The notes under the pieces: generated by a model
The model's database searches: none
What the model saw: the letters and a program-made list of their open reading frames with translations, nothing else
What the model was told of the DNA's origin: nothing
Source: a virus
Taxonomy: Duplodnaviria; Caudoviricetes
Length of the DNA: 63,209 nucleotides
Virus record (IMG/VR): IMGVR_UViG_3300009181_000078
Span: 1-63,209 of that record
Direction: 5' to 3' (one strand)
Shown here: positions 1-63,209 of the stretch, piece by piece
How the letters are laid out: every line of letters begins with the position of its first letter
How positions within the stretch are numbered: the first letter of the stretch is position 1
Made by a program: the position numbers and the translations under genes

Positions 1-55
1 ATTCCATTCCATAGGCACAAACAATGCATATAAACCACTTTTTGTTTGCCCGTTG
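1..55. repeat. Terminal overlap with 63155-63209 (circular junction)
   Basis: 47/55 nt identical; both copies encode NGQTKSGLYALFVPMEWN on the minus strand. Confidence 0.95.
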
Positions 56-1152
56 GCATTACGAACCTTTACATTTGAATCTTCGTAAATATCTTTGTAG
101 TTCTGTCCTCCTTTTGAAAGTGCATTTGAGGTTGAACCCATCATACACTTGCCAATAATCTTACTACCCAAACGCAAACACGTTTTAGTTACACGCCAAT
201 TCTCTTTAATATTTACGGGCTTAGTCCACTTAGCAGACTCATCGTGAGCCAAGAACAATAACTTTTCTCCATCATAGGAGTTATCTTCGGTATTCTTCCA
301 ATCTATTGATGTATCCAATCCATCAATCTCATTGTCGTTAGACTCGTACATATTTTTCTTGGTAATCTTAGATGCCGGTACCCTAAATGCTAATTCAGTC
401 TTTGGCTTATCCATACCATCCATCACGGGTTTGAAAAAGAAAGGTAAACGACTATTGATTGGTACTACCTTATCCGTAAACATTTTTTTAGCATCAGCAC
501 CTGTTTTTGACAAGATACCTATACGTGCGTCACGTGCGAGCGTACCTATATTAATACATTCTGAAGATGACATAAATGAGAATCCCGAACGCCTAATTTT
601 AAGGTATATCATACCAAATGACCTTGGGTCTGCACGACAGGCTTCCCAAAATATCCAATAGATTCTATTAGCTTCACGGAAGTCAGGGTACCCAATGTCA
701 ATACTTGCCCACTGCAAGTACATATAGTGTGAGCCGGTTATGTAGGTTTTAACACCATTGTTCATAAACCAAGTACCCTGCTCCCTGTAGTCAAACTCTT
801 GCTCGATGTAGTCGACCCAACGGGTTTTAAATTCTTTTGGTTTTTCGTTCCACTGAAATATGGATTGTATTTTAAACAACTCTCGGGGTAGTTCGTGACG
901 CTCCCAATATTGTTCAGCTTTAGTGGAGTGTCTTTGAAGACACTTATCAGGGGTAGCAGGAAGAGCAATAAATAACTCTTCTATTTCTACTATCTGCCCT
1001 ATCTGTCCGGTTTTTGAAATTACAATAACATTGTACTGAGGATTGTAGCCATATAGCCACGACCTCACCCTGTTTTTATTAGAGATGACAGCAGCCGGTA
1101 TATGGTTCTCCACTATACGGCATAAACTATTGCTTTGACCTTCTTTCTGCAA
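1..1152 (-). CDS. terL: Terminase large subunit, N-terminal ATPase half (continues at 63154 through the circular junction); start uncertain (TTG 1152 or GTG 1113)
   Basis: Absent from the ORF track because it runs off the window. My translation gives an open frame ...YLKIRRSGFSF (Walker A-like)...LLFLAHDESAKW (Walker B)...GSTSN...LYALFVPMEWN, which joins the ORF at the other end. Confidence 0.9.
   Translation of the reverse strand, partial: MQKEGQSNSLCRIVENHIPAAVISNKNRVRSWLYGYNPQYNVIVISKTGQIGQIVEIEELFIALPATPDKCLQRHSTKAEQYWERHELPRELFKIQSIFQWNEKPKEFKTRWVDYIEQEFDYREQGTWFMNNGVKTYITGSHYMYLQWASIDIGYPDFREANRIYWIFWEACRADPRSFGMIYLKIRRSGFSFMSSSECINIGTLARDARIGILSKTGADAKKMFTDKVVPINSRLPFFFKPVMDGMDKPKTELAFRVPASKITKKNMYESNDNEIDGLDTSIDWKNTEDNSYDGEKLLFLAHDESAKWTKPVNIKENWRVTKTCLRLGSKIIGKCMMGSTSNALSKGGQNYKDIYEDSNVKVRNANGQTKSGLYALFVPMEWN
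928..943. repeat. 16-bp palindrome copy 1 (GTGTCTTTGAAGACAC), inside terL
   Basis: Exact 7-2-7 inverted repeat shared with 8 other sites. Confidence 0.9.
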
Positions 1153-1414
1153 ATCCTTGTTTTGTGTCTGTTTTACTTATTCCTCTATCTACGGAGTCAA
1201 GATTTTCTTTCTCCGCTTCTATTCTACTTAGTATCTCAAACGCATCAAAGATGGCTAACTTCTTAGCTGCTGCTGCGTTCTTCATTTTGTCTGCAGATAC
1301 ATCTGTATCTGAATCGGTATTGATAATATCTTCCTCAGCCACTTTCACAAGATGACTAACGGCTTTGTATCCGGCTTCAATGATTCTTAGCTTTATCTCT
1401 TTAGTATCTCTCAT
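1127..1414 (-). CDS. Probable terminase small subunit
   Basis: Small helical protein directly upstream of and overlapping terL; positional inference. Confidence 0.5.
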   Translation of the reverse strand: MRDTKEIKLRIIEAGYKAVSHLVKVAEEDIINTDSDTDVSADKMKNAAAAKKLAIFDAFEILSRIEAEKENLDSVDRGISKTDTKQGFAERRSKQ

Positions 1415-1887
1415 TACTTAACCTTTAAGAATATTACTTGAACCAATCTTGCAGTTTCTGCCTCTCCAAAGTTATGAAATAAATTCCTCGAGTGTGGAGC
1501 GTCTGAGTTAAAGGCTATCATACGATTAAACTTAGAATACATTGTAATCAACGCTTTCTTGTCTTCATCGTAAACAGTTGTCCCATCATCCTCGGGTGCT
1601 TGCTCGTTTAAGTAAAGCAAACAGGTAATATCACCCATCATTTCATCCGTATGTACAAAATTTGGTTCTTCTTGGTTCAATGGTGACTTCCTGATGAAGT
1701 TTAAATCTACTTTGTAACCAAGAAATAGTTCAGTAACGTATTTGGCAAACTCATCGTTCTTGTCTCGTGGCTGAATGTTTTTGAAAGTGTATTCACCATC
1801 TGCCACGTCTTGAAACCCGTGCAAGTGTATATCTGATACATATGATAATGGGTCTTTAATAATGTTGTCGAATGTAATTAGATTCAT
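1414..1887 (-). CDS. 2-oxoglutarate/Fe(II)-dependent oxygenase
   Basis: HxD (VHTD), LLYLN, GT, FNRM, distal H (PHSR) and R (ARLVQVIF) of the DSBH 2OG-Fe(II) fold. Confidence 0.8.
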   Translation of the reverse strand: MNLITFDNIIKDPLSYVSDIHLHGFQDVADGEYTFKNIQPRDKNDEFAKYVTELFLGYKVDLNFIRKSPLNQEEPNFVHTDEMMGDITCLLYLNEQAPEDDGTTVYDEDKKALITMYSKFNRMIAFNSDAPHSRNLFHNFGEAETARLVQVIFLKVK

Positions 1888-2447
1888 AATTTGATTGTTA
1901 TTTGGTGGTCGTACATCCTATATAACTTTTCGTCATCTACTGTAAACTCATATTCACTATCCGGGGAAAAGCATACCATATCTCCTGCTTTGATACCACG
2001 CTCAAGTAAATACTCGTTAGGATATTTCATTATACCCATTAAGGGCTCTTCTGAGAATGGCTTCTTGATATAGCTTTCTGTAGCGGGAATAGGTTTAACA
2101 AAACAGTATCTATCGTAAGCGTTCCACGTTGAGTCTTGCTTATACATATAGAACTGCTCAGTCTCAATAAAGAATAGGTCGTCTTTAAAAAAAGACTTGC
2201 CACTCTTCTGCCTACCCCTCATATCGTTGTAAAACTTGAATACGTTATGGTGCACAAGTAAAGTGTCACCTTCCCTGATAGGACCTTTGTAACCCAATGG
2301 AAGTTCAACGACCTCTGCAAATCGGTTAGAGAACTTATGGTCCTCCTCAGAAGTGCTGACAATAAAGTCAACACCTCCTATCTCTTTTGTATTGTCGTAC
2401 CTTCTTCCATTCACAGGTTTAGCTATGAAGTAGAATGGAGACTGCAT
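1884..2447 (-). CDS. Tandem GroES-like domain protein
   Basis: Two ~90-aa halves, each with a FxxKP start and an IxxGDxV/L motif; the second ends EYEFTVDDEKLYRM, as in Cpn10. Confidence 0.6.
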   Translation of the reverse strand: MQSPFYFIAKPVNGRRYDNTKEIGGVDFIVSTSEEDHKFSNRFAEVVELPLGYKGPIREGDTLLVHHNVFKFYNDMRGRQKSGKSFFKDDLFFIETEQFYMYKQDSTWNAYDRYCFVKPIPATESYIKKPFSEEPLMGIMKYPNEYLLERGIKAGDMVCFSPDSEYEFTVDDEKLYRMYDHQITIKL

Positions 2448-2674
2448 TAGATGTTTATGTTATATTCAATTGAAATAGGAATGGTGGAGGTGAACTCTTT
2501 CCAAAGCACCACCTCCGCCTTCTCGTTTATGATAAAGATTTGAATAGACTCTTTCTCAGGATTAAGCCTGATAAGGTGAATTTCGTTAGTATCGCCAAGG
2601 ATTTTCTGACCTACAATATAGTGCATAGCACCGCCTTTGTAGTCGGGTCCTATTGATATTTTACGAATATCCAT
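2447..2674 (-). CDS. Hypothetical phage protein
   Basis: Translationally coupled ORF in the late operon. Confidence 0.7.
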   Translation of the reverse strand: MDIRKISIGPDYKGGAMHYIVGQKILGDTNEIHLIRLNPEKESIQIFIINEKAEVVLWKEFTSTIPISIEYNINI

Positions 2675-3075
2675 TATAATTCTACCTCTTCCTCTTTAAC
2701 AAACGTAATACCTGTAGTCCAATCTTCAAGAAATGTAAACAATTCTAAGCCATTGGTGTTAATAACTTCAATAGGCTTAAAGTCAAATTCTTTCTCGTTT
2801 AAAGTCTCAATGTCCTTAGTTAGTTTTTTAACGCCTTCTTTGTTGAATTTATACTCTCCTTTCTCATCTGTTAAAAGGATTCCTTTTTCGTCAACAGCAG
2901 CATTGTCTAAACGTAATTCATCACGTTGCTTATTATAGTCTTCGTGAGCAGGTTTTACCTTCTCGTACAACTTGAATAACTTTTTCTGAACTTTTGTTTC
3001 TTGTTTTCCAATAACATTGTTAATGGAGTTGACCAATGCATTTAGGTCTTTGTACTTCTTTTTTGTTTGTTCCAT
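2674..3075 (-). CDS. Hypothetical protein (charged, helical)
   Basis: ORF preceded by an AAATCAAATCAAATG leader. Confidence 0.7.
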   Translation of the reverse strand: MEQTKKKYKDLNALVNSINNVIGKQETKVQKKLFKLYEKVKPAHEDYNKQRDELRLDNAAVDEKGILLTDEKGEYKFNKEGVKKLTKDIETLNEKEFDFKPIEVINTNGLELFTFLEDWTTGITFVKEEEVEL

Positions 3076-3140
3076 TTGATTTGATTTTAATATAACTATG
3101 CTTATGCATAGTTATGTAAAAGTAATGAATATTTATTGAA

Positions 3141-3491
3141 CTATGCAATAGTTTCCTCAACAATTGGTGTAGGTTCAGGTGTAGGTTCAGGAGGTACCGG
3201 TGGTACATATTCTCCTGTAATAGTAAGTTTTAATTGTTCTGCAATCCAATTATAAGCATAATCATTATTATCCCAATCTTGGTATGTTTGACCATCCATA
3301 ATTAAAGTACCATTGTTAACAATTATCAACTCTTCCATATATGGGTTTTCAGGATTTACCACAACTTCTATTAACTGATAGGAAAATGTTCCACTTGTAG
3401 ATAAATTATCATAACTACAGTTTGAGGCAAGAACAGTGGCTTCCACTGCTGCCCCTTGGAACCAAACTGATACGGGTTGAATTGTTTTCAT
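3141..3491 (-). CDS. Hypothetical tail-fibre-associated protein, Pro/Glu-rich C-terminus
   Basis: Lies downstream of the fibre genes; function inferred from position only. Confidence 0.55.
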   Translation of the reverse strand: MKTIQPVSVWFQGAAVEATVLASNCSYDNLSTSGTFSYQLIEVVVNPENPYMEELIIVNNGTLIMDGQTYQDWDNNDYAYNWIAEQLKLTITGEYVPPVPPEPTPEPTPIVEETIA

Positions 3492-3657
3492 TTTATTTTA
3501 TTTTTTAAATTTTGGATAAAAATTTTCCATTACACTATCCTGATAATTAAACTTAACAGGTACACTGTATGAAATATTTGTGTTAAGTAATATATAACTT
3601 ATTATTAGTATAAATAATAAAGTTATAATGTTTTTTACTGTTTTTAAATTAATTAAA

Positions 3658-4566
3658 CTAATCATATCTTAATCTTGTATTTGCATTTATACTATCAATA
3701 TCAGTATAATAAATATAAGCAGGATAAGTAGCTATATATCCTATATTTCCTTCTAACCAATTATTATAACGAAGTCCTGCAAAACAAGACCAACTTGAAC
3801 TTGTTGTTACACTTGTTGTTATTGGAGAATAAGTTATACTATATCGTACCCCATCAATATATATATATAAAGTAAATTGATTACCAAAAACACCATAAGT
3901 TAATGCTACCATATACCACTTACCTGATACAAAAGCAGGTACGCCTCCGGTTCCAAATGTTAAACCTACAGTTGCAGGAGAACCTGATGTGCCATCCCAT
4001 CTTTGATAATTTATAGAAGTACCACTTACATTTGATATATATATTGAATGTCCTATTGGTGTAGAGCCACTTCTTCCTTCACAAGAAATTATTCCATTAT
4101 AACTTGAACCAAAACTTGTATTTCTAAACCAAGCAACCCAAGTAAATGCAGATGTACCACCATACTTTGCCACATCATTTAATCGTATAGCATATTGTGC
4201 TGAACCTTGTGTTGCTATATTTCCGGGAAAAGCAGTTGAATAACCTGTTACATTTGTAGCAGTTCCATTTCCTGTACCTGTTACAAATGTTCCTGTTCTA
4301 CCATTTCCACTTGTGTCAATAATATTACTTGAACTTGTAGGGAATCTATTACTCAATCCAAAATCGTGCAATATATCGGGACTTCCATTTTTATATCCGT
4401 ATCCCGGATAACTATAAAAACTACTTATACTATTTGGCGTAGCAGTTTTTCCTGCTAATATAGCTAATTTTCTTAATGAATAAGGCGTAACAACTCCTAC
4501 AGAATTAGCACCGTCTGTTGAACCAATTCTTGCTAATCCTAAAGGTCCGCTTGCAGGTAGTGCCAT
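3658..4566 (-). CDS. Concanavalin A/LamG-like lectin domain virion protein
   Basis: FTWVAWF...GKWYMVALTY...LYIDG...GNIG pattern typical of LamG; short MALPASGPLGL anchor. Confidence 0.75.
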   Translation of the reverse strand: MALPASGPLGLARIGSTDGANSVGVVTPYSLRKLAILAGKTATPNSISSFYSYPGYGYKNGSPDILHDFGLSNRFPTSSSNIIDTSGNGRTGTFVTGTGNGTATNVTGYSTAFPGNIATQGSAQYAIRLNDVAKYGGTSAFTWVAWFRNTSFGSSYNGIISCEGRSGSTPIGHSIYISNVSGTSINYQRWDGTSGSPATVGLTFGTGGVPAFVSGKWYMVALTYGVFGNQFTLYIYIDGVRYSITYSPITTSVTTSSSWSCFAGLRYNNWLEGNIGYIATYPAYIYYTDIDSINANTRLRYD

Positions 4567-7500
4567 TAGTTTTTAATTTTAAGTTCGTCAATTTGTTTTT
4601 GCTGCTCTTTCATTGCTTCAATTAATAATCCAACCATATTTCCATAAGCTACACCTAATGTTCCATCTGAACTTTCATTTATAACCTCAGGTATTATTTT
4701 TTGAATTTCTTGTGCAATTACACCTATTTTCTTTTTCTTATTTTCTGTATCTATTCTATTATAGCTAACACCTCTTAATGACATAACCTTATCTAATGCA
4801 CCTGTTATTGTTTCAATATTTGTTTTAAGCCTTTCGTCTGAATATGCAATAACATCTCCTGTTGCTGTTAAATTACCTGAAGTATCTAATTGCATTCCAA
4901 GCGTATTTTGGTTTACATATATGCTATACGCATTTCTTGTAAATACCTTGCCTTCACCACCCTCTTGATAAATCATCACGTGGTCAAAAAATGTGTTAGT
5001 TACTCCTGTCCAACTAACAAAACGCCATTCAATATATCCACCTCCTGTAATTGTAAATGGAAGTTTTATATATTGCCAAGTGTTACTTGCATCAAACATA
5101 TTAGGTAGTACACTAATTGCAAAACCAATACAGTTTGCACCAACTATATCAAGTTGTCCAAGATAAGAGCCTGAAGCATTACTTGCAACTTTTAATCTAA
5201 AATATGCAGTATAGTTACCCGGAGGAAATGATGTATAGTTCCCATAGAAGAAAGTGCTACTACCTCCCGATTTTTGCAATGCATATCCATTTGTTGCTGT
5301 TGAGTCTGCAATAGTTGTTGTATCAGCATTATTTATTTGGTCGTAATTAAGTATATATACTAATTGACTTTGCCCATTCCAATACAATCTATCAGAACCT
5401 CTTATTGAACCATTAACATCAAGATTATAAGAAGGGTCTTTACCAATACCTAAACTATTTGCAAATCTTCCATTTTGGTTAGTCTGAAGTGTTAATGCTG
5501 TTGTACCATTTGTTTTGAATTGGATAGCATTTGCAGTATTTGTTTCCATTGTAACAAACCCACTACCATAAGATAAAGCACCTATTCCACTATTCCAATT
5601 GAATGTTGATGCTCCTACACTTGAAGTAAAGGTAGCACCACCACCACTTGCTATTGTAAGTCTTGTAGCAGGAGTTCCTCCTGATGTTGTCCAAAAAACT
5701 AAATCAGTAGGATTGTTTGATGCAGCACCATTGTTAGCATAAATACCTGCACCCCCTATAAATGTTGTTGTACCTCCGTTATTAGAAACAGTTAATGAAG
5801 TAGATGTAGCACCAAATGAAATTCCTGATACTTTTGGATAAGAACCACCTGTACTATGACTTGCAGCAATAGTTGAACCACCTTGAGAAGTATAAACATC
5901 TAACATTGCATTAGGGCTAACAGTTCCTATACCTACATTGCCTGCTAAATAATTTCTATCACTTCCACTTGCTTGATATATTCCATATTTATTAGTAACA
6001 GTTGCACTACCTACGCTTGTTGAGTCAATATATAAAGCGTAAGAATTTGTAATAGTACCTGTTCCAAAATTATTGTTTAAATATAATCCATAAATATTAG
6101 CCCCTGTATATGTAAATGTTGGATTTATTACTGCTCCAAATACTTTTCCGCTTGTTGTTCCACTAATTTCAAACCATCTATCACTTGGAACTGCACCTCC
6201 ATTAATTGACATAGGAGCATTGAATATGCTTCCATAATAAAAAGTTGCAATGCCATTTGTATCAATTTGCATTCTTTTTATACCACCTAAAGCGTGAGTT
6301 GTAGCAGTATATGTCCAAAATTGAATAGACGTAGCAGGATTAGCTTCATATATACTACCACCAATTATGATATCATTTGCAGTAGAAGAAGTATATGCTC
6401 CAATAACTGAAAATCCTTGTGGATTAGACGAACTGTTATATTGAGTACTTACTAAGTAAGACCATTTAGCAGTAGAGTCATTTACAACTCCCATTCTTAT
6501 TGTTCCACCTGCTGTATTTCCATAAGCATTTACACGAAGAAAACTTCCAACAGTTACATCTGAACCACTATCAATAATAACACTATTACCTATAGCACTA
6601 CTACTTGTAAATTTAGGAACATAGTTAGTTGTTCCACTTCCTGTAATTGAACCACTTCCAATCGTTTGGGTAGACAAATTACCACTTGCATCAGCAACAA
6701 CCATTCTTGTACCTGTACCTGCTAAATTATTAAAAGTAATTATTCCTGAATCAGCAACTAATACATTATTTGCATTATTTGCATAATTTTGAAAAGCAAT
6801 GTATCCACCACTTACAGATGGTCTTAATACTGTTGAATTACCTGTATCAGTAGTTAATACAGTTTGAGCAACACCACTTGTATTTTTGAATTGTAAATAA
6901 GTATTATTTGGTAATATAACTGTACTATTAAATGTAGCTTCCCCACTACTACCAATAGTAAATCTAACACTACCTGCTGTGTAAAAAACTAAGTTAGCAG
7001 TTCCTGAACTATAACTAACTGTTTTAAGAGCCATACCCCAATATGGATTATAGTTAGATATTGACGAAGCCCAAGAATAACCAATAGGAATAAAAGCATC
7101 ATTCGTTGTTGTTGCAGCATCTACTATAATTCCTCTTGAGTTTAATAACGTTGTACTTGCAGTAGTTAATATTGATGTAGAGGAAATATTTGCAGAAGCA
7201 AATGACGCAGCACCTGTATTAGAAATAGAAGCAACTGTTGCTGTATCTGTTGAATTATTAATGCTTAATTGTGTACTTCCTGTATATAGATAATTAAATG
7301 AACTACCATTACTTGCAAACATTCGTGAAGAACCTACATAATGAACAACTCCTGATGTGAATGTTGTACTTCCTGTAGCACTAACAGTCATAAGACTTGC
7401 CCAAGCACCACCATAAGCCTTATACCCAAGAGTATAAGCATTTACATTTGATGTTGAGTTTAATGCACCACCCAAATCAATACTCCAAGACGATAATGAG

Positions 7501-10500
7501 TTAGCTTGATTATAGTTTGATGCAATCATCATACCGTTATAACTTGAACTAACACCTGCATTTGTTCTTATCTGACTTTCTGCTCCATTCTTTGAGTATA
7601 TGTAAATTACATTATCAGCAGCAGTAGAACTACCAAGAAAAAAATCCTGCCCTCTAAATTTACCATTCCCATTAACATCAAGTAATTGGGTAGGAGTAAT
7701 ACCTATACCAACACTCCCATTTGTGAAATTTGTTGCAGATGACCTAATATATAATGGCACATATCCACTTACACCTCTATCTTGTGATGAAACATAAGAA
7801 ATGCCACTTAAGAAAAATAATTCTAAACCTGCACCTGTTCCACCACCATCATAACCCATTGCACGAATACTACCATTTACATCCAATTTATTTACGGGAC
7901 TAATTCCTATTCCAATATTACTACTTGACTCTTGTATAACACTATCTCCTATTGCATTTGCAGCAGTAAACTTAGGAATATAATTAGTTGTACCTGAAAT
8001 GTTTGCTGTGGTCATTACCGTAGCACCTCTCCAAGTTAATGCACCTCCATTAATTGCTCCAAGAGAATTATTTGAAGATAAACTAAAATTAATATAACCT
8101 CTATCCGAATTTTGATTACCTGCAACAAACATTGTATTTGCTACATTATTATCTGAAATTGTTGCATCATCTCCAACAATAATTCCAATTCCCCCATTAA
8201 CTAATGTAATAGGTCCTGTCATTGTACCACCACTTAAAGGAAGATAACCACCTGTAACTGATGGTGCTTTGCTATTAAACGTAGTCCAATCAGCAGCACT
8301 CAATGCTCCTCTATTTGTAGCTGATGCTGTTGGTACATTTAATGTAATAACAGGAGTTGTAGTGCTATTAGCAACTGTACTTGACAAATCTGTCCCTGTT
8401 GTTCCAATAGTCAAAGCAGCTACTGACGTAACTGTTCCAACTCCTGCACCACCTACTAAAGCTATTGTACCTGTTGCTCCCGGAAGAGTATATGTATAGG
8501 TTCCATTAGTGATGGTTGAACTCAAAGTAAGTTGACCTACTACCCTAAGAGTCCCATTAATGTCAACCATAAATGCCGAAGGTGTAGTTGTTCCAACTAA
8601 AATTTGACCTCCACTTGGTTGTAACCTTAATGCACCTGAAGCTATTGATGTGCCGTAATATGTTTGAACCTGACCCCAAGCTGCTGTGCTTGTACCTCCA
8701 ACTGATTGGATAAAAAATCCTGCATTACCACCTGATGCCGGATTAGCATCAATCAGCACAAATTGTGCTGCAACTCCTGATGTGTTTTTTACAATGAATC
8801 CTCCATTGACATCTAACTTAAATTGAGTGTTGTCATACGGAGCATTGGTATTAATACCTATACTGCTACCTCCATCATAAGCTATACTATTTGTTATAGT
8901 ATATGAGCCATTAATTTTTGGTAAGTATCCTGATGTCCAAGTGCCACTTGCAAGAACCGGATTAGTTAATGCCGCCTGCTTATTATTAAACGTATTCCAA
9001 TCAGTGCTACTTAAGTATCCATTGCTTGCAGTACCTGACTGAGTAATGCTTATAGCACCTGTTCCACTATTATAACTAATAGGAGCCGTTCCACTTAATG
9101 ACGCTAATGTAATGTAGTTAGAGCCATTTGTAATTTGATTGTTATTGGTAGGAATTGTTATAACACCTGTAGTGCTATTGTAAGCACCACTACCTGCAGT
9201 AAACGACAATGCAGCACGTGCACGTGTGTTAGTGTAATACAAGTTTGTAGTTCCCTCAGGAATATTATCAGTAGTTAAACTAACCGCACCTGTAAATCCA
9301 TTTACGCTCACTACAGCGTCAGTATTGTCTACCTGCTGCCACGCTGTCCCGTCAAATATTGCCCAATCTCCCACGAACCAATCTGTGATTCCATCAAGGT
9401 TTGTTGTGCCGGCAACTGAAACGATATAGTACCATCCTCTTGTACCAACACCACTTGCTAAAGTTGGCGTGTTAGTAGAAGCATTCCAAGTACCCTTGTA
9501 TATTGTGCTACCAATCAAACTATTGATTTGATTCTGTAGTTTACCAAATCCTGTAAGGATACTATCGGTATCAACTACTGTTCCTCCGGTAATATTAATA
9601 CCTGTAAGAACTTTTGCAGTCACTGCTGAGTTGCTTAATGTAACTGAAGCAGCACCCGGACCTGTTGCCGTAGCCTCACCCGTTAATGAGGTAATGTAAT
9701 TACCTGCTGCTTGCTTATTATTAAAAGTAGTCCAATCTGCAGCACTTAAAAATCCTGCTTGACTACCACTTGATTGTTGAATTGTAATGTTTGGAGTTGT
9801 ACCACCACTTGATGCCAATGGTGAAGTAGCTGTTACACCACTTACCTTACCATTAAATGTTGACCAATCTGCTGAACTTAAAGCACCACGATTAGCGGCA
9901 CTTGCAGTAGGTACGTTTAAAGTAATTACAGGAGTTGTTGTTCCTGTAGCCACGCTTGAACTTAAATCAGTTCCTGTCGTACCTAATGTCAATGCAGCTA
10001 CTGATGTAACTGTCCCAACACTCCAACTTCTGTCAGCACTTAAGTCATAAGATGTACCATTAATATTTAATGTTCTTGATGTAGGTACATAACCACTTAA
10101 AGCAGCACCATAGTTAGGAATGTTAAATACCCCTGTCGTGCTATTGTAAGTAGATGCTCCACTTGAACCTGTAGTTGTTAAACTAACAGCCGCTCTTGCT
10201 CTACTATCTAAATAATATAAATTTGTTCCTTCAGGAACTAATGTAGTTGTATAATCTCCTGACACAGCAATAACTGCACCTGTTCTTCCAAATACACTTG
10301 ATACACCCGTTGTTAATCCACTAATATTCCCATTTAATTTTTGTATTGCAGTTAAAAGAGAATCAGTTGCTGATATTGTTCCTGCTCCACTTACATATCC
10401 TGTAAGAGTAGATGCTATTGCACGAGCATTGGTAAAGTAAAGATTAGTTCCTTCAGGAACTGCTGTAGTATTTAATGTTTGAAAAGTTTTATCTCCTCTA

Positions 10501-12947
10501 TAATACTGTAAAGTTGTACCTGCAGTAATAAATGGTTGCTTGTCATTGAATGTATTCCAATCTGTTGAAGAAAGGTATCCATTGCTTGCTGTCCCTGCTT
10601 GGCTAATGGTAAATGCCCCCGTAGTGCTATTGTATGACAATGGAGCCGTAGCACTAAGTGAACCCAATACTATATAAGCACTTGAGTCAACACTTCCATC
10701 AGCTTTTAAAAACTGAGAAGATGTTCCTCCTGACTTAATTAAAGAAGCAGCAGTTAAGTTGTATATTCCTAAGTTTACATTAGCAGTTGCTCCTGTATAT
10801 GGTACATATCCTGTTAAAGAAGGGAATGATTGCAATGCTCCTGTTCCATCAATATACTGAAGTGTTGTCCCCGCCCCCGTAACAGCAATTGTGCCATTTG
10901 AAGTCAATGGTGAGTTTGCAACACTAAACGCTGATGGCATACTTACACCTACTGAGGTTAATCCTGTATCAATATCAGACCAACTTGCAGTAATTGTGCC
11001 ACCATCTTGTTGGTTAAGTGTTAATGTCTTTGTTGCTGTACCTGTAACTGCAGCACTTACAATTGAATCATTGTATGCTGTGTTCCAATTAGTCGAGTTG
11101 TCAGTTATATATGAAATAGTTCCGGCAACAGATTTAACTAAGCCGGTTCCACCTAAGAATGGTTGTTTACCATTAAAAGTGTTCCAATCAGTACTTGATA
11201 AATAACCATTCTGAGTAGTATTAGCTACTTGAATAGAAAATACCCCTGTAAGATTATTATAACTTAATGGAGAACTTGCAGATAATGACGCTAAAGTAAT
11301 GTATCCTGCTCCATTTAATATTTGACTATTGTCAGTTGGTATTGTAATTACCCCTGTTGTACTATTATACGCTCCTGAACCTGCAGCAAATGAAAGTGCT
11401 GCTCTCGCTCTTGAGTTTAAATAATATAAATTAGTTGCTCCCTCCGGTATGTTGTCTGTTGTAAGACTTACTGCTCCAATTTGTCCATTGACAGAAGTAA
11501 CTAAGTCTGTATTGTCTACTTTGTTCCACGTAGAGCCATTAAATATTGCCCAATCTCCTACTTGCCAATCAGTAATACCATTTAAGTTGGTATTCCCTGC
11601 TACACTTACAATATAATAATATCCTTGCGTACCTACACTACTTACTAAAGCAGGTGTGTTAGTAGCCGCATTCCATACACCTTGGTATTGAACACCACCA
11701 ATCAATCCATTGATTTGATTTTGTACTTTACCAAAAGCTGTTAAAATACTATCTGAAGAAGTTATTGCACTTCCTGTTATACTTAATCCTGTTAAAAGTT
11801 TTCCTATTACTGCAGCGTTACTAAGTGTAACTGCTGCTGCTCCCGGACCTGCTGCTGTAGCTTCGCCTGTTAACGAAGTGATATAGTTGCCTGCCGGTTG
11901 CTTGCTGTTAAATGTCAACCAATCAACATTGGATAGGTATCCATCTAAGCTACTGCTTGATTGTTGTATTGATATGTCAGGATTAACGCCTCCTGTTGAA
12001 AACAAAGGAGTTGTTGCTGTAACTGAAGATACTCCTGCCGCAATTGTCCACGTCCTATCTGCTGATAAATTATAAGTAATACCATTGATTGTAAGTGTTC
12101 TTGTTTGAGGAACACCGCCAAGCCCTGACAATGTATAGTTAGGAACATTGATTACACTTCCAACAAGAGTAGATGGTCCACTTGAACCAATAGTTGTTAA
12201 ACTAATTGACCCTTGTTTACCATCAAAAGTAATCCAATCTGCACTTGACAAATATCCATTTTGAGAAGCATTTGCTTGTTGAATAGAGATTACTTTTGTA
12301 ATATTATCAATACTCAATGGAGATGTTGCCGTGTAAACAGGCAAATCAATCCATTGTACAGTAGTTGAGTTGCTTGCCAATACTTGTCCTGATGTACCCG
12401 TAGACTCATTATAGTCCATTAAGGTACCTTGAACAGTTAATTGGCTACCAATAACTGCAGCATTAGCACTTACTACTATTGCTTCTAAATTAGCATCTAA
12501 TACAATGTCAACATCAGCCGTATTGCCTGATGTTAAAACTTGTTGTAAGTCAGGAGTAATTGTAGGTACACTGTACCATTCTATTCCATCTCCTGTGCTT
12601 ATAAGAACTTGTCCTGCTGTACCTATAGAATCTAAAGAATCATATAATCCTCCTAATATATGAGTATCACCTGTTAAATAACTATTTAAAATAGTTGCAG
12701 TATCAGTTACCTCAATATATGTTGTAAATATCGTACCATTTAGAATAATGTCTTGGGTAGCAGTATTGCCATAATCTAAAACACCCTGTAATGTATTTGC
12801 AGGGATATTAGGGATGAACAAATTTAATAACTCGCTAAGCGTAAAATTGTACGTTATGTCCTCAATCTCTCCGCCAACACTTGTTCCGATTAGTTTATCG
12901 GCTAACTTGGGTACAGGAGTTACCTCATATGTACTAATCTTTGACAT
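4566..12947 (-). CDS. Giant tail fibre protein with C-terminal peptidase S74 intramolecular chaperone
   Basis: G/T/S-rich repeats; C-terminal SDERLKTNI...GVIAQE...VAYGNMVGLLIEAMKE followed by a coiled coil. Confidence 0.9.
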   Translation of the reverse strand: MSKISTYEVTPVPKLADKLIGTSVGGEIEDITYNFTLSELLNLFIPNIPANTLQGVLDYGNTATQDIILNGTIFTTYIEVTDTATILNSYLTGDTHILGGLYDSLDSIGTAGQVLISTGDGIEWYSVPTITPDLQQVLTSGNTADVDIVLDANLEAIVVSANAAVIGSQLTVQGTLMDYNESTGTSGQVLASNSTTVQWIDLPVYTATSPLSIDNITKVISIQQANASQNGYLSSADWITFDGKQGSISLTTIGSSGPSTLVGSVINVPNYTLSGLGGVPQTRTLTINGITYNLSADRTWTIAAGVSSVTATTPLFSTGGVNPDISIQQSSSSLDGYLSNVDWLTFNSKQPAGNYITSLTGEATAAGPGAAAVTLSNAAVIGKLLTGLSITGSAITSSDSILTAFGKVQNQINGLIGGVQYQGVWNAATNTPALVSSVGTQGYYYIVSVAGNTNLNGITDWQVGDWAIFNGSTWNKVDNTDLVTSVNGQIGAVSLTTDNIPEGATNLYYLNSRARAALSFAAGSGAYNSTTGVITIPTDNSQILNGAGYITLASLSASSPLSYNNLTGVFSIQVANTTQNGYLSSTDWNTFNGKQPFLGGTGLVKSVAGTISYITDNSTNWNTAYNDSIVSAAVTGTATKTLTLNQQDGGTITASWSDIDTGLTSVGVSMPSAFSVANSPLTSNGTIAVTGAGTTLQYIDGTGALQSFPSLTGYVPYTGATANVNLGIYNLTAASLIKSGGTSSQFLKADGSVDSSAYIVLGSLSATAPLSYNSTTGAFTISQAGTASNGYLSSTDWNTFNDKQPFITAGTTLQYYRGDKTFQTLNTTAVPEGTNLYFTNARAIASTLTGYVSGAGTISATDSLLTAIQKLNGNISGLTTGVSSVFGRTGAVIAVSGDYTTTLVPEGTNLYYLDSRARAAVSLTTTGSSGASTYNSTTGVFNIPNYGAALSGYVPTSRTLNINGTSYDLSADRSWSVGTVTSVAALTLGTTGTDLSSSVATGTTTPVITLNVPTASAANRGALSSADWSTFNGKVSGVTATSPLASSGGTTPNITIQQSSGSQAGFLSAADWTTFNNKQAAGNYITSLTGEATATGPGAASVTLSNSAVTAKVLTGINITGGTVVDTDSILTGFGKLQNQINSLIGSTIYKGTWNASTNTPTLASGVGTRGWYYIVSVAGTTNLDGITDWFVGDWAIFDGTAWQQVDNTDAVVSVNGFTGAVSLTTDNIPEGTTNLYYTNTRARAALSFTAGSGAYNSTTGVITIPTNNNQITNGSNYITLASLSGTAPISYNSGTGAISITQSGTASNGYLSSTDWNTFNNKQAALTNPVLASGTWTSGYLPKINGSYTITNSIAYDGGSSIGINTNAPYDNTQFKLDVNGGFIVKNTSGVAAQFVLIDANPASGGNAGFFIQSVGGTSTAAWGQVQTYYGTSIASGALRLQPSGGQILVGTTTPSAFMVDINGTLRVVGQLTLSSTITNGTYTYTLPGATGTIALVGGAGVGTVTSVAALTIGTTGTDLSSTVANSTTTPVITLNVPTASATNRGALSAADWTTFNSKAPSVTGGYLPLSGGTMTGPITLVNGGIGIIVGDDATISDNNVANTMFVAGNQNSDRGYINFSLSSNNSLGAINGGALTWRGATVMTTANISGTTNYIPKFTAANAIGDSVIQESSSNIGIGISPVNKLDVNGSIRAMGYDGGGTGAGLELFFLSGISYVSSQDRGVSGYVPLYIRSSATNFTNGSVGIGITPTQLLDVNGNGKFRGQDFFLGSSTAADNVIYIYSKNGAESQIRTNAGVSSSYNGMMIASNYNQANSLSSWSIDLGGALNSTSNVNAYTLGYKAYGGAWASLMTVSATGSTTFTSGVVHYVGSSRMFASNGSSFNYLYTGSTQLSINNSTDTATVASISNTGAASFASANISSTSILTTASTTLLNSRGIIVDAATTTNDAFIPIGYSWASSISNYNPYWGMALKTVSYSSGTANLVFYTAGSVRFTIGSSGEATFNSTVILPNNTYLQFKNTSGVAQTVLTTDTGNSTVLRPSVSGGYIAFQNYANNANNVLVADSGIITFNNLAGTGTRMVVADASGNLSTQTIGSGSITGSGTTNYVPKFTSSSAIGNSVIIDSGSDVTVGSFLRVNAYGNTAGGTIRMGVVNDSTAKWSYLVSTQYNSSSNPQGFSVIGAYTSSTANDIIIGGSIYEANPATSIQFWTYTATTHALGGIKRMQIDTNGIATFYYGSIFNAPMSINGGAVPSDRWFEISGTTSGKVFGAVINPTFTYTGANIYGLYLNNNFGTGTITNSYALYIDSTSVGSATVTNKYGIYQASGSDRNYLAGNVGIGTVSPNAMLDVYTSQGGSTIAASHSTGGSYPKVSGISFGATSTSLTVSNNGGTTTFIGGAGIYANNGAASNNPTDLVFWTTSGGTPATRLTIASGGGATFTSSVGASTFNWNSGIGALSYGSGFVTMETNTANAIQFKTNGTTALTLQTNQNGRFANSLGIGKDPSYNLDVNGSIRGSDRLYWNGQSQLVYILNYDQINNADTTTIADSTATNGYALQKSGGSSTFFYGNYTSFPPGNYTAYFRLKVASNASGSYLGQLDIVGANCIGFAISVLPNMFDASNTWQYIKLPFTITGGGYIEWRFVSWTGVTNTFFDHVMIYQEGGEGKVFTRNAYSIYVNQNTLGMQLDTSGNLTATGDVIAYSDERLKTNIETITGALDKVMSLRGVSYNRIDTENKKKKIGVIAQEIQKIIPEVINESSDGTLGVAYGNMVGLLIEAMKEQQKQIDELKIKN

Positions 12948-12960
12948 CCGCTATAAAATT

Positions 12961-13224
12961 TTAATGTACTATCTTCAATACGTCTCCTGTTCTATAGATT
13001 TGACCTGCAACCAATCCTCCTGCTAAAGCTGCAGCATTATCTGCATACTGAGGAGTATCGGCAATAACAATAGCCGGAGCATTAAAGTTTGCCTCAAATA
13101 ACGCCAATAACTCTGCCGGAGTAAAGTTATAAGTGCCATTTGGTGGCGTTCCATCAACGCTTGTTCCGACAAGTCTATCATCTAACTTGGGAAGAGCAAT
13201 AATAGTGTATGAGTTAATTTTCAT
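12961..13224 (-). CDS. Small virion protein paralogous to the tail fibre N-terminus
   Basis: MKINSY...PKLDDRLVGTSV...TYNFT vs fibre MSKISTY...PKLADKLIGTSV...TYNFT. Confidence 0.65.
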   Translation of the reverse strand: MKINSYTIIALPKLDDRLVGTSVDGTPPNGTYNFTPAELLALFEANFNAPAIVIADTPQYADNAAALAGGLVAGQIYRTGDVLKIVH

Positions 13225-13225
13225 T

Positions 13226-13567
13226 TTAAACTAATGTTAAAAGATATAAAGTCTCGTTTACAAGACCAAGCATCTCATCCATAATGTTTTGTAAGTCTGA
13301 AGCATAATTATCCCTTTCTGCTTCGATAGTTGCTTGCATCCCTTTTAAATGGGTAACAGCATCCTGCTTCTTAGACTCAGGGATAGTTATTTCAATACGA
13401 CCACTACGACCAAACAACTTTTCAGTGAATGAGTCAGTCAATTCCAAAATGCCATCATAATAAGCATTAAGTGCCTTATGCTCCGCAAAAGACCTTGTAT
13501 CCAAGTGAGTCAAATGCATTGTATCTCTTGACTGAAACAGGATTCCTAAAAATTTACTTGGTGTCAT
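13226..13567 (-). CDS. Ferritin/Dps-like four-helix protein (DUF5856-like)
   Basis: HLTH...SFAEHKAL...YYD...DSFTE...NIMDE...TLYLLTL resembles phage Dps-like proteins. Confidence 0.7.
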   Translation of the reverse strand: MTPSKFLGILFQSRDTMHLTHLDTRSFAEHKALNAYYDGILELTDSFTEKLFGRSGRIEITIPESKKQDAVTHLKGMQATIEAERDNYASDLQNIMDEMLGLVNETLYLLTLV

Positions 13568-13570
13568 AGT

Positions 13571-13804
13571 TTAGTTTTTTTCTTTTTGAGTTACTTCTCC
13601 CGTTTGCATATTGATTACTGAATCAGCACCGTACTTATCAATAAGTAATTTCTCATTGTTAGTAAAGGCTTCAACAATAGTATGTGCCTGTTTGATTAAC
13701 CCTTGTTTTTGCAATTCAAGTTCGCCAAGACCTATTTTAATCTTAGTGTACTCTGCTGAACCTGTCTTGATAAAGTCTAATTCTTCTGCTGTTAAATTTG
13801 CCAT
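13571..13804 (-). CDS. Hypothetical coiled-coil protein
   Basis: Has its own promoter (13828-13835) and an AATCAAATCAAATG leader. Confidence 0.7.
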   Translation of the reverse strand: MANLTAEELDFIKTGSAEYTKIKIGLGELELQKQGLIKQAHTIVEAFTNNEKLLIDKYGADSVINMQTGEVTQKEKN

Positions 13805-13827
13805 TTGATTTGATTGTTTAATTTATA

Positions 13828-13835
13828 CAAATATA
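13828..13835 (-). promoter_or_regulatory. Bacteroidota sigma-A -7 element TATATTTG
   Basis: Matches TAnnTTTG in an intergenic gap. Confidence 0.65.
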
Positions 13836-13849
13836 GTAAATAAAAATTA

Positions 13850-14305
13850 TCATTTTATGAGATACTTCCTTCCAAACCATATAGCTATGGGAATCAAAAG
13901 CAACCACAAAAACACAAAGTAGTTTGCTTTCTTATCAACTTTCTTCTCAAAGCCTTTAGCCTTAATATCCTTCTTGACCGAAACCGTATTCTCAGACGAT
14001 TGAGATATAGTAGATTTTGAGGAATCTACTATGTGTCTGCGTGTTTTTTTGAGTCTAACTGTCGCATTGAAGTATTGCTTGCCATCAATCACTAATGGTT
14101 TAGCCGTATCAATGGGTACTATCTCAACCTCGTCAATATCCTCTTTAATAGAAATAGCGTTCTGTTGTACAGAAACGCTATCCTTTTTTTCGACAGCAGT
14201 GCTGTCAATATGTGTCTCTACTTGTGTCTTGGTAACCATTACCTTCCTTGAGGCACAAGAGAATAGTAAGAAACTAAGTAATATTAGTGTAAGATGTTTT
14301 GCCAT
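13850..14305 (-). CDS. Lipoprotein, probable unimolecular spanin
   Basis: Lipobox LLFSC at the N-terminus, a C-terminal TM helix, and position directly after the endolysin. Confidence 0.65.
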   Translation of the reverse strand: MAKHLTLILLSFLLFSCASRKVMVTKTQVETHIDSTAVEKKDSVSVQQNAISIKEDIDEVEIVPIDTAKPLVIDGKQYFNATVRLKKTRRHIVDSSKSTISQSSENTVSVKKDIKAKGFEKKVDKKANYFVFLWLLLIPIAIWFGRKYLIK

Positions 14306-14738
14306 TTGATTTGATTGCTTTTAGTTTTTGACCCCTATTTTTACCTTCGCTATAAGATACGTGAACCCAATCAGGATTAGAGTCAGTTCCAAACTCCCAT
14401 ATCAATTGGTCAAACTCTAAATTGTCCTTAATGAAATCATACACCATTTTGTTGGTTACGCCATTTGGAGTACCATCCATATCAATGTCAATTGCCTGAC
14501 CTTTGCAGTGCTGAGATGTAGCTGAACCGCCAATACACTTGTTAAGTTCAGTAGACCTGTATCCACTTGAAATATGAATAGGACATCTAAAGTTATTACG
14601 AATAGGCTCAAAAACCTTTTCCGCTAATTCTTTAAAATTTGCAATATGCTCATCTGTTGGCATATTACTAATACCATTACGTTTTGCTGATTCGCTTCTG
14701 ATTAACTCAGACAAATCTAAATGTTCGCTGATTTTCAT
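14274..14738 (-). CDS. Endolysin, peptidase M15 family
   Basis: ISSGYRS, SQHCKGQAID and WVHVS zinc-peptidase motifs. Confidence 0.9.
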   Translation of the reverse strand: MKISEHLDLSELIRSESAKRNGISNMPTDEHIANFKELAEKVFEPIRNNFRCPIHISSGYRSTELNKCIGGSATSQHCKGQAIDIDMDGTPNGVTNKMVYDFIKDNLEFDQLIWEFGTDSNPDWVHVSYSEGKNRGQKLKAIKSNGKTSYTNIT

Positions 14739-15004
14739 TATTCTTCTTTTTTATTGTCGTTTCCTTTAAATCCTTTTACAAGGTTTGTCACTGATTCAAT
14801 AGTTGTAAGACCTAATGCAACGGCACTAAGTGCAAACGTTGCCCACACAAGAGAATCTGCCGGAGCAAAATTGCCGTGCGTTTTTGAATTGTCATATAAG
14901 GTATAAAATAGAGCAAATGCACCAACTATACCTACTAATCTTTTGCTTGATGTTCCACTTTCTGAGGAAAAAAATCCTGAAAGCCATCCAAATATTTTTT
15001 TCAT
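14738..15004 (-). CDS. Probable holin
   Basis: 88 aa, two TM segments, charged C-terminus, directly upstream of the endolysin. Confidence 0.65.
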   Translation of the reverse strand: MKKIFGWLSGFFSSESGTSSKRLVGIVGAFALFYTLYDNSKTHGNFAPADSLVWATFALSAVALGLTTIESVTNLVKGFKGNDNKKEE

Positions 15005-15393
15005 CGTAATTTATTTTTATATTCTAATACTGCTATTCGCTGTTTAATCTCTGCTCTTTCAGTTGCTGCACTTTCTTTTATATTTGTCATCTTCTCTATT
15101 ATCTCCATCTTCATATCTGCCCTGCTTTGTGCTGCTGCTGCCCTAATTGCTTCCATCTCAATAGTTGTTCCCTGAGGTGGTATTGCTTTATTTTCAGTAG
15201 TTACTACAACGGCTACTTTATTTTGAAGAACCGTAATCTGATTGTTCAATGTACTTACTTGAGTAAGTAACCATCCAATAGCAGAAACACAGATAGGAAG
15301 TAGTGTAAACACCAACTTTTCAACCAATCCATTTTTACTTTGATTGGCTGCAAGCGTCTCGGCTATCTTTTCGTTTCTTTCTTCTTGCGTCAT
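15001..15393 (-). CDS. Membrane-anchored coiled-coil protein
   Basis: Single TM followed by heptad repeats. Confidence 0.6.
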   Translation of the reverse strand: MTQEERNEKIAETLAANQSKNGLVEKLVFTLLPICVSAIGWLLTQVSTLNNQITVLQNKVAVVVTTENKAIPPQGTTIEMEAIRAAAAQSRADMKMEIIEKMTNIKESAATERAEIKQRIAVLEYKNKLR

Positions 15394-15521
15394 CGTCCTT
15401 GACCTCTATATTGTTTTTTATAAAGTTTACTTGTCTTGGTCTTGCTTGTTTGCGTCTTTGCCGCAAGTCCTCTTTTCTTTGGCTTGCTAATATAAGAACT
15501 GCTGTTTATTGCCTTTGCCAT
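15390..15521 (-). CDS. Small basic peptide (43 aa, ends YRGQGR)
   Basis: Own translation MAKAINSSSYISKPKKRG...KKQYRGQGR; fills the gap with an ATGA overlap. Confidence 0.65.
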   Translation of the reverse strand: MAKAINSSSYISKPKKRGLAAKTQTSKTKTSKLYKKQYRGQGR

Positions 15522-15523
15522 TC

Positions 15524-16102
15524 CTAATTCTTTTTAAAATTTGGTACAACTGTTCCTACGGGATAAGTTGCTCCTAATGGTGCCTGTGTAACAGACGTCA
15601 TCCCCGGAATAACTCTAACTGCTTTATCTAATGGGAAAGCCGATTCGTTAATAGGACCCTCACACTCTGCAAGAGTTACCCCATTTACTTTTTTTGGCAA
15701 TATTCTACAAGGCATACACCACATATTACTCATTCCGCCACCCGGCTCATTTGTTACTACAAAAGTACGGTTCTGCGTAGCAGAAGTCTTCCAACTTGGT
15801 GCTTGAACTACTGAGTCGTAGTACCAAAATAATGACCATACAGTTTTATTTGTTCCATCAGGAGTAATGGTTGGATTACTAATTAAATACGTATTTAAAA
15901 CAGAAGGACCATCTAATACAGGGCAAGTAGCAATTCCTTTTAAGAACTTTTTGCCAAGCACAGTGATGGAATCTTTTGTTGCGTGTGTTGCACTTGCTCC
16001 ACAATAAGCAAACTTACCAACTACAATTGCTAATCCTTTTTCTTGAGCAAATCCAATAGTTGTTAAACCTAATAAGAATAATATCCCAAGTAATTTTTTC
16101 AT
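15524..16102 (-). CDS. Secreted Cys-containing hypothetical protein
   Basis: Sec signal peptide MKKLLGILFLLGLTTIGFA-Q; 5 Cys. Confidence 0.7.
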   Translation of the reverse strand: MKKLLGILFLLGLTTIGFAQEKGLAIVVGKFAYCGASATHATKDSITVLGKKFLKGIATCPVLDGPSVLNTYLISNPTITPDGTNKTVWSLFWYYDSVVQAPSWKTSATQNRTFVVTNEPGGGMSNMWCMPCRILPKKVNGVTLAECEGPINESAFPLDKAVRVIPGMTSVTQAPLGATYPVGTVVPNFKKN

Positions 16103-16107
16103 TGCAT

Positions 16108-16401
16108 TTATTTTTTAACTATAAATTCAGTAATAACTTTTAATGCTCCAAGTCCAACTAATGTAACCAACGCATAGAAGTAAGACTTATATTTTTTAAG
16201 TTCTGCTTTTACGTCAGATAACTCTTTCTTTACTTCTTTAAACTCACTTATTAAACCATTTGAATCTTTGTCGATGGGGTTACCGGCTAAAAGAGTATAG
16301 ACATCTTTAAGCATAGCTTTCATCTCAGCCATATTGCCCTTAATGGACTCTAACTCTTCTGCCATAATATCAAGTCTGTTATTTTCTTGGTTGCTCATCA
16401 T
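16108..16401 (-). CDS. Coiled-coil protein with C-terminal TM
   Basis: Hydrophobic C-terminal segment. Confidence 0.65.
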   Translation of the reverse strand: MMSNQENNRLDIMAEELESIKGNMAEMKAMLKDVYTLLAGNPIDKDSNGLISEFKEVKKELSDVKAELKKYKSYFYALVTLVGLGALKVITEFIVKK

Positions 16402-16411
16402 AATAGTTGAA

Positions 16412-16897
16412 TTACCAAAGTGCGTTAATAAGAGTTGCCGTAGTACCTGTGCTTCTAAGTTTTACAACTTGAATAGGTAATGTTGTTCCTGCAGGTACGC
16501 CATTGAAGGTAATTTGGTCATTGCCTAATGTTATAACTGAAACGTTACCCGTTCCACCTACATACAAAAAGCAACCCGGATTACCCATACTTGTCTGAGC
16601 AGACATTTGATAAACAACATAAGCCTGAGCAGTAGTTGTAAATATATCTGCGTTTAAAGTAAGTTGTGTCTCACTATCAACAGAAACAACTGTTGCTGCC
16701 GTACCTGCCGTATCATTATGAACGACATCTCCTGTAGCTACATTATTTGTAACAAATGTTGCAGCAGAGTTAACTAACTTAAATGCAACTGCAGATGTGT
16801 TTGTACCTGATGTTACTACAGCAGGGTAGGCAATATTAGCATTGTCTGAAGGATGTGCTCTTAATGCTCTTGAAAATGTTGTTTTAAAAACTGACAT
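16412..16897 (-). CDS. Putative virion structural/decoration protein
   Basis: Beta-rich, T/V/A-rich; LYVGGTGNV...LPIQV...TTAT..INALW. Confidence 0.6.
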   Translation of the reverse strand: MSVFKTTFSRALRAHPSDNANIAYPAVVTSGTNTSAVAFKLVNSAATFVTNNVATGDVVHNDTAGTAATVVSVDSETQLTLNADIFTTTAQAYVVYQMSAQTSMGNPGCFLYVGGTGNVSVITLGNDQITFNGVPAGTTLPIQVVKLRSTGTTATLINALW

Positions 16898-16902
16898 ATT
16901 TT

Positions 16903-17076
16903 TTATTTTTTATCTTGATAAGGAAATGCTCTATTTAATGCATCTTTTCTTGCCTTGCATCCACAATCTTTTCCTGTTGCTTTAGCTACAGTTTCTACAA
17001 CTTTTTTAATTCCTGTAAAAGTTGTAATCTTTTCAATTGTATCCCCAAGACCTTTACTTTTATTTGGTTGTTCCAT
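16903..17076 (-). CDS. Small hypothetical protein (57 aa; GLGD...DCGC..RK..LN)
   Basis: Own translation; preceded by AATCAAATCAAATG. Confidence 0.7.
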   Translation of the reverse strand: MEQPNKSKGLGDTIEKITTFTGIKKVVETVAKATGKDCGCKARKDALNRAFPYQDKK

Positions 17077-17086
17077 TTGATTTGAT

Positions 17087-17377
17087 TTAATATTTTCCTT
17101 TGCGACCTTTTGGATTTGGAGTTGTTGAACCTCCGGGACCTGCCCATAGATTCTTACAAGCCCAATATCTTGGAGTCATTTTATCACTTGCTGTGTCACA
17201 ACTATGTCTTGCTTTAAAACTTTTACGAGCAGCAGCAGAATAATTATTCCCATAGCCCTTTGCTCCAAAGTGGAGGAGTTTCTCCTCCCCATTGGAACAG
17301 GCTTTAACCATCTTTTTCTTTCCCGGTCTATCAGATGGGACAGGATGGTTACATTGCATTTTTGACTTATCAGCCAT
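17087..17377 (-). CDS. Basic hypothetical phage protein (ARH.C...YWACK.LW)
   Basis: ORF track; motif type common in phages. Confidence 0.7.
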   Translation of the reverse strand: MADKSKMQCNHPVPSDRPGKKKMVKACSNGEEKLLHFGAKGYGNNYSAAARKSFKARHSCDTASDKMTPRYWACKNLWAGPGGSTTPNPKGRKGKY

Positions 17378-17382
17378 ATAAA

Positions 17383-17559
17383 TTAATTTCTAAAATCTCT
17401 ATTTTTATGACCGGGGTCTTGACGCTTGTCTTTTTCTTTTAACTCAGGTAGAGCATACTCATCCTTAGGAGCAACTGCTTTTTTTATTTCAGCAACTACT
17501 TCTTCAGATACCTGTACGTCATCTTGAATTACTTCGTCAATTAGTTTTGACTTTGCCAT
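17383..17559 (-). CDS. Small hypothetical protein (58 aa)
   Basis: Own translation MAKSKLIDEVIQDD...; fills the operon gap. Confidence 0.6.
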   Translation of the reverse strand: MAKSKLIDEVIQDDVQVSEEVVAEIKKAVAPKDEYALPELKEKDKRQDPGHKNRDFRN

Positions 17560-17577
17560 AGCTTTTGTTTTTTAAAA

Positions 17578-17763
17578 TTAATACTTTGCTCTACTTAACT
17601 TAGCAGTAGCACCTTTACCTGCACCGGTAATCTTTCCTTTAGAAGGAACACCACCTGTCATAGATAATGCTTTTGCTTTTAATGCATTCTTAATTGAAGG
17701 AGCAACCGGTCCTGAAGGCATTTGCATTCTTGAAGATGCCGGTAAGTTTGGAGTTGATTTCAT
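17578..17763 (-). CDS. Small basic low-complexity protein
   Basis: ORF track; operon context. Confidence 0.6.
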   Translation of the reverse strand: MKSTPNLPASSRMQMPSGPVAPSIKNALKAKALSMTGGVPSKGKITGAGKGATAKLSRAKY

Positions 17764-17796
17764 CGTTTTGTTTTTTAAAATTATTGATTTATTTAT

Positions 17797-18021
17797 TTAA
17801 GGAGTTGTATCTAATGATTTCATATTCTGTCTACCTAAAGTATTCTTCAATCTTTGAAGACCTTGAGGCGTTGGAGTATTAGAAGTTGCACGTTGCTTAT
17901 TACGACCTAAAGAGTTTTTTAATCTCTCTCTACCCTCTTGCATTGCTCTTATTTTTTGAACTTGGTCGTTCTTGAAAGTAATTGCATCTAATTGCTCACT
18001 AAGTGTTTTATTATCTTCCAT
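17797..18021 (-). CDS. Hypothetical protein
   Basis: First gene after the minus-strand promoter at 18048-18055. Confidence 0.6.
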   Translation of the reverse strand: MEDNKTLSEQLDAITFKNDQVQKIRAMQEGRERLKNSLGRNKQRATSNTPTPQGLQRLKNTLGRQNMKSLDTTP

Positions 18022-18034
18022 AATGTAAAATTAT

Positions 18035-18055
18035 TAACTTTGCTCTACAAATGTA
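18035..18055. promoter_or_regulatory. Face-to-face pair of -7 elements: TAACTTTG (+, 18035-18042) and TACATTTG (-, 18048-18055)
   Basis: Both match TAnnTTTG in the 49-bp gap between divergent genes. Confidence 0.65.
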
Positions 18056-18070
18056 ATAAAATTTAATCAA

Positions 18071-18541
18071 ATGAAAATAGCACCAAGTAATTACTTAAAA
18101 TTTTGGCGGGTAATCAGGTATTATATGAAGGCAAAGCACGGTCTGAGCCAAGCAGACCTTGATACCATTCTGTTCCTTTACTCAGAAAGCTACTTTGGGA
18201 AAGAGAAATTTGACGAGTTTAACGAACTCGTAAGTTGGGAGGTAGGAAGATTTGAACGCCTACGAAAAGAAGGATGGATTGAGAAGTTTAGAACACGAAG
18301 CGGTACCGGCAGGGCACTATACCAACTATCCTACAAAGCCAATAACTTAGTGGTAGACATCTATAAAAAACTAAACGGGGAAGAAATCCCCGTTAGTCTA
18401 TCGTCTAACCCTCTATTTTTAAAAAATGTATCTTACAATGATAAGGTTTACCGAAATATGATTGTCAAGATGAATGCGTATCAGCGTGAGAATAAGTATC
18501 GAAGTCCTACACCACAACCACCACGTCACGCTCCTGAATAA
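18071..18541 (+). CDS. Winged-helix (MarR-like) DNA-binding protein
   Basis: GLSQADLDTILFLY...FERLRKEGWIEK...ALYQLSYKA; the only plus-strand gene in the late region. Confidence 0.65.
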   Translation: MKIAPSNYLKFWRVIRYYMKAKHGLSQADLDTILFLYSESYFGKEKFDEFNELVSWEVGRFERLRKEGWIEKFRTRSGTGRALYQLSYKANNLVVDIYKKLNGEEIPVSLSSNPLFLKNVSYNDKVYRNMIVKMNAYQRENKYRSPTPQPPRHAPE

Positions 18542-18764
18542 TGGTATATTGCATATCATCAATCAGCATTGTAAAGCTGTGTGCTTTGTCATAGTATAAC
18601 TCATCCCCTTCCTGAATGGCGTCAACGTCAGTGCCGGGTGCTATCACCATACCACGCTTATAGCGTAGTTGATTGGTATCCTCCCCTGACAATATCAATC
18701 CTGACTCTGTCTTGACATTTTCTTGAATGTCTTTAACCACTAAATATTTCCCTATTGGTTTCAT
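18507..18764 (-). CDS. groES: Co-chaperonin GroES
   Basis: MKPIGKYLVV...KTESGLIL (mobile loop)...G.VIAPG...EGD...ERDVV. Confidence 0.9.
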   Translation of the reverse strand: MKPIGKYLVVKDIQENVKTESGLILSGEDTNQLRYKRGMVIAPGTDVDAIQEGDELYYDKAHSFTMLIDDMQYTIIQERDVVVVV

Positions 18765-18774
18765 TTGTTTTGTT

Positions 18775-19293
18775 TTATTGCCAATGATTATTGTCCATCT
18801 CCCACCAAAAAGTTAAGTCCTCAGTATTGTTGTCATAATACTCACCTACATAATTTGATTTATAAGCAGACTCAATATTCTCAAACATTGCCACAGTGTA
18901 AATATCGACAATATTTTTTTCTTTTAAATACTTGTCTAAAAAAGTATAGTTACCACCCTTAATAACCCCGGCTTCAACCAATAATACCCTTTTGTTATGT
19001 AATTTATGCCCATAAATAGCCATAATACTATCAAGTTCACTCAGGTATTTATCATCCCAATGCTCGTCAGGATAGGGTACATCTACCCCAAATCCATCAC
19101 AAATCTCGCCATTATAACTTAAAGAATGCCTTAAAGTCTGACCAATAATGGATGAATAGTCTATAGATACAGTTACAATAACCGTATTGTCAGCATTAAA
19201 ACCATCTATAATTAACTCAGAAGCTATCTTGTCTATCAAGAACTGCTCGTCATTTAACGATACGTGTAGTATTTTTCTATTGTTGTTGCTCAT
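18775..19293 (-). CDS. Type I phosphoribosyltransferase-like protein
   Basis: KRVLLVEAGVIKGGNY resembles a variant PRPP-binding loop (canonical VLLVDD...TGGT); C-terminal FWWE resembles the F.WE of HPRT/XGPRT. Confidence 0.6.
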   Translation of the reverse strand: MSNNNRKILHVSLNDEQFLIDKIASELIIDGFNADNTVIVTVSIDYSSIIGQTLRHSLSYNGEICDGFGVDVPYPDEHWDDKYLSELDSIMAIYGHKLHNKRVLLVEAGVIKGGNYTFLDKYLKEKNIVDIYTVAMFENIESAYKSNYVGEYYDNNTEDLTFWWEMDNNHWQ

Positions 19294-20893
19294 AGGTACG
19301 TGCTATTGTTATGATTGCATTAGTGCTTAAAATAGTTACCGCTACACTGACAGCATTCTGAAGTGCTGACCTTGTAACTTTCAATGGGTCAATAACACCC
19401 ATCTCAATCAAGTCACCCATCTCGCCTGTTTTCAGATTATATCCGTGACCAACAGGAGTGCCTTCTTTATACACATCACTTGGTTTCAATCCTGCGTTAG
19501 CCAAGATTTGTTGGAACGGAGCCATCAATGCATTGCGAACAATACTTAATGCAGCATTATACTCTACACTTTTGGTTTCTTCTCCCAACTCAGCACTCTC
19601 ATCAAGTAATGCTTTGCCGGCACCCGGTAAAATTCCTTCCTCAAGTGCGGAACGAACTGCACAAACTGCATCATCAACTCTATCATACAACTCTTTTTGC
19701 TCAAGGTCAGTCTGACCACCTACGAATATTACACCTATGCCACCCGTAAGTGATGCAATACGCTCTAACAAAAAGTCTTTGTCACCTTTCTTAGTCGCTT
19801 CTTTATGTGCGTCCCACAACTGCTTCACTCTTTCCTCAACCAACTTCTCATCAGCCTTAGCCGCACTGCGAATAATGACTGTCTTGTCCTTGCTAACAAT
19901 AACTTTACCTGCGTGACCCAAGTCACCATAGTTGATATGGCTTAAGTCGTCACCTGTCTTCTCGCTATAGTATGTTGCTCCTACACTAATTGCAATGTCT
20001 TGCATTAACTCGTGCTGTTTGTAGCCAAAGTTTGGCGGAGGCACAGCTACCACTTTAAGGTTCCCCTTAACTGAGTTTGCTGCAAGTGTATTTACCACGT
20101 TAGTGTTGCACGGAGAAATAATCAACAGCTTCTTTCCTTCGGAAATGATTGGTTTCAACACGTTCTCAATTTGCAAAATGTTTGCTATCTCAATATCACA
20201 CACCAAAACCATAGTGTCTTCAAAGACACACTCATCTTTCTTTTGGTCGTTTATAAACATTGAACTCAAATATCCTCTGTCAAATTTTAAACCCTTAGTT
20301 GTCTCTGCATAAGTCTCTGATGTTTGGCTACGCTCAACCGTCACAATACCTGTCTTACCCACATCTTTATAAACTTCTGCAATAATTCGTCCTATCTCTC
20401 TGTCATTGTTAGCTGATAGTGCAGCCACGTCCAATAACATTGCACTGCTGACTTTCTTTGCCTTACGTCTTAACTTATCCACCACCTTATTGCTTATATC
20501 CACCATATGTCTCAGCACTTCAGTCCTGTTCATATCCTCTTTTATATGCTCAAGTCCTCCAAGTACTAATCCTTCTGTCAAAACAATAGCCGTAGTCGTA
20601 CCATCACCTGCAGCGGTAGCTGTTTTGTCTGCCGCCTCTTTCATCATCTTAACCGCAAGGTTCTCCGATGGGTCAATAAGGTCAATCGACTTAGCAACTG
20701 TTACACCATCCTTAGTAACTGTGATGCCGTGCGTGTGATGTGGACTCTCAATGAGTACCGTGTTACCACTTGGTCCGAGCGTTGACTTAACAGCCTTTGA
20801 CATCTTGATGACACCACTGATAAGTTTCTTTCTTCCTTCACTTCCAAACTGCAAATCCTTGGGTGAGTACCCAATTCCTGATGTTTCTACCAT
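19277..20893 (-). CDS. groEL: Chaperonin GroEL (start moved to MVETSG)
   Basis: TLGP, VTKDGVTVAK, AGDGTTTA and GVIDPLKVTR motifs; the promoter at 20921-20928 overlaps the longer start. Confidence 0.97.
   Translation of the reverse strand: MVETSGIGYSPKDLQFGSEGRKKLISGVIKMSKAVKSTLGPSGNTVLIESPHHTHGITVTKDGVTVAKSIDLIDPSENLAVKMMKEAADKTATAAGDGTTTAIVLTEGLVLGGLEHIKEDMNRTEVLRHMVDISNKVVDKLRRKAKKVSSAMLLDVAALSANNDREIGRIIAEVYKDVGKTGIVTVERSQTSETYAETTKGLKFDRGYLSSMFINDQKKDECVFEDTMVLVCDIEIANILQIENVLKPIISEGKKLLIISPCNTNVVNTLAANSVKGNLKVVAVPPPNFGYKQHELMQDIAISVGATYYSEKTGDDLSHINYGDLGHAGKVIVSKDKTVIIRSAAKADEKLVEERVKQLWDAHKEATKKGDKDFLLERIASLTGGIGVIFVGGQTDLEQKELYDRVDDAVCAVRSALEEGILPGAGKALLDESAELGEETKSVEYNAALSIVRNALMAPFQQILANAGLKPSDVYKEGTPVGHGYNLKTGEMGDLIEMGVIDPLKVTRSALQNAVSVAVTILSTNAIITIARTYEQQQ
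20214..20229. repeat. 16-bp palindrome copy 2, inside groEL
   Basis: GTGTCTTCAAAGACAC. Confidence 0.9.
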
Positions 20894-20920
20894 TTGATTA
20901 TAATTTAATTTACTATTGTA

Positions 20921-20928
20921 CAAATATA
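20921..20928 (-). promoter_or_regulatory. -7 element TATATTTG for groEL
   Basis: TAnnTTTG match 28 nt upstream of the ATG. Confidence 0.65.
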
Positions 20929-21010
20929 GTCAACCTATGGTATATTAACCACTATTTTAGAAAAATAATTATCCCATAATATAGATTGCACCCGTTAGGG
21001 TGATAGGTCT

Positions 21011-21326
21011 ATGTCGGTTTTTATAGGATAAATGTCGGTTTATGACAGCTTTGTGTCGAATTTAAAAGAAACGACATTAGCTTAAATGTAATGTGGTAAA
21101 GGGTTTTCTAATTTTACAACACATCCGTGTCGTAAATGCAGGAAATATTCCCCTACTTCTTTATATATATTCCCTCCTTTTATATATTTTTTTCCCATAA
21201 GAATTACTCTTTAAAATCGACATTTTCGACATTAAAAGAATAAAGTATTAATTACTAATTAGTTATAAAAATAAAATCGACATAAAAACGACATAAAACA
21301 ATGATATAAATGTCAATCTTGACATT
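21011..21326. repeat. Iteron-like CGACAT array A, putative replication origin
   Basis: CGACAT at 21072, 21218, 21227, 21278, 21289; inverted ATGTCG/GTGTCG at 21011, 21032, 21053, 21127; AT-rich core. Confidence 0.7.
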
Positions 21327-21333
21327 ACAAGAC

Positions 21334-21363
21334 AAAAAGAAACCCAATACGTTAATATTGGGT
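21334..21363 (-). terminator. Intrinsic terminator
   Basis: ACCCAATA/TATTGGGT stem followed by TTCTTTTT on the minus strand. Confidence 0.6.
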
Positions 21364-21383
21364 CTCACTAATTGGGTAATAAT

Positions 21384-21614
21384 TTATCCCATCTCAGGAC
21401 CTTCCATCATCTCAGAACGGATGTTACCCAAATAAACAGCCTCAGCCATACGACTAATCTTCTCTGCATTGTGAATAGACTTCTTAATCTCTGCAGCCTT
21501 TTGGATTCCTGTCATACTGTTAGGACGATTGTTGATTAACATACCATCTTCAATAGTTAAACCCGGACCGGCTTTCTTTTGCTGATAGATACTGTCTTGT
21601 AATCTAAGTTTCAT
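21384..21614 (-). CDS. Hypothetical protein
   Basis: ORF track; followed by a terminator. Confidence 0.65.
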   Translation of the reverse strand: MKLRLQDSIYQQKKAGPGLTIEDGMLINNRPNSMTGIQKAAEIKKSIHNAEKISRMAEAVYLGNIRSEMMEGPEMG

Positions 21615-21796
21615 AATAATTTTTTTTGAAGTTTGAAATATTTCATAGTAAAGATAATAAATTTTTTAGATAGTAGTAGTGTTTGGGCTATAGGGGGTTT
21701 TACGTGAGCGACCCGTCAGCCGAAAACGACTTTTTTTTTGGTGGTGGGGGTGCTGTTTCCTTTGCCCCGTGTGTAATTTTTGCCGTTTTCCTACAG

Positions 21797-21892
21797 CCAC
21801 TGCCTGCCTGCCTGCCTGCCACTGCCTGCCTGCCTGCCTATGCCGGCACACGTTTGCCGTTCCCTGCCTGCCTTCCCCTGCCATTGCCTGCA
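21797..21892. repeat. (TGCC)n tandem low-complexity repeat
   Basis: CCACTGCCTGCCTGCCTGCCTGCC-ACTGCCTGCCTGCCTGCC and degenerate copies. Confidence 0.9.
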
Positions 21893-21917
21893 TCCCTTTG
21901 CTGTATTGCGTTTCATA

Positions 21918-21933
21918 GTGTCTTTAAAGACAC
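21918..21933. repeat. 16-bp palindrome copy 3 (perfect, GTGTCTTTAAAGACAC)
   Basis: Upstream of the first early promoter. Confidence 0.9.
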
Positions 21934-22065
21934 AAAGCACTAAGAATGAGGGCTTAGCCCCTGCCTTGTTCATCCTTAGTACAAACATTGTACATAAATA
22001 TCGAAGCCTCAAGCCCTTTATTCATAGGGGTTTGAGTATAAACAATAAAAAAAAACAATTATTTT

Positions 22066-22096
22066 TTTGGTGGAATAAAGAATTAAACTATATTTG
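22066..22096 (+). promoter_or_regulatory. Early promoter, Bacteroidota consensus (-33 TTTG, 19 nt, -7 TATATTTG)
   Basis: Full consensus match 40 nt upstream of 22136. Confidence 0.8.
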
Positions 22097-22135
22097 TGAA
22101 AGAATTAATCAATTAATCATCAAAATTTAAACACA

Positions 22136-22771
22136 ATGAGTCAATTACTATCAATCGAAACGGCTTTCCTAAGCCTCCCACAAGTCAAGCAGGGCTTGAA
22201 TTTGAGCGAAATTAGGAGCGTACAACGTACTATCACCAATGCCAAAAAGAAAAAATTCGAGCAAACGATTGCCTTGAGTAAGTTAGTTACCACGGCTGTA
22301 GATTGGTTTCAATCTGAGGAAGGGCAAAGGGTTTGCAACGATGAGGGTATCAGTTGGAGCAATGAGGAGATTGGACAGAAAGTTTTTGGATGGCAAAAAA
22401 GTTTTTTCTACAAAGTAGTGAAAGCAGGTCGACTACAGCCGGAGGTTATCGAGTCATTCAACACAAAGTGCAATGAGGTTGAGGCATCAGGGGATGAGCC
22501 AAATAGAAGCCTTGAGGGTTTATTAAAATTTGCAAAGCAAGTTGAAGCCGGTGGAAACACTGAAAGCGAAGGTGGAGAAGGCGAAAGCGAAAGTGAAAGT
22601 GAGCCACAAGTTGAAACACGTGTTGAAACCATTCTAACATTCACTTACAAGAGCGAAGGCGGAAACGTTTCAGTGCGTATCGATGCAAACGGCTTAGTTA
22701 AAACCACTAACAGCGATGAGCAAATAGCGGAGGCAATAAGCGTATTGAAATTCAGTTTACAAAACAGATAA
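22136..22771 (+). CDS. First early gene, hypothetical protein with acidic linker
   Basis: ORF track; possible HTH around EEIGQKVFGWQKSFFYK. Confidence 0.75.
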   Translation: MSQLLSIETAFLSLPQVKQGLNLSEIRSVQRTITNAKKKKFEQTIALSKLVTTAVDWFQSEEGQRVCNDEGISWSNEEIGQKVFGWQKSFFYKVVKAGRLQPEVIESFNTKCNEVEASGDEPNRSLEGLLKFAKQVEAGGNTESEGGEGESESESEPQVETRVETILTFTYKSEGGNVSVRIDANGLVKTTNSDEQIAEAISVLKFSLQNR

Positions 22772-22795
22772 TTTAACCACCTAAAAACTACTACA

Positions 22796-23674
22796 ATGAA
22801 CGGAATCATTTACACAACAACAGGAGAAAGTCGCAGGGGTCAAGTGGCAAGTTACCACGGGAAACCTTCGCCATTGTTTTTGAACAAGAGCAAACACGCT
22901 GTAGACATTGCAGGGCTTAAACCGGCACAACAGCGTACGGCAATCAAGTTTGAGAGCGGTGAGTATGAGTCGAAATTCACTATTGGCTTTGAGGTTGAGA
23001 AAAACCAATTAAGCCGTAATGCGGTGCGTGAGTATGAATTATTTTGTGGGTTTGAGCGTGATGGGTCGTGCGGATACGAAGCGGTTACCCACGTGCTCCC
23101 TTTGTTGCCTGCAGGCGGATGGCGTACAAAAGTTTACGATATGATGCACAAAGCCGAAAAGATTATCGATGATAGGTTTAGCCCTTCGGATAGAAGGTGT
23201 GGCGGTCATATTACGATTGCGTGTGAGGGGATGAGTGGTGATGCCTTGAGAGATGCCATTCGTAAAAATTGCGGTATCGTCCTTGCTTTATTCAAAAAGC
23301 GTGTTACTAACAGCTACTGCCAATATAACAGCAGGATGCAAGATTCAAGTGAGTGTAGCAATTGGCATCACAAGTACCAATTAGCCCTTGTAAAGGGTGG
23401 ATGCCTTGAGTTTAGAGTGCCGTCTCGCTTTCAGTCAGTTAAGCAAATGATGAGGAGATATGAGTTGATGTATGAGATTGTTAACTACAGCGTGGGTACG
23501 CCTAATGCCTCACACGATGGCTTACTTAAGAAAATCAAGCCTATCATTGTTTCAATGTACAATGGCAACGAGGATGATGCCAACGAGGTGTTGAGGTTAT
23601 CAAAGTTATTCAGAGCGTACATTCTGAAAGGTGAGGTGCACACTGACATTGCACAATACGTGCGAAACTATTAA
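22796..23674 (+). CDS. Putative amidoligase (COOH-NH2 ligase, Amidoligase_2-like)
   Basis: IGFEVE, ERDGS, GYEAV, CGGHI, KY and LEFR motifs. Confidence 0.8.
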   Translation: MNGIIYTTTGESRRGQVASYHGKPSPLFLNKSKHAVDIAGLKPAQQRTAIKFESGEYESKFTIGFEVEKNQLSRNAVREYELFCGFERDGSCGYEAVTHVLPLLPAGGWRTKVYDMMHKAEKIIDDRFSPSDRRCGGHITIACEGMSGDALRDAIRKNCGIVLALFKKRVTNSYCQYNSRMQDSSECSNWHHKYQLALVKGGCLEFRVPSRFQSVKQMMRRYELMYEIVNYSVGTPNASHDGLLKKIKPIIVSMYNGNEDDANEVLRLSKLFRAYILKGEVHTDIAQYVRNY

Positions 23675-23686
23675 TCACGAGAGGGA

Positions 23687-23702
23687 GTGTCTTCAAAGAC
23701 AC
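23687..23702. repeat. 16-bp palindrome copy 4, extended hairpin 23683-23706
   Basis: GGGA-GTGTCTTCAAAGACAC-TTCC directly before ribozyme 1. Confidence 0.9.
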
Positions 23703-23706
23703 TTCC

Positions 23707-23757
23707 GCTGTCGGGGGATGATTATCCTCCCTGATGAGTTCTAAAGAACGAAACAGC
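23707..23757 (+). ncRNA. Type III hammerhead ribozyme 1 (predicted cleavage GUC after 23712)
   Basis: GCUGUC / stem I GGGGGAU-GAUU-AUCCUCC / CUGAUGA / stem II GUUC-UAAA-GAAC / GAAA / CAGC. Confidence 0.93.
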
Positions 23758-23801
23758 ATTTTAAACCGGAGGTTTGAAACCCTCCTTTAAATTTTAATCA
23801 A

Positions 23802-23990
23802 ATGGAATCAGTAAACCACAACGGAATGACATTTCCCAACGAGCAAGCCTTACACGAGTGGCGTCTTATTTTTGAGTTCGACTACTTTATGGAGCAAGCG
23901 GAACAAGTTAATTGTGACTTGTACCTAAAGGAGCAAAAGTTAATTGCTCATAAACTACGTAAACAATTTTTTAACCTCAATCAAATCTAA
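23802..23990 (+). CDS. Hypothetical protein
   Basis: ORF with AATCAAATG leader. Confidence 0.7.
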   Translation: MESVNHNGMTFPNEQALHEWRLIFEFDYFMEQAEQVNCDLYLKEQKLIAHKLRKQFFNLNQI

Positions 23991-23994
23991 TCAA

Positions 23995-24099
23995 ATGGGA
24001 CAAACAATTTCAATTGCTGAGGCAATCATTATTAGCGTGATAACCATATTGTTATACGCTTTTGTTAAATCTTTAATTCAACATTTTAAATCTAACTAA
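23995..24099 (+). CDS. Small single-TM protein (34 aa)
   Basis: Own translation MGQTISIAEAIIISVITILLYAFVKSLIQHFKSN. Confidence 0.55.
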   Translation: MGQTISIAEAIIISVITILLYAFVKSLIQHFKSN

Positions 24100-24101
24100 C
24101 T

Positions 24102-24671
24102 ATGAGACAAATTACAAGAGACATTGTGAACGCTTTTCAGGAGATGCGTTCATTACGAATTGACAACAGCCGTACAGATGGGCAAGGCATATGGTTATTC
24201 GACAATAAAATTGTCGAGGTTAGGGAAGATGGAGTATGGATAACCAATGCAGGGTGGAAAAGTAAAACCACAAAGGAGAGACTCAATGGGTTGAGCGGGG
24301 TGCATATCCAACAAGTCAGGGGCAATTGGTTCCTCAATGGCAGGGAGTGGGATGGTAGATGGGTCAACGTGGATGCGTGGAATGGTGGTGCTGAGTCAGT
24401 CCCTGAGGAGAGTGTGCAGGAGCCTGAGTTTGACTTAACGAGTCAATGGATGACAGCCGGATACAGTAAGCCGGTGTATGCGGTGTTTCATTCGTTAACA
24501 GTGGCGAGTCTTGAGCCGGTTGAGGCAATGCTAAACGGGGAAGGGATACCAACAAGAAGAACGGAGTCGGATACCGATGGTGTGTATCGACCTAACTATT
24601 TCTTAGTAGTGCGTCCGGAGGATGTAGATAAGACTGCGAGAATTTTATCTGAGATGTATCTTCTTGCATAG
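24102..24671 (+). CDS. Hypothetical protein
   Basis: ORF track; GW.S.TTKERLN motif. Confidence 0.75.
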   Translation: MRQITRDIVNAFQEMRSLRIDNSRTDGQGIWLFDNKIVEVREDGVWITNAGWKSKTTKERLNGLSGVHIQQVRGNWFLNGREWDGRWVNVDAWNGGAESVPEESVQEPEFDLTSQWMTAGYSKPVYAVFHSLTVASLEPVEAMLNGEGIPTRRTESDTDGVYRPNYFLVVRPEDVDKTARILSEMYLLA

Positions 24672-24680
24672 TAAGTGGCG

Positions 24681-24696
24681 GTGTCTTCAAAGACAC
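24681..24696. repeat. 16-bp palindrome copy 5
   Basis: Followed by a cUUCGg hairpin (24699-24724) and then ribozyme 2. Confidence 0.9.
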
Positions 24697-24724
24697 AATT
24701 ACACAGCCCTTCGGGGTTGTGTAA

Positions 24725-24773
24725 CCGTCCCTGAGTGAGTGCTCAGGCTGATGAGTCCCAAAGGACGAAACGG
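24725..24773 (+). ncRNA. Type III hammerhead ribozyme 2 (predicted cleavage GUC after 24729)
   Basis: CCGUC / CCUGAGU-GAGU-GCUCAGG / CUGAUGA / GUCC-CAAA-GGAC / GAAA / CGG. Confidence 0.93.
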
Positions 24774-24819
24774 AATTTTAAACCGAAGGTTTGAAAACCC
24801 TTCATTAAATCAAATTCAA

Positions 24820-25020
24820 ATGATTCAAGAACAAATGAACATTGAAAGACAACGTAATGAAACTATTCAGGACGTTATCGACAGACTTTTGTACCTACCG
24901 GCAGACAAGTTGGAAGAGTACAAGCACTACCTTGATGTGCTCGTGTCAGTGTATCCCATTGATATGAAAATCGAAGACGGAATCAGAATTTATCACGTAA
25001 CTAAACACAAATTAAAATGA
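24820..25020 (+). CDS. Hypothetical protein (start moved to MIQEQ)
   Basis: The track start at 24739 lies inside the ribozyme; ATG 24820 has an AAATCAAATTCAAATG leader. Confidence 0.65.
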   Translation: MIQEQMNIERQRNETIQDVIDRLLYLPADKLEEYKHYLDVLVSVYPIDMKIEDGIRIYHVTKHKLK

Positions 25021-25307
25021 CAAAAGCAAATGACGTGTGGGAGTGCTCAAGATGTGGGCACCCACAAGGACGCCACGATATGTGGTTCGATGGTGACTTA
25101 TGCGAAAAATGTTCAGAGTATGAGCACTCCGTAAAATGTAGAGGATGCGAAACAATAGGCAATGGCGTAGACAAAAGATGTGACGCCTACGGCTACGGCA
25201 CCGGAGATTGGTGTGATGTGTGTTATGACAGCGACAAGTACCCGTATCGCAAGGATAGGTACTTCGACCCATCGTATGCAGGGGAGAGATTGGAGGATGA
25301 TTATTAA
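25017..25307 (+). CDS. Cys-rich zinc-finger-like protein
   Basis: Four CxxC pairs. Confidence 0.7.
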   Translation: MTKANDVWECSRCGHPQGRHDMWFDGDLCEKCSEYEHSVKCRGCETIGNGVDKRCDAYGYGTGDWCDVCYDSDKYPYRKDRYFDPSYAGERLEDDY

Positions 25308-25354
25308 AAATACTCGCATCCCTTTGGGATGAGAGAACTTAAATCAAATCAGAT

Positions 25355-25516
25355 ATGGAAAGCCAACACTATTTTAAAATCTATTACGCTCAGGCATTCG
25401 TTTGTTCAATAGTCGCCCACACAAAGTGGGAGGCTATTGACAGAGCGTTCTACAAATTCATCGGGGATTGCCCCCATTTAGATAGGGCAAAGTTCAAGGC
25501 AAAGAAAGTTTATTGA
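25355..25516 (+). CDS. Small hypothetical protein (53 aa)
   Basis: Own translation MESQHYFKIYY...KAKKVY with an AAATCAAATC leader. Confidence 0.55.
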   Translation: MESQHYFKIYYAQAFVCSIVAHTKWEAIDRAFYKFIGDCPHLDRAKFKAKKVY

Positions 25517-25524
25517 AAAATAAA

Positions 25525-25556
25525 TTTGGTTATGTCTAAATTATGTCGTATCTTCG
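25525..25556 (+). promoter_or_regulatory. Promoter (-33 TTTG, -7 TATCTTCG)
   Basis: Near-consensus with a 20-nt spacer, upstream of 25624. Confidence 0.55.
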
Positions 25557-25623
25557 TTCATTATCAGTTCATTAACAAGGGTTCTATGCCTTTATAGGTG
25601 TTGCCCATAAATCAATTTAGCTT

Positions 25624-26742
25624 ATGTGTGTAATCATTATCAAGCAGACAGGGAAGAAAGTTCCTCAGGAGGTTGCAAAGACCTCAGCGAGAATCAATCC
25701 ACACGGATTGGGTATTGTATGGCTCGACACGTTCGAGGTAACGTATCACAAATCAGCAGAGTACAAAGTACTTGACACAGAGAGACCATTCATTGCTCAC
25801 TTTAGATACGCCACCATTGGTGCTATCAACAAAGACAATACGCATCCATTCAGATGCGGGAGCAACAAACAAGAGTGGCTTATGATGAACGGAACTATCA
25901 GAGCACTTGGTAACTTCAAGAAGAGTGACTCAAAAGTATTAGCAGAGAACTTGGGTGAGATACCACGCCACAAATGGAAGAAAGAGTTAGAAAAGTATGA
26001 GTGCAGGTTCGTATCGGTTAACACGCACAGCAGGACATACCAAATCTACAACAAAGAGTTGTGGAGTCAGAGGGATGGCGTTTGGTACAGCAAAGACAAC
26101 GTCCTTGAGGACAATTTAATCGCTGTCTACGGCACGTTAAAGAAAGGGTACAGCAATTATCATCACTACCTCAGTGCCTCCAAATTCATAGCCAAAGGGA
26201 ACACGAAGAGTAAGTATCCGCTTGTCATCAGTGGACTACCTTATTTGATTGAGAAGAGTGGACAAGGTCATCACGTGGAGGTTGACATATTCAAAGTCAG
26301 TTCAGGTGTGTTGGCTCAGTTAGATAGATTGGAGGGTCATCCTGATTGGTACCGGAGGAAGCAGGTTGATGTGACGACAAAGAACGGAGTGCTCAAGTGT
26401 TGGATATACTTCAACATACGTGAGACAGCAGACGGCAAAGAGCATCACAAGACATACACGCAGAAGGCAAAGCCATTGAGTTTTTGGGAGAAGGAAGATG
26501 AGAGAGAGAGCGAAAAGTATCAGAGCATATTTGCTCAGATGGGATATGATGAGCCGAAGAGTGTATGCTTGTTAGACATATTGGACGATGATTGTGAGGA
26601 TTGTGACTTTGACATAGAGAACGAGAAGCCTATCTGTGTCAATTGCTTTCACGACTTGGAGCACGATGCGTTCGCAAATTATCATTGTAGTGGTTGCGAT
26701 GAGTGGTTCACCGAGTCTGAGGTATTACGATTCCAACCTTAG
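25624..26742 (+). CDS. Class II glutamine amidotransferase fused to gamma-glutamylcyclotransferase (GGCT/AIG2-like) and a C-terminal Zn ribbon
   Basis: N-terminal MC, NPHG, HFRYAT, NTHPF, NG; then VYGTLK...LDRLEGHP..Y.R; then CxxC...CxxC. Confidence 0.88.
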   Translation: MCVIIIKQTGKKVPQEVAKTSARINPHGLGIVWLDTFEVTYHKSAEYKVLDTERPFIAHFRYATIGAINKDNTHPFRCGSNKQEWLMMNGTIRALGNFKKSDSKVLAENLGEIPRHKWKKELEKYECRFVSVNTHSRTYQIYNKELWSQRDGVWYSKDNVLEDNLIAVYGTLKKGYSNYHHYLSASKFIAKGNTKSKYPLVISGLPYLIEKSGQGHHVEVDIFKVSSGVLAQLDRLEGHPDWYRRKQVDVTTKNGVLKCWIYFNIRETADGKEHHKTYTQKAKPLSFWEKEDERESEKYQSIFAQMGYDEPKSVCLLDILDDDCEDCDFDIENEKPICVNCFHDLEHDAFANYHCSGCDEWFTESEVLRFQP

Positions 26743-26760
26743 ACTTGGGGCGACAGGGTG

Positions 26761-26776
26761 GTGTCTTCAAAGACAC
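26761..26776. repeat. 16-bp palindrome copy 6, extended hairpin 26755-26782
   Basis: AGGGTG-palindrome-TGCCCT directly before ribozyme 3. Confidence 0.9.
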
Positions 26777-26781
26777 TGCCC

Positions 26782-26832
26782 TCCGTACCGGGATGAGCGT
26801 CCCGGCTGATGATTCTGAAAAGATGAAACGGA
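26782..26832 (+). ncRNA. Type III hammerhead ribozyme 3, variant (predicted cleavage GUA after 26787)
   Basis: UCCGUA / CCGGGAU-GAGC-GUCCCGG / CUGAUGA / U-UCU-GAAA-AGA-U / GAAA / CGGA. Confidence 0.85.
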
Positions 26833-26869
26833 AAATTTCTTAAATTTAACAAACATTAAAACCACGACA

Positions 26870-27094
26870 ATGCAAGTATTTAAAATCAACACGAGTGCTT
26901 GGGCAGAAGAGGACTTCTACCTGATGACAACCTTAGATGAGGAGCAAATCAAAAAAATTATTCAACCAATGGTAGACTACGAAAGGGAGAATGACATTCT
27001 TTATGACAACGATGACTATATCTTCGCACTGCAGGGGGCGTACCCTAAGGCGACTGTTGAGATGTATCAGGACTTCGATGTTATTTCATTTTAA
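26870..27094 (+). CDS. Acidic hypothetical protein
   Basis: ORF track. Confidence 0.7.
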   Translation: MQVFKINTSAWAEEDFYLMTTLDEEQIKKIIQPMVDYERENDILYDNDDYIFALQGAYPKATVEMYQDFDVISF

Positions 27095-27104
27095 ACCAAA
27101 TGCT

Positions 27105-27284
27105 ATGAAAAACTTTTTCAGAATATTATTGGGGTTCATTTACTTTTTTATGGGTATGATTTACTTCTTCTTAATATCGGTGCCCTTGGCTCTTACAATC
27201 TACGTGCTGTTGCACGTGGGTGTTTTAATCAAATTAATTTATAATCAAATCAAATCAGTATGCAAAAAAATCACTACGAGATGA
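27105..27284 (+). CDS. Small membrane protein (start moved to MKNFF)
   Basis: Long hydrophobic stretch; the new start avoids overlap with the upstream gene. Confidence 0.55.
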   Translation: MKNFFRILLGFIYFFMGMIYFFLISVPLALTIYVLLHVGVLIKLIYNQIKSVCKKITTR

Positions 27285-27571
27285 GTCAAGTGGCGGGTGC
27301 CAACTTGGAAATCGACTTTCTTCGGGATGAGGTAAAGCGATTAAAAGAAAAGTTAAACGATGGGGCGACAGCACGTGCGTTGCTCAGAAGCAAAGGGTAC
27401 TTTGTAGAAAACCTATGGTGCGTTGATGACGTTATGGAAAATTATGAATGTAACAGAGGCAAGGCTTACGAGGTGCTTGAGAAAGCAATGACCAACGAAG
27501 CTACTATGCAACAAATTTTTTTAGCTATTGACGATGCGTGTGACTATTTAGAAATCAAACAATTAAAATAA
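27260..27571 (+). CDS. Hypothetical protein
   Basis: ORF track. Confidence 0.7.
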   Translation: MQKNHYEMSQVAGANLEIDFLRDEVKRLKEKLNDGATARALLRSKGYFVENLWCVDDVMENYECNRGKAYEVLEKAMTNEATMQQIFLAIDDACDYLEIKQLK

Positions 27572-27578
27572 TAATCAA

Positions 27579-27974
27579 ATGGAAATCAAAATCATTCAAG
27601 GAGTAAAGCGAGAAGTCTTAGAAGATATTTTCGTAACAGCATTAGAGGGAGGCAGTAACTATTGGTACTTTCTACCTGAGGAGTCAATCAAAGCAATCCG
27701 CAAAGCGGTTCCTAAAGAGGAAGACCCGTACCTTAGCACAGCAATTTTAAAGGCTATCTTAGACCACGATGTGAAAGTGGCTATCAATGATGCCGAAGAG
27801 GAAGATGAGGTCGTAGGCGTTATTACACGTGGCACTATGCAGGCACGCCTGCAGTTGCTTGCAGAGAGTCCAAACAAGTGGGCATTAGATAGACACTTAA
27901 AAGAGGAAGGTGACGGAGACTCAGCAGATGTAGTCTTTCAATACCTAACTATGGGGGAGGTGGTTTATGGATAA
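27579..27974 (+). CDS. Hypothetical phage protein (TALEGGSNYW...GEVVYG)
   Basis: ORF track. Confidence 0.75.
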   Translation: MEIKIIQGVKREVLEDIFVTALEGGSNYWYFLPEESIKAIRKAVPKEEDPYLSTAILKAILDHDVKVAINDAEEEDEVVGVITRGTMQARLQLLAESPNKWALDRHLKEEGDGDSADVVFQYLTMGEVVYG

Positions 27975-28164
27975 GCAAGAAACGTTAATCGACAGACTGA
28001 GGATGTTGCAAGAGCAGGCGTCCCTATTAATTCAGGAGTTGGAAGCGAATCCAAACTTTCCTGATGGTCATATCATCACGAAGGAGTCGTGGGATAATGC
28101 AGATAAAATCACACACGATGGTTTTGTGTATGTGAAGTATAGCGATTTATTGTTTTATAAATAA
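27967..28164 (+). CDS. Hypothetical protein
   Basis: Coupled ORF. Confidence 0.65.
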   Translation: MDKQETLIDRLRMLQEQASLLIQELEANPNFPDGHIITKESWDNADKITHDGFVYVKYSDLLFYK

Positions 28165-28171
28165 ATTGAAC

Positions 28172-28179
28172 TATCTTTG
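28172..28179 (+). promoter_or_regulatory. -7 element TATCTTTG
   Basis: Intergenic TAnnTTTG. Confidence 0.6.
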
Positions 28180-28233
28180 TACGGAATTTAATCAAATTAA
28201 CGTGGGCTTTATGCCCACATAAACTTTAATCTA

Positions 28234-28455
28234 ATGGAGAAATTTATCAACAGCGGGAAATTTATGTGCAAGGAATCTTTCCTTGACAAGAACCCAAATG
28301 AAAAACTACGTAAAGACTGTACTGACGTGGTACACTACGTGGGGGGAGTGTATATTCAAGTCTTAGACTCAGGAGAATTTTATGTAGACGATGAATTTAA
28401 GAGCCGTTCACTTGATGAGGCAGAGGTAAAATTGTGGGAAAAAATTAACAAATAA
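28234..28455 (+). CDS. Hypothetical protein
   Basis: ORF track. Confidence 0.65.
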   Translation: MEKFINSGKFMCKESFLDKNPNEKLRKDCTDVVHYVGGVYIQVLDSGEFYVDDEFKSRSLDEAEVKLWEKINK

Positions 28456-28481
28456 ATGAACGATGTGTGAACATATTCACT

Positions 28482-28489
28482 TATATTTG
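28482..28489 (+). promoter_or_regulatory. -7 element TATATTTG
   Basis: 23 nt upstream of ATG 28512. Confidence 0.6.
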
Positions 28490-28511
28490 TTGTCTTAAAT
28501 TAAATTATTTT

Positions 28512-28814
28512 ATGAAACACGATGTTTTTAATCAGTATGTGGAGAGGGTTGCCGACCTATTTAATATAAAAAAGGAGGATATATTCTCAAAATCAAAGAA
28601 GAGGGAGTTTGTGGATGCGAGGCATCTCGTGTATTACCTATGCTCAAAGAGACCTATGCAAGTTACCTATATCCAAAAGTATATGAACGAAGCAGGGTAC
28701 GACATTAAGCACTCATCAATCATTCACGGCATCACTGCGGTTGAGCAGAAGATTGCAGAAGACAAGGACTACGTGTCTATTGTCAAGGATGTAGAGCGTG
28801 CCGTATTTATCTAA
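28512..28814 (+). CDS. DnaA C-terminal (domain IV)-like HTH DNA-binding protein
   Basis: SKSKKREFVDARHLVYYLC...KHSSIIHGI mirrors DnaA SKSR..ARQ.AMYL...DHTTV.HA. Confidence 0.8.
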   Translation: MKHDVFNQYVERVADLFNIKKEDIFSKSKKREFVDARHLVYYLCSKRPMQVTYIQKYMNEAGYDIKHSSIIHGITAVEQKIAEDKDYVSIVKDVERAVFI

Positions 28815-28824
28815 TCAAATACTT

Positions 28825-28840
28825 GCAGACTTTAGTCTGA
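28825..28840. repeat. Second palindrome family, copy 1 (GCAGACTTTAGTCTGA)
   Basis: 15/16 identical to 33445-33460. Confidence 0.75.
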
Positions 28841-28873
28841 AAGAACTTAATCAATCAAATCAAATCAAATCAA

Positions 28874-29515
28874 ATGGAAAAGAACCCAACGGTTTTTGAA
28901 AGGCTATCCGCCATTAACGTAAACGACCACGTTGAAAAGAAAAGCAATCTAACTTATTTATCTTGGGCGTGGGCTTGGTCAAAGACAAAGACTGAGTGCC
29001 CTGATGCCACGTACAAAATCGGTGAAACGACTTATGACGATGCACTTGGATTTATGTGCCACACTACTGTAACCATCGAAGACGAGACGCTTGAGATGTG
29101 GTTGCCGGTGATGGATGGTGCGAACAAGTCAATGAAGAAGACTGAGTACAGCTATAGTTCACGCTATGGCGACAAAAAAGTTGACGCTGCGACCACGTTC
29201 GACATTAACAAAACCATTATGCGTTGCTTGGTTAAGAACTTAGCGATGTTTGGATTAGGGATTTATATTTATGCAGGAGAGGATTTACCTGAGGGAGAGA
29301 CTACAGCTAAGGCTGAGGCTCCTAAGAAGACAGCACCTGCAACAGCAGATGGATTGGTAGACCTAAAGAAAGGTACTGACAATTGGAACGCAGTTGTGAA
29401 ATACGTTACGTCCAATAAGGCTATGGGCATTGAGAAGATTGGTGCACAGCTTACACGCAAGTACAAAATCAGTCCGGCATTAAAGAAAGAAATCGCTAAC
29501 ATTTTAAACGCATAA
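28874..29515 (+). CDS. Sak/DUF1071-like single-strand annealing protein (Rad52-like)
   Basis: LTYLSWAWAW, MWLPVMD, DINKTIMRCLVKNLAMFGLGIYIYAGEDLP. Confidence 0.88.
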   Translation: MEKNPTVFERLSAINVNDHVEKKSNLTYLSWAWAWSKTKTECPDATYKIGETTYDDALGFMCHTTVTIEDETLEMWLPVMDGANKSMKKTEYSYSSRYGDKKVDAATTFDINKTIMRCLVKNLAMFGLGIYIYAGEDLPEGETTAKAEAPKKTAPATADGLVDLKKGTDNWNAVVKYVTSNKAMGIEKIGAQLTRKYKISPALKKEIANILNA

Positions 29516-29517
29516 CA

Positions 29518-30258
29518 ATGGCAGATATAGATATTATCTTAGCACTACGTGACGACAATCAATACTACAATGGTATTGGTAAGAACTACCTATCTAATTC
29601 AGATATAGGCGTGCTACTTAGCAACCCTCAGGACTTCGGTAAGGAGCGAGAAGACAACAAAGCCTTTATGGATGGCAGATACTTTCATCAATTAATTTTG
29701 GAGCCTGAGAAGGCGAAGGGTATGCCGGCTGTAGATGTGAGTACACGTACTACCAAAGAGTATAAGTTGTTCTGCGAAGAAAATAACCTACCTTTTTGTA
29801 TGTTAAAGAAGGAGCAGGACGAGATTCAAAACCTTGTTAACATTATCAACGGGAATATTGCTTTCTATGATGAGATTTATAAATCAGGTAATCTTTACGA
29901 GACTCCGGCAGTTGGAACGATTCAGGGAATGATATGGAAGGGTAAGGCTGACATTGTCACTGACAATGCGGTGATTGACCTTAAGACTACGAGTGACATT
30001 CATAAGTTCAAGTATAGTGCGAAGTCGTATAACTACGATTCTCAGTGCTATATTTATCAGGAGTTGTTTGGTAAGCCATTGGTGTTCTATGTGATTGACA
30101 AAGGCACCGGAGTACTTGGTATTTTTAGACCAACAGAAGACTTTGTAAAAGGTGGCGAAATCAAAGTGGGCAAAGCGATTGAGGTGTATAATAAATACTT
30201 TAGTGCTAAGCCAACGGATGATATTGTAAACTACTACATTGACGAATATTTATTATAA
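29518..30258 (+). CDS. RecE/DUF3799-like PD-(D/E)XK exonuclease
   Basis: LSNS, G..FH..ILEP, KGKADI, IDLKTT, Y.Y..Q..IY. Confidence 0.85.
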   Translation: MADIDIILALRDDNQYYNGIGKNYLSNSDIGVLLSNPQDFGKEREDNKAFMDGRYFHQLILEPEKAKGMPAVDVSTRTTKEYKLFCEENNLPFCMLKKEQDEIQNLVNIINGNIAFYDEIYKSGNLYETPAVGTIQGMIWKGKADIVTDNAVIDLKTTSDIHKFKYSAKSYNYDSQCYIYQELFGKPLVFYVIDKGTGVLGIFRPTEDFVKGGEIKVGKAIEVYNKYFSAKPTDDIVNYYIDEYLL

Positions 30259-30278
30259 TATTGCATCCCCCGAAGCAA

Positions 30279-30294
30279 GTGTCTTCAAAGACAC
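30279..30294. repeat. 16-bp palindrome copy 7
   Basis: Directly before the tRNA-like RNA. Confidence 0.9.
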
Positions 30295-30298
30295 AGGG

Positions 30299-30394
30299 AG
30301 TCAGGGGCGGACGGTGACGCTTAGTTGAGTGTATTGGTTAATTCTGACGCACGAGATGAACAAATAATGCAGGTTCGATTCCTGCCCTGACGAC
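30299..30394 (+). ncRNA. tRNA-like RNA / pseudo-tRNA
   Basis: Acceptor stem GTCAGG/CCTGAC, D-like arm GCG-GACGGTGA-CGC, perfect T arm GCAGG-TTCGATT-CCTGC; no recognisable anticodon arm. Confidence 0.6.
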
Positions 30395-30469
30395 AACCGA
30401 TTATAGGCTTAGCCTCAGAGGTCTTTGATTGGTACAAATAGACTGAGGCAACAAAAAAAACAGAACAAA

Positions 30470-30784
30470 ATGGCAAACGAAGAAAAAATCTTTGCAGACG
30501 GATTCTCATTCAAGAGAAACGAAAAAGCACCTGACTTTGTAGTTGGGAGATTATCAATCAAGGCAGACGATGGAGTAGCATTCATCAGACAGCACGAGAA
30601 AGGTGGATGGGTTAACCTTAATGTAAAGACTGCACGTAGTGGTAATTATTACATTGAGTTGGATACCTACGAGCCGACTGCACAAAACGGTATGAAGCCA
30701 CAATCAGAGAAACAGGCTACGCCTAAGCAAAAGGCACCTGAACCTGAGGTTGCAGATGATGATGATGGAGAACTTCCATTTTAG
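30470..30784 (+). CDS. Probable single-stranded DNA-binding protein (start moved to MANEE)
   Basis: Small beta domain with acidic tail DDDDGELPF, next to Sak/RecE. Confidence 0.65.
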   Translation: MANEEKIFADGFSFKRNEKAPDFVVGRLSIKADDGVAFIRQHEKGGWVNLNVKTARSGNYYIELDTYEPTAQNGMKPQSEKQATPKQKAPEPEVADDDDGELPF

Positions 30785-30811
30785 AATTTACACCCATTTA
30801 GAAAAAGAATC

Positions 30812-30838
30812 GGGGGAGTGAAAACTTCCCCTTTTTTT
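30812..30838 (+). terminator. Intrinsic terminator
   Basis: GGGGGAGT-GAAA-ACTTCCCC followed by T7. Confidence 0.85.
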
Positions 30839-30850
30839 ACCTCTAATGCG

Positions 30851-31010
30851 TGACGAAAATGTCGATGTGTTTCCCCTATATTCTCTATATGTGTTTTTAT
30901 ATTCTTTTTATTTTCTTTGATTATAATTTGAACTTAAAATCGACATAATCGACATTAGTATTAGTAATCAGATAGTTAGATAGTTTAAAACGACATAAAA
31001 CCGACATAAG
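30851..31010. repeat. Iteron-like CGACAT array B upstream of the primase-helicase
   Basis: CGACAT at 30941, 30950, 30991, 31002; ATGTCG at 30859. Confidence 0.7.
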
Positions 31011-33434
31011 ATGGTACATAACGTGACGATATTCCAAAATATTAGAGATACTGACACGCCATTCTTCCGAGACGTACACGTTATACTCGAGAGAATGAAA
31101 GACGGAGCCGGTGCTACTAAGGATTTAGTAAAGAGAATACGATTAGAAAAGAGCAAGCCTGAGAGACAGGAACTAAAGAAGCAGTTACCTGCGATATGTT
31201 TTAGTGGTACGTTTAACAAGAGAACAGATGCCTCATTACTTGAGCATTCGGGATTGATATGTTTGGACTTCGATGGATATACGAAGCAGAAAGAACTATT
31301 ACAAGACAAAGAGAACTTATCAAAGAACAAGTATGTGTTTTCAGTATTCATTTCCCCTTCGGGCAATGGTCTGAAAGTGTTGGTGAAAATTCCGGCAGAT
31401 GCAGAGAACCATACGATGTACTTTAATTCATTAGAAAAGTACTTTAATTCGGCTTATTTCGACAAGACGAGCAAGAACCTCAGCCGAGTATGTTACGAGT
31501 CATATGACCCTCTAATTGCGATTAATGAGAATAGTAGTATTTGGGATAAGATTGAGGAGCCTGAATACACTGAGGTTAGTAAGACAAGAGACAAGGCAAC
31601 GATACCTATCACGGATGAGAATAAGATTGTGGAGATACTTGTAAAGTGGTGGGATAAAAAATATCCTATGCACGAGGGACAACGTAATCAGAATGCGTAT
31701 GTGCTTGCGATGGCATTTAATGATTTTGGTATTAACAAGAGCCTTGCATCTTACGTAATCAATCAGTTTGCAACAGAAGACTTTACGCTCAGAGAGATTG
31801 GAACGACCATTGACTCAGCGTACAGGCACACAGCTAACTTTGGTACTAAGTACTACGAGGATGAGGAGCGTATTAATATCATCAAAGCAAAATTAAGGAG
31901 AGGTGTATCAAAAAAAGAGATTCGCATCCAATTGCAAGACTCCAATTTGGAGAGCGAGACTATTGAATCGGTACTTAATAAGGTTGAGGAAGAGAATGCA
32001 ATGCAAACTTTTTGGGATAGAAACGATAGAGGAGTTATAAAGATTGTGCACGTACAGTTTAAGCAGTTCTTGGAAGACAATGGCTTTTACAAGTATTGCC
32101 CTGAGGGTGGGAAGAACTACATATTCGTAAAGGTTACAAACAATTTGATTGACCATACTTCTGAGAAAGAGATTAAGGACTTCGTGCTTACGCACTTGTT
32201 GGAGTTAGATGACATTGGAGTTTACAATTACTTCGCTGACAATACAAGATTCTTCAAGGAAGAGTTTCTGTCTTTACTATCAACGATTGAGATTTATTTT
32301 ATTGCTGATACCAAAGATGCGTCATACTTGTACTACAAGAATTGTGCTGTGAAGATTAGCAAGGAGGGGATAATAACACTTGACTACTTGGACTTGGGAG
32401 GATATGTGTGGAAAGACCACGTGATAGATAGGAACTTTAATATCTGCAGTGTGACCGAGAGATGTGACTTCAAAAAATTCGTGAGTAATATCAACGGTGA
32501 AGATGAGCAGCGAGTTAAGTCAATGGAGAGCACGCTTGGATTTTTAATGCACGGATATAAGAACCTATCATTCTGTCCGGCAGTAATCCTGAACGATGAG
32601 GTTATCAGCGACAACCCTGAGGGTGGAACAGGGAAGGGACTATTGATGAACGCACTTAGCAAGATGAAGAAATTAGTTGTTATTGATGGTAAGTCATTTG
32701 CTTTCGAGCGTAGCTTCGCTTATCAGTTGGTGTCAGCAGACACGCAGATACTTTGCTTTGATGATGTGAGAAAGCATTTTGACTTCGAGAGATTATTCTC
32801 AGTAGTTACAGAAGGTCTGACACTCGAGAAGAAAAACAAGGACGCCATCAAGATACCATTTAGCAGGTCTCCGAAGATTGCCATCACTACGAACTATGCG
32901 ATTAAGGGTGCCGGCAATTCATTCGCAAGAAGAAAGTGGGAGTTGGAGTTGCATCAGTATTATACCAAAGAGTTTACGCCACTTGATGAGTTTGGCAAGT
33001 TGATGTTTGGCGATTGGAACGATGAGGATTGGTGTGAGTTTGATAATTATATGATTGGTTGTTTAACGAATTATATCAAGACCGGACTTGTCAAGAGTAA
33101 GTTTGTGAACCTTAAGATTCGTCAGTTGTCAGCAGAGACTTGCCACGAGTTTATTGAGTGGTGTGGACTTGTTGATAGGCATCAGAATAGAGAGACTATG
33201 TTGCAGACTGACACGAGACTTTATAAAAACGAATTATATTCTAACTTCATTGACGAGTATCCTGACTATGGACCGAGAGGTAGGATGAGCGTGAGTAGAA
33301 CCAAGTTCTACAAATGGCTTATCGCTTATGGTATTTACAAGGAAGGAGTGATGCCACAGGAAGATAGAGACCAACAAGGTAGATGGATAATCATTAAAAG
33401 CAAACCTGAGGGGCTTGAAGAAGCACCTTTTTAA
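31011..33434 (+). CDS. Primase-helicase: BT4734/VirE-N-like AEP domain, PriCT-like domain and P-loop helicase
   Basis: LKKQLP..CFSG.F, GLICLDFD, FISPSGNGLK, GQRN, Walker A GGTGKG, Walker B LCFDD, ITTNY. Confidence 0.88.
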   Translation: MVHNVTIFQNIRDTDTPFFRDVHVILERMKDGAGATKDLVKRIRLEKSKPERQELKKQLPAICFSGTFNKRTDASLLEHSGLICLDFDGYTKQKELLQDKENLSKNKYVFSVFISPSGNGLKVLVKIPADAENHTMYFNSLEKYFNSAYFDKTSKNLSRVCYESYDPLIAINENSSIWDKIEEPEYTEVSKTRDKATIPITDENKIVEILVKWWDKKYPMHEGQRNQNAYVLAMAFNDFGINKSLASYVINQFATEDFTLREIGTTIDSAYRHTANFGTKYYEDEERINIIKAKLRRGVSKKEIRIQLQDSNLESETIESVLNKVEEENAMQTFWDRNDRGVIKIVHVQFKQFLEDNGFYKYCPEGGKNYIFVKVTNNLIDHTSEKEIKDFVLTHLLELDDIGVYNYFADNTRFFKEEFLSLLSTIEIYFIADTKDASYLYYKNCAVKISKEGIITLDYLDLGGYVWKDHVIDRNFNICSVTERCDFKKFVSNINGEDEQRVKSMESTLGFLMHGYKNLSFCPAVILNDEVISDNPEGGTGKGLLMNALSKMKKLVVIDGKSFAFERSFAYQLVSADTQILCFDDVRKHFDFERLFSVVTEGLTLEKKNKDAIKIPFSRSPKIAITTNYAIKGAGNSFARRKWELELHQYYTKEFTPLDEFGKLMFGDWNDEDWCEFDNYMIGCLTNYIKTGLVKSKFVNLKIRQLSAETCHEFIEWCGLVDRHQNRETMLQTDTRLYKNELYSNFIDEYPDYGPRGRMSVSRTKFYKWLIAYGIYKEGVMPQEDRDQQGRWIIIKSKPEGLEEAPF

Positions 33435-33444
33435 ACAATCATTC

Positions 33445-33460
33445 GCAGACTTTAGTCTGC
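33445..33460. repeat. Second palindrome family, copy 2 (GCAGACTTTAGTCTGC)
   Basis: 7-2-7 inverted repeat just after a stop codon. Confidence 0.75.
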
Positions 33461-33476
33461 AAAAAATTAATAACCT

Positions 33477-33710
33477 ATGACACCAAAAGAAAAAGCACAA
33501 GAATTATTTGATATATTTAATCAACCTGACAGAAGTAACTATCCTTATGTTCATAATGCTCAACAATGTGCATTAATAGCAGTAGATGAGATAATAAAAG
33601 CATCACCAACTAATCCATTAAAAAGTGGATACATAGAACTTTATTCTGATATGGTTGATGAATCTACTGAATATTGGGAAGATGTTAAAAAAGAAATAGA
33701 ACTATTATGA
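33477..33710 (+). CDS. Hypothetical protein (MTPKEKA...CALIAVDEI family)
   Basis: ORF track. Confidence 0.75.
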   Translation: MTPKEKAQELFDIFNQPDRSNYPYVHNAQQCALIAVDEIIKASPTNPLKSGYIELYSDMVDESTEYWEDVKKEIELL

Positions 33711-34042
33711 CGCAAGAACAAATGATACACGTAGGTATGATTAATTCATTCAACCTACTTACAGAACGCAACACACTTGAGGAGATTGCAATGTCAGACG
33801 TTAGTTTGTTTGCACACGTGCCGGATGAAGAGATACCAATTGAGTTGATTCAGTTGATGATGGACTACTTTCAGTCGTATGATATGTTTGAGAACTGCGT
33901 AGACTTGATGGAGTACATTGCCCTGAACTACAATGATGATGGTACACGCATACATAATGATTGCGAATGCCCTCAACCTGTAATTGAAAAGTATAAAAGA
34001 AAAATGTATTGTGGTCACTGTGAAAAAAGAATAAGAAAATGA
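33707..34042 (+). CDS. Hypothetical protein with C-terminal Zn ribbon
   Basis: CEC...CGHC. Confidence 0.7.
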   Translation: MTQEQMIHVGMINSFNLLTERNTLEEIAMSDVSLFAHVPDEEIPIELIQLMMDYFQSYDMFENCVDLMEYIALNYNDDGTRIHNDCECPQPVIEKYKRKMYCGHCEKRIRK

Positions 34043-35487
34043 TTGAACGTACTTCAGGATATAGCAACAAAGCAATGTGGGAATACTGCGAGATGCTCAA
34101 GGGGGTTGTGCTTCAGACTAAGACTACCAAATCAGGACGAGGCAATGCTGTTGAGATAAGAGAAGTTCTTAAATACAACACAGAGAAAGAAATTATAAAT
34201 AAAATTGTCGACAGTTGCGAGCATTATAAAAACTTATACGAGATGGAACAAAATAAATTTCAGTTCAGGGATTATCAGGCTGACATTATCCACAAAGGAT
34301 ATGAGATACTTTCAAAGCATAGGTTTCTATACCTTGCTATGGAGGTTCGTACCGGTAAAACACTTACAAGTCTTGGTATAGCAGAGTTATGTGGCATAAA
34401 GAATGTGCTGTTTATCACTAAAAAGAAAGCAATTAGTTCAATTGAAGCCGACTACAGTGCGTTAAAACCAACCTACTCCCTATCTGTCATCAATTATGAA
34501 AGCCTCCACCTCGTTATGAGCGATAAGAAGTGGGATATGGTTATTTGCGATGAGGCTCATAGTATGGGAGCATTCCCTAAACCAAGTCAGAGAAGTATAT
34601 TGGTAAGAGAAGTTTTAAGAAGATGTCAACCATTAGTTATTTTATTATCGGGGACACCAACGCCTGAGTCGTACTCGCAAATGTACCATCAAGTGTATGG
34701 TATTTATTCAAATCCATTTAGAGAGTTTCAAAACTTTTATAGCTTTTGTAAAATATATGTTAAAACAAAACAACGTAAGATTAACGGACTATTCGTTAAT
34801 GATTATAGTGGTGGACTTGATACCATCCTCAAAGAGATGGAGCCGTACACCATTAACTACACACAGCAGGAGGCAGGCTTTATGTCTGAGACCAAAGAAG
34901 AGGTGATGGAGGTGGAGATGAAACCATCAACTTATGCGATGATAAAAAAATTAAAGAAAGAATTAGTGATAGAAGGAAAAGAAGAAATAATTTTGGGAGA
35001 CACTCCGGTTAAGTTAATGATGAAAGTGCATCAAATGTGTAGCGGGACTGTAAAGTTTGAGAGCGGTAATAGTATGATACTTGACTTAAGCAAGGCTGAG
35101 TTTATCAAAGAGCAGTTTAAGGGATGCAAGATTGGAATCTTCTACAAGTTCAAGGAAGAATACAATGCACTCAAGCAGGTATTTGGCGATGACTTAACGG
35201 CTGAGTTAAGTGTCTTTGAAGACACCAATAAAAACATAGCATTACAGATTGTAAGTGGACGTGAAGGAATCAGTCTTAGGCACGCTGAGTATTTGGTTTA
35301 CTACAATATTGACTTCAGTGCTACGAGTTATTGGCAGAGTAAAGACCGAATGACCACAAAGGAACGCCTCGAGAATCAAGTATATTGGATTTTCTCGAAG
35401 GGCGGTATTGAACACGACATCTACAAGGCTGTCACAAAGAAGAAAGACTACACGGTGAATCATTTTAAACAAGATTTTTATTTATGA
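34039..35487 (+). CDS. SF2 (SNF2-like) helicase
   Basis: FRDYQ Q-motif, RTGKT, DEAH, SGTP, GISL, QSKDR. Confidence 0.9.
   Translation: MIERTSGYSNKAMWEYCEMLKGVVLQTKTTKSGRGNAVEIREVLKYNTEKEIINKIVDSCEHYKNLYEMEQNKFQFRDYQADIIHKGYEILSKHRFLYLAMEVRTGKTLTSLGIAELCGIKNVLFITKKKAISSIEADYSALKPTYSLSVINYESLHLVMSDKKWDMVICDEAHSMGAFPKPSQRSILVREVLRRCQPLVILLSGTPTPESYSQMYHQVYGIYSNPFREFQNFYSFCKIYVKTKQRKINGLFVNDYSGGLDTILKEMEPYTINYTQQEAGFMSETKEEVMEVEMKPSTYAMIKKLKKELVIEGKEEIILGDTPVKLMMKVHQMCSGTVKFESGNSMILDLSKAEFIKEQFKGCKIGIFYKFKEEYNALKQVFGDDLTAELSVFEDTNKNIALQIVSGREGISLRHAEYLVYYNIDFSATSYWQSKDRMTTKERLENQVYWIFSKGGIEHDIYKAVTKKKDYTVNHFKQDFYL
35210..35225. repeat. 16-bp palindrome copy 8, inside the helicase
   Basis: GTGTCTTTGAAGACAC. 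Confidence 0.9.
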
Positions 35488-35574
35488 CGCCAATAGAAGA
35501 AATATTTAACGCATTAGAAACACTCAATCAAAATGACTTTATTGATTGGTTATTAATAAACAAACAAGCACTAA

Positions 35575-35880
35575 TTGAAAGAGCAACAAATACAATCAAA
35601 GAAGATTAAAGAGTTAGAGGCTCAGGGCTATTACGTCATCAAACTTACAATGACCAACAAGAATGGGATACCGGACTTGCTTGCCATACCAAGAAACAGT
35701 GACGTTATATTTATCGAGGTCAAGGCAACCAATGGTAAGCTGTCTAAACTTCAAGAGTACCGGTTAAAAGAACTTCAAAACCACGGTGTAAAAGTGGAAG
35801 TGTTTAGAGAAGAAAAAATCAAATCAAATGAAAAAAGCAAAGGATTGGTACAGAACAAGGGGGGTGATGCAATTACTTAA
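35575..35880 (+). CDS. VRR-NUC domain nuclease
   Basis: GIPDLL...FIEVK...GKLSKLQ. Confidence 0.88.
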   Translation: MKEQQIQSKKIKELEAQGYYVIKLTMTNKNGIPDLLAIPRNSDVIFIEVKATNGKLSKLQEYRLKELQNHGVKVEVFREEKIKSNEKSKGLVQNKGGDAIT

Positions 35881-36028
35881 AGATGAAAGGGTTATTAGAG
35901 AATACAGATATAACGACATTTATGCAAGGAGAAAAATACTAAGAATATGGAACTCCGAGATAAAGCCAAATGGAGTAAGTCGCTATGAATTAATTATCGT
36001 ACCTGAAATTGATTCAGATGTTCGTTAA
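35828..36028 (+). CDS. Hypothetical protein
   Basis: AAATCAAATCAAATG leader. Confidence 0.6.
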   Translation: MKKAKDWYRTRGVMQLLKDERVIREYRYNDIYARRKILRIWNSEIKPNGVSRYELIIVPEIDSDVR

Positions 36029-36067
36029 AAAAACTAATTTTGTTAAACCGCTTATGCGAATCCAAGT

Positions 36068-36256
36068 ATGGACAAAAACATAGAGAACGCTCGAGCCGAG
36101 CGTATCGCTTTTAGAATAAACGAACAGCACTTGCTGTTAGCAAACATCTACGAAAACATTGTGGACAGGGACTTTATCCCCGCAGAACGTGACATAAGAA
36201 ATCTTGTTGTAGACCTGCGACTAATATTAAAATCATTGGAAGATGACGACTTTTGA
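36068..36256 (+). CDS. Hypothetical protein
   Basis: TAATTTTG at 36035-36042 upstream. Confidence 0.6.
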   Translation: MDKNIENARAERIAFRINEQHLLLANIYENIVDRDFIPAERDIRNLVVDLRLILKSLEDDDF

Positions 36257-36659
36257 AACAGAGACGGACTTAATCAGGGAGAAAAAAGCGATTGAACTAT
36301 TCGTTAGCATCTTTGGTGGTTCGTTTAAAAAGTTAGACCCACACGATATAGACTACAAAGTCTTTGATAAAGACAAGAGTCTAATAGCCTACGCAGAAGT
36401 TAAAGGTCGTATCAGAACTATGCGTGCAGCGTATCCGCTGCCTATATCAGCAAAAAAATTAGTAAAGTTAATTGATAAGCGTATAACACCTGTACTTATA
36501 TGGGCGTGCGAAGATGGTATAATCTATGGTAAAGCCAATAAACTATACGGAGATATTAAATGGGGAGGTCGCCCTCCCCGTGACGGTGCAGTTAGTGATG
36601 CTGAGATGATGGTCTACTATGACAAGCAGAAAGAACTAAAGTATATTAGGTACGTTTAG
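36243..36659 (+). CDS. PD-(D/E)XK nuclease-like protein
   Basis: E...IDY...AEVKGR restriction-fold motif. Confidence 0.65.
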   Translation: MTTFETETDLIREKKAIELFVSIFGGSFKKLDPHDIDYKVFDKDKSLIAYAEVKGRIRTMRAAYPLPISAKKLVKLIDKRITPVLIWACEDGIIYGKANKLYGDIKWGGRPPRDGAVSDAEMMVYYDKQKELKYIRYV

Positions 36660-36807
36660 CTTCTTTTTTCTTTATAATCTTTTCTTGCTTAAGCATTGCA
36701 GCAGTAGGTTTCTTTCCACTACCTGCGTTAGCACGAATGTTATCCCAAAGACCACGTTTTGATGTAGAGCCATCGGCTCTCTTAATCATTTTTGAACTTC
36801 CTTTCAT
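36646..36807 (-). CDS. Small basic protein (53 aa; RGLWDNIRA)
   Basis: Own translation; last gene of the structural operon. Confidence 0.6.
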   Translation of the reverse strand: MKGSSKMIKRADGSTSKRGLWDNIRANAGSGKKPTAAMLKQEKIIKKKEAKRT

Positions 36808-36813
36808 ATTATT

Positions 36814-39800
36814 TTATTTACCAAATTTACTTGTTCCAAATCCTCCTTTACTTTTTCCTTTTGTTCCCCCAAATCCTGCTGAACCAAATCCTCCTTTAGA
36901 CTTAGGCGTATAGTCATACATCTCATCTTTCATTGCTCTTTGCAAACTATCTTTTGCTTTCTTAATAGCCTTCTTTGCTTGTTCTGCATTATAATCAGGA
37001 GCATTCGGACCGTATGTTTTATCCCAAAGTTCAGGGTCATAGCGTTTCATATCAGATTCATTCTCATATCCATTAAGTTTTTCCAACTTAACTCTTTTTT
37101 TATCCTCTGCATTTTTATCTGCTTGCTCAAGACTGCTATACATTTCTTTCATTACAGCTTTACGAATATCTTTATACAAAGGAATAAATCCTGCGTTACC
37201 TAATATTTCTAATGGGATACGAACATTTCTTTCTTTTTCTTGTCTTGCGATAGCATCCGGTTTTTTCTTATCATCTTCTAATCCTTTACGAACAATAAAA
37301 TCTGCACTTTTTAATGCAGGACCAAATGCACCACCCATATTTAAAAAGAAATCCCATAAACCTCTTTGTTTGCCTCTTTTTTCAGGAGGAACAATAGAAT
37401 ATTGGATAGCATCTTTATAAGGGTCATAATCTCCTTCTCTTAAAAAATCAAGATATTTATCGTTAACGTCTTCTATTCCAATATTGACAATTGCTTTAGT
37501 TGCGTTACCAAAATCTCTACCAAATACTAATGAAGTAAATGCAGAAGCCATTTGCTGTCCAAGTTTTTGCATAAAAGACTTCTCATCTTCCGGTTCTTGG
37601 TCATCAAAAAATAATCCCATAAGACCTGTACCTAACATTTGAGTAAGAAGTGTATATGTAATCATTCTTGTAGTAACAGCACCAAGTACCGCTGCTCCTT
37701 GTTTTTTGGTTAAAGAACCATTACCCATTGCTGCGTTGATTCCTGTACGAGCAGTTACATATTCAAAAATCAAAAACTTAGTCATAAAGTTATTGAAGTT
37801 ATTAAACGTTTTAAGTGCAAAACTTTGATTAGGTTTAACGGAACCTTTAAGGATTCCCATAAATGGATTATCAGTAGCACCAACCATTACAGACTTTTCA
37901 TCAGCATTAGTTTTTGCTTTTTCAATAGCTTCTTTATATTGCTCCATATACTTTTCATCATTCGCTGCAATCTTTTCAAAGTTTACATTTTCACCCGTAA
38001 TCTTTTTAAACTCATTAGCAAATGAACCAAACCACATTGGACGCATAATTAATTTATCCGGAGTAGATATTAAAGCGTCAGCTATTAACTCAACTGAATT
38101 AGCATATTTTTTTCCTGATAAATTCCAAATTTGTTGAATTTTATTTTTAACAGGGTTTTTTGATTTAGCCCCTTTTATACCACTTGTTTGTTGAAGAATA
38201 TTGGTGTCAATTAATTTTCCTGATAATGTATCTGTAGGAAATATTCTACTTGTTTGTTTGCTATTTACATTCTCCATAATAGTAGGAGCGTCAGCAGACA
38301 TAATAATACCTCTGTTCTCTACGCCTGCCATAAATCCTTTAGGGTCTGATATAACAGCAAATCCAATGTTTGAACTTAACTCAGATACAAATCTTGACGT
38401 GCCTGCAAGAACAGCACGATAACCTTGCTTGTTTAAATAATCTGCAACATTATCAGCTAATGATGTAGTTACAAAAGAATTAGTTAATAAATTCTCTGTA
38501 GTTTCTTCTAATGCAGAATTAATTGCATTGATTATTTGTCTTTTCTCCTTAGGTATTCTGCCTTCTTCTTCAAAGTTAGATATTGTTTCACTAATTGTTT
38601 GACGAGCAGTTTGAATAGGCTCTGTTAAATTATAATCCATTAATACAAACTTAGCACCACGTTGAGCAGATGCAAAAATGTCAAAGTTCAATGGACTTAC
38701 CTTGCCTGTTCTTGCTATCAAAGACTTAGCCTTCGTAGATGGTCTCATTGAGTTATTATATTCAGTCACAAAAGATGTACCCGCTGTTAAATCATTAGGT
38801 TGTAACTCGTGAAGTACATTCAAATGTACATAGTTAGTAAGAGGATTAATCCTGTCTCCACGAATGATTGCTGCAGTGTACTCAGCTTTTTCTCTAAGTG
38901 ATTCGTTTACGCTACGGATGTCTTTAATGGCATCTTTTTCTGCTTGATTAAATGAATTATATAATTTTTCATTATCAATGCCACCTTCTGTATTTTTATA
39001 GTTATCAAGAATGTCTTGTAACATAGTTGCGTCACGCTCTCCAAAAGCAGATTTACCTTCGTCAATATGTTTGATGGTAGCTTTTAAATACTCGGCAGCC
39101 GGATTAACCTGCTTACTTCCTTGGTTAGAATCATTCTCAAGTTGAACCATATATGTCATCATCTTGAACTTAGACATCAACGTTTTGTTTGGGTCAAGTT
39201 TAAATGACTTAGCAACTTTTTCCTCAGCCTTCTCTAATATGTTCTGAACTTTTTTAAGTTCAGCTTTAAAGTTAGCTTCACCTTCAGCAGCTTTATTTAA
39301 AACAGCATTGAATATATCCTTTGTCTTATAGTCTCCAAATAATTGGTCTATATTAAACAGTGGGTTTCTTCTTATCATTTCTTCTATTGCTCCTCTTTTT
39401 GTAAGCAAAGATTTTACTCTTGAATAAAGACCTGAGAATGGAGCAATAACAGCTTTCTTAATTGCAGCAGTTAAAGTTTTTGCACTATTTTTTGAATTTA
39501 ATTTTTTTACCATCAAATATGCATAATGAGGCAAATAATTATTATTTATGTTATCAATAACTTTTATTAAATTCTTTAAATCTGTATTGTTTAATTTTTC
39601 AACAGCATTTGTAGACAACAAATCTTTCAAACGATTAGCTAACTTACGCTCATCAGAAGTAGGTAGTCCGTTTGTTTCAAATTGAGTCTTATCTAAAACT
39701 TGCAATAATTCAGCCTTTTCTTCTGCAAGTTCTTGCTCAGTCATTTTTGCCTTACCTACTTGAGGAGCAATGTCAGACTTATACTTACGCATAATCTCTG

Positions 39801-42800
39801 CTTCTTTCTCATCAATAACCTTTTCTTCAACCATCTTATCAATGGTCTCAGCGTATTTTAAATTCCCTTCATCGTCAAATACTTTGTTTTCAAACTCATT
39901 AAATCTGTCAGCTAACTCATTTGCTACTGATTGCTCCTCATCTATCCCCTTAAGGATTGAGTCAACATCTTTAGTTACACTTGATTTTTCTTCAAGAGTA
40001 AGTACCGCCTTCCTTTCGCCAAACATATTAACCAACTCTAAATATCTATCAAAAGAAACGTCAGGAATAAGTGTTGGGTTAATAGAGAATAGTCTCTGTA
40101 ATGATAAGTTTAAACCATCGGCAATGCCAATCTTTGTAGCAATGTTGCTTTTTGCAGTTTTTAATTTGTTTTTAGCTTCTTGAATTTTACCTGCATATTC
40201 AGCATTAGCAAAAACTTTAGACATATAATCTACAAAGTTTGATACTGAAACCTCGTTTAGCATATTTACTTTACCAAATCTTGCTACAACGTTGGCAGCT
40301 TGGTTAACTGTAATCTTTCCGGATTTAGCCAACTCTTTAATTTCATTAGCCAAATCTTGGGCAGCATTTCTTGACAAGTCTCTTATCTGCTTGATGACTT
40401 GTAACTTTTCTTGTCTTGAGATATTGGTAATGTCTTTTAAAGCACCTAATACACGACCCATTGAGACAGCACGTCTTATTGGAGCCTGCATTTTATTTCT
40501 ACCCTCACGCTCCATAATCTTCTTCTGAGCATCATTGGCGTTGTCGTAAGCCTCTGAATTACGAATATACGTATCTACATTTCTTACAATCTTAGCGTCT
40601 TCAATATTTCTTGATTTTTGACGAGTAATTAAATCATCAACCTTACCCATCAAAGTATCGTATTCTTTTTGAATAGGAGCAATCTGAGATATAGCATTCA
40701 TCCCTTCAACCACATCTTTTTGGTTAACATTGTTGTCTGCAGATACTCTTTTAATAGCTTCTTGTAATGACACACCTGCATCTACTAAAACCTTAATTGC
40801 TTTAATGATGGTCTTCATTACAGGCAAAGCTATGTTCACACCAAGGTTTTCTTTCTCAAACTTGTTGATGTCTTTGATAACTTGGTCAAGGCTGTTTGAG
40901 ATTTTCTTTAATGTAGTATTATCTTGAGGGTCCAATGCAAGCAAGTCTTCTACTGTTTCTGTAATTCTTTTAGTTTCTTTTTTAGCTTCTTTTTTAGATT
41001 TTTTTTGAGCAGCTTTTTCTGCAGCTTTAGCTTTTGCTTTAGCTTCCTTATTAAATTCCTTTTCTTTAATTTTATTATATTTATCAGCAAGTGCTTGTTT
41101 AGCTTCACCTAATGTATCAAATCCCTCAAATTCATTGCCATCAATATCTTCTATATTAAATGAGAATATCTTATCCTCATCTGTTATTTTAGTTATGGTT
41201 CCAATAGCATCTTCATCTGCATTAGTTGCCTCTACTGTTATTGATGATAAATATGGAGTTATTCTTCCACTATCAGATTCTCTTTCATCCTCTTCGTAAG
41301 TTAGTGCGTTATCTCTTGTGAAAGTAGGAGTTTTCACATCTTTAATAGTTATAGGCTCAAATACTTCTTCTTCAATTACAGGTGCAACTTGTTGTGTATT
41401 ATCTCTTTGTTGTAATCCCTCAGGACGCATAGTAATATCTCCTCTATTCTCTTCATCAAATTGAGAAAACTCTTCGGGTAATAATCCTATTTTTTGTTCA
41501 GCAAAAAGTCCTTCTTGATATATTTTATCTACAATATCCTTTGCACCTTTTTCATTTCCTTGCTCACGTAATTTTCTTGCCTCCTCTCTTAATTTATCAA
41601 TATTTTCATTAACACCTGAAAAGTTTACATAAGAATTTTGACCACGTGTCTCCGTAGTCATTGCTCTTCTTGCAAGAGGAGAGAACATACGTGCGTGAAT
41701 ATTCCAAGCATTCTCTTCCCCCTTAGGACCAAATGAATTACCTAACTCTGCGTGACCATAAAAATCGTGAATAGCACGAAACACATCGTTAACTAATAAT
41801 GTATTTCCTTTAGCATCTTTGAACCCTGAATCTCTAAGTAAAGGATTTTTTTGTCTTTGTTTTTCAGTTATAGGATTAGCACCAAATCCTGCTTCAGTAG
41901 AAAATATTTTTATACGATTGTTGTTTCTTAAGTCATCAATCATCTCCTGAGAGTTATTGTATGGCTCTTCGTTATCTATTTCTATCTCAAATCCTGAGTC
42001 AACAAAGTCTTTATATTGGTCTAATGTTTCTTTAGCCATTGCATCGTAAGCTGCACGAACCTCAGGATTAGTTGGGTCGTCCTTCATTGATGCATAAGCA
42101 TCAGCTATTCGCTTGGCTCTTGTTTCATCAAGGGTTCTTGTTCCGGCAAAACTTGGTCTTTCGGTACCGAAAACTCTTTGATAATATCTATTCGCAACCT
42201 CCTTAGCTTTCGTGAGTGGCTTATTAAAGAGTCTGTTTCCTGCGATAGGTCCGGGTTTTGTTGTTGTTGATTGTCCATTTTCTTGAGTTTGATTTATTGT
42301 TTCTTGCGTCCCTTGAGGAGTGATTGTTTCTTGGGTCCCTGTGGCAACGACTTGAGGTTGGGCGTTTCCTTCGACCACTTCTTGCAATCCCAATTGGGGT
42401 TGTTGGCTGCGTAGCAAGCCTTCATTTGTGCTTTGTTTTTGAATGGCATCTTGTTCGGTTTTTAAAGTTTCTAATTCTGTTTGTAGTTTTTTTCTTTCAG
42501 TATCCTCTATAGTAACAGTATTTTCAGGAGCCAATGTAGTCTCTAACTCAGCAATTCTATCTGTTCTTTTTGCAGTAACCTCAGGAGCCTCCGCTTCAAC
42601 AGTTGCAACTTTTGCTTCCTCTTGAATTTGATTCTCTTGAATATCTTTTATTTGGGTTCTAATAGCAGCAGCTTTATCCTTGCCTGTTTGCGTCTTATTT
42701 CCTTCTAATTTTTGTAAATCTTTTTCTAAATCAGTAATAGCATTAAGACTTGGCTCATTCAAATCAGGGTTAGCTTTTCTAACATCTTCTTTGATTGAAT

Positions 42801-44196
42801 GGGTTACAATCTTGTCTTGTATTTTAAATGCTCTTCCTTCGTAATCATTTTTAATGTCAATCTTAGTCTGTGCTAATTCAGCAGGAGTCATTGTATTAAT
42901 TAACTTATCTACTTGAGCCGCAGAAACTTTCTCTCCATTAACGTGAAAAGATGGTTTATTTAATCTTGCTTGAATTGTAGACCTGATACCACCCGGTAAT
43001 TCTGCAATACCTTCTAATGCAATTTCAGATACATCTTGTTTTTGACCTGCAGCAACTCTACCCAAAGACTCTCCTGCCATACCTCCTGCTGCTTCGACAC
43101 CTGCACCTGCCGCAGTAGCCTTTACTATTGCACCTCTTGTTACAGCACCAACAGCAGATTTTTCTGCAGACTTTGTAAGTATTTTTGCACCTACACCACT
43201 TGCAAGTTTCCCTGTGTATGCATCAATAGTTCCAATAATGGCACCTCTTGCTATTGCTTTGTTTCTAAGACTTTGTAGTTTTTCAGGATTTTCAAGAATA
43301 GCTTTGACATTTTCTTTTGTCATTTCTTTTCCTTGCAATTGGTCTTGAAGAAGTTCAGCAAAAGTAGAACCCATTTCAACCATACTACTTGCAGCACCAA
43401 ATGCATAAGGTACGGCTGCAATCGCTCCTGCTCCTGCTCCGGGAAGAGCACCTACACCACCTGCTAATGCACCTGTTGCAGCACCATATCCTGTACCTAC
43501 ACCTAAAGCTGTTGCTGCTGCTGTTAAAGCGTGTGTATTGGTAGCCATACCAACTAATGAACTTGCTATAATTTCAGGAGCAATTGTTGGATTTTTTACT
43601 AATCCTTTTATAACTCCCCAAATTCCTTTGCCTTCTTGCTCATAAGTTTTTTGGTAATCTTGCATTTCTGCAGATGGTCCTAATTTTTGAGCACTTGATT
43701 GAGCATCTATAAATTTTTGTATTTGTTCAGGAGTAGCTTTTGTTCCTTTTAATAACAACTTATCTGCATCCTCTGCTGCCGTTCCATTCCTATATCCTGC
43801 AGCAACACTGCGAGCCATATCATCTACAAAATCACCCATTCCAATAGGAACATATTTATCCATTCCTCTTAAAAAATCTCCAAATCCTCCTTCAAAATAA
43901 TCCTTTTCTTCAGGTTGTTGTGAAACCAAAGAACCACTTGCCGAAGGAGATACCGTAGCGACTTTTTTTTTAGAAATATCTTGTTGTCCACTAACTCCAA
44001 ATTCAGGAAATTTTGAAAACAACTCATCTTCATTAGCATACTTACCACTGTTTGAGGTAGCTACAAAATCTTTCAATGCGTTAATATTATATCCTTGTAA
44101 TTCAGGGAATTTGGATATTAAAGTAGCTTCATCAGGATACTTCCCACTATTAGCAGTAGCTACAAAATCTTTTAACGCTTGTTTTAAATCCGGCAT
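36814..44196 (-). CDS. Very large internal virion/ejection protein
   Basis: 2460 aa, helical, with G/A-rich hydrophobic segments; largest of three proteins after the tail genes, as in podoviruses. Confidence 0.7.
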   Translation of the reverse strand: MPDLKQALKDFVATANSGKYPDEATLISKFPELQGYNINALKDFVATSNSGKYANEDELFSKFPEFGVSGQQDISKKKVATVSPSASGSLVSQQPEEKDYFEGGFGDFLRGMDKYVPIGMGDFVDDMARSVAAGYRNGTAAEDADKLLLKGTKATPEQIQKFIDAQSSAQKLGPSAEMQDYQKTYEQEGKGIWGVIKGLVKNPTIAPEIIASSLVGMATNTHALTAAATALGVGTGYGAATGALAGGVGALPGAGAGAIAAVPYAFGAASSMVEMGSTFAELLQDQLQGKEMTKENVKAILENPEKLQSLRNKAIARGAIIGTIDAYTGKLASGVGAKILTKSAEKSAVGAVTRGAIVKATAAGAGVEAAGGMAGESLGRVAAGQKQDVSEIALEGIAELPGGIRSTIQARLNKPSFHVNGEKVSAAQVDKLINTMTPAELAQTKIDIKNDYEGRAFKIQDKIVTHSIKEDVRKANPDLNEPSLNAITDLEKDLQKLEGNKTQTGKDKAAAIRTQIKDIQENQIQEEAKVATVEAEAPEVTAKRTDRIAELETTLAPENTVTIEDTERKKLQTELETLKTEQDAIQKQSTNEGLLRSQQPQLGLQEVVEGNAQPQVVATGTQETITPQGTQETINQTQENGQSTTTKPGPIAGNRLFNKPLTKAKEVANRYYQRVFGTERPSFAGTRTLDETRAKRIADAYASMKDDPTNPEVRAAYDAMAKETLDQYKDFVDSGFEIEIDNEEPYNNSQEMIDDLRNNNRIKIFSTEAGFGANPITEKQRQKNPLLRDSGFKDAKGNTLLVNDVFRAIHDFYGHAELGNSFGPKGEENAWNIHARMFSPLARRAMTTETRGQNSYVNFSGVNENIDKLREEARKLREQGNEKGAKDIVDKIYQEGLFAEQKIGLLPEEFSQFDEENRGDITMRPEGLQQRDNTQQVAPVIEEEVFEPITIKDVKTPTFTRDNALTYEEDERESDSGRITPYLSSITVEATNADEDAIGTITKITDEDKIFSFNIEDIDGNEFEGFDTLGEAKQALADKYNKIKEKEFNKEAKAKAKAAEKAAQKKSKKEAKKETKRITETVEDLLALDPQDNTTLKKISNSLDQVIKDINKFEKENLGVNIALPVMKTIIKAIKVLVDAGVSLQEAIKRVSADNNVNQKDVVEGMNAISQIAPIQKEYDTLMGKVDDLITRQKSRNIEDAKIVRNVDTYIRNSEAYDNANDAQKKIMEREGRNKMQAPIRRAVSMGRVLGALKDITNISRQEKLQVIKQIRDLSRNAAQDLANEIKELAKSGKITVNQAANVVARFGKVNMLNEVSVSNFVDYMSKVFANAEYAGKIQEAKNKLKTAKSNIATKIGIADGLNLSLQRLFSINPTLIPDVSFDRYLELVNMFGERKAVLTLEEKSSVTKDVDSILKGIDEEQSVANELADRFNEFENKVFDDEGNLKYAETIDKMVEEKVIDEKEAEIMRKYKSDIAPQVGKAKMTEQELAEEKAELLQVLDKTQFETNGLPTSDERKLANRLKDLLSTNAVEKLNNTDLKNLIKVIDNINNNYLPHYAYLMVKKLNSKNSAKTLTAAIKKAVIAPFSGLYSRVKSLLTKRGAIEEMIRRNPLFNIDQLFGDYKTKDIFNAVLNKAAEGEANFKAELKKVQNILEKAEEKVAKSFKLDPNKTLMSKFKMMTYMVQLENDSNQGSKQVNPAAEYLKATIKHIDEGKSAFGERDATMLQDILDNYKNTEGGIDNEKLYNSFNQAEKDAIKDIRSVNESLREKAEYTAAIIRGDRINPLTNYVHLNVLHELQPNDLTAGTSFVTEYNNSMRPSTKAKSLIARTGKVSPLNFDIFASAQRGAKFVLMDYNLTEPIQTARQTISETISNFEEEGRIPKEKRQIINAINSALEETTENLLTNSFVTTSLADNVADYLNKQGYRAVLAGTSRFVSELSSNIGFAVISDPKGFMAGVENRGIIMSADAPTIMENVNSKQTSRIFPTDTLSGKLIDTNILQQTSGIKGAKSKNPVKNKIQQIWNLSGKKYANSVELIADALISTPDKLIMRPMWFGSFANEFKKITGENVNFEKIAANDEKYMEQYKEAIEKAKTNADEKSVMVGATDNPFMGILKGSVKPNQSFALKTFNNFNNFMTKFLIFEYVTARTGINAAMGNGSLTKKQGAAVLGAVTTRMITYTLLTQMLGTGLMGLFFDDQEPEDEKSFMQKLGQQMASAFTSLVFGRDFGNATKAIVNIGIEDVNDKYLDFLREGDYDPYKDAIQYSIVPPEKRGKQRGLWDFFLNMGGAFGPALKSADFIVRKGLEDDKKKPDAIARQEKERNVRIPLEILGNAGFIPLYKDIRKAVMKEMYSSLEQADKNAEDKKRVKLEKLNGYENESDMKRYDPELWDKTYGPNAPDYNAEQAKKAIKKAKDSLQRAMKDEMYDYTPKSKGGFGSAGFGGTKGKSKGGFGTSKFGK

Positions 44197-44217
44197 AATT
44201 AATTTTTTTATTTTGTT

Positions 44218-46002
44218 CTACCTAACATTACCACCTACAAGTCCTCCGCCTGAGCCACCAACCGGTGCTCCATTAACTTTTATAAATTGCTCAAGGTCTG
44301 CTTTTGTAACCGCAGCTTCGTCTTTCTTCAAGTTTGCATTGTACTTAAACTTCTGACCATTTGGAGCAATGACCTCAACATCATTTCCATAAGGACTTCC
44401 TATATCAGTAACTTTAAAAGTTGGACCTAACATATTTTGTAATGATTGACTTGATGGTCCTGATTTTATACTAAACAGTTCAGGAAGTATATTTACTACA
44501 GGAGCAGCCGGTGCTTCTCCTTGTCTTACAGACTTAACAGATTTCCATTCTTCAGGTTTTAATGCACCATAAGTACCATTGCCACCACCTGCTTTAACAG
44601 CTTGTTGTCTATCTACAACACCGTGTAACTCAACTCCTTTACCTGCAAAGTCAAATAAACTAATAGGTTTGCCTGCTCCATCCAACATTGATATACTTCT
44701 ATTCTTTTTACCATCCGCATAAGAAAGTTTAACAATACCCGGAGTGCTTACATCAACACCAAGTAATCCTTGAGCCTGAGCACTTGGCGTACCTAATAAT
44801 ATATCTGCTGCCGCTTGTTTTTCAGCCGGTGTTTTACCTGTATATAATTGGTTCCAAGCACCTGCTGCTGCCATTTCATTTTTCTTATCCTGAGCACCCC
44901 TAACTTGCCATTCTTGTGGTTGAGGACCATAAGGAATAGTTCCTGTTTCTTTAATTGTTTTCTTAGAATCAATCTTAGCTAACAAAGTACTACGAACCCA
45001 ATCTCTTGCTTCTTTTTCTTGTGTTTTATAATTAGCCCCTGATTCATCTAATATAGGAAGACCCGTTGTTTTATTTATTTTTAATAATATTTTATTAGGG
45101 TCTTTATCATTCTTATCATATGTAAATGATGTAGCATCATACTTTCCTGTATTCATTGTTAATACAGAAGATACGTGATAAGGGTCTGCAAAATATCCAT
45201 CAATGGTTTGGTCTATTGCTTTATTAAATTGATTTATCTCATCTTTAAATGCAGGATTTTTAGATGCTTCTAATGCACCTATACCAACTAATTCAGTAAT
45301 AGTACCTGCCTTTGTTTTAGTTGCAATGTCATACAATGATTCAATCCTATCACCAAAATTTTTAACTGTATTATTCATAGCATCATCAACCTTGTAAGCA
45401 GGAATGTTTGCTAATATTTTCCCTTTAATAACATTAACAGGAGCCACATCATTAGTTAATTCCATAACACCTGTTGTAGCATTTGGTTTCATTATACCAA
45501 CATTAACAACTCCTGTTGCAGGGTCTATTATTGCTTTTGATTTTGAGAAATCAGCAAAGCCTTCAACTGAAGCCATATTAGCACTTGTCAATGGTTGAAA
45601 CTCTCCACTTTGAACACCTTCCATCTTTGACTTATAATTGTCTTGATACAATTTCTGTAAATCAAATAATGTACTTGTTCCATCTACATAGTTTTGTCTT
45701 CTATAAGTAAAGTCTTGCAATTTCATTTGACCTGACTTCAATAGTCTATTGTCAATCATTTGCTGCTCCATCATAGAGTGAGCATAGTCGTTGGTAAACT
45801 TATTGGCATCTTGGAATTGCCCTTGAGGAGCATTATCTAAAGTTTGTTGAAACTCTCGAGTTGCCTTATCAATTGCACTTTTCTTTTCTTCACGAATCTT
45901 TACCTCGTCTTTAAGCATATCAGATATGCCTTTACCGACTTCAGCCCAATTGACTTGGCTATTTGCGTTCCGTTCTGCGTAATTATAATATGTTCCCATC
46001 AA
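44218..46002 (-). CDS. Putative internal virion protein
   Basis: Position and composition. Confidence 0.55.
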   Translation of the reverse strand: MMGTYYNYAERNANSQVNWAEVGKGISDMLKDEVKIREEKKSAIDKATREFQQTLDNAPQGQFQDANKFTNDYAHSMMEQQMIDNRLLKSGQMKLQDFTYRRQNYVDGTSTLFDLQKLYQDNYKSKMEGVQSGEFQPLTSANMASVEGFADFSKSKAIIDPATGVVNVGIMKPNATTGVMELTNDVAPVNVIKGKILANIPAYKVDDAMNNTVKNFGDRIESLYDIATKTKAGTITELVGIGALEASKNPAFKDEINQFNKAIDQTIDGYFADPYHVSSVLTMNTGKYDATSFTYDKNDKDPNKILLKINKTTGLPILDESGANYKTQEKEARDWVRSTLLAKIDSKKTIKETGTIPYGPQPQEWQVRGAQDKKNEMAAAGAWNQLYTGKTPAEKQAAADILLGTPSAQAQGLLGVDVSTPGIVKLSYADGKKNRSISMLDGAGKPISLFDFAGKGVELHGVVDRQQAVKAGGGNGTYGALKPEEWKSVKSVRQGEAPAAPVVNILPELFSIKSGPSSQSLQNMLGPTFKVTDIGSPYGNDVEVIAPNGQKFKYNANLKKDEAAVTKADLEQFIKVNGAPVGGSGGGLVGGNVR

Positions 46003-46022
46003 CTAAATGTTTTAATTTTCTA

Positions 46023-46844
46023 CTAAAAAATACTTTTGTAAGTCGATGTTTTAAAAGGATTAAACCCATACATATCAAGACCTTGTTGTCTTAACATTCT
46101 AAGTGTATCAGGATTTTGCTTACCCATAAAATCTTGGTATTGCATTCTATTCATACTGCCAACCTTACTAAAGTCTGTTCCTCCAACTATTCCTAATCCT
46201 GCAATTTTTGCCTGAGTTTGTTCAGGAGTTAATCCATCTTGCCTTGTCGCCATACCTTCAATTCTATTAAATTGACGAGCACCTGCAGATTTTTCATACA
46301 ATGGAGCAAAACTTGCAAGTTGACTTGCCATACTTGTAACACCTTGAAATCCTTGTTGAGTAGCTTGAGCCCCTAATTCTGCTGCATTTGCCGCAGCCAA
46401 TTGAGCACCTGATACTTCTCCTAAATCTAATTGAACACCAATATCACGAAGACGACTTTGTTCATTTAATTGTTTATTTTCTAATGCAGTCATTTCCTGA
46501 CCCATTGCACTTCTAATTCCTGCTTGTCCTTCTTGTTGTGCTAATTGAACACGACCTGCTGTTGCTGCCGCTCCTCTTTCGCTTTCTACACCTGCTTGAA
46601 TAGCCTGAGCACCTTGAGAAAGTAATGCTTCTCTTTCTAATTCATAAGGTTCTTTTTTAATGCCTTGTTGAGCATAAAAATTTGTTTCTAATTTTTTTCT
46701 TGCCGCTTGCATAGCTTCGTCAGCATCACGCTCAGCTTGACGCTGTGCACTTTTTTGCTGACCTGCTTGGACAAAAGACATAGTAGTAGTGGCTGCGGTT
46801 GCTGCCAATCCTATTCCTGCTGCGATAGTTGTAAATGCTGCCAT
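46023..46844 (-). CDS. Putative internal virion/ejection protein
   Basis: Hydrophobic A/G-rich N-terminus followed by Q/A-rich coiled coil. Confidence 0.6.
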   Translation of the reverse strand: MAAFTTIAAGIGLAATAATTTMSFVQAGQQKSAQRQAERDADEAMQAARKKLETNFYAQQGIKKEPYELEREALLSQGAQAIQAGVESERGAAATAGRVQLAQQEGQAGIRSAMGQEMTALENKQLNEQSRLRDIGVQLDLGEVSGAQLAAANAAELGAQATQQGFQGVTSMASQLASFAPLYEKSAGARQFNRIEGMATRQDGLTPEQTQAKIAGLGIVGGTDFSKVGSMNRMQYQDFMGKQNPDTLRMLRQQGLDMYGFNPFKTSTYKSIF

Positions 46845-46845
46845 A

Positions 46846-47256
46846 TTATAATACTTTTATCATTTCACCTGTATAAGAATCACCTTTGATATAACCAAGT
46901 TGCTCATAAGTGTCCATAAGGTTTCCGTTTTTAATTAATGCGTAAACATATTTATTGCCTGCCGTTTTGCATATATCAGTCAATGCTGACACCAATAACT
47001 TAATGGCGTCTTTTCTTTGTGGTTTCTTAGTATATTCTTTGTTCGATATTATCCAATCTACCCACGCTACCTTGGAATTAGTCATATACATAAAGCCGGC
47101 ACATACAGGCATTTCCTCATCATAAATGATTATACCACCTCTACCATCACGAGGAAGAAAATCTTTTTGAGGAGGTTCCCATCCCCACTGCTTCCACCAT
47201 CCTACGAGTATCTCATCGTAATCGGTTTCGTTCAGTTCTCGTATATATAATTCCAT
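46846..47256 (-). CDS. GNAT-fold protein
   Basis: IRELNETD...AWVDWII...YEQLGY pattern; sits between tail and ejection genes; promoter TATCTTTG at 47264-47271. Confidence 0.6.
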   Translation of the reverse strand: MELYIRELNETDYDEILVGWWKQWGWEPPQKDFLPRDGRGGIIIYDEEMPVCAGFMYMTNSKVAWVDWIISNKEYTKKPQRKDAIKLLVSALTDICKTAGNKYVYALIKNGNLMDTYEQLGYIKGDSYTGEMIKVL

Positions 47257-47277
47257 ATTCTTACAAAGATATTAAAT

Positions 47278-48081
47278 TTAAGGAAAACTTTTCATAACCT
47301 CTGACTGTACCGCAAACAATTCTATTTTACTATTAGACGTGTTTTCTATACTAAAAGTACAATAATGTCCTAAAACTCCGTGAGACTCAGCAACTGAATT
47401 TTTAATATATAAGAAAAACGCATCTTGAATAGGAATAACAGTTGTTCCCGGTATGGTTGTATCTATAGTTAATTGGTTTGTCCCATTAGGTAAATCTACT
47501 GTAATGGCTGTCACTTTTCCACACAATATAGGAGTGGTATAAGGAGATACGGAAAAATATAAATAGTCTCCAATGCTAATAATGTTGCCTATAGCAACTC
47601 CAATAACAAATTTAATGATATTACCACCTGTTACTTGATAGCTTTTGCCTATACCATTGACACTTCTAAGAGCAAGCTGTCCCACTGAATTATTACGCAC
47701 AAAAGCAAAATAAGCTGCTTCTTTCTTCTCAAACCAAGCCTCTTGTATAAATCCTGAGTATTGCAGGTCGGTTTCTAATGCAACACCCCACTTAGCATCT
47801 CCTTGCAGGTTAATTGTCTTGAATAATTTATTCTCAAGAGGTGCTGTATTAAATACACTTTGTAAGGTAGTAGGAGTAAACGCTCCTCCCGGATTGCCTA
47901 TTTTGGTAAACCAAGGTTTATAAAACGTATTTCTTTCAGAGTTTACGTTATGTCGATACAGGTCGCCTCCTTTAAATGTATAGAAATAGTTATTCATTCC
48001 TAACATCCAATCAGGGTAAAAAGAGTAGAAGGATACCCATCCTCCGACCATATCACTATATGTTAATGTATTATTTGGCAT
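47278..48081 (-). CDS. Tail protein (nozzle-related)
   Basis: GWVSFYSFYPD..., KEAAYFAF, HGVLGHY, ELFAV motifs. Confidence 0.6.
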   Translation of the reverse strand: MPNNTLTYSDMVGGWVSFYSFYPDWMLGMNNYFYTFKGGDLYRHNVNSERNTFYKPWFTKIGNPGGAFTPTTLQSVFNTAPLENKLFKTINLQGDAKWGVALETDLQYSGFIQEAWFEKKEAAYFAFVRNNSVGQLALRSVNGIGKSYQVTGGNIIKFVIGVAIGNIISIGDYLYFSVSPYTTPILCGKVTAITVDLPNGTNQLTIDTTIPGTTVIPIQDAFFLYIKNSVAESHGVLGHYCTFSIENTSNSKIELFAVQSEVMKSFP

Positions 48082-48092
48082 AATTATTTATT

Positions 48093-49361
48093 TTACACAC
48101 ATCCGCTATCGCAATGTGAGAATGTATCTAAATGTAATGTTGTTCCTAAATCTCCACTAACTACGGTATATACTGAAGTAAATAATGAAGTAGAGACGTT
48201 AGCACAAGATGCATCAACTATTATTCCTGCACAATATGCATTAGCTTTAATATCTACTCCGGCACACGCACTTGCTGTAACTTCAACATTAATGGTATCT
48301 CCTAACGAAACTGCATATGTACCATTTGCGGTAGAACTTCTGCTTTCAACAATAGAACCATTAACATACAAATCCATTGAACCTACTGAACCACCTGTTT
48401 CGCTATAAGACCAAGCCAAAGAAGCCGTTGTTGGAGGTGTTGCACAAACTCCTAAAGCTACAACTACTCCTGCTGAACTTACTTGAAACCAATCATTGCT
48501 GCCTGTAATTGACCCCGTAGCTTTATAATACCCTGCACTTAATGGCGTTGAGCCATAAGCATCAGCATATACAAAGTCATATAACCCAACTGTTCCCGGA
48601 GTACTTGCTAATGATGCATTGTAATAAGTAACAGTTTCAAACAAAGCACACGCAGCAATTGAAGATACAGCATTAACACTTGAACTAAATCCTGTAAGCA
48701 TTACAGGACAATCAACAGATATTGCCCAAGCCGTTCCGGAACAAGGTCCAACCACCTCAAAATTAATAACAGACGGAGATGCTGTAAGTTTTGGGATAAC
48801 CATTAAACAATTCCCCGGAGCAGTTGCTCCTAAGGAAACATCTCCTGCAGATACAGTAATACTTTGGGTATCACCTGTTGCAACAAAAGATGTTCCATCA
48901 TAACTAAATTCTGTTAATGTCGGATAAGTTGTTCCTGATATTCCGCAATCAGCACTTATTTGACCAACGTAAGTAAAATGCCCTGAAGTACTACTTTGAT
49001 GTAAACCATCTACAGAAGAAGTCAATTTATTATAAGTAGTGCTTCCGAGTATGGCTCTAATGCCATCAGGGACGCTATATGGGTCAAATCTAACTATAAC
49101 TGCACCAACATCAGTCCCTGTCCCTAAATCAAGCAAATAAACGCCTTGTTCTCCACTTGCTGATATACTTGTTCCACAAGGAGTCGCACAAGATGGGCAA
49201 GTTTGTTGAGGCAAAAGATTACACTCTACCTGCTCTCTAACTATACTTCCATTAGAATAAAATCCATTAGGAGCACAAGTAGTTAATGCTTCATCTGTAA
49301 ATATAGCAGTTGCTGACCCAAGAGAAGGTGCATTTAGATAGTATGATGAACTTGTTGCCAT
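48093..49361 (-). CDS. Cys/Ser/Thr-rich virion structural protein
   Basis: Composition and position in the tail module. Confidence 0.6.
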   Translation of the reverse strand: MATSSSYYLNAPSLGSATAIFTDEALTTCAPNGFYSNGSIVREQVECNLLPQQTCPSCATPCGTSISASGEQGVYLLDLGTGTDVGAVIVRFDPYSVPDGIRAILGSTTYNKLTSSVDGLHQSSTSGHFTYVGQISADCGISGTTYPTLTEFSYDGTSFVATGDTQSITVSAGDVSLGATAPGNCLMVIPKLTASPSVINFEVVGPCSGTAWAISVDCPVMLTGFSSSVNAVSSIAACALFETVTYYNASLASTPGTVGLYDFVYADAYGSTPLSAGYYKATGSITGSNDWFQVSSAGVVVALGVCATPPTTASLAWSYSETGGSVGSMDLYVNGSIVESRSSTANGTYAVSLGDTINVEVTASACAGVDIKANAYCAGIIVDASCANVSTSLFTSVYTVVSGDLGTTLHLDTFSHCDSGCV

Positions 49362-49380
49362 TTGTTATATTTTAATTTAA

Positions 49381-52300
49381 TTATACGGGACAGGTTGGAG
49401 GTGCTACATTTTGTGCTCTTAAATTTACAAGAGCATATAATGGAGTTGGATTTACTAAATAATCTTCATATTCTTCCACAATAGTAATTGCTGCACTTGT
49501 ATATATTGTTCCACCATCTAATACATCACATAAGTTAAAATGTATAATATTTCCTGAACCTGACACCCACTCTCCACGAATGGTATAAGGTAACTCAGTT
49601 AATAATGGATATATTGTTCCTGATTGAACACTACCTGCAGTAGAAGTAATATTAAGTAATTGAGACCCAACGTTATTAAATACTGTTAATGCACCGCCTG
49701 ATTGGTTTCCTACGTTCCAATCTAATTGAACTGTTGTAGGTGCTGAGCAAGATGACTCACAAGCAGCCAAAGATGGATATGTTCCTGTTCCGTCACCCGG
49801 GTCTACGCAAGTCCCTGCAATACAATTGTAAGACTCAGGTATTGGTGTTCCACATCCACAACAAGCATCCGTTGCACTCACATCTGAATAGCATAAAGTA
49901 GATGCAATAGATGCTCTAAAATCCCAAATTAAATACAAATATGTATTTAATGCAGGTACAGTAAAATCTGCAAAATTATTTGTTCCACCACCTTGATTAG
50001 GAGTTGCTGTTGTAGCTAATCCTAATAATATATTTATATCAGTAGTATTATTGCCATATAAAGTTGCTGAAACAAGATATTTAAAATCATCAGTTGCAGG
50101 GTTAAATACAAATGTATCAGTAGCAAATTGATTTGAAATTAATGTCATTGTACTTCCCGCAGGAGGAAATGCTCCTGTTCCAACATAGTTTGTAGTTACG
50201 TTATATCTTGATACAAGTGGATTATCTATTCCTGCTAAGAATGTTACAAGGCTTGATTGTAATGGAGAAACAAATGCTCCATCTACATATCTATATTGAG
50301 TATGTATGGTATCTCCTGAATCATAATCATTTGTAAGTACTACTTGAACAATAGTTAATGTAGCAGCTTGACAACAATTAGCAAGTACATTTAATACCAT
50401 ATCACCTGTGTAGTTGATAGTGATTGTTACGGTTTCTACTGATATATTATTTTTATCAAAAGTTAATGTTCCATCAGTACTTACCCATCCTGTGGTATCA
50501 GTTGTACCATCATAATCAATTGCTATTTCAAATTGAGAACCTTCCGTAATTGTAGTTAGGTTATAATTAATATCAGTCAATCCAACTGTAGGACCTAAAT
50601 CAACACAATACACAATTGTTTTGGTTTCTTCTGCCAATGTACTTAAAGTAAATGCTTGAGAAATACCACATCCTAAACAAGTTGGATTATATGGAAGGTC
50701 TCTTGTATTGCTTGACAATACATACTCATTCATATACGGGTCAAATCCACCAAGTTTTTGAGTATTAAAAGTTTCATTAAAGTTATCTCTAAACCAAGTC
50801 CGCATATTCATTTCTGAAATAACTTTGAGTTCATCATTAGAATATGAGTTACCACGGAGTTGTATAACAACACCACGCTTTACATCTGTAAAGTATCTAT
50901 CGTATCCCCATTGAACATAACTCTCAGGATTAAAACTAATACCATATTTCTCAGTACGAGCAATTTGAGTACCTAATACCTCGGGTACTGATGTAACGGC
51001 TCCTCCTCCTGTTGAATCAGATAACAAGTTTTTGCCTGCTAATACATAAGAAATCTTATCTTCTTGTAATGCAAGAACATCAGTTTGCCTTCCGTCCATC
51101 ATAAAGATTTCTCCAAAAGAAGTCTCTAAGTGTTTATAGTTTAGTAAACCTAAATTAAATTCATTTAGTTTATTTACGTTTGACTCAGCATTATAAATAC
51201 CACTGTATGTAATATCTGATAATCTATCTGACTCTTTGTAGTCTTGAGCAGATACGCTTGTAACCCTATTTCCAAAATTAAATGACCCACCAATAATTGA
51301 ATCACGAATTTTATAACTCTCTGCTCCATTTCCAAAAGCAAAACAATTAAAAAATTTAGTATCAACAATTGCAGCTATTCCTAATGTAATATCTTGGTCT
51401 TGAAGATTACCCATATGATTTCCATCTATAATTGGGAATGACATTTCATTTTCAAAAAATACGTCAGGCAATGCATCACTTGGTTGTGTTTCAAATATGA
51501 TTGTTTTATCCGAGCGGAATACAGTAATATTAGTTTCTACATTAGATGCACGAGAATTTGGATAACCAATACCCGTACAAGGGAATGTTCCCGTTACCAT
51601 TAGTTGCAATTGATTGGTAGATGTATTTCTATAAAATTTATAATAATTAAAACATAAATCAGTTAATATATCTCCTGCAGTATTTGTAATACCGGCAATA
51701 AATTGATTATCAGGCACACATTGTCCTGCTCCTGCATATCTTGAACCATCATTTAAAAATTGCTCAACATCATCTCCTATCCACCAATCATACATATTAT
51801 CGTAATCATTGGAAGCAATAAGCGTTTTTTCTAACATACTTCTCCTTTCCTCACAACTATCTCCAACACCACCTCTTGTTTGCTTAAAACTTAATATAAT
51901 CCTACTACCTGCGGGAACGCTATAATCAACCCAAGCAGATGTAGCGGTGTCATAGCGGTTCATTGGATAGTATAAAATAGGAGCCGGACCTGAACCCCTT
52001 GGTGCTGTAACAGTAACTTTTCCCGGAGCAATAATAGCTAACTCATCCTGAATAATATTAAAACTATTTGGATTAATCTTCATATATACGCCTGCAGGAA
52101 TTGGTATCAATACCGTTGGGTCTAACTCGCTTTTAATCTCAATAAAATTTGATGCTTGAGATTGTTTCTCAAGAACAGTTGCATACACACAAGATGTGGT
52201 TGCTCCATTAGAATCAGCTTTAACAATCAATCTATCTCCCACCTCAATTTTGCGTGCATTCTCGCCTTCAAGCAAGAAGTAAGCATTGTTTGTTAATGGG

Positions 52301-54249
52301 TCCTGAAAAAATATACTTACATAAATTGTTTCGTAATTTTCTTCGTCAGGCTTAATAACAAACTTGTATCTTGTTGCCCAAGCCGGAGGATGTTGAGTTG
52401 GTGGTATTGTTACTTGAATAGAATTTTTAAATGCAGACAATCCACAAGGTACGTGTTCTGTATTATTAGGGCTAACAAGTGCAGTTGTTGCTCTATTAAA
52501 CTCATCCATATAAACTATACCAATCTCATAGTCACGATTACTATGTAAACTTTGAGGATTAGCTATTTCTTGAAACGTAGCCTCAGCTATTGTAACACTA
52601 TAATATTCATATACTGTTTGAGATGCACTATTAGCATATCTCATTGCCGGAAACTGCAATCCAATTACAGAACTTGCAGGACTTGTTATAATTGAAACCG
52701 GCTGACCTACTGCACTTATACCACTTCCGTTTTTAGTAAAAGCGTTTAAGTTATTAGGAATAGCACAGTTAAATGAATCGGTAAATGTTGTACCTGTACA
52801 AGCTGTTGATACCGGTTGTATATTAGCTGTGGTACCTACAGCATTTTGAAATTCAACACTTGTTGCCAATGCATATACAGATGTGTATGTGGTTGACAAA
52901 AAGAATGCAAAGTTTAATCTGACCTCATCTGTAATCTCTGTAGGATAAGGGGCTGTCCCTGTAAATTGAGCGTGAGCAATACCTATCTCTACATTAATTG
53001 CAGAACCTGCTACTAAATTTTGTCCTGCTAAATCAAAAGTAACAGTAGCATTGGCTATGTTAACACTGCCATTAATAGAATAATTTCCTGAAGCAAGACC
53101 ATCGTCAATATTGTTGCTTCCTATTGGAGCAGACACTAAATTTGTTGTGTACTCAAATTTTATAGGACTTCCTCCTTCATCAACTAAATTATATCCTTCT
53201 ACATAGTTACCATACATTAATCTATTACCCATAATAGTTTGAGCCTTAGCGTATCGAGGTACGTTGTCGTACAATCTTAATAACTCAGACTCAGATAATA
53301 TGGTGAATATTTTGCTATTAGTAAATGTATATTGGTACTCTGTATTATTTGCAAGACCTAAATTGTGTTTATTAAGTTTTTCAATAACCTTAATAACAAT
53401 CCCATCTGACCTTTTAAATAGCAAATCAATGCCAATAACAAGAGAACTTCCTGAATTATATGTGATTCTTGCAGAGTTGCAGAAATTGGTCATTCCTTCA
53501 TTAAGAAAACTCTCAACACTAAAGCTAAAAGGATTAGGTACAAACGCAGGTTGAGACCACTGCGATGTAGCACTATACTCCCCATCAATATATTGGTACC
53601 TATAAGCAAAACAAATAAATCGTGTACTTAAATAATTTTCTTGCCCATTAGTTACAATTGGCTCAACTGCCGGAGATTGAACCGGTGGTTTTTTAATCAC
53701 CAATAAAGACTCTGCTGTTATTTGGTCTATATTCCCAATAGGGTTGGCGTAATTCCTATTTATATTAATGAATCTTGGAGCATTATAATCATCTGTAAAA
53801 AACAATAAATCATTCAATATATCTACTCCTGTAATAAGGTAATTTTCGTTAAAATTTAACAAAGTATTAACGTCTCCTCCATCATTAATGCTAATAACGT
53901 GATAAGTTAATATGCTTGTAAATACATTAAAAGAAACAATTAAATCAAGTTTACCGGTGGCTCCTACGGAAAAATCGGAGTCGTGTATAAACCAATAAAT
54001 AGTTTCATTAGCACTATCTTCAATGGCACCAATACATCTTGCGTCAGCACTTAATGTCGTACCATCAATATACGTTAACGAAGTAAGGGGAAGATTCCCC
54101 TTTGTATTTTCAATTACTCCAACCTCAGAGTTCTCGGTTGAACCCATTCTAATATTCATAGCATCCACATACTCACCCTCAGGAAGCAATCGTTGGTCCA
54201 CGATTTTGTTCATCCTACCTGCTATAAAATTTCTTGTAAAATTTGCCAT
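49381..54249 (-). CDS. Tail nozzle / stabilization protein
   Basis: RMNK..D.RL.P.GEY.DA.N start, beta-propeller-like segments, NRLMYGNY, GG(F/Y)DP. Confidence 0.75.
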   Translation of the reverse strand: MANFTRNFIAGRMNKIVDQRLLPEGEYVDAMNIRMGSTENSEVGVIENTKGNLPLTSLTYIDGTTLSADARCIGAIEDSANETIYWFIHDSDFSVGATGKLDLIVSFNVFTSILTYHVISINDGGDVNTLLNFNENYLITGVDILNDLLFFTDDYNAPRFININRNYANPIGNIDQITAESLLVIKKPPVQSPAVEPIVTNGQENYLSTRFICFAYRYQYIDGEYSATSQWSQPAFVPNPFSFSVESFLNEGMTNFCNSARITYNSGSSLVIGIDLLFKRSDGIVIKVIEKLNKHNLGLANNTEYQYTFTNSKIFTILSESELLRLYDNVPRYAKAQTIMGNRLMYGNYVEGYNLVDEGGSPIKFEYTTNLVSAPIGSNNIDDGLASGNYSINGSVNIANATVTFDLAGQNLVAGSAINVEIGIAHAQFTGTAPYPTEITDEVRLNFAFFLSTTYTSVYALATSVEFQNAVGTTANIQPVSTACTGTTFTDSFNCAIPNNLNAFTKNGSGISAVGQPVSIITSPASSVIGLQFPAMRYANSASQTVYEYYSVTIAEATFQEIANPQSLHSNRDYEIGIVYMDEFNRATTALVSPNNTEHVPCGLSAFKNSIQVTIPPTQHPPAWATRYKFVIKPDEENYETIYVSIFFQDPLTNNAYFLLEGENARKIEVGDRLIVKADSNGATTSCVYATVLEKQSQASNFIEIKSELDPTVLIPIPAGVYMKINPNSFNIIQDELAIIAPGKVTVTAPRGSGPAPILYYPMNRYDTATSAWVDYSVPAGSRIILSFKQTRGGVGDSCEERRSMLEKTLIASNDYDNMYDWWIGDDVEQFLNDGSRYAGAGQCVPDNQFIAGITNTAGDILTDLCFNYYKFYRNTSTNQLQLMVTGTFPCTGIGYPNSRASNVETNITVFRSDKTIIFETQPSDALPDVFFENEMSFPIIDGNHMGNLQDQDITLGIAAIVDTKFFNCFAFGNGAESYKIRDSIIGGSFNFGNRVTSVSAQDYKESDRLSDITYSGIYNAESNVNKLNEFNLGLLNYKHLETSFGEIFMMDGRQTDVLALQEDKISYVLAGKNLLSDSTGGGAVTSVPEVLGTQIARTEKYGISFNPESYVQWGYDRYFTDVKRGVVIQLRGNSYSNDELKVISEMNMRTWFRDNFNETFNTQKLGGFDPYMNEYVLSSNTRDLPYNPTCLGCGISQAFTLSTLAEETKTIVYCVDLGPTVGLTDINYNLTTITEGSQFEIAIDYDGTTDTTGWVSTDGTLTFDKNNISVETVTITINYTGDMVLNVLANCCQAATLTIVQVVLTNDYDSGDTIHTQYRYVDGAFVSPLQSSLVTFLAGIDNPLVSRYNVTTNYVGTGAFPPAGSTMTLISNQFATDTFVFNPATDDFKYLVSATLYGNNTTDINILLGLATTATPNQGGGTNNFADFTVPALNTYLYLIWDFRASIASTLCYSDVSATDACCGCGTPIPESYNCIAGTCVDPGDGTGTYPSLAACESSCSAPTTVQLDWNVGNQSGGALTVFNNVGSQLLNITSTAGSVQSGTIYPLLTELPYTIRGEWVSGSGNIIHFNLCDVLDGGTIYTSAAITIVEEYEDYLVNPTPLYALVNLRAQNVAPPTCPV

Positions 54250-54250
54250 T

Positions 54251-55174
54251 TTATTTTATTTGCTTGTCCATACCTCTCATATTCATTAAGAGTCTGCCGG
54301 GATGAATGTTACTGATTCTTATTTTAGCATTGCTTAACAAAGCCTTTCTCTTTTTACGAGAGCGAGCAATGATGTATTCTTGGACACCAAGTTTAGAACT
54401 TAGTATCTCATATTCAATAGCTGCGTAAATATATGCTTCAAATAACTTGTTTACCGTAATCAAAGAATTGTCTCCTTGTTCCATACCATCAGATACGTAC
54501 TCAAGAATACAAGACAATCCTGACATAGGTGAATCAAAGTTAATAACTCCTGACTTTCTATCAATATTAAAAGTTGGATTAAAGTTTGCTGTCTCTGTAT
54601 TTAAACCATAAGCAGTTCCGATGTTCCCTTCAAAATACCACATCCCATCATAGTTCCATCCCAATTGACCATTGAACTGATTGCCTTGGTTTAAATAAAT
54701 GCTCTTCTTGATTTTGCTTAATCTGTCGTAGTCAATCTCAGAATACTGAGGACTCAATGCGTTTCCGTATTGGTCAAATAAAATACGACCTGTATTATCT
54801 TGAAGATATGCTTTAGATGAAAGCGTTTGAATATTTTCAGACAATGGTCTTAACCAACCGTCTTTATACAAAGAAACACGAACCCAATTGACATAGTCAG
54901 ATGGTAGAATGAATCTTAAATTGTCAGGGACTGTTAACTCTAATACCTTAATTTCTTTAAAAGCATCGTAGTTTAATTCCTGAATAGCACGCTTTGCGTG
55001 GAACAATACCTTATAACGCTCTTCGTTGTTTACTAATGAATGGTTTCCTGCATACATTAGCAAGAAATTATTTATAATATCTTGAAGACTTATAAACTGA
55101 TATGACCCCCAATTTTTATCTTCGGGTACCACACCACCATTTTCATAATATTCATACTGTGATATATATGCCAT
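54251..55174 (-). CDS. Tail ring/adaptor protein
   Basis: AKRAIQELNYD, LPSDYVNWVR, LEYVSDG; located between capsid and nozzle genes. Confidence 0.65.
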   Translation of the reverse strand: MAYISQYEYYENGGVVPEDKNWGSYQFISLQDIINNFLLMYAGNHSLVNNEERYKVLFHAKRAIQELNYDAFKEIKVLELTVPDNLRFILPSDYVNWVRVSLYKDGWLRPLSENIQTLSSKAYLQDNTGRILFDQYGNALSPQYSEIDYDRLSKIKKSIYLNQGNQFNGQLGWNYDGMWYFEGNIGTAYGLNTETANFNPTFNIDRKSGVINFDSPMSGLSCILEYVSDGMEQGDNSLITVNKLFEAYIYAAIEYEILSSKLGVQEYIIARSRKKRKALLSNAKIRISNIHPGRLLMNMRGMDKQIK

Positions 55175-55185
55175 ATACTAAAATT

Positions 55186-56139
55186 TTATTGTTGCATACT
55201 AAATGTAGGCTGTTCGTGTTGTTGTTGTGCCATACCAAACTGAGTAACTTCAGTCTCACGAATAGATATACCCGCATATTCAAGTATTTTAGTTACCAAT
55301 TTATATTCATCTTCAGTAGGCAATTCAAAATCTTGATAGTCTCCTTGAGATTGGTCAAATACCGGCTCCCCATTAGCTAAAGTAATGTATGTCCATTTTG
55401 GCACCTTAGGGTATCTAAAATAGGTTGCTTGCACTTGACCCTTGTTACTTATCGTTGTAGGGTAGAAAGTCAACTCATTGCCTTGTAATGCGTAAATAGG
55501 GAACTCTTTAGTCGGTTGCGTCAAGTTAGAATTAACTAACAATGTAAGTTTATTGTTAATTACTTTTTCTGCTTGAACAACAGTAGCCGAAGAAACAATA
55601 GCATAAGCGTTTCCTGAAGCTAAAAATATATTTGAATCTAATTGTAAAACCGTATTGCTTACTACCGATACCACCGTAGATACTAATGCTGTAGTTAAAT
55701 TTGTTACTACGTCTCCTGCTGAAATATCTAATGATGAAAATCCACCTGAACTATCAACCAATTGGTTAGAAACTACTGATGTATTTGTTCCTGTCTTAAG
55801 AAGAACCGGCTTGCATTTAACATCCAACAACATATAAGTATCGTAGCCTGTAGTTGTAGGAGTAGGCATTGAGAATTTATTAGCAGAAATTTTTGTAAGA
55901 TAATCTGTTCTTAAGAAATATTCTAATACCTCTGCAATAGGTTGTTCAATATCAGCGTAATCTACTCCTGATGTACGAGTGTTTTCGGCATTTATAACTT
56001 TATTATAATTACTGAAGTACTCCTCATATATCTCCATCTGTGAGTTTGCAGCAAACAAATTGAAATCAGAAGGAGATAAATATCCGTAGTTGTTCTTATT
56101 CAACACAGATAGAACCGCATTTCTTACTGAGTTTATCAT
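55186..56139 (-). CDS. Tail ring/adaptor protein (start moved to MINSV)
   Basis: NKNNYGYLSP..FN, Y.RYPK.PKW; the longer start overlaps the promoter and terminator. Confidence 0.65.
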   Translation of the reverse strand: MINSVRNAVLSVLNKNNYGYLSPSDFNLFAANSQMEIYEEYFSNYNKVINAENTRTSGVDYADIEQPIAEVLEYFLRTDYLTKISANKFSMPTPTTTGYDTYMLLDVKCKPVLLKTGTNTSVVSNQLVDSSGGFSSLDISAGDVVTNLTTALVSTVVSVVSNTVLQLDSNIFLASGNAYAIVSSATVVQAEKVINNKLTLLVNSNLTQPTKEFPIYALQGNELTFYPTTISNKGQVQATYFRYPKVPKWTYITLANGEPVFDQSQGDYQDFELPTEDEYKLVTKILEYAGISIRETEVTQFGMAQQQHEQPTFSMQQ

Positions 56140-56153
56140 TAGTTCTTTTTTTA

Positions 56154-56200
56154 CAAATATACATAAAAAAAAAGAGGGCACAATAAGTGCCCCCTCTTTC
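56154..56200 (-). terminator. Terminator (56165-56200) followed by -7 element TATATTTG (56154-56161)
   Basis: GAGGGGGCAC-TTATT-GTGCCCTC-T9 on the minus strand. Confidence 0.75.
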
Positions 56201-56227
56201 TAATCATCAATCAACAATCAGTATTTA

Positions 56228-56971
56228 CTAACCTAAAGTTGCTTCTAACATCTTTAGAGAGTCTATACCTTCATCGCTCTGTAAGAAGTGGGCGACCATT
56301 TCATAGGGGTCTTCTCCAAACGGAACTGATAACATCTTCTTTTTGTTGGTGGCAGTATTAAACCATACCTCTTTCTCACCATTTCTTAATATCAATAATT
56401 TGTTCTCAAAGAATGTACGAACCTTAGCTTGAAACTTCAATTCAGGGTCATTCAATATGTTTAAGAACTCTCTTGGGTCTCTTTTAGCAAATACCAATAT
56501 ATCACGCTTTAATTCAGCAGTAGATATGGTAGATGGGTCTTTACCAAACATTACTCTCGTAAGAGTCTCTAATTGGTCTGTTGTAAGCTGACGTGCTTCA
56601 ACTAATGCTTCAATCTCTAAATCCAAATCTTGAACCTCTTCTGCTGCATCCTTCTCCTTATCTACCTCTACAAAAATGTTGCCATTTAAGGGATGGTAAT
56701 GTAAGAACTGCTGCAATACAGGGTTTGTTCTTGGAACTCTTAAAAAGCCATCTTCAAAAATGATAGGCTCAATAATAAAGTTTCCGTCTTGTTCGTCCTC
56801 AAATGGGGACTTTTGGTTTGTGCAATATCTTAATGCACGATTCATATTGTTCTTCTCGTCAAACCACATTAGTGGAAAACGAGGGTGATTCCTTGACGCT
56901 AACGTGTAAGATAGCGGGTTTCCTATTTTCAACTTATAGACTTTGTCTACAGATGTTATACTTTTTGCCAT
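56228..56971 (-). CDS. Conserved hypothetical protein downstream of the capsid gene
   Basis: ORF track. Confidence 0.75.
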   Translation of the reverse strand: MAKSITSVDKVYKLKIGNPLSYTLASRNHPRFPLMWFDEKNNMNRALRYCTNQKSPFEDEQDGNFIIEPIIFEDGFLRVPRTNPVLQQFLHYHPLNGNIFVEVDKEKDAAEEVQDLDLEIEALVEARQLTTDQLETLTRVMFGKDPSTISTAELKRDILVFAKRDPREFLNILNDPELKFQAKVRTFFENKLLILRNGEKEVWFNTATNKKKMLSVPFGEDPYEMVAHFLQSDEGIDSLKMLEATLG

Positions 56972-57002
56972 TTTGTATTTAATTTAATTTGATTTAATTT
57001 TT

Positions 57003-57035
57003 AAAAAAGGAGAGTGTCTTTGAAGACACCCTCCC
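57003..57035 (-). terminator. Capsid-gene terminator whose stem core is 16-bp palindrome copy 9 (57014-57029)
   Basis: Minus strand GGGAGG-GTGTCTTCAAAGACAC-TCTCC-TTTTTT. Confidence 0.85.
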
Positions 57036-57053
57036 TGTAATTTTCTTCCTTTA

Positions 57054-58472
57054 TTATCCGTAACGGAATAAAACGAAGTTGTTAGCACCCAAGGTACATA
57101 CGCAACGCTCAGAAAGGAAGTTAACCTCCATTGCATCCAAGTCGCTGTTAGCAGCACCACCGGCAGAACCTGTAATCCAAGTCTTGTATCTGCGGTCTTC
57201 AGCTTCAGAAGCACGGTAACGAACGTGTAAGAAAGGACGCTTGGCGTTCTTGCCCATAATTTGGTCGTACACTGAAGTAGAACCTGCAGGAACCATCAAA
57301 CCTGTGATAGTACCGGTTGCAGTTGCAGCAGTAGTATTTAAACCACCACGCATTGTTGGGTCATTTAAGTATTTCCAATCAGACTTGTAGAAGTCATAAC
57401 CTCTACGGAATCCTGTGAAACCTAAATTTAACGCCATATCAACATCGTTATCGAAAAGACCGAAAGAAGCTGATTGAGCGACACCACCTGAAGTGTAGCC
57501 GTTCAATGTAGCTAACATATTGTCAATGTCGAAACTTAATCCACGATTTACGAATACTACGTTCTCTTCGATAGCACCTTGCTTATCTAAACGAGAAACG
57601 ATAGAATCCCAATCAGATAAAGTTGTTGGAGTACCACCACCCCAAACGTTACCACGATTGTTTACAACGTAGAAAATACCTTGAGAACCAATGTATCCTG
57701 CAGTTGCAGCACCTGAAGAAGATGCAGCAGGAACCGCTTCAATCATTGCAGTCTCTAAGTAATCTTCAAAACGTAAACGAGTCTCGTGCTCTGATTTCAA
57801 ATACCACAAGTATCCTGTAGCACCGTTCTCAGTAGTAACTTCAACCCAACCGATTTGAGCCATATCAGAGCCATTAACCGCATACTTATCTTTAATGATA
57901 ATAGGGTTATTGCTGTAGATATCATCTTCAGATTCTAAAGAACCAACCATTCCGTTAGTACCTTTTTTGAACTCAGAACCATAAATGAATACAGTACATT
58001 GAGTAGAAACTGCGAATGCTTGACCTGCAGTCTCATAGTAAGCTACTGTGAAAGTAGTTGCTGAAGGAACTGCTGTTACGATAGCCTTGTTGAAAACCCC
58101 TGATGAGTTGTTTTGAATCATCAAAGTTTGTCCAACACGGATAGCTATGTAAGTTACACCACTATCAGCTACAGTGAAAGTTGCTGTTGAAGCTGCTGCC
58201 GCTGCTGCTGAAGTACAGTTTGTGTACTTAATGTGTAAACGTCCTTGTTCTGCCCATTTAATTTGGTCAGAATTAGACGGCATCTCTGCTCCTACCATAC
58301 GTAAGAAAGATGCGATTGTTCTATTACCATAACGCTCAAATTCTTTTTCATAAGTATCAGGAAGATACTGAGTCAAAAAGTTGAAGTTGGTAATGTAGTT
58401 TGTTTGTAACGCTACCTGTTCTGCAGAGGGCTGCAGGGCATAGGTAGGGGTACTTAAAAGTGCACTTGCCAT
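57054..58472 (-). CDS. Major capsid protein
   Basis: 472 aa after portal and scaffold, strong codon bias, own terminator; W.EQGRLH and LGANNF.LF motifs. Confidence 0.85.
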   Translation of the reverse strand: MASALLSTPTYALQPSAEQVALQTNYITNFNFLTQYLPDTYEKEFERYGNRTIASFLRMVGAEMPSNSDQIKWAEQGRLHIKYTNCTSAAAAAASTATFTVADSGVTYIAIRVGQTLMIQNNSSGVFNKAIVTAVPSATTFTVAYYETAGQAFAVSTQCTVFIYGSEFKKGTNGMVGSLESEDDIYSNNPIIIKDKYAVNGSDMAQIGWVEVTTENGATGYLWYLKSEHETRLRFEDYLETAMIEAVPAASSSGAATAGYIGSQGIFYVVNNRGNVWGGGTPTTLSDWDSIVSRLDKQGAIEENVVFVNRGLSFDIDNMLATLNGYTSGGVAQSASFGLFDNDVDMALNLGFTGFRRGYDFYKSDWKYLNDPTMRGGLNTTAATATGTITGLMVPAGSTSVYDQIMGKNAKRPFLHVRYRASEAEDRRYKTWITGSAGGAANSDLDAMEVNFLSERCVCTLGANNFVLFRYG

Positions 58473-58492
58473 TTTTTTAAAATTTTAATTGT

Positions 58493-59578
58493 TTATATTC
58501 TTTTTATACTGCGTATTTTCAGGTTTCTACCTGAATCAGGGTTTACAGCTTTTACCTGAAATCCATCGTTTGATTTACCAACTTCGGGGGCTTTTCTATC
58601 TGACATATTGATGTTCTTGATTTTACGAGTAACATCGTCAGTAGCGTCAGCCATCCCTTGTTCATAAAAAAACTTAGCAAATTTGTCAGGATGCATTGCT
58701 ATAGACAAGGACCTATGATAACCTGATGCGTCTTTCATCAAACCTTGCTCATCTAAGAACTTATTAATAAAGTTCTGTGGTGTAGCTTGGTTCTTTTTCA
58801 ACTCATTGGCGTCTCCCGGAGCAAACGTGAACTTCTTGTCATTAACATTGAACTCAAAACCTTTGAACTCTCCGCTAAAAACATCGTTCGTCTTTTGGTC
58901 AAACCATTGACGCTTACGATTGTTCTCCTCTTCTATGGTCTTTGCCTGTTGGGTATATTGCTTGAAACTTTCGTACACTTCTTTTTCTTCATCCGGAACA
59001 AATGCCATTCTTGACTCAAGGGGCATTTTATATTGTTCCTTTTGGGAATTAAAGTATTTCTTGGCTTCAGCAAGAACTTTCTTTTTTGCGATTTTTGCCT
59101 TTTTAACAGTTGATTCATCGTCTAACTCAGCGTCAAACTTATACTCATCCATTAACGTCTCAATGTCATCACTATCAAGACCATCCTGTGTGGATGCAAG
59201 GTATTCTTTAAGCAATTGGTCAGGGTCCATTTTTTCAAAGTCCTTTCTCAATCTGACAAAGTCTTCAAACCCACGTCCTGTGTCTTGCTTGTATTTCATA
59301 AAAGCAGCTACATCTTCAGGTAATTGCTCAGCTTCTTTACGCTCAGCTACCAATTCATCCAATGAATTAATCTGCTTGTTATATCTCTTACCAATATATG
59401 AAAGAACATCTTCATCCTTTAAATCAACGCCTGCAGGTATTGGGTCTACTATAACCTCTTTCTCTGTTTCGTTGGTTTCTTGATTTAACGACTGCTCGTG
59501 CTTATCAAGTAATTGTTGTTCCACCTCTTGAACACTCTTAGGTTCAAGGATTTCTACGGCTCTAACTTTATATTCCAT
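58493..59578 (-). CDS. Probable capsid scaffolding protein
   Basis: Acidic and helical, between portal and MCP; -7 element TATTTTTG at 59599-59606. Confidence 0.65.
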   Translation of the reverse strand: MEYKVRAVEILEPKSVQEVEQQLLDKHEQSLNQETNETEKEVIVDPIPAGVDLKDEDVLSYIGKRYNKQINSLDELVAERKEAEQLPEDVAAFMKYKQDTGRGFEDFVRLRKDFEKMDPDQLLKEYLASTQDGLDSDDIETLMDEYKFDAELDDESTVKKAKIAKKKVLAEAKKYFNSQKEQYKMPLESRMAFVPDEEKEVYESFKQYTQQAKTIEEENNRKRQWFDQKTNDVFSGEFKGFEFNVNDKKFTFAPGDANELKKNQATPQNFINKFLDEQGLMKDASGYHRSLSIAMHPDKFAKFFYEQGMADATDDVTRKIKNINMSDRKAPEVGKSNDGFQVKAVNPDSGRNLKIRSIKRI

Positions 59579-59624
59579 TTGATTTGATTTTATTTATACA
59601 AAAATAGATAAAAATTTCGACATT

Positions 59625-62060
59625 TTAACGAGGCTCAAATTCAGCTAAATCAAACCCATCCAAGCTATCCTCATTTGACTCAAAAGTCATTGGAGGTAAG
59701 TTGTTCTTTCTTTGGTTAATTAACTTAGATTGTTCGGTATTTTGTTGGCTAATTCTTTTGGCTTTTGCATCTTCTTTCATTTGGTCTCTCTTATCTAAAG
59801 TCCCAACCTCCATACCGTGTAATTGCATATTATATTGGAACTCTTCACGCATTAGGTGAGATTTCATCTCTGCTTCTTTTTCCATTTTTTGAATATCAAA
59901 TGCAACCTCAGCTTGTTTAATCTGCATCTTAGCCCTTGCTTCCAACTCAATTTTCTGCATTGCAACTTGCCCTGCCATCTCTTGAGCCTTCAATTGTTGT
60001 TGAGACATCATTGCTTGCTTCTGCATTTCATTCTTCTCTAAACGCTCTTGAGTCTTAACTCGCTTCATCTTCAATAACTGATTAGCAAGTTTAATATTGC
60101 GAATCTCACGAATGTCAATAGCATCTTCAAGGTTAATATCACCTTTAGATAATGCCATTTGAATATTAGCTTCAAGCTGTGCTTTTTGCTCTTCATCAGG
60201 TGAAACCTCAATGAATATACCAAAGTCATAAATATAAAGGTCGCTAATGTCTTCTAAAATAGAAACATTATACTTACCAATCTGATTGATAAACTCGTCT
60301 TTAAAGTCAGCGTATTCTAAAATATCTCCTACTCTATAAGTAAGAGCCTCTGCTAATGAACGATAAACGAACAATGAACCATCAAGGATATGTCTCGTAG
60401 CTGTATTAGAGTTTAATGCAGCTAACTTCTGTAGACCAACCAATGAATTAGGGTCAGGGTTAGAACCATCTCTTGCCTCGTTAAGACCGGTCACAGACCT
60501 AATCATATCAATGTAGTGGTTCATATTTGTAATCAACATCTGCGTTTTAGCAGCACCTGAGTTAGAGTTTAACTGAGTGATAGGCACTCTTGCGTTGTTA
60601 AAATCTCCATCTTGAGTAAAACTTCTACCAATTACACTACCTGTTTGGAAGTATAATCTTAAAGCATCCTCAGGACTATATGCATTACCCGTACCTAAGT
60701 CAATCTCATTTAAACCATCGGCATCAATAAAGACACCATCCGGCACAGTACGAGCAATAACTTGTTGTAATTTTAAATGCGTAATTTGAATCAAGTCAGC
60801 AAACGGTATCATCCTTCTACATAATGACTCAATAACTCCCTTATACATACGTGGAGCACACGCTACGTAGTTTGGCAATGCGTGTTGAGATGCTGACTTA
60901 GGACGAACCATATTCTCAGATAACTTCCACTGCAAAATAATATTGGTACCCATCACCATAATACCTTCATACCAAACGTCAATTGTTTTATCAATCTTCT
61001 CAAAGTTACCTTCTTCCATCATTTCTGTTGGAGGATTAAATGTCTCGTCTTTCTCAATAACACGAGAGCCACCACCTTCAAGTTTTTTCTTTTTATAAAT
61101 TACTCTCTTAGTAGTTTTATAATTAAAATACATCAAAGTGCAAGTATCACGAGCAAACATACTATTCTCATAGAATTGTGCTACGTTATAGTAATCATAC
61201 CATCCTTGGCTATATTGTGTAATTTCTTGTAAATCTTCTCTTGTTAAAGATTGGTCAATCTTCATTAACTCTAATACAGGAAGTGTTTTAATTTCTCCCC
61301 AATAAAAACAATCTTTAAAAAATGGGTCTTCTGTATAACTATAAACAATGTTAGCAGGGTCAACATATGAAATCTTAACGCCTGTACCTTGTAAAAATTC
61401 GTGCTTTGCAACTTCAATACCAATTACCGTTGCATCATAATCAAGTCTTTTTCTTAAATCATCATAATGATTGTCATCAAAAATAGTATTGATTGCTTCT
61501 TCTTCTGCAATCTCAATAGCCGGCTTATAGTTAAGCTGCATATACAATGACAACTCTTCATCAGTCTCGGGTAATTTCTCCGGGTCCATCATAAAAGTAT
61601 CTACACCTGTCTTGTCTTTGATGGTAGATAAAATATCTTTTGATACCATTTGAGACTCAACCATATCTTGATACTTACTTCTTTTAGATTGAGACATTGC
61701 ATCTTGTGCATACGCCTTAACTTTAAAGAGTCTATCAGACATTCCATTGACAACGATGTCAACAAACTTTGGTATAATAGGAACAGGAGTCCAATCTAAA
61801 TTTAGATAAGATAAATCTCCATCAATAGCCAATTCATTTTTATATTTAGAAATAGGCTGTTCCCCTCTTGCATACAATCTTAACCTACGGAAATCTCTCC
61901 ATTGGCTATAGTATCTACAAGAGTTTCCGTCCTTCCTAAACCACTCATACTGTATGGCTTGCCCTATTTGTAAGCCAAAGGAATCTGATGCTTTTTCGGC
62001 ATCAGTTGCCATCTGACTTGGGAATGATACAGCGTTTATTGCTATTGCTAAATTTTTCAT
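59625..62060 (-). CDS. Portal protein
   Basis: 811 aa directly after terL; PIIPKFVDIVVNG, VTGLNEARDG, C-terminal Q-rich coil. Confidence 0.85.
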   Translation of the reverse strand: MKNLAIAINAVSFPSQMATDAEKASDSFGLQIGQAIQYEWFRKDGNSCRYYSQWRDFRRLRLYARGEQPISKYKNELAIDGDLSYLNLDWTPVPIIPKFVDIVVNGMSDRLFKVKAYAQDAMSQSKRSKYQDMVESQMVSKDILSTIKDKTGVDTFMMDPEKLPETDEELSLYMQLNYKPAIEIAEEEAINTIFDDNHYDDLRKRLDYDATVIGIEVAKHEFLQGTGVKISYVDPANIVYSYTEDPFFKDCFYWGEIKTLPVLELMKIDQSLTREDLQEITQYSQGWYDYYNVAQFYENSMFARDTCTLMYFNYKTTKRVIYKKKKLEGGGSRVIEKDETFNPPTEMMEEGNFEKIDKTIDVWYEGIMVMGTNIILQWKLSENMVRPKSASQHALPNYVACAPRMYKGVIESLCRRMIPFADLIQITHLKLQQVIARTVPDGVFIDADGLNEIDLGTGNAYSPEDALRLYFQTGSVIGRSFTQDGDFNNARVPITQLNSNSGAAKTQMLITNMNHYIDMIRSVTGLNEARDGSNPDPNSLVGLQKLAALNSNTATRHILDGSLFVYRSLAEALTYRVGDILEYADFKDEFINQIGKYNVSILEDISDLYIYDFGIFIEVSPDEEQKAQLEANIQMALSKGDINLEDAIDIREIRNIKLANQLLKMKRVKTQERLEKNEMQKQAMMSQQQLKAQEMAGQVAMQKIELEARAKMQIKQAEVAFDIQKMEKEAEMKSHLMREEFQYNMQLHGMEVGTLDKRDQMKEDAKAKRISQQNTEQSKLINQRKNNLPPMTFESNEDSLDGFDLAEFEPR

Positions 62061-63209
62061 CTAATCAATTGACTTGTTGTTCCTTCGTTTTTATACTTAG
62101 CGAAGTTAATAATTAATTTTGATTCTTTTTTCTCCGGCATATATAAGTGCTTCTGATTAGCCATAATACATAATCCTGAACTGATAGAAGCATCAAATTT
62201 TGTTCTGTCATTTATATCAAATCGTGCCCAATCTTCAAGAGTTCTTGTAAATGGCATTGTTCCCATCTCCTCCGGGTCTCTATATTTTGCTTCTAAATCT
62301 AATCCTACAAATTTCTCAATGTAAGACTCAATTGCAGAAGCGTGTGCTTGCTTAACATCTTCTGATGAGTTTGGAATACCTCCTAACTCTTTCTCAGTCT
62401 TTGTCAGCTTTGCCATTTGCTTATCCGGTCTATTAATAGAGAAACCTCTATATCCTCTATTTTTTATATGGTATAAAAGTCTTGGTTTGTTATTCTCCAC
62501 TAAGATAGGCATTCCATAGAATACGCACGCCATTAATACTTCTTCAAAAAATATTTCCGCTGTTTGTGGACGAGAAATATATTCTAAAAAAAACTGATTA
62601 ACAGGAGCGTCATCCATATGAAACTTAGTCATACCGTGAAGAGCACCATTAGAACCACGTCCTCCAACAACTGCTGAAATGTCATAAGAGTCACAACCAA
62701 AAGAACCAAGGTGCTCATTGCCGGGATATTTAATCCCATTGCGTATATGCACATTGTTCTGCATATGCTTAGGTGGTGCCCAACTAATGTTAAATCTACC
62801 ACGTGTATCAGGAGTCCAAATAACCTCAGTGTCTTTAATGCCATCCTTCCAAGAAAAAGACCCACGAGTAAGGTAATGTTCCTTAATCATTGAGTCGTTA
62901 TAGTCAATCTGTTGATATAGTTTAGTTAAATTGAACAAGGCTTGCTTGCTCTCGTCTCTGAAAGCGTGAGACTCTGTACGTGGGAACTGACGATAAAATT
63001 CATTCAGTGCATCAGCGTCACTCTTTAAAGAGTCAACCTCTGCTTCCCAATAGTCAATGGCTCCGTTTATAATCCAATTGCCATCTACGCCCATTACAGG
63101 CTCATCAGGCTTACGGAATACAGGATGACCATATCTATCTATAAATCCTTCCATATTCCACTCCATAGGTACAAACAGGGCATATAAGCCACTCTTAGTT
63201 TGTCCGTTG
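62057..63209 (-). CDS. terL: Terminase large subunit, C-terminal nuclease half
   Basis: FYRQFP, FGCDSYD, ILVENNK and TKFDASISSG RNase H-like acidic residues; in frame with 1-1152. Confidence 0.9.
   Translation of the reverse strand, partial: NGQTKSGLYALFVPMEWNMEGFIDRYGHPVFRKPDEPVMGVDGNWIINGAIDYWEAEVDSLKSDADALNEFYRQFPRTESHAFRDESKQALFNLTKLYQQIDYNDSMIKEHYLTRGSFSWKDGIKDTEVIWTPDTRGRFNISWAPPKHMQNNVHIRNGIKYPGNEHLGSFGCDSYDISAVVGGRGSNGALHGMTKFHMDDAPVNQFFLEYISRPQTAEIFFEEVLMACVFYGMPILVENNKPRLLYHIKNRGYRGFSINRPDKQMAKLTKTEKELGGIPNSSEDVKQAHASAIESYIEKFVGLDLEAKYRDPEEMGTMPFTRTLEDWARFDINDRTKFDASISSGLCIMANQKHLYMPEKKESKLIINFAKYKNEGTTSQLIR

Follow-up and report, generated by a model that had tools for sequence, protein, structure and literature searches.

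The 63,209-nt stretch of phage DNA analysed here (the window) contains nine exact matches to the 16-bp palindrome GTGTCTTNNAAGACAC, at positions 928, 20214, 21918, 23687, 24681, 26761, 30279, 35210 and 57014, and the evidence supports the view that the intergenic copies work as hairpins in sense-strand RNA. We propose, with roughly even confidence, that the 16-mer forms the top of an RNA stem-loop that punctuates transcripts, and that a factor additionally reads its stem sequence. An earlier note on this DNA had claimed a recurrence far beyond chance, which is borne out by the 0 matches obtained in 100 dinucleotide-preserving shuffles of the window (chance expectation 0). The contexts listed there, three copies in CDSs, three before ribozymes, and one each at a tRNA-like RNA, in the capsid terminator and upstream of a promoter, were likewise located at their sites. 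Since a search allowing ≤2 mismatches found no further GTGTCTTNNAAGACAC-like site in the window, the copies are all-or-none. The centre of the 16-mer on the plus strand is CA at 20214, 23687, 24681, 26761 and 30279, TG at 928, 35210 and 57014, and TA at 21918; all five gene-following copies of the window read TTCAAA on the sense strand, as previously claimed.

Across the early operon that comes first (about 22.1-30.8 kb), where a single promoter match of host type and a single terminator-like site were found, the copies lie 9-20 nt past stop codons and 2-25 nt ahead of a hammerhead ribozyme or the tRNA-like RNA. The features of this region and its upstream flank are as follows, where "own model" denotes a hammerhead model partly trained on the same three ribozyme sequences that it scores here at 71-73.5 bits:

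21918..21933, no strand assigned: fully symmetric copy with centre TA, between the divergent minus- and plus-strand gene blocks
22066..22096, plus strand: match to the Bacteroidota promoter consensus, 40 nt ahead of the first plus-strand gene
23687..23702, plus strand: 16-mer copy, 12 nt past the stop of ORF 22796..23674, with flanking bases that lengthen the stem
23705..23759, plus strand: type III hammerhead ribozyme 1 (Rfam 44.7 bits, E 2.5e-7; own model 73.5 bits)
23768..23785, plus strand: second hairpin, GGAGG-TTTGAAAC-CCTCC, after ribozyme 1 and ~17 nt ahead of the next start codon
24681..24696, plus strand: 16-mer copy, 9 nt past the stop of ORF 24102..24671
24722..24776, plus strand: type III hammerhead ribozyme 2 (Rfam 39.9 bits; own model 71.4 bits)
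24785..24803, plus strand: second hairpin, after ribozyme 2
25579..25606, plus strand: degenerate tenth copy with outer stem GGGU/GCCC (core 25586-25601; MFE -11.2 kcal/mol)
26761..26776, plus strand: 16-mer copy, 18 nt past the stop of ORF 25624..26742
26780..26834, plus strand: type III hammerhead ribozyme 3 (Rfam 34.1 bits, E 2.4e-4; own model 73 bits)
30279..30294, plus strand: 16-mer copy, 20 nt past the stop of the exonuclease gene 29518..30258
30300..30396 (approximate), plus strand: tRNA-like RNA with T-arm GGTTCGATTCC, its 5' end 5 nt past copy 30279
30812..30838, plus strand: intrinsic-terminator-like hairpin with T7, which would end the first early operon

The spacing from copy to hammerhead is 2 nt at 23687, 25 nt at 24681 and 3 nt at 26761, and the cleavages are predicted after 23712, 24729 and 26787, the last at a GUA triplet. 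Stable folds are predicted for 23680-23713 (-16.2 kcal/mol, z -3.9) and for the copy at 26761, whose extended stem (26755-26782) includes G·U pairs (-18.7 kcal/mol, z -5.7). The second hairpin at 24785-24803 (GAAGG/CCTTC) displays a compensatory change with respect to its counterpart at 23768..23785. ARAGORN made no tRNA call on the tRNA-like RNA at 30300..30396, which can be aligned, over acceptor and T-arm, to a 93-nt tRNA-Val occupying the same place in the relative L057, where the tRNA also starts 5 nt past a 16-mer copy. The copy at 21918 precedes the promoter match by 132 nt and, on the minus strand, the start of ORF 21666..21893 by 24 nt; TA-centred copies also occur in relatives. The Bacteroidota promoter consensus consists of TTTG, then 17-23 nt, then TAnnTTTG, and its matches in the window number 10 versus 4.9 expected.

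A second kind of context appears after the capsid gene:

57003..57035, minus strand: intrinsic terminator with copy 57014-57029 as its core, stem 57035-57008 and a U-run to 57003

By its predicted fold this is an intrinsic terminator: the capsid copy makes up the core of a 28-nt hairpin (-19.3 kcal/mol), and the U-run comes after it. The exact motif is present at this place in 23 of 72 relatives, and the other 49 showed a hairpin in every fold inspected, mostly followed by a U-run. Six near-variants of the site carry nine substitutions, seven of which lead to G·U pairs on the sense strand and none to A·C, the remaining two giving U·U mismatches.

Further evidence for an RNA hairpin comes from one orthologous 5'-UTR site, aligned over 79 rows (protein identity 48-98%). 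Row 1 of this covarying alignment (A2) is the degenerate copy ATGCCTTTATAGGTGT at 25586-25601, which is flanked by its outer stem, contains G·U pairs on the plus strand and has a GATase/GGACT gene downstream. Paired cells amounted to 96.2%, against 80.3% in shuffles (none of 500 as high) and 30-65% in slid controls; compensatory changes affected 10 of 11 base pairs, and cells changed on both sides numbered 109 versus 27.8 expected. On the sense strand G·U cells numbered 60 and A·C cells 3 (27 and 3 once the dominant pair is removed), an asymmetry that would suit RNA and a single-stranded non-template DNA strand alike. Moreover, the stem extends by ≥4 pairs on the sense strand in 11 of 51 copies from five genomes versus 2% at random positions; all 11 adjoin a ribozyme or form the capsid terminator, with folds of -16 to -19 kcal/mol. 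Covariation, the G·U excess and the coupling to ribozymes, tRNA and terminator thus uphold the RNA-hairpin part of the earlier note. Several facts nevertheless count against it: the three hammerheads of the window score below the Rfam gathering score of 48.5, the in-gene copies have no outer stem and lie within translated RNA, and MW202828 contains 14 copies with 0 hammerheads and no stem extension.

The phages with this hairpin belong to a large Bacteroidota-infecting family with genomes of 60 kb. Of the 119 IMG/VR loci with the exact 16-mer, 114 encode relatives of the window proteins, and a motif scan found it recurrent in related genomes, at 8-13 copies in each of five whole records (reversed-pattern control 0); on these matches, the 16-mer marks a clade of ~60-kb phages. 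The 14 specified positions do not vary in over 200 clade loci, which is odd for a reader of an A-form RNA stem and would sooner be expected if duplex DNA were read. Other lineages keep the apex TTNNAA (mostly TTYRAA), while the 5-bp stem varies from genome to genome, with near uniformity inside any one of them. The dialects, which differ between lineages, are GTCTC/GAGAC, GTCTG/CAGAC, GTCCG/CGGAC, GAGAG/CTCTC, GAGGG/CCCTC and GTGTCG/CGACAC, at 8-15 copies per genome. The same stem stands on both sides of one gene at 26 of 27 loci (shuffled mean 20.6, maximum 24), and two hybrid copies in G006 take one arm from each dialect. Copies keep a tight distance to the upstream stop codon, that to the next start codon ranging from 10 to 400 nt. 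According to our own model, 16 of 20 hammerheads in ten genomes lie 0-25 nt past a copy in the genome's own dialect; the four others have no preceding copy, which runs counter to the RNA reading.

Three copies of the window lie inside genes:

928..943, minus strand: copy in the N-terminal half of terL (phrog_6681), codons K-C-L-Q-R-H, sense centre CA
20214..20229, minus strand: copy in the Cpn60/GroEL gene, codons C-V-F-E-D-T
35210..35225, plus strand: copy in the SNF2/ResIII helicase gene, codons S-V-F-E-D-T

The suppression of synonymous variation anticipated at these copies was found in the helicase, partly in terL and not in groEL. The helicase gene holds the motif in 18 of 20 relatives and in all five complete genomes of the clade. 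Its codons match the G006 and G007 dialects exactly and that of G008 with one synonymous mismatch, reading SVFEDT, SLFEET, SLFQQT or SPFERT by genome, each fitting its own dialect; judged by this tracking, the helicase copy is under selection at the nucleic-acid level. In terL the motif is exact in 45 of 80 relatives, third-position conservation being 0.87 inside versus 0.58 in the flanks, and the codons KCLQRH or ESLQRD again fit the dialect of their genome, G006 presenting its own dialect at the same codons. At both genes a dialect switch alters the encoded amino acids. The groEL copy, exact in 10 of 80 relatives with third-position conservation of 0.65 inside and outside, is probably incidental or young.

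Because the dialects are lineage-specific and are followed even inside helicase and terL, a sequence-specific reader is strongly implied. The earlier note had pictured a DNA target bound by a protein dimer and possibly doubling as an RNA hairpin; the hairpin is supported and a reader implied, but a dimer on duplex DNA gained no support. Neither did the binders it proposed, namely the wHTH, the DnaA-C-like protein, the first early protein or a host factor. Structure modelling gives the wHTH a MarR-like winged-helix fold (Foldseek E 4e-4), typical of dimers on palindromes, but relatives lacking the motif have the protein too (30-36% identity), and five genomes with one common dialect differ in its putative recognition helix. 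A host factor seems unlikely, since the 16-mer was multi-copy in bacterial genomes only on two phage-looking MAG contigs, among the at least 120 matches listed. Nor was a hairpin-specific nuclease or RNA-binding protein identified.

Taken together, the data suggest a stem-loop with a 6-bp stem, a 4-nt loop and the apex UUYRAA. Since it sits between a stop codon and a ribozyme or tRNA-like RNA, hammerhead cleavage, or presumably RNase P, would leave the upstream mRNA ending in the hairpin plus about 5-10 nt, or about 33 nt at the second ribozyme, an end that might serve a protective or regulatory role. Elsewhere the stem-loop would be the core of the capsid-gene terminator, or stand in a 5' UTR 16-25 nt ahead of the start codon. 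Its stem would in addition be read by a putative, most likely phage-encoded factor, which would explain the single dialect per genome, the pairing-keeping changes between lineages and the copies in helicase and terL.

A primary role at the DNA level is possible, though we consider it doubtful. A dimeric, very specific phage protein would bind two half-sites GTGTCTT around a free centre, either to regulate in the manner of an operator or roadblock, to organise the genome, or to cut as a restriction-like PD-(D/E)XK nuclease or nickase that feeds recombination-dependent replication, and evolution would have built on by-product hairpins at terminators and ribozyme junctions. The 14 invariant positions, the all-or-none copies and the symmetric, largely free centre would fit such a protein, as would the in-gene copies, conserved and dialect-following in both orientations without outer stems, and the G006 hybrids, as if half-sites evolved separately. 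Besides the MarR-like protein, the phage encodes a DnaA-domain-IV HTH protein and VRR-NUC and PDDEXK_14 nucleases, beside Sak and an exonuclease. However, DNA binding does not account for the position of copies within 0-25 nt of hammerhead and tRNA 5' ends, for the surplus of G·U on the sense strand (60 vs 3; 7 vs 0) or for covariation of the outer stems. Degenerate copies preserve pairing rather than half-site sequence, only one copy lies near a promoter match, the MarR-like protein fails as binder on the grounds given above, and a Pfam scan of 33 proteins yielded no ParB, integrase or transposase.

It appears rather improbable that the structural hairpin has no dedicated reader and is kept uniform by concerted evolution, either through short-patch gene conversion or annealing via the phage Sak and exonuclease, or through cassette-boundary spread in module shuffling. 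The phage indeed encodes a Sak SSAP, an exonuclease and two nucleases, the early block is a mosaic with gene content differing between genomes, and copies flank individual small genes. The hairpin also outlives the dialect at two orthologous sites, window position 25586 and the capsid site (43 of 72 relatives); as degenerate copies there lose the dialect and keep the hairpin, a reader would not be needed for its structural role at these places. Against this, the helicase and terL copies persist at orthologous codons over 62-73% protein identity, their dialect switches cost amino-acid replacements, and conversion would have no more than 2-6 identical flanking bases to use; groEL (10/80) shows how an in-gene palindrome decays when not under selection. 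The proteins scanned included neither an integron-type nor a RAYT-type recombinase.

It is highly improbable that the early genes are transcribed by an RNA polymerase, encoded by the phage or carried in the virion, for which the palindrome would be a hairpin promoter like those of phage N4 or a terminator. Copies are exact, mostly in one orientation and upstream of early-block genes, and in phi14:2, as far as the available text of the preprint goes, the virion polymerase acts on single-stranded DNA, its early promoters being unknown (bioRxiv 10.1101/2020.03.07.982082). Yet no polymerase was detected: the giant proteins lack a DFDxD motif, and searches of Pfam, PHROGs and PDB sequences gave them no RNA-polymerase match. 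Moreover, the operon has a promoter match of host type ahead of it, stop-codon and not start-codon distances are tight, the U-run of the capsid copy is an ordinary terminator feature, and ribozymes would be pointless if each gene had its own promoter. Cas6-type repeat hairpins are alike in size and shape, and there is a very slim chance that the copies are decoys mimicking host RNA such as a CRISPR-repeat hairpin, soaking up a host protein, with dialects that track hosts. Phage-borne solitary repeat units are on record, going by the available part of PMC10651486. Conserved gene-boundary and in-gene positions would be unexpected for decoys, and among the at least 120 matches listed the bacterial genomes showed no array-like spacing and multi-copy occurrence only on the two MAG contigs.

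Among known systems, T4 PeSL elements and integron attC arrays are the comparison cases for concerted evolution, and it is to both that the hairpins of the window would be likened if no reader existed. The 16-bp palindrome can also be likened to the 17-bp dyad repeats of Cluster O mycobacteriophages, which, in the portion of that paper available to us, the authors take as DNA-level sites, a reading that favours the DNA-level alternative.

The palindrome GTGTCTTNNAAGACAC was found nine times in the window, at 928, 20214, 21918, 23687, 24681, 26761, 30279, 35210 and 57014, so that the pattern search bore out the copies listed in the earlier note, and it did not occur in 100 dinucleotide-preserving shuffles; permitting two mismatches yielded no further site in the window. 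The 16-mer has dyad symmetry, being a 7+2+7 palindrome, and eight of the nine copies correspond to one sequence in either orientation, with CA or TG at the centre, the remaining copy being fully symmetric (TA). The gene contexts previously proposed, namely terL, Cpn60, the helicase, the hammerheads, the tRNA-like RNA and the capsid hairpin, held up as well. On the sense strand, 84 CA centres were counted against 12 TG in a crude tally that kept duplicates and relied on rough ORF calls; given this crudeness, and since the copies of one relative's locus (L018) mostly show TG or CG on that strand, we draw no functional conclusion from the centre.

Copies and associated elements in the window
928: copy in the N-terminal half of terL (phrog_6681)
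Copies in the Cpn60 gene and in the SNF2/ResIII helicase gene (Pfam)
23705-23759, plus strand: type III hammerhead 1, directly downstream of a copy
23768-23785, plus strand: second hairpin after ribozyme 1, about 17 nt ahead of the next start codon
24722-24776, plus strand: type III hammerhead 2, directly downstream of a copy
24785-24803, plus strand: second hairpin after ribozyme 2, about 17 nt ahead of the next start codon
25586-25601: degenerate copy with an outer stem, the window's member of the site upstream of the GATase/GGACT gene
26780-26834, plus strand: type III hammerhead 3, directly downstream of a copy
30300-30396, plus strand: tRNA-like RNA; its T-arm and acceptor stem are good, its middle part is long and odd

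The exact 16-mer is present in at least 119 IMG/VR loci, 114 of these 119 encoding relatives of window proteins with 40-98% identity, and each of five whole records contains 8-13 copies, with none found by the reversed-pattern control. Bacterial genomes hold scattered single matches (at least 120 loci), and the only multi-copy cases among the bacterial matches listed are two phage-like MAG contigs assigned to Cytophagales and Flavobacteriaceae, which argues for a phage motif and not a host-chromosome motif. No array-like spacing, which would point to mimicry of a CRISPR repeat, was seen among the at least 120 bacterial loci listed. The capsid protein indicates kinship with podophages of Flavobacterium, Cellulophaga and Maribacter, the nearest named relative being MW202828.1 (69% identity in this protein); the more distant named relatives Panino and elemoE contain no such repeat. 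The window is an entire virus record, and its terL gene runs across both ends (1-1152 and 62057-63208, both on the minus strand). Its halves are one base out of frame if the ends are simply joined, and terL is continuous in relatives, with about 750-760 aa (13320-15608 in the relative G002; 29272-31518 in MW202828.1); the record ends probably produced this frame break as an artefact.

Related genomes carry their own versions, or dialects, of the stem around a shared apex. MW202828.1 lacks the canonical 16-mer and holds 14 exact copies of GTGTCGTTAACGACAC, all within the early block; eight of the 14 are intergenic, and of these, five begin 3 nt past a stop codon while seven end 16-23 nt ahead of a start codon. 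Five more complete genomes, with 8-15 copies each, use GTCTC/GAGAC, GTCTG/CAGAC, GTCCG/CGGAC, GAGAG/CTCTC and GAGGG/CCCTC, the TT..AA apex being constant in all five. Hence, the differences between genomes preserve pairing and stems are nearly uniform within a genome. Consistently, where perfect palindromes flank the GGACT gene on either side (27 loci), the two stems are the same in 26 (shuffled mean 20.6, maximum 24). The complete genome G006 also contains, at 35100-35115 and 40160-40175, hybrid copies with one canonical and one dialect arm, which may be intermediates of a dialect switch.

Copies inside genes follow the same rule in two of the three genes compared, with relatives sampled regardless of the motif and four of 24 helicase loci dropped for gapped or partial matches. 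The suppression of synonymous variation that the earlier note anticipated at these copies was evident in the helicase gene and partly in terL but not in groEL, whose copy looks incidental.

Motif-bearing relatives and third-position conservation at in-gene copies
Helicase: motif in 18 of 20 relatives; 0.92 in the motif versus 0.71 in the flanks
terL: motif in 45 of 80 relatives; 0.87 in the motif versus 0.58 in the flanks
groEL: motif in 10 of 80 relatives; 0.65 in the motif versus 0.65 in the flanks

Codons at the in-gene copies in canonical genomes and in three complete genomes with other dialects
Helicase, canonical genomes: AGT GTC TTT GAA GAC AC. (SVFEDT)
Helicase, G006: AGT CTC TTT GAA GAG ACC (SLFEET)
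Helicase, G007: AGT CTG TTC CAA CAG ACT (SLFQQT)
Helicase, G008: AGT CCG TTT GAA CGT ACT (SPFERT), one synonymous change off its dialect
terL, G006: own dialect, ESLQRD instead of KCLQRH

Further relatives have copies in a small protein as well as in the giant virion protein, all read in the frame that encodes VSSKT. Third-position conservation together with dialect-matching codons shows that selection acts on the nucleic-acid sequence within genes, keeping it in line with the copies elsewhere in the genome. A perfect palindrome in the window, GTACATTCAAATGTAC at 38814-38829, lies within the gene of a 2460-aa virion protein and shares the apex TTCAAA with a different stem; a true copy occurs within the homologous giant gene of relatives. 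The helicase gene is broken near residue 70 in six relatives' loci (L294-L298 and L300) by about 170-690 extra bases and a frame change, which could be explained by an intron, by insertion of a small gene or by splitting of the gene; these insertions do not coincide with the motif.

At the intergenic sites, evidence for an RNA stem-loop came from motif-blind samples of relatives, which are not independent observations and in which gene calls are crude. The alignment for the site upstream of the GATase/GGACT gene comprised the window and 78 of 80 loci (protein identity 48-98%; two loci with incomplete upstream sequence were left out), and 96.2% of cells were paired against 80.3% in shuffled alignments, a level reached in none of 500 shuffles. 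Compensatory change occurred in 10 of the 11 pairs, changes on both sides amounted to 109 cells against 27.8 expected, and the covariation score was 0.415 compared with 0.177 in shuffles (reached in none of 500), slid controls giving 30-65% pairing and scores of 0.044-0.096. Compensatory pairs thus exceed all controls, as predicted for a conserved stem-loop RNA element. On the sense strand 60 G·U cells were observed versus 3 A·C, or 27 versus 3 without the dominant pair. In many relatives a TAnnTTTG box, corresponding to the Bacteroidota -7 element, stands about 30 nt ahead of this hairpin; should the box belong to a promoter, transcripts would carry the hairpin close to their 5' end.

After the capsid gene, copy 57014 forms the core of a hairpin of -19.3 kcal/mol (z -5.1) followed by six T, and this stable, G+C-rich hairpin with a U-run at the gene end has the properties of a predicted intrinsic (Rho-independent) terminator. 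In a motif-blind sample of 80 loci, 72 of them usable once eight with cut ends were left out, the exact motif was present at this site in 23, a version with 1-3 mismatches in six, and the motif was absent from 43; folds of the 49 loci without an exact copy show a hairpin in place, mostly followed by a U-run. The nine substitutions of the six near-variants comprise seven sense-strand G·U, no A·C and two U·U mismatches. Extension of the stem by at least four sense-strand pairs was found in 11 of 51 copies from five genomes, against 2% at random positions, and these extended copies are those adjoining ribozymes and capsid terminators (folds of -16 to -19 kcal/mol); most copies have no contiguous extension, and the measure overlooks the 5'-UTR class because of an internal loop.

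The three hammerheads of the window score 44.7, 39.9 and 34.1 bits with RF00008, all below the gathering score of 48.5, and an Rfam scan of the window at gathering thresholds accordingly returned nothing; a covariance model of our own, built partly from these three, gives them 71-73.5 bits. Their assignment rests on the core CUGANGA ... GAAA, invariant in the Rfam alignments and in our own alignment, on three stems with stem III open, and on the NUH cleavage triplets GUC, GUC and GUA. Stems I and II differ among the ten sequences of our alignment, differences that we read as compensatory. The same model found 20 hammerheads in 10 complete genomes; 16 are preceded, at a distance of 0-25 nt, by a copy in the dialect of the genome and four have no preceding copy. 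Second hairpins are conserved too, with the apex TTTGAA and a compensatory change from GGAGG/CCTCC to GAAGG/CCTTC, and the succession of upstream hairpin, ribozyme and second hairpin resembles a synthetic ribozyme insulator. The tRNA-like RNA, not called by ARAGORN or Rfam, aligns with a 93-nt tRNA-Val at the same place in a relative (10169-10261 of locus L057) that begins 5 nt after a copy. The 3' strand of stem III in ribozyme 2 (ACGG) could pair with the 5' strand of ribozyme 3 (CCGU), which would in principle permit re-ligation or circularisation of the 2-kb RNA between their predicted cleavage sites. Our model also detects a hammerhead-like match of 35.4 bits in the cultured Flavobacterium phage elemoE (NC_055854.1; L323 18097-18153, minus strand), which has no repeated palindrome.

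Four copies, the three ribozymes and the tRNA-like RNA fall within 22.1-30.8 kb, which we read as a single early operon that would be under host transcription, since no phage RNA polymerase was found (the giant proteins lack a DFDxD motif and gave no polymerase match) and the region is bounded by a match to the Bacteroidota promoter consensus at 22066-22096 and a terminator-like site at 30812-30831. Of the words sampled from 21700-31500, a fraction of 0.40 was present in one RNA run. For the first early protein no similar fold emerged (best Foldseek E 0.89), and its look-alikes are viral clusters without names. The second (22796-23674, plus strand) offers a weak lead, resembling clusters in which 12% of members are annotated Amidoligase_2. 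A fusion of GATase with GGACT, a gamma-glutamyl cyclotransferase, is encoded at 25624-26742 (plus strand), and the two proteins together suggest a peptide- or metabolite-modifying pair. A weak CRISPR-DR31 match at 22306-22340 (plus strand; 21.8 bits, E 0.63) is probably due to chance.

Taken together, the intergenic copies would act as transcript-punctuation hairpins: cleavage by a ribozyme or RNase P would leave a 3'-terminal stem-loop on the upstream RNA, and elsewhere the hairpin would serve as a terminator core or a 5'-UTR stem-loop. Besides, dialects and their tracking inside genes call for a putative sequence-specific reader acting on RNA or duplex DNA. Three features favour RNA reading, namely the contexts of RNA processing, the degenerate copies that preserve pairing and the G·U asymmetry, although the last would also fit a single-stranded non-template DNA strand. 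DNA reading is favoured by the full invariance of both arms, by the hybrid half-sites and by in-gene copies that lack an outer stem. The earlier proposal of a site for a dimeric DNA-binding protein agrees with the dyad symmetry, but the copies do not adjoin promoters, as an operator would, and the candidate binders gained no support: the nearest copy ends 132 nt upstream of the match at 22066-22096 and all others are found within genes or at their ends, while phyletic profile, alignments and structure models single out none of the proteins named. Phyletic profiling fails to discriminate because motif-bearing genomes have the whole early module in common and Panino and elemoE lack it, and alignments of the wHTH and DnaA-C-like proteins revealed no residue pattern tracking dialects. 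The product of ORF 18071..18541 models as a MarR-like winged helix (pLDDT 84, Foldseek E 4e-4), is also present in phages without the motif and differs in its putative recognition helix among genomes of one dialect; it does not track dialects and gained no support as their reader. A parS-like role, also suggested before, lost its footing with the absence of ParB among 33 Pfam-scanned and 13 PHROGs-scanned proteins (about 75 ORFs in all), and the same proteins include neither an HUH transposase nor a tyrosine recombinase that would accompany REP/RAYT or integron attC elements. A hairpin promoter for a crAss-like virion RNA polymerase was dropped for lack of a DFDxD motif or polymerase match.

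For a sequence-specific reader, we speculate, as a rather doubtful extension, that each lineage might maintain a private nucleic-acid 'address code', in which a putative fast-evolving phage protein recognises only the 16-nt stem-loop of its own lineage, as RNA or as both RNA and DNA. The label, written at cistron boundaries and, at an amino-acid cost, into essential genes, would single out the phage's own transcripts or genome to be stabilised, processed or protected. When relatives co-infect a cell, it would also act between them as a barrier or as a signal of kinship. Should there be a specific reader, every reader-hairpin pair is a possible orthogonal RNA or DNA tag.

Multi-copy phage dyad repeats have been reported yet unexplained, and the purpose of gene-flanking phage hammerheads has not been worked out; here both form one module in hundreds of uncultivated 60-kb Bacteroidota phages, with an unusually clear comparative record of covariation, strand asymmetry, dialects and protein genes re-coded to keep the label. 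It can now be tested whether the module is a natural counterpart of the existing synthetic ribozyme-plus-hairpin insulators, how mRNA ends are shaped by a virus that depends on the RNA polymerase of its host, in a phylum whose translation signals are unusual, and which protein co-evolves with the 5-bp stem code. The literature searched, with incomplete coverage, yielded no description of a phage hairpin-ribozyme module, lineage dialects or in-gene re-coding.

Several known systems share part of these features. Neisseriaceae DNA uptake sequences form lineage dialects, have in-gene copies in tolerated peptides and can act as terminators when paired in inverted orientation, and in CRISPR repeat/Cas6 pairs the hairpin co-evolves with its binding protein; both resemble the present repeat as short exact sequences in lineage-specific versions, whereas here single palindromes occur in a virus genome without competence or CRISPR machinery. 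The stoperators of Cluster A mycobacteriophages, which are asymmetric, and the conserved inverted repeats found in phiC31 are similarly numerous, near-identical, short, mostly intergenic and read by one phage regulator; in these temperate phages they are DNA sites bound by a known repressor, but in our case no integrase appeared among the scanned proteins and the intergenic evidence points to RNA. In the early region of phage T7, cleavage at RNase III processing sites just past a hairpin gives an upstream mRNA that ends in a stem-loop. The stem-loop at the 3' end of histone mRNA, of 16 nt (6 bp and a 4-nt loop), is read by the specific protein SLBP. The endonucleolytic cut after a hairpin that leaves a 3' stem-loop is alike, without homology, but the cleavage predicted here is by the RNA itself or RNase P, and not by RNase III or U7.

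Closer to the ribozymes, Perreault et al. (2011) found hammerheads flanking prophage genes and proposed processing into single-gene or operon-length mRNAs (PMC3088659). There, too, several hammerheads punctuate long phage transcripts, but the available part of that report describes no conserved preceding hairpin (PMC3088659). Here 16 of 20 follow a hairpin of their own dialect and a tRNA-like RNA replaces the ribozyme at one junction. As for the repeat itself, Cluster O mycobacteriophages contain a 17-bp dyad repeat, TGTTCGGNNNCCGAACA, of unknown function, for which the authors, who also name the Cluster A stoperators, prefer a dimeric DNA-binding regulator (PMC4351075). It differs in its unrelated sequence and host phylum and its more than 30 copies per genome, and the portion of that paper available to us describes no ribozyme or tRNA coupling, covariation, dialects or protein-recoding copies (PMC4351075). 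Shared features are the 7+N+7 palindrome and many exact copies across the genome, which cluster more densely in one transcribed block; some occupy short intergenic gaps, about one-third are in coding regions, and the asymmetry of the centre follows the direction of transcription (PMC4351075).

Follow-up and report, generated by a model that had tools for sequence, protein, structure and literature searches.

Clustered type III hammerheads in early-gene spacers of a freshwater phage clade, most likely a means of cutting early polycistronic mRNA

In phage T7, RNase III cuts the polycistronic early mRNA at intercistronic hairpins and leaves products that retain a hairpin at the 3′ end. T4-type phages carry promoter-early stem-loop (PeSL) cassettes, in which a promoter is present and a ribozyme absent. 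The engineered RiboJ element, derived from a plant satellite RNA, places a hammerhead and then a hairpin in the 5′ UTR, so that the downstream mRNA has a standardised 5′ end. The hammerhead cleavage reaction and its end groups are established chemistry of the class. The closest described systems are prophages in which clustered hammerheads flank genes (Perreault et al. 2011; PMC3088659). These include triple arrangements in Agrobacterium tumefaciens (flanking ardA), Clostridium scindens, and Azorhizobium caulinodans, with cleavage demonstrated for three triple arrangements; clustered prophage hammerheads cleave both in vitro and in vivo, and long phage transcripts are proposed to be processed into operon- or gene-length mRNAs (PMC3088659). 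For a further element, HHphage, a transcript 5′ end has been mapped near the cleavage site (PMC3088659). The first-pass annotation of the DNA described here knew of no precedent for its hairpin-plus-ribozyme cassette; clustered hammerheads and transcript processing by them are, however, already present in that paper.

The window, i.e. the whole 63,209-nt stretch of phage DNA that we analyzed, contains three type III hammerheads on its + strand, at 23707..23757 (RF00008, 44.7 bits, E 8e-8), 24725..24773 (39.9 bits, E 1.9e-6), and 26782..26832 (34.1 bits, E 8e-5), numbered 1 to 3 below. A complete catalytic core can be read in each, as the first-pass annotation had claimed: CUGAUGA stands 3′ of stem I, followed by stem II and then GAAA. 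Stem I has 7 bp throughout, with a U.G or U-A closing pair and a GAUU, GAGU, or GAGC loop; stem II has 4 bp and a UAAA, CAAA, or GAAA loop, which bears out the GANY and NAAA loops originally described; and stem III has 5, 4, and 5 bp in hammerheads 1, 2, and 3. The cleavage triplets are GUC, GUC, and GUA, respectively, and the predicted cuts (23712/23713, 24729/24730, and 26787/26788) agree with those proposed earlier. All three are minimal (51 nt or shorter) and have no ligand-binding or sensor domain. In hammerhead 3 the basal pair of stem II is a U10.1-U11.1 mismatch. This ribozyme may cleave slowly, because it departs there from the most conserved stem pair; the mispair is reported in nature and is reported as the most active one (PMC3088659).

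The pattern CTGATGA-N8-30-GAAAC matches three times in the window, always on the + strand, against 0.19 matches expected, and none of 100 shuffles reaches three. All three match RF00008 (Hammerhead_3) significantly in an E-value scan of 23600-26900, but each scores below the gathering score of 48.5, and a gathering scan of the whole window returns no matches. An E-value scan of the whole window lists copies 1 and 2 only. The hammerhead structure is the minimum-energy fold of copies 1 and 3; for copy 2 the minimum is a competing fold with an extended stem I. RNAalifold suggests an alternative pairing instead of stem III. Pairing is kept in 95.8% of pair cells across the three copies, and changes on both sides affect 9 of the 16 pairs. 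Mean column identity between these copies within one genome is 81%, with an invariant core and stems that differ throughout.

A match to TTTG-N19-TAnnTTTG, which we take to be the Bacteroidota-type promoter consensus, is found by pattern scan at 22066..22096 (+), 40 nt before the ATG (22136) that opens the leading + strand gene, and it is the only full + strand match inside the + block. A predicted intrinsic terminator at 30812..30838 (+; 8-bp GC-rich stem plus a run of seven T) likely ends the first + strand transcription unit. Between this putative promoter and the predicted terminator, the three hammerheads are on the sense strand.

At all three sites the stop codon is followed by the palindrome, the ribozyme, an A/T-rich leader, and the next ATG, as first described, with an additional hairpin at copy 2. 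Hairpin 1 (23683..23706, +), in which the GTGTCTTCAAAGACAC palindrome (23687-23702) is lengthened to 10 bp, abuts stem III and starts 9 nt past the stop of a 292-aa gene (22796-23674); a leader hairpin, GGAGG-UUUGAAAC-CCUCC (23768..23785, +), separates hammerhead 1 from the ATG at 23802. At the second site, palindrome 2 (24681..24696, +) is 10 nt past the stop of a 189-aa Kyano_Gp96-like gene (24102-24671). Between it and hammerhead 2 sits the additional hairpin (24699..24724, +; 11 bp, UUCG loop), which abuts stem III; one relative (L034) shows an equal arrangement. A leader hairpin, GAAGG-UUUGAAAAC-CCUUC (24785..24803, +), again precedes the ATG, here at 24820. The two leader hairpins differ from each other by compensatory change, and the feature recurs in about a fifth of relatives' copies. 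Hairpin 3 (26755..26781, +), with the palindrome at 26761-26776 and an extended stem, is downstream of the stop of a GGACT-domain gene (25624-26742), and the next ATG after hammerhead 3 is at 26870.

The palindrome is an element separate from the ribozyme. It has nine sites in the window, with a hammerhead following at three and none at six, and 20 of 73 hammerheads are preceded by other hairpins; the pairing of palindrome and ribozyme proposed at the outset is therefore sound for the three window sites, but the palindrome is not ribozyme-specific. One ribozyme-free copy (30279..30294, +) is 3′ of an exonuclease gene (29518-30258), and a tRNA-like structure occurs downstream of it. Another (57014..57029, −), after the gene of a 472-aa virion protein, tops a terminator-like 13-bp hairpin with U6 (−19.8 kcal/mol, z −4.0), and a symmetric variant, GTGTCTTTAAAGACAC (21918..21933, no strand assigned), is 5′ of the + block promoter. 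The remainder are inside ORFs, i.e. antisense to a minus-strand GroEL-like gene (20214..20229, +), antisense to a + strand helicase gene (35210..35225, −), and in sense orientation in the N-terminal part of the terminase ORF (928..943, −). The terminase ORF wraps around, spanning the window ends. In the helicase ORF, the 16-mer is invariant among relatives while neighbouring codons vary. In the GenBank relative MW202828.1, an Rfam scan gives no hammerhead match; this genome has 14 copies of a sister palindrome, and only palindromes stand in its equivalent spacers, which indicates that the ribozyme is dispensable for the operon layout.

A search of 82 sources (1.48 Mb, both strands) with model R1, built from the three window copies, gives 73 matches: those in the window, 69 further strong copies (46-76 bits) spread over 30 of 80 related IMG/VR phage loci, and one weak match (17 bits). 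Hammerhead 1, itself part of the input of R1, scores 77.9 bits. All matches are on the + (sense) strand, 5′ of the primase gene. The cassette also recurs, with 0 nt between hairpin and stem III in 63 of 72 copies, and the 40 nt 5′ of the copies have a mean fold of −14.6 kcal/mol vs. −4.5 for 360 random 40-mers. Of the pair cells in 68 distinct rows, 96.4% are paired, compensatory change affects 12 of 16 stem pairs, and both-side-changed cells number 279 vs. 72.5 ± 10.7 after shuffling (0 of 500 shuffles reach this value); in slid controls the paired fraction drops to 30-49%. C3, U4, G5, A6, G8, A9, G12, A13, A14, A15.1, and U16.1 are invariant in all 73 copies, as is the last A of loop 2, while position 7 varies (57 U, 12 C, and 4 A) and H17 is C (38), A (34), or U (1), never G. 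Loop 1 follows the pattern G/A-N-K-U, so that conserved loops contrast with variable stems. Motif, selection on structure, position, and strand are shown by these sequence data. Judged by sequence and covariation, the three window elements are genuine type III hammerheads with structure under selection, and not recent duplicates, in line with the original reading of stems that vary yet stay paired.

Among 42 relatives with >7.5 kb of upstream flank, 29 have one to four type III copies (a single copy in nine), and none was found in the other 13. Positions are orthologous across relatives: 22 copies are downstream of homologues of the 292-aa gene and 21 downstream of the GGACT gene. The genes downstream of the hammerheads form 35 clusters, with 17 clusters after the 292-aa homologues alone. 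The U.U mismatch plus GUA is common to 16 of the 21 copies after the GGACT gene, the position of hammerhead 3. Relatives also contain type I hammerheads (seven matches, six distinct, all on the + strand) at junctions comparable to those of type III copies; one is in a relative without a type III copy (L046), and in one the palindrome serves as stem III. Downstream RNA would keep only ~6 nt of stem I from type I copies vs. the whole ribozyme body from type III copies, so protection by a structured 5′-OH end, which the first-pass annotation suggested for the window copies, is not general. The one feature common to both types would be an upstream product ending in a hairpin, the part of that suggestion that stands.

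On the present sequence evidence, the elements most likely serve to cut early polycistronic mRNA. With a probability of about 0.6, active type III hammerheads in the intercistronic spacers cut the RNA of the first rightward unit, and the products act as separate mRNAs. During RNA synthesis, a stable hairpin, usually the GUGUCUUCAAAGACAC palindrome, would form first, past the stop codon. It would directly abut the short (4-5 bp) stem III, probably stacking there, and probably shield the ribozyme from the upstream coding sequence. The hammerhead would fold after it, with the conserved loops 1 and 2 probably docking, and cleavage would occur after C23712, C24729, and A26787. The 8.7-kb transcript would then give four multi-gene RNAs, and not the single-gene units initially envisaged. 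Upstream products would end in the 3′ hairpin and a 5-7 nt tail with a 2′,3′-cyclic phosphate, and downstream products would begin with a 5′-OH hammerhead body, 13-50 nt ahead of the following ATG. A 5′-OH can destabilise RNA in hosts with RNase J1, as the precedent of glmS shows. We infer activity in vivo, polycistronic transcription, and a benefit to the phage, which would likely be separate stability and translation of the segments.

It is possible, though unlikely, that selection acts through the downstream gene and that cistron separation is incidental. Cleavage would then free a short, A-rich leader that has no Shine-Dalgarno sequence from upstream RNA and ribosome traffic, with a defined 5′-OH. 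The ribozymes are only 13-25 nt from the ATG (41-52 nt with a leader hairpin between), and the synthetic RiboJ insulator, a ribozyme plus hairpin, is likewise built. HHphage of haloviruses HF1/HF2 is 13 nt 5′ of a helicase start codon (PMC3088659), and 5′ UTR self-cleavage drives translation in RNA mycoviruses (PMC13725137), although the latter precedent is eukaryotic cap-independent translation. The cultured Flavobacterium phage Elemovirus has a single candidate, identical in 68 isolates, which lies in the first early gene's 5′ leader, 13 nt ahead of the ATG; because no cistron lies upstream, it agrees better with 5′-end conditioning than with cistron separation. However, copies track the upstream gene, as the two conserved genes and the 35 downstream clusters show, and the downstream 5′ end differs entirely between type III and type I copies. 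Slow or regulated cleavage, e.g. in the U.U class, could also mark early mRNAs for timed or conditional decay and so shut off early genes. Consistent with this, a single orthologous position has U10.1-U11.1 plus GUA fixed, Perreault et al. suggest that conditions or signals may act on the slower phage variants (PMC3088659), and cellular RNases degrade the RNA once glmS has cleaved (PMC6765202); the minimal, sensorless hammerheads and the 3′ hairpin of the upstream product, which points to stabilisation, make such decay improbable.

We give little credence to hairpin-ribozyme cassettes as conserved boundaries that aid shuffling of small early genes in the manner of PeSL cassettes. One upstream gene does precede many downstream genes and the exact 16-nt palindrome recurs across many spacers and phages, but compensatory change reflects selection at the RNA level, and the stem differences between same-genome copies leave little continuous homology for recombination. 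An RtcB-type ligase joining the ends of inter-hammerhead segments (1,017 and 2,058 nt) into circular mRNAs is scarcely credible, even though 5′-OH and 2′,3′-cyclic-phosphate ends suit RtcB. Perreault et al. raised the possibility, and their search for circular products yielded none (PMC3088659). A scan of the 49 distinct longer window ORFs, each with Pfam, PHROGs, or both, finds no RtcB, RNA ligase, or polynucleotide kinase, and no segment could be excised in the many single-copy relatives. Finally, the window copies score below the Rfam cut-off, as chance motifs or decaying relics might, but the excess of pattern matches, the 69 other strong copies on the sense strand only, the covariation, and the invariant core leave this reading almost no weight.

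Cutting of the early transcript by the hammerheads would resemble T7 processing, except that the RNA would cut itself and leave 5′-OH and 2′,3′-cyclic-phosphate ends, whereas in T7 a host protein enzyme leaves 5′-phosphate and 3′-OH ends. The window cassettes share with PeSL the form of short repeated stem-loop cassettes between small, variable early genes, but have a ribozyme where PeSL have a promoter. Copies 1 and 2 with their leader hairpins recall RiboJ, although only about one in five natural copies has this hairpin. HHphage is similarly a few nucleotides 5′ of an early gene start codon, but it is structurally variant, high-salt-dependent, and at a transcript start in an archaeal virus, while the window copies are canonical and intercistronic. 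Compared with RF00008, they share the core, the three-stem topology with open stem III, and the NUH site, and differ in their 34-45 bit scores, a loop 2 shorter by 4 nt, and a 7-bp stem I with a 4-nt loop. As in the prophage clusters of Perreault et al., a stretch of a few kb holds several sense-strand hammerheads that border single genes or short blocks; the present copies, however, belong to a lytic-type, ~63-kb freshwater phage clade with Bacteroidota signatures, and, set against that paper's text, are distinguished by a hairpin that mostly abuts stem III and by orthologous placement across dozens of genomes. Because clustered hammerheads in phage operons were described in 2011 (PMC3088659), the locus is a well-supported new example of clustered phage hammerheads, and not a new kind of system.

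Three type III hammerhead ribozymes lie on the + strand at 23707-23757, 24725-24773, and 26782-26832 (hereafter copies 1, 2, and 3), where the first-pass annotation had placed them, and our reading of the sequence agrees with its core, stem lengths, GANY and NAAA loops, and predicted cut sites (23712/13, 24729/30, and 26787/88). The core, i.e. C3-U4-G5-A6-N7-G8-A9 plus G12-A13-A14, is complete in all three copies, and the gapped core pattern occurs 3 times in the window vs 0.19 times expected. Cleavage triplets are GUC, GUC, and GUA in copies 1, 2, and 3, respectively, each with the A15.1-U16.1 pair and a base other than G at H17. The topology is that of type III—i.e. three helices surround the core, stems I and II are closed by loops, and stem III is open—and the minimum-energy fold is the hammerhead structure in copies 1 and 3 and a competing fold in copy 2. 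The base of stem II is a G10.1-C11.1 pair in copies 1 and 2 and a U10.1-U11.1 mismatch (U.U) in copy 3. Hammerheads as a class self-cleave at a specific site, yielding 2',3'-cyclic phosphate and 5'-OH ends.

The assignment holds in a scan with the Rfam hammerhead models, where Hammerhead_3 (RF00008) fits all three copies (E = 8e-8 to 8e-5). Their scores (44.7, 39.9, and 34.1 bits for copies 1, 2, and 3) are all under the gathering threshold of 48.5, which is why a gathering-mode Rfam scan of the window returns no hammerhead matches; the shortfall is due to loop and stem lengths, not to the core. The earlier statement that stems differ between copies yet stay paired is also borne out, as 9 of 16 stem pairs have changed on both sides among the three copies. 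The result is a cluster of three sense-strand hammerheads within 3.1 kb of a complete phage genome.

With 63,209 bases, the window covers an entire IMG/VR virus record, rated as complete (CheckV estimate 100%). Its large terminase gene is split by the record ends (1-1152 and 62057-63209, minus strand), which marks a circularly permuted assembly, and the C-terminal half of the protein matches phrog_6681 positions 380-755. The terminase, portal, virion proteins, and a 2793-aa tail-fibre-like protein are encoded on the minus strand. A + strand gene block (22136-35487), also marked by GC skew, carries small genes of unknown function, a Kyano_Gp96-like gene, a GGACT-domain gene, and a DnaA-HTH gene, followed in our inventory by a Sak-like annealing protein, an exonuclease, a BT4734-like primase/helicase, and a helicase. 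By primase, the closest cultured relatives are phages of Flavobacterium, Polaribacter, Cellulophaga, Nonlabens, Maribacter, and Bacteroides, and the sequencing runs that hold this phage DNA are mostly freshwater metagenomes. The + block has no megablast match among GenBank phages, and a distant blastn search with 23600-26900 gives a sole match of 197 nt, within the GGACT gene of MW202828.1.

The motif TTTG-N19-TAnnTTTG, which we take to be the Bacteroidota-type promoter consensus, is found at 22066-22096, 40 nt 5' of the first ATG, and a pattern scan finds no other full match on the + strand of the block. A strong predicted terminator at 30812-30838 probably closes the hammerhead-bearing unit, and at the level of motifs a single promoter and a single terminator bracket the block with the hammerheads. 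A scan for sigma-70-type promoters is uninformative (41 found vs 37.8 expected). Contigs from two RNA libraries run across predicted cut sites (22959-27202 in X7 record 25 and 22000-23899 in X22 record 9); these are assembled Logan contigs that do not imply transcription, and X7 comes from the same sample as the DNA run X6. Because the bridging contigs may not have been transcribed, they are neutral on cleavage, either way.

Other features of the genome may touch on transcription or replication. A 2460-aa protein of the virion block (36814-44196, minus strand), examined as a candidate virion RNA polymerase, has no Pfam family, matches only PHROGs of unknown function, and finds no match at E <= 1 in a PDB sequence search. 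If it were such a polymerase, the palindrome described below could be a phage-specific promoter, with consequences for transcription of the early block. Ahead of the + block, the divergent intergenic region (~21000-21400) is rich in short TCGACAT/ATGTCG(G) repeats of either orientation, which look like iterons and are possibly an origin of replication or a regulator-binding array. A run of CTGCC/TGCC repeats (~21800-21880, + strand) lies just left of a symmetric variant of the palindrome. Between two virion-block genes, Rfam reports a weak L20_leader match (56160-56347, minus strand; 34.3 bits vs a gathering value of 58.7, E 0.006) that is probably due to chance.

Related phages reveal that the hammerheads are part of a family. 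A protein search with the primase finds 579 related stretches in IMG/VR. The 80 that were retained form, together with the window and MW202828.1, a set of 1.48 Mb, which was searched on both strands with R1, a covariance model derived from the three copies of the window. This search of relatives, of the kind the first-pass annotation had suggested, yields 73 matches (the 3 window copies plus 69 strong matches and 1 weak one elsewhere), all on the primase strand and 3.4-9.8 kb upstream of the primase gene. In 42 loci the upstream flank exceeds 7.5 kb; 29 of these have 1-4 copies each, and the remaining 13 have no match. The early region of MW202828.1 has no hammerhead at E <= 1, and an Rfam gathering scan for other ribozyme classes in six relatives without an R1 match returns tRNA-like matches only.

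The pattern of variation within the family is that of a maintained structure. In an alignment of 68 distinct sequences fitted to R1, 96.4% of pair cells are paired, compensatory changes affect 12 of 16 stem pairs, and 279 pair cells have changed on both sides vs 72.5 in shuffles (0 of 500 shuffles reach the observed value). RNAalifold independently finds stems I and II and offers an alternative in place of stem III; a C-G to U-A exchange at the third pair of stem III supports that stem. The hammerhead class tolerates variation at position 7, and within the core this is the only position that varies, the catalytic positions, A15.1, and U16.1 being invariant in 73 of 73 members. The base at the cleavage site, H17, is C in 38, A in 34, U in 1, and G in none. 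Judged from sequence, these relatives settle that the hammerheads are under selection.

Loop bases are kept across the 73 members while the stems vary, the pattern expected if loops 1 and 2 form a tertiary contact. Such a contact is required for fast cleavage at cellular Mg2+. The U.U mismatch at the base of stem II occurs in 21 of 73 members, always with a GUA site (21/21), and is concentrated behind the GGACT gene, i.e. the position of window copy 3, where 16 of 21 copies carry it. PMC3088659 documents U10.1-U11.1 as a variant that occurs in nature and as the mispair with the highest activity.

The layout around the ribozymes is also conserved. The 40-nt stretch that precedes the ribozyme folds with a mean of -14.6 kcal/mol vs -4.5 for random 40-mers from the same loci, with 66 of 72 reaching -8 kcal/mol or lower vs 55 of 360 random ones. 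This hairpin abuts stem III without a gap in 63 of 72 copies, its last paired base being next to the first base of the stem. The stop codon precedes the ribozyme by about 20-37 nt. The distance from the ribozyme to the next ATG is 13-25 nt, rising to 41-52 nt when the leader holds a second hairpin of the type GGAGG-UUUGAAAC-CCUCC, as it does behind window copies 1 and 2. Copies group by upstream gene (22 after homologues of the 292-aa gene, 21 after GGACT, and 6 after Gp96-like genes), and the genes downstream of them fall into 35 clusters.

The hairpin itself is often a palindrome with a life of its own. The first-pass annotation knew of no earlier description of a cassette of palindrome and ribozyme; its claim to novelty rests on the 16-nt palindrome GTGTCTTCAAAGACAC, which is an independent repeat with 9 window sites at up to 3 mismatches (vs 0.8 expected), only 3 of which precede a hammerhead. 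The others include a copy behind the exonuclease gene (30279), a copy (57014) that forms the top of a U-tract terminator behind a virion protein gene, the symmetric variant upstream of the promoter, and three copies inside ORFs (terminase, GroEL-like, and helicase). We also considered the palindrome as an intrinsic terminator and rejected this, as only the copy at 57014 has a U-tract and the three hammerhead-adjacent copies have none. Across the window and 80 loci, GTGTC-N6-GACAC occurs at 209 sites and lies just upstream of 53 of 73 hammerheads, the other 20 being preceded by unrelated GC-rich hairpins. MW202828.1 (77% primase identity, no hammerhead) carries 14 exact copies of a sister palindrome, GTGTCGTTAACGACAC, in its early block (5746-17170), mostly 0-6 nt past stop codons and 17-35 nt ahead of the next ATG. 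Neither 16-mer was found in the literature searched.

The orientation of these repeats is biased. In + gene regions, intergenic palindromes are 78 sense vs 13 antisense, and those inside + ORFs, called by a simple script, are 2 sense vs 37 antisense. The bias points to a role that depends on the strand and probably operates at the RNA level, with the palindrome apparently avoided within a gene's own mRNA. Palindromes inside ORFs are exact while the flanking codons vary. For example, those at 20214-20229 (GroEL-like) and 35210-35225 (helicase) are antisense to the intergenic orientation and both encode VFEDT in the same frame, and the helicase copy is exact in relatives with variable neighbouring codons, which suggests selection on nucleotide sequence within coding DNA.

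Directly behind the palindrome at 30279 is a tRNA-like structure (30297-30392, + strand), in which GUCAGGG/CCCUGAC form an acceptor-like stem of 7 bp and the T-arm contains GGUUCGAUUCC. ARAGORN makes no tRNA call in the window, and neither ARAGORN nor Rfam calls this structure. Odd tRNA calls occur in relatives at the same spot 5' of the primase, by ARAGORN in L010 (93 nt) and L019 and by Rfam in L029 (108 and 125 nt); Elemovirus has a normal tRNA-Met further upstream of the primase.

A second hammerhead topology is present in relatives. A descriptor script run over 83 sources gives 7 type I matches (6 distinct), all on the + strand and none on the minus strand: L031:3197-3248, L034:2350-2409, L034:3682-3733, L046:1940-1991, L063:3905-3958 (identical to L065:2269-2322), and L068:1999-2056, all sense. 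The same script finds none in the window, and Rfam supports one of the set weakly (HH9, 17.5 bits, E 0.35). These candidates share a GGUUAA/UUAACC stem I, a 4-bp stem II, and a variable stem III hairpin, and they sit behind the end of an early gene, with an ATG following at 14-22 nt; the element L034:2350-2409 uses the GTGTCTTCAAAGACAC palindrome as its stem III. What types I and III have in common is a predicted intercistronic cut that would leave a strong hairpin a few nt from the new 3' end.

These observations bear on how the elements may act. In the most likely mechanism, host polymerase would transcribe the block from the 22066 promoter, each hairpin would fold first, and the hammerhead behind it would then fold and cut, so that four multi-gene RNAs would result, starting with a 5'-OH and protected by a hairpin at the 3' end; we infer the whole of its in vivo part. 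The idea of mRNA processing in the first-pass annotation is plausible, and it is not new, having been published in general form (PMC3088659). Its proposal of structured 5'-OH downstream ends is not general: a type I cut would leave the ribozyme and stem III hairpin on the upstream product and only ~6 nt of stem I on the downstream product, so a structured 5' end is not common to both designs.

A rival reading holds that the ribozymes condition the downstream 5' leader. Its best argument is a candidate in a cultured Flavobacterium phage of Elemovirus (vB_FspP_elemoE_10-3D, MT497078.1; L204:5140-5196), a type III element with a CUGAAGA core and a GUA site that scores 35.5 bits with R1 and is absent from the Rfam listing at E <= 0.1. 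It lies 13 nt ahead of the first early gene, in its leader, and is at least 99% identical in 68 cultured isolates. Timed decay, recombination linkers, and circular RNA are further rivals to the scheme of hairpin and cutting. A broader version of that scheme, to which we give about one chance in five, would make the hairpin-plus-hammerhead a dedicated, modular RNA end-maker used across a large freshwater clade of Bacteroidota phages. It would exist in two permuted topologies (in type III the ribozyme follows the hairpin, and in type I the hairpin serves as stem III), both leaving the same sequence-specific GUGUC-N6-GACAC hairpin at the upstream mRNA 3' end; a phage or host factor would read this hairpin for stabilisation, termination, or timing, and the U.U/GUA variant after the GGACT gene would tune the cutting rate.

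The role of hammerheads in phages has been an open question since 2011, and this clade is an unusually clean natural data set for it. It offers about 70 ribozymes at three orthologous junctions, close relatives that keep the hairpin without the ribozyme, a fixed, slow-looking variant at one junction, and a second topology at equivalent junctions. The cultured Elemovirus (68 isolates) is the best experimental handle, with knock-outs and RNA end mapping feasible. No new mechanism or element class is revealed, and the value is mainly that of a rich, testable data set. In the part of the literature covered, we came across no report of hammerheads from this phage group and no statement of the abutting-hairpin rule; similar metagenomic hammerheads may already be in the supplements of Perreault et al. 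(2011).

Perreault et al. (2011; PMC3088659) describe hundreds of bacterial hammerheads near phage genes, including gene-flanking clusters in prophages, and propose processing of long phage transcripts to mRNAs of operon or gene length. They also report that three triple hammerhead arrangements cleave in vitro, and one in vivo. A 2019 review (PMC6765202) restates the polycistronic-processing idea, asks for more work, and considers the bacterial roles largely elusive. The cluster described here resembles those of Perreault et al. (2011) in having at least two sense-strand hammerheads within a few kb that flank phage genes.
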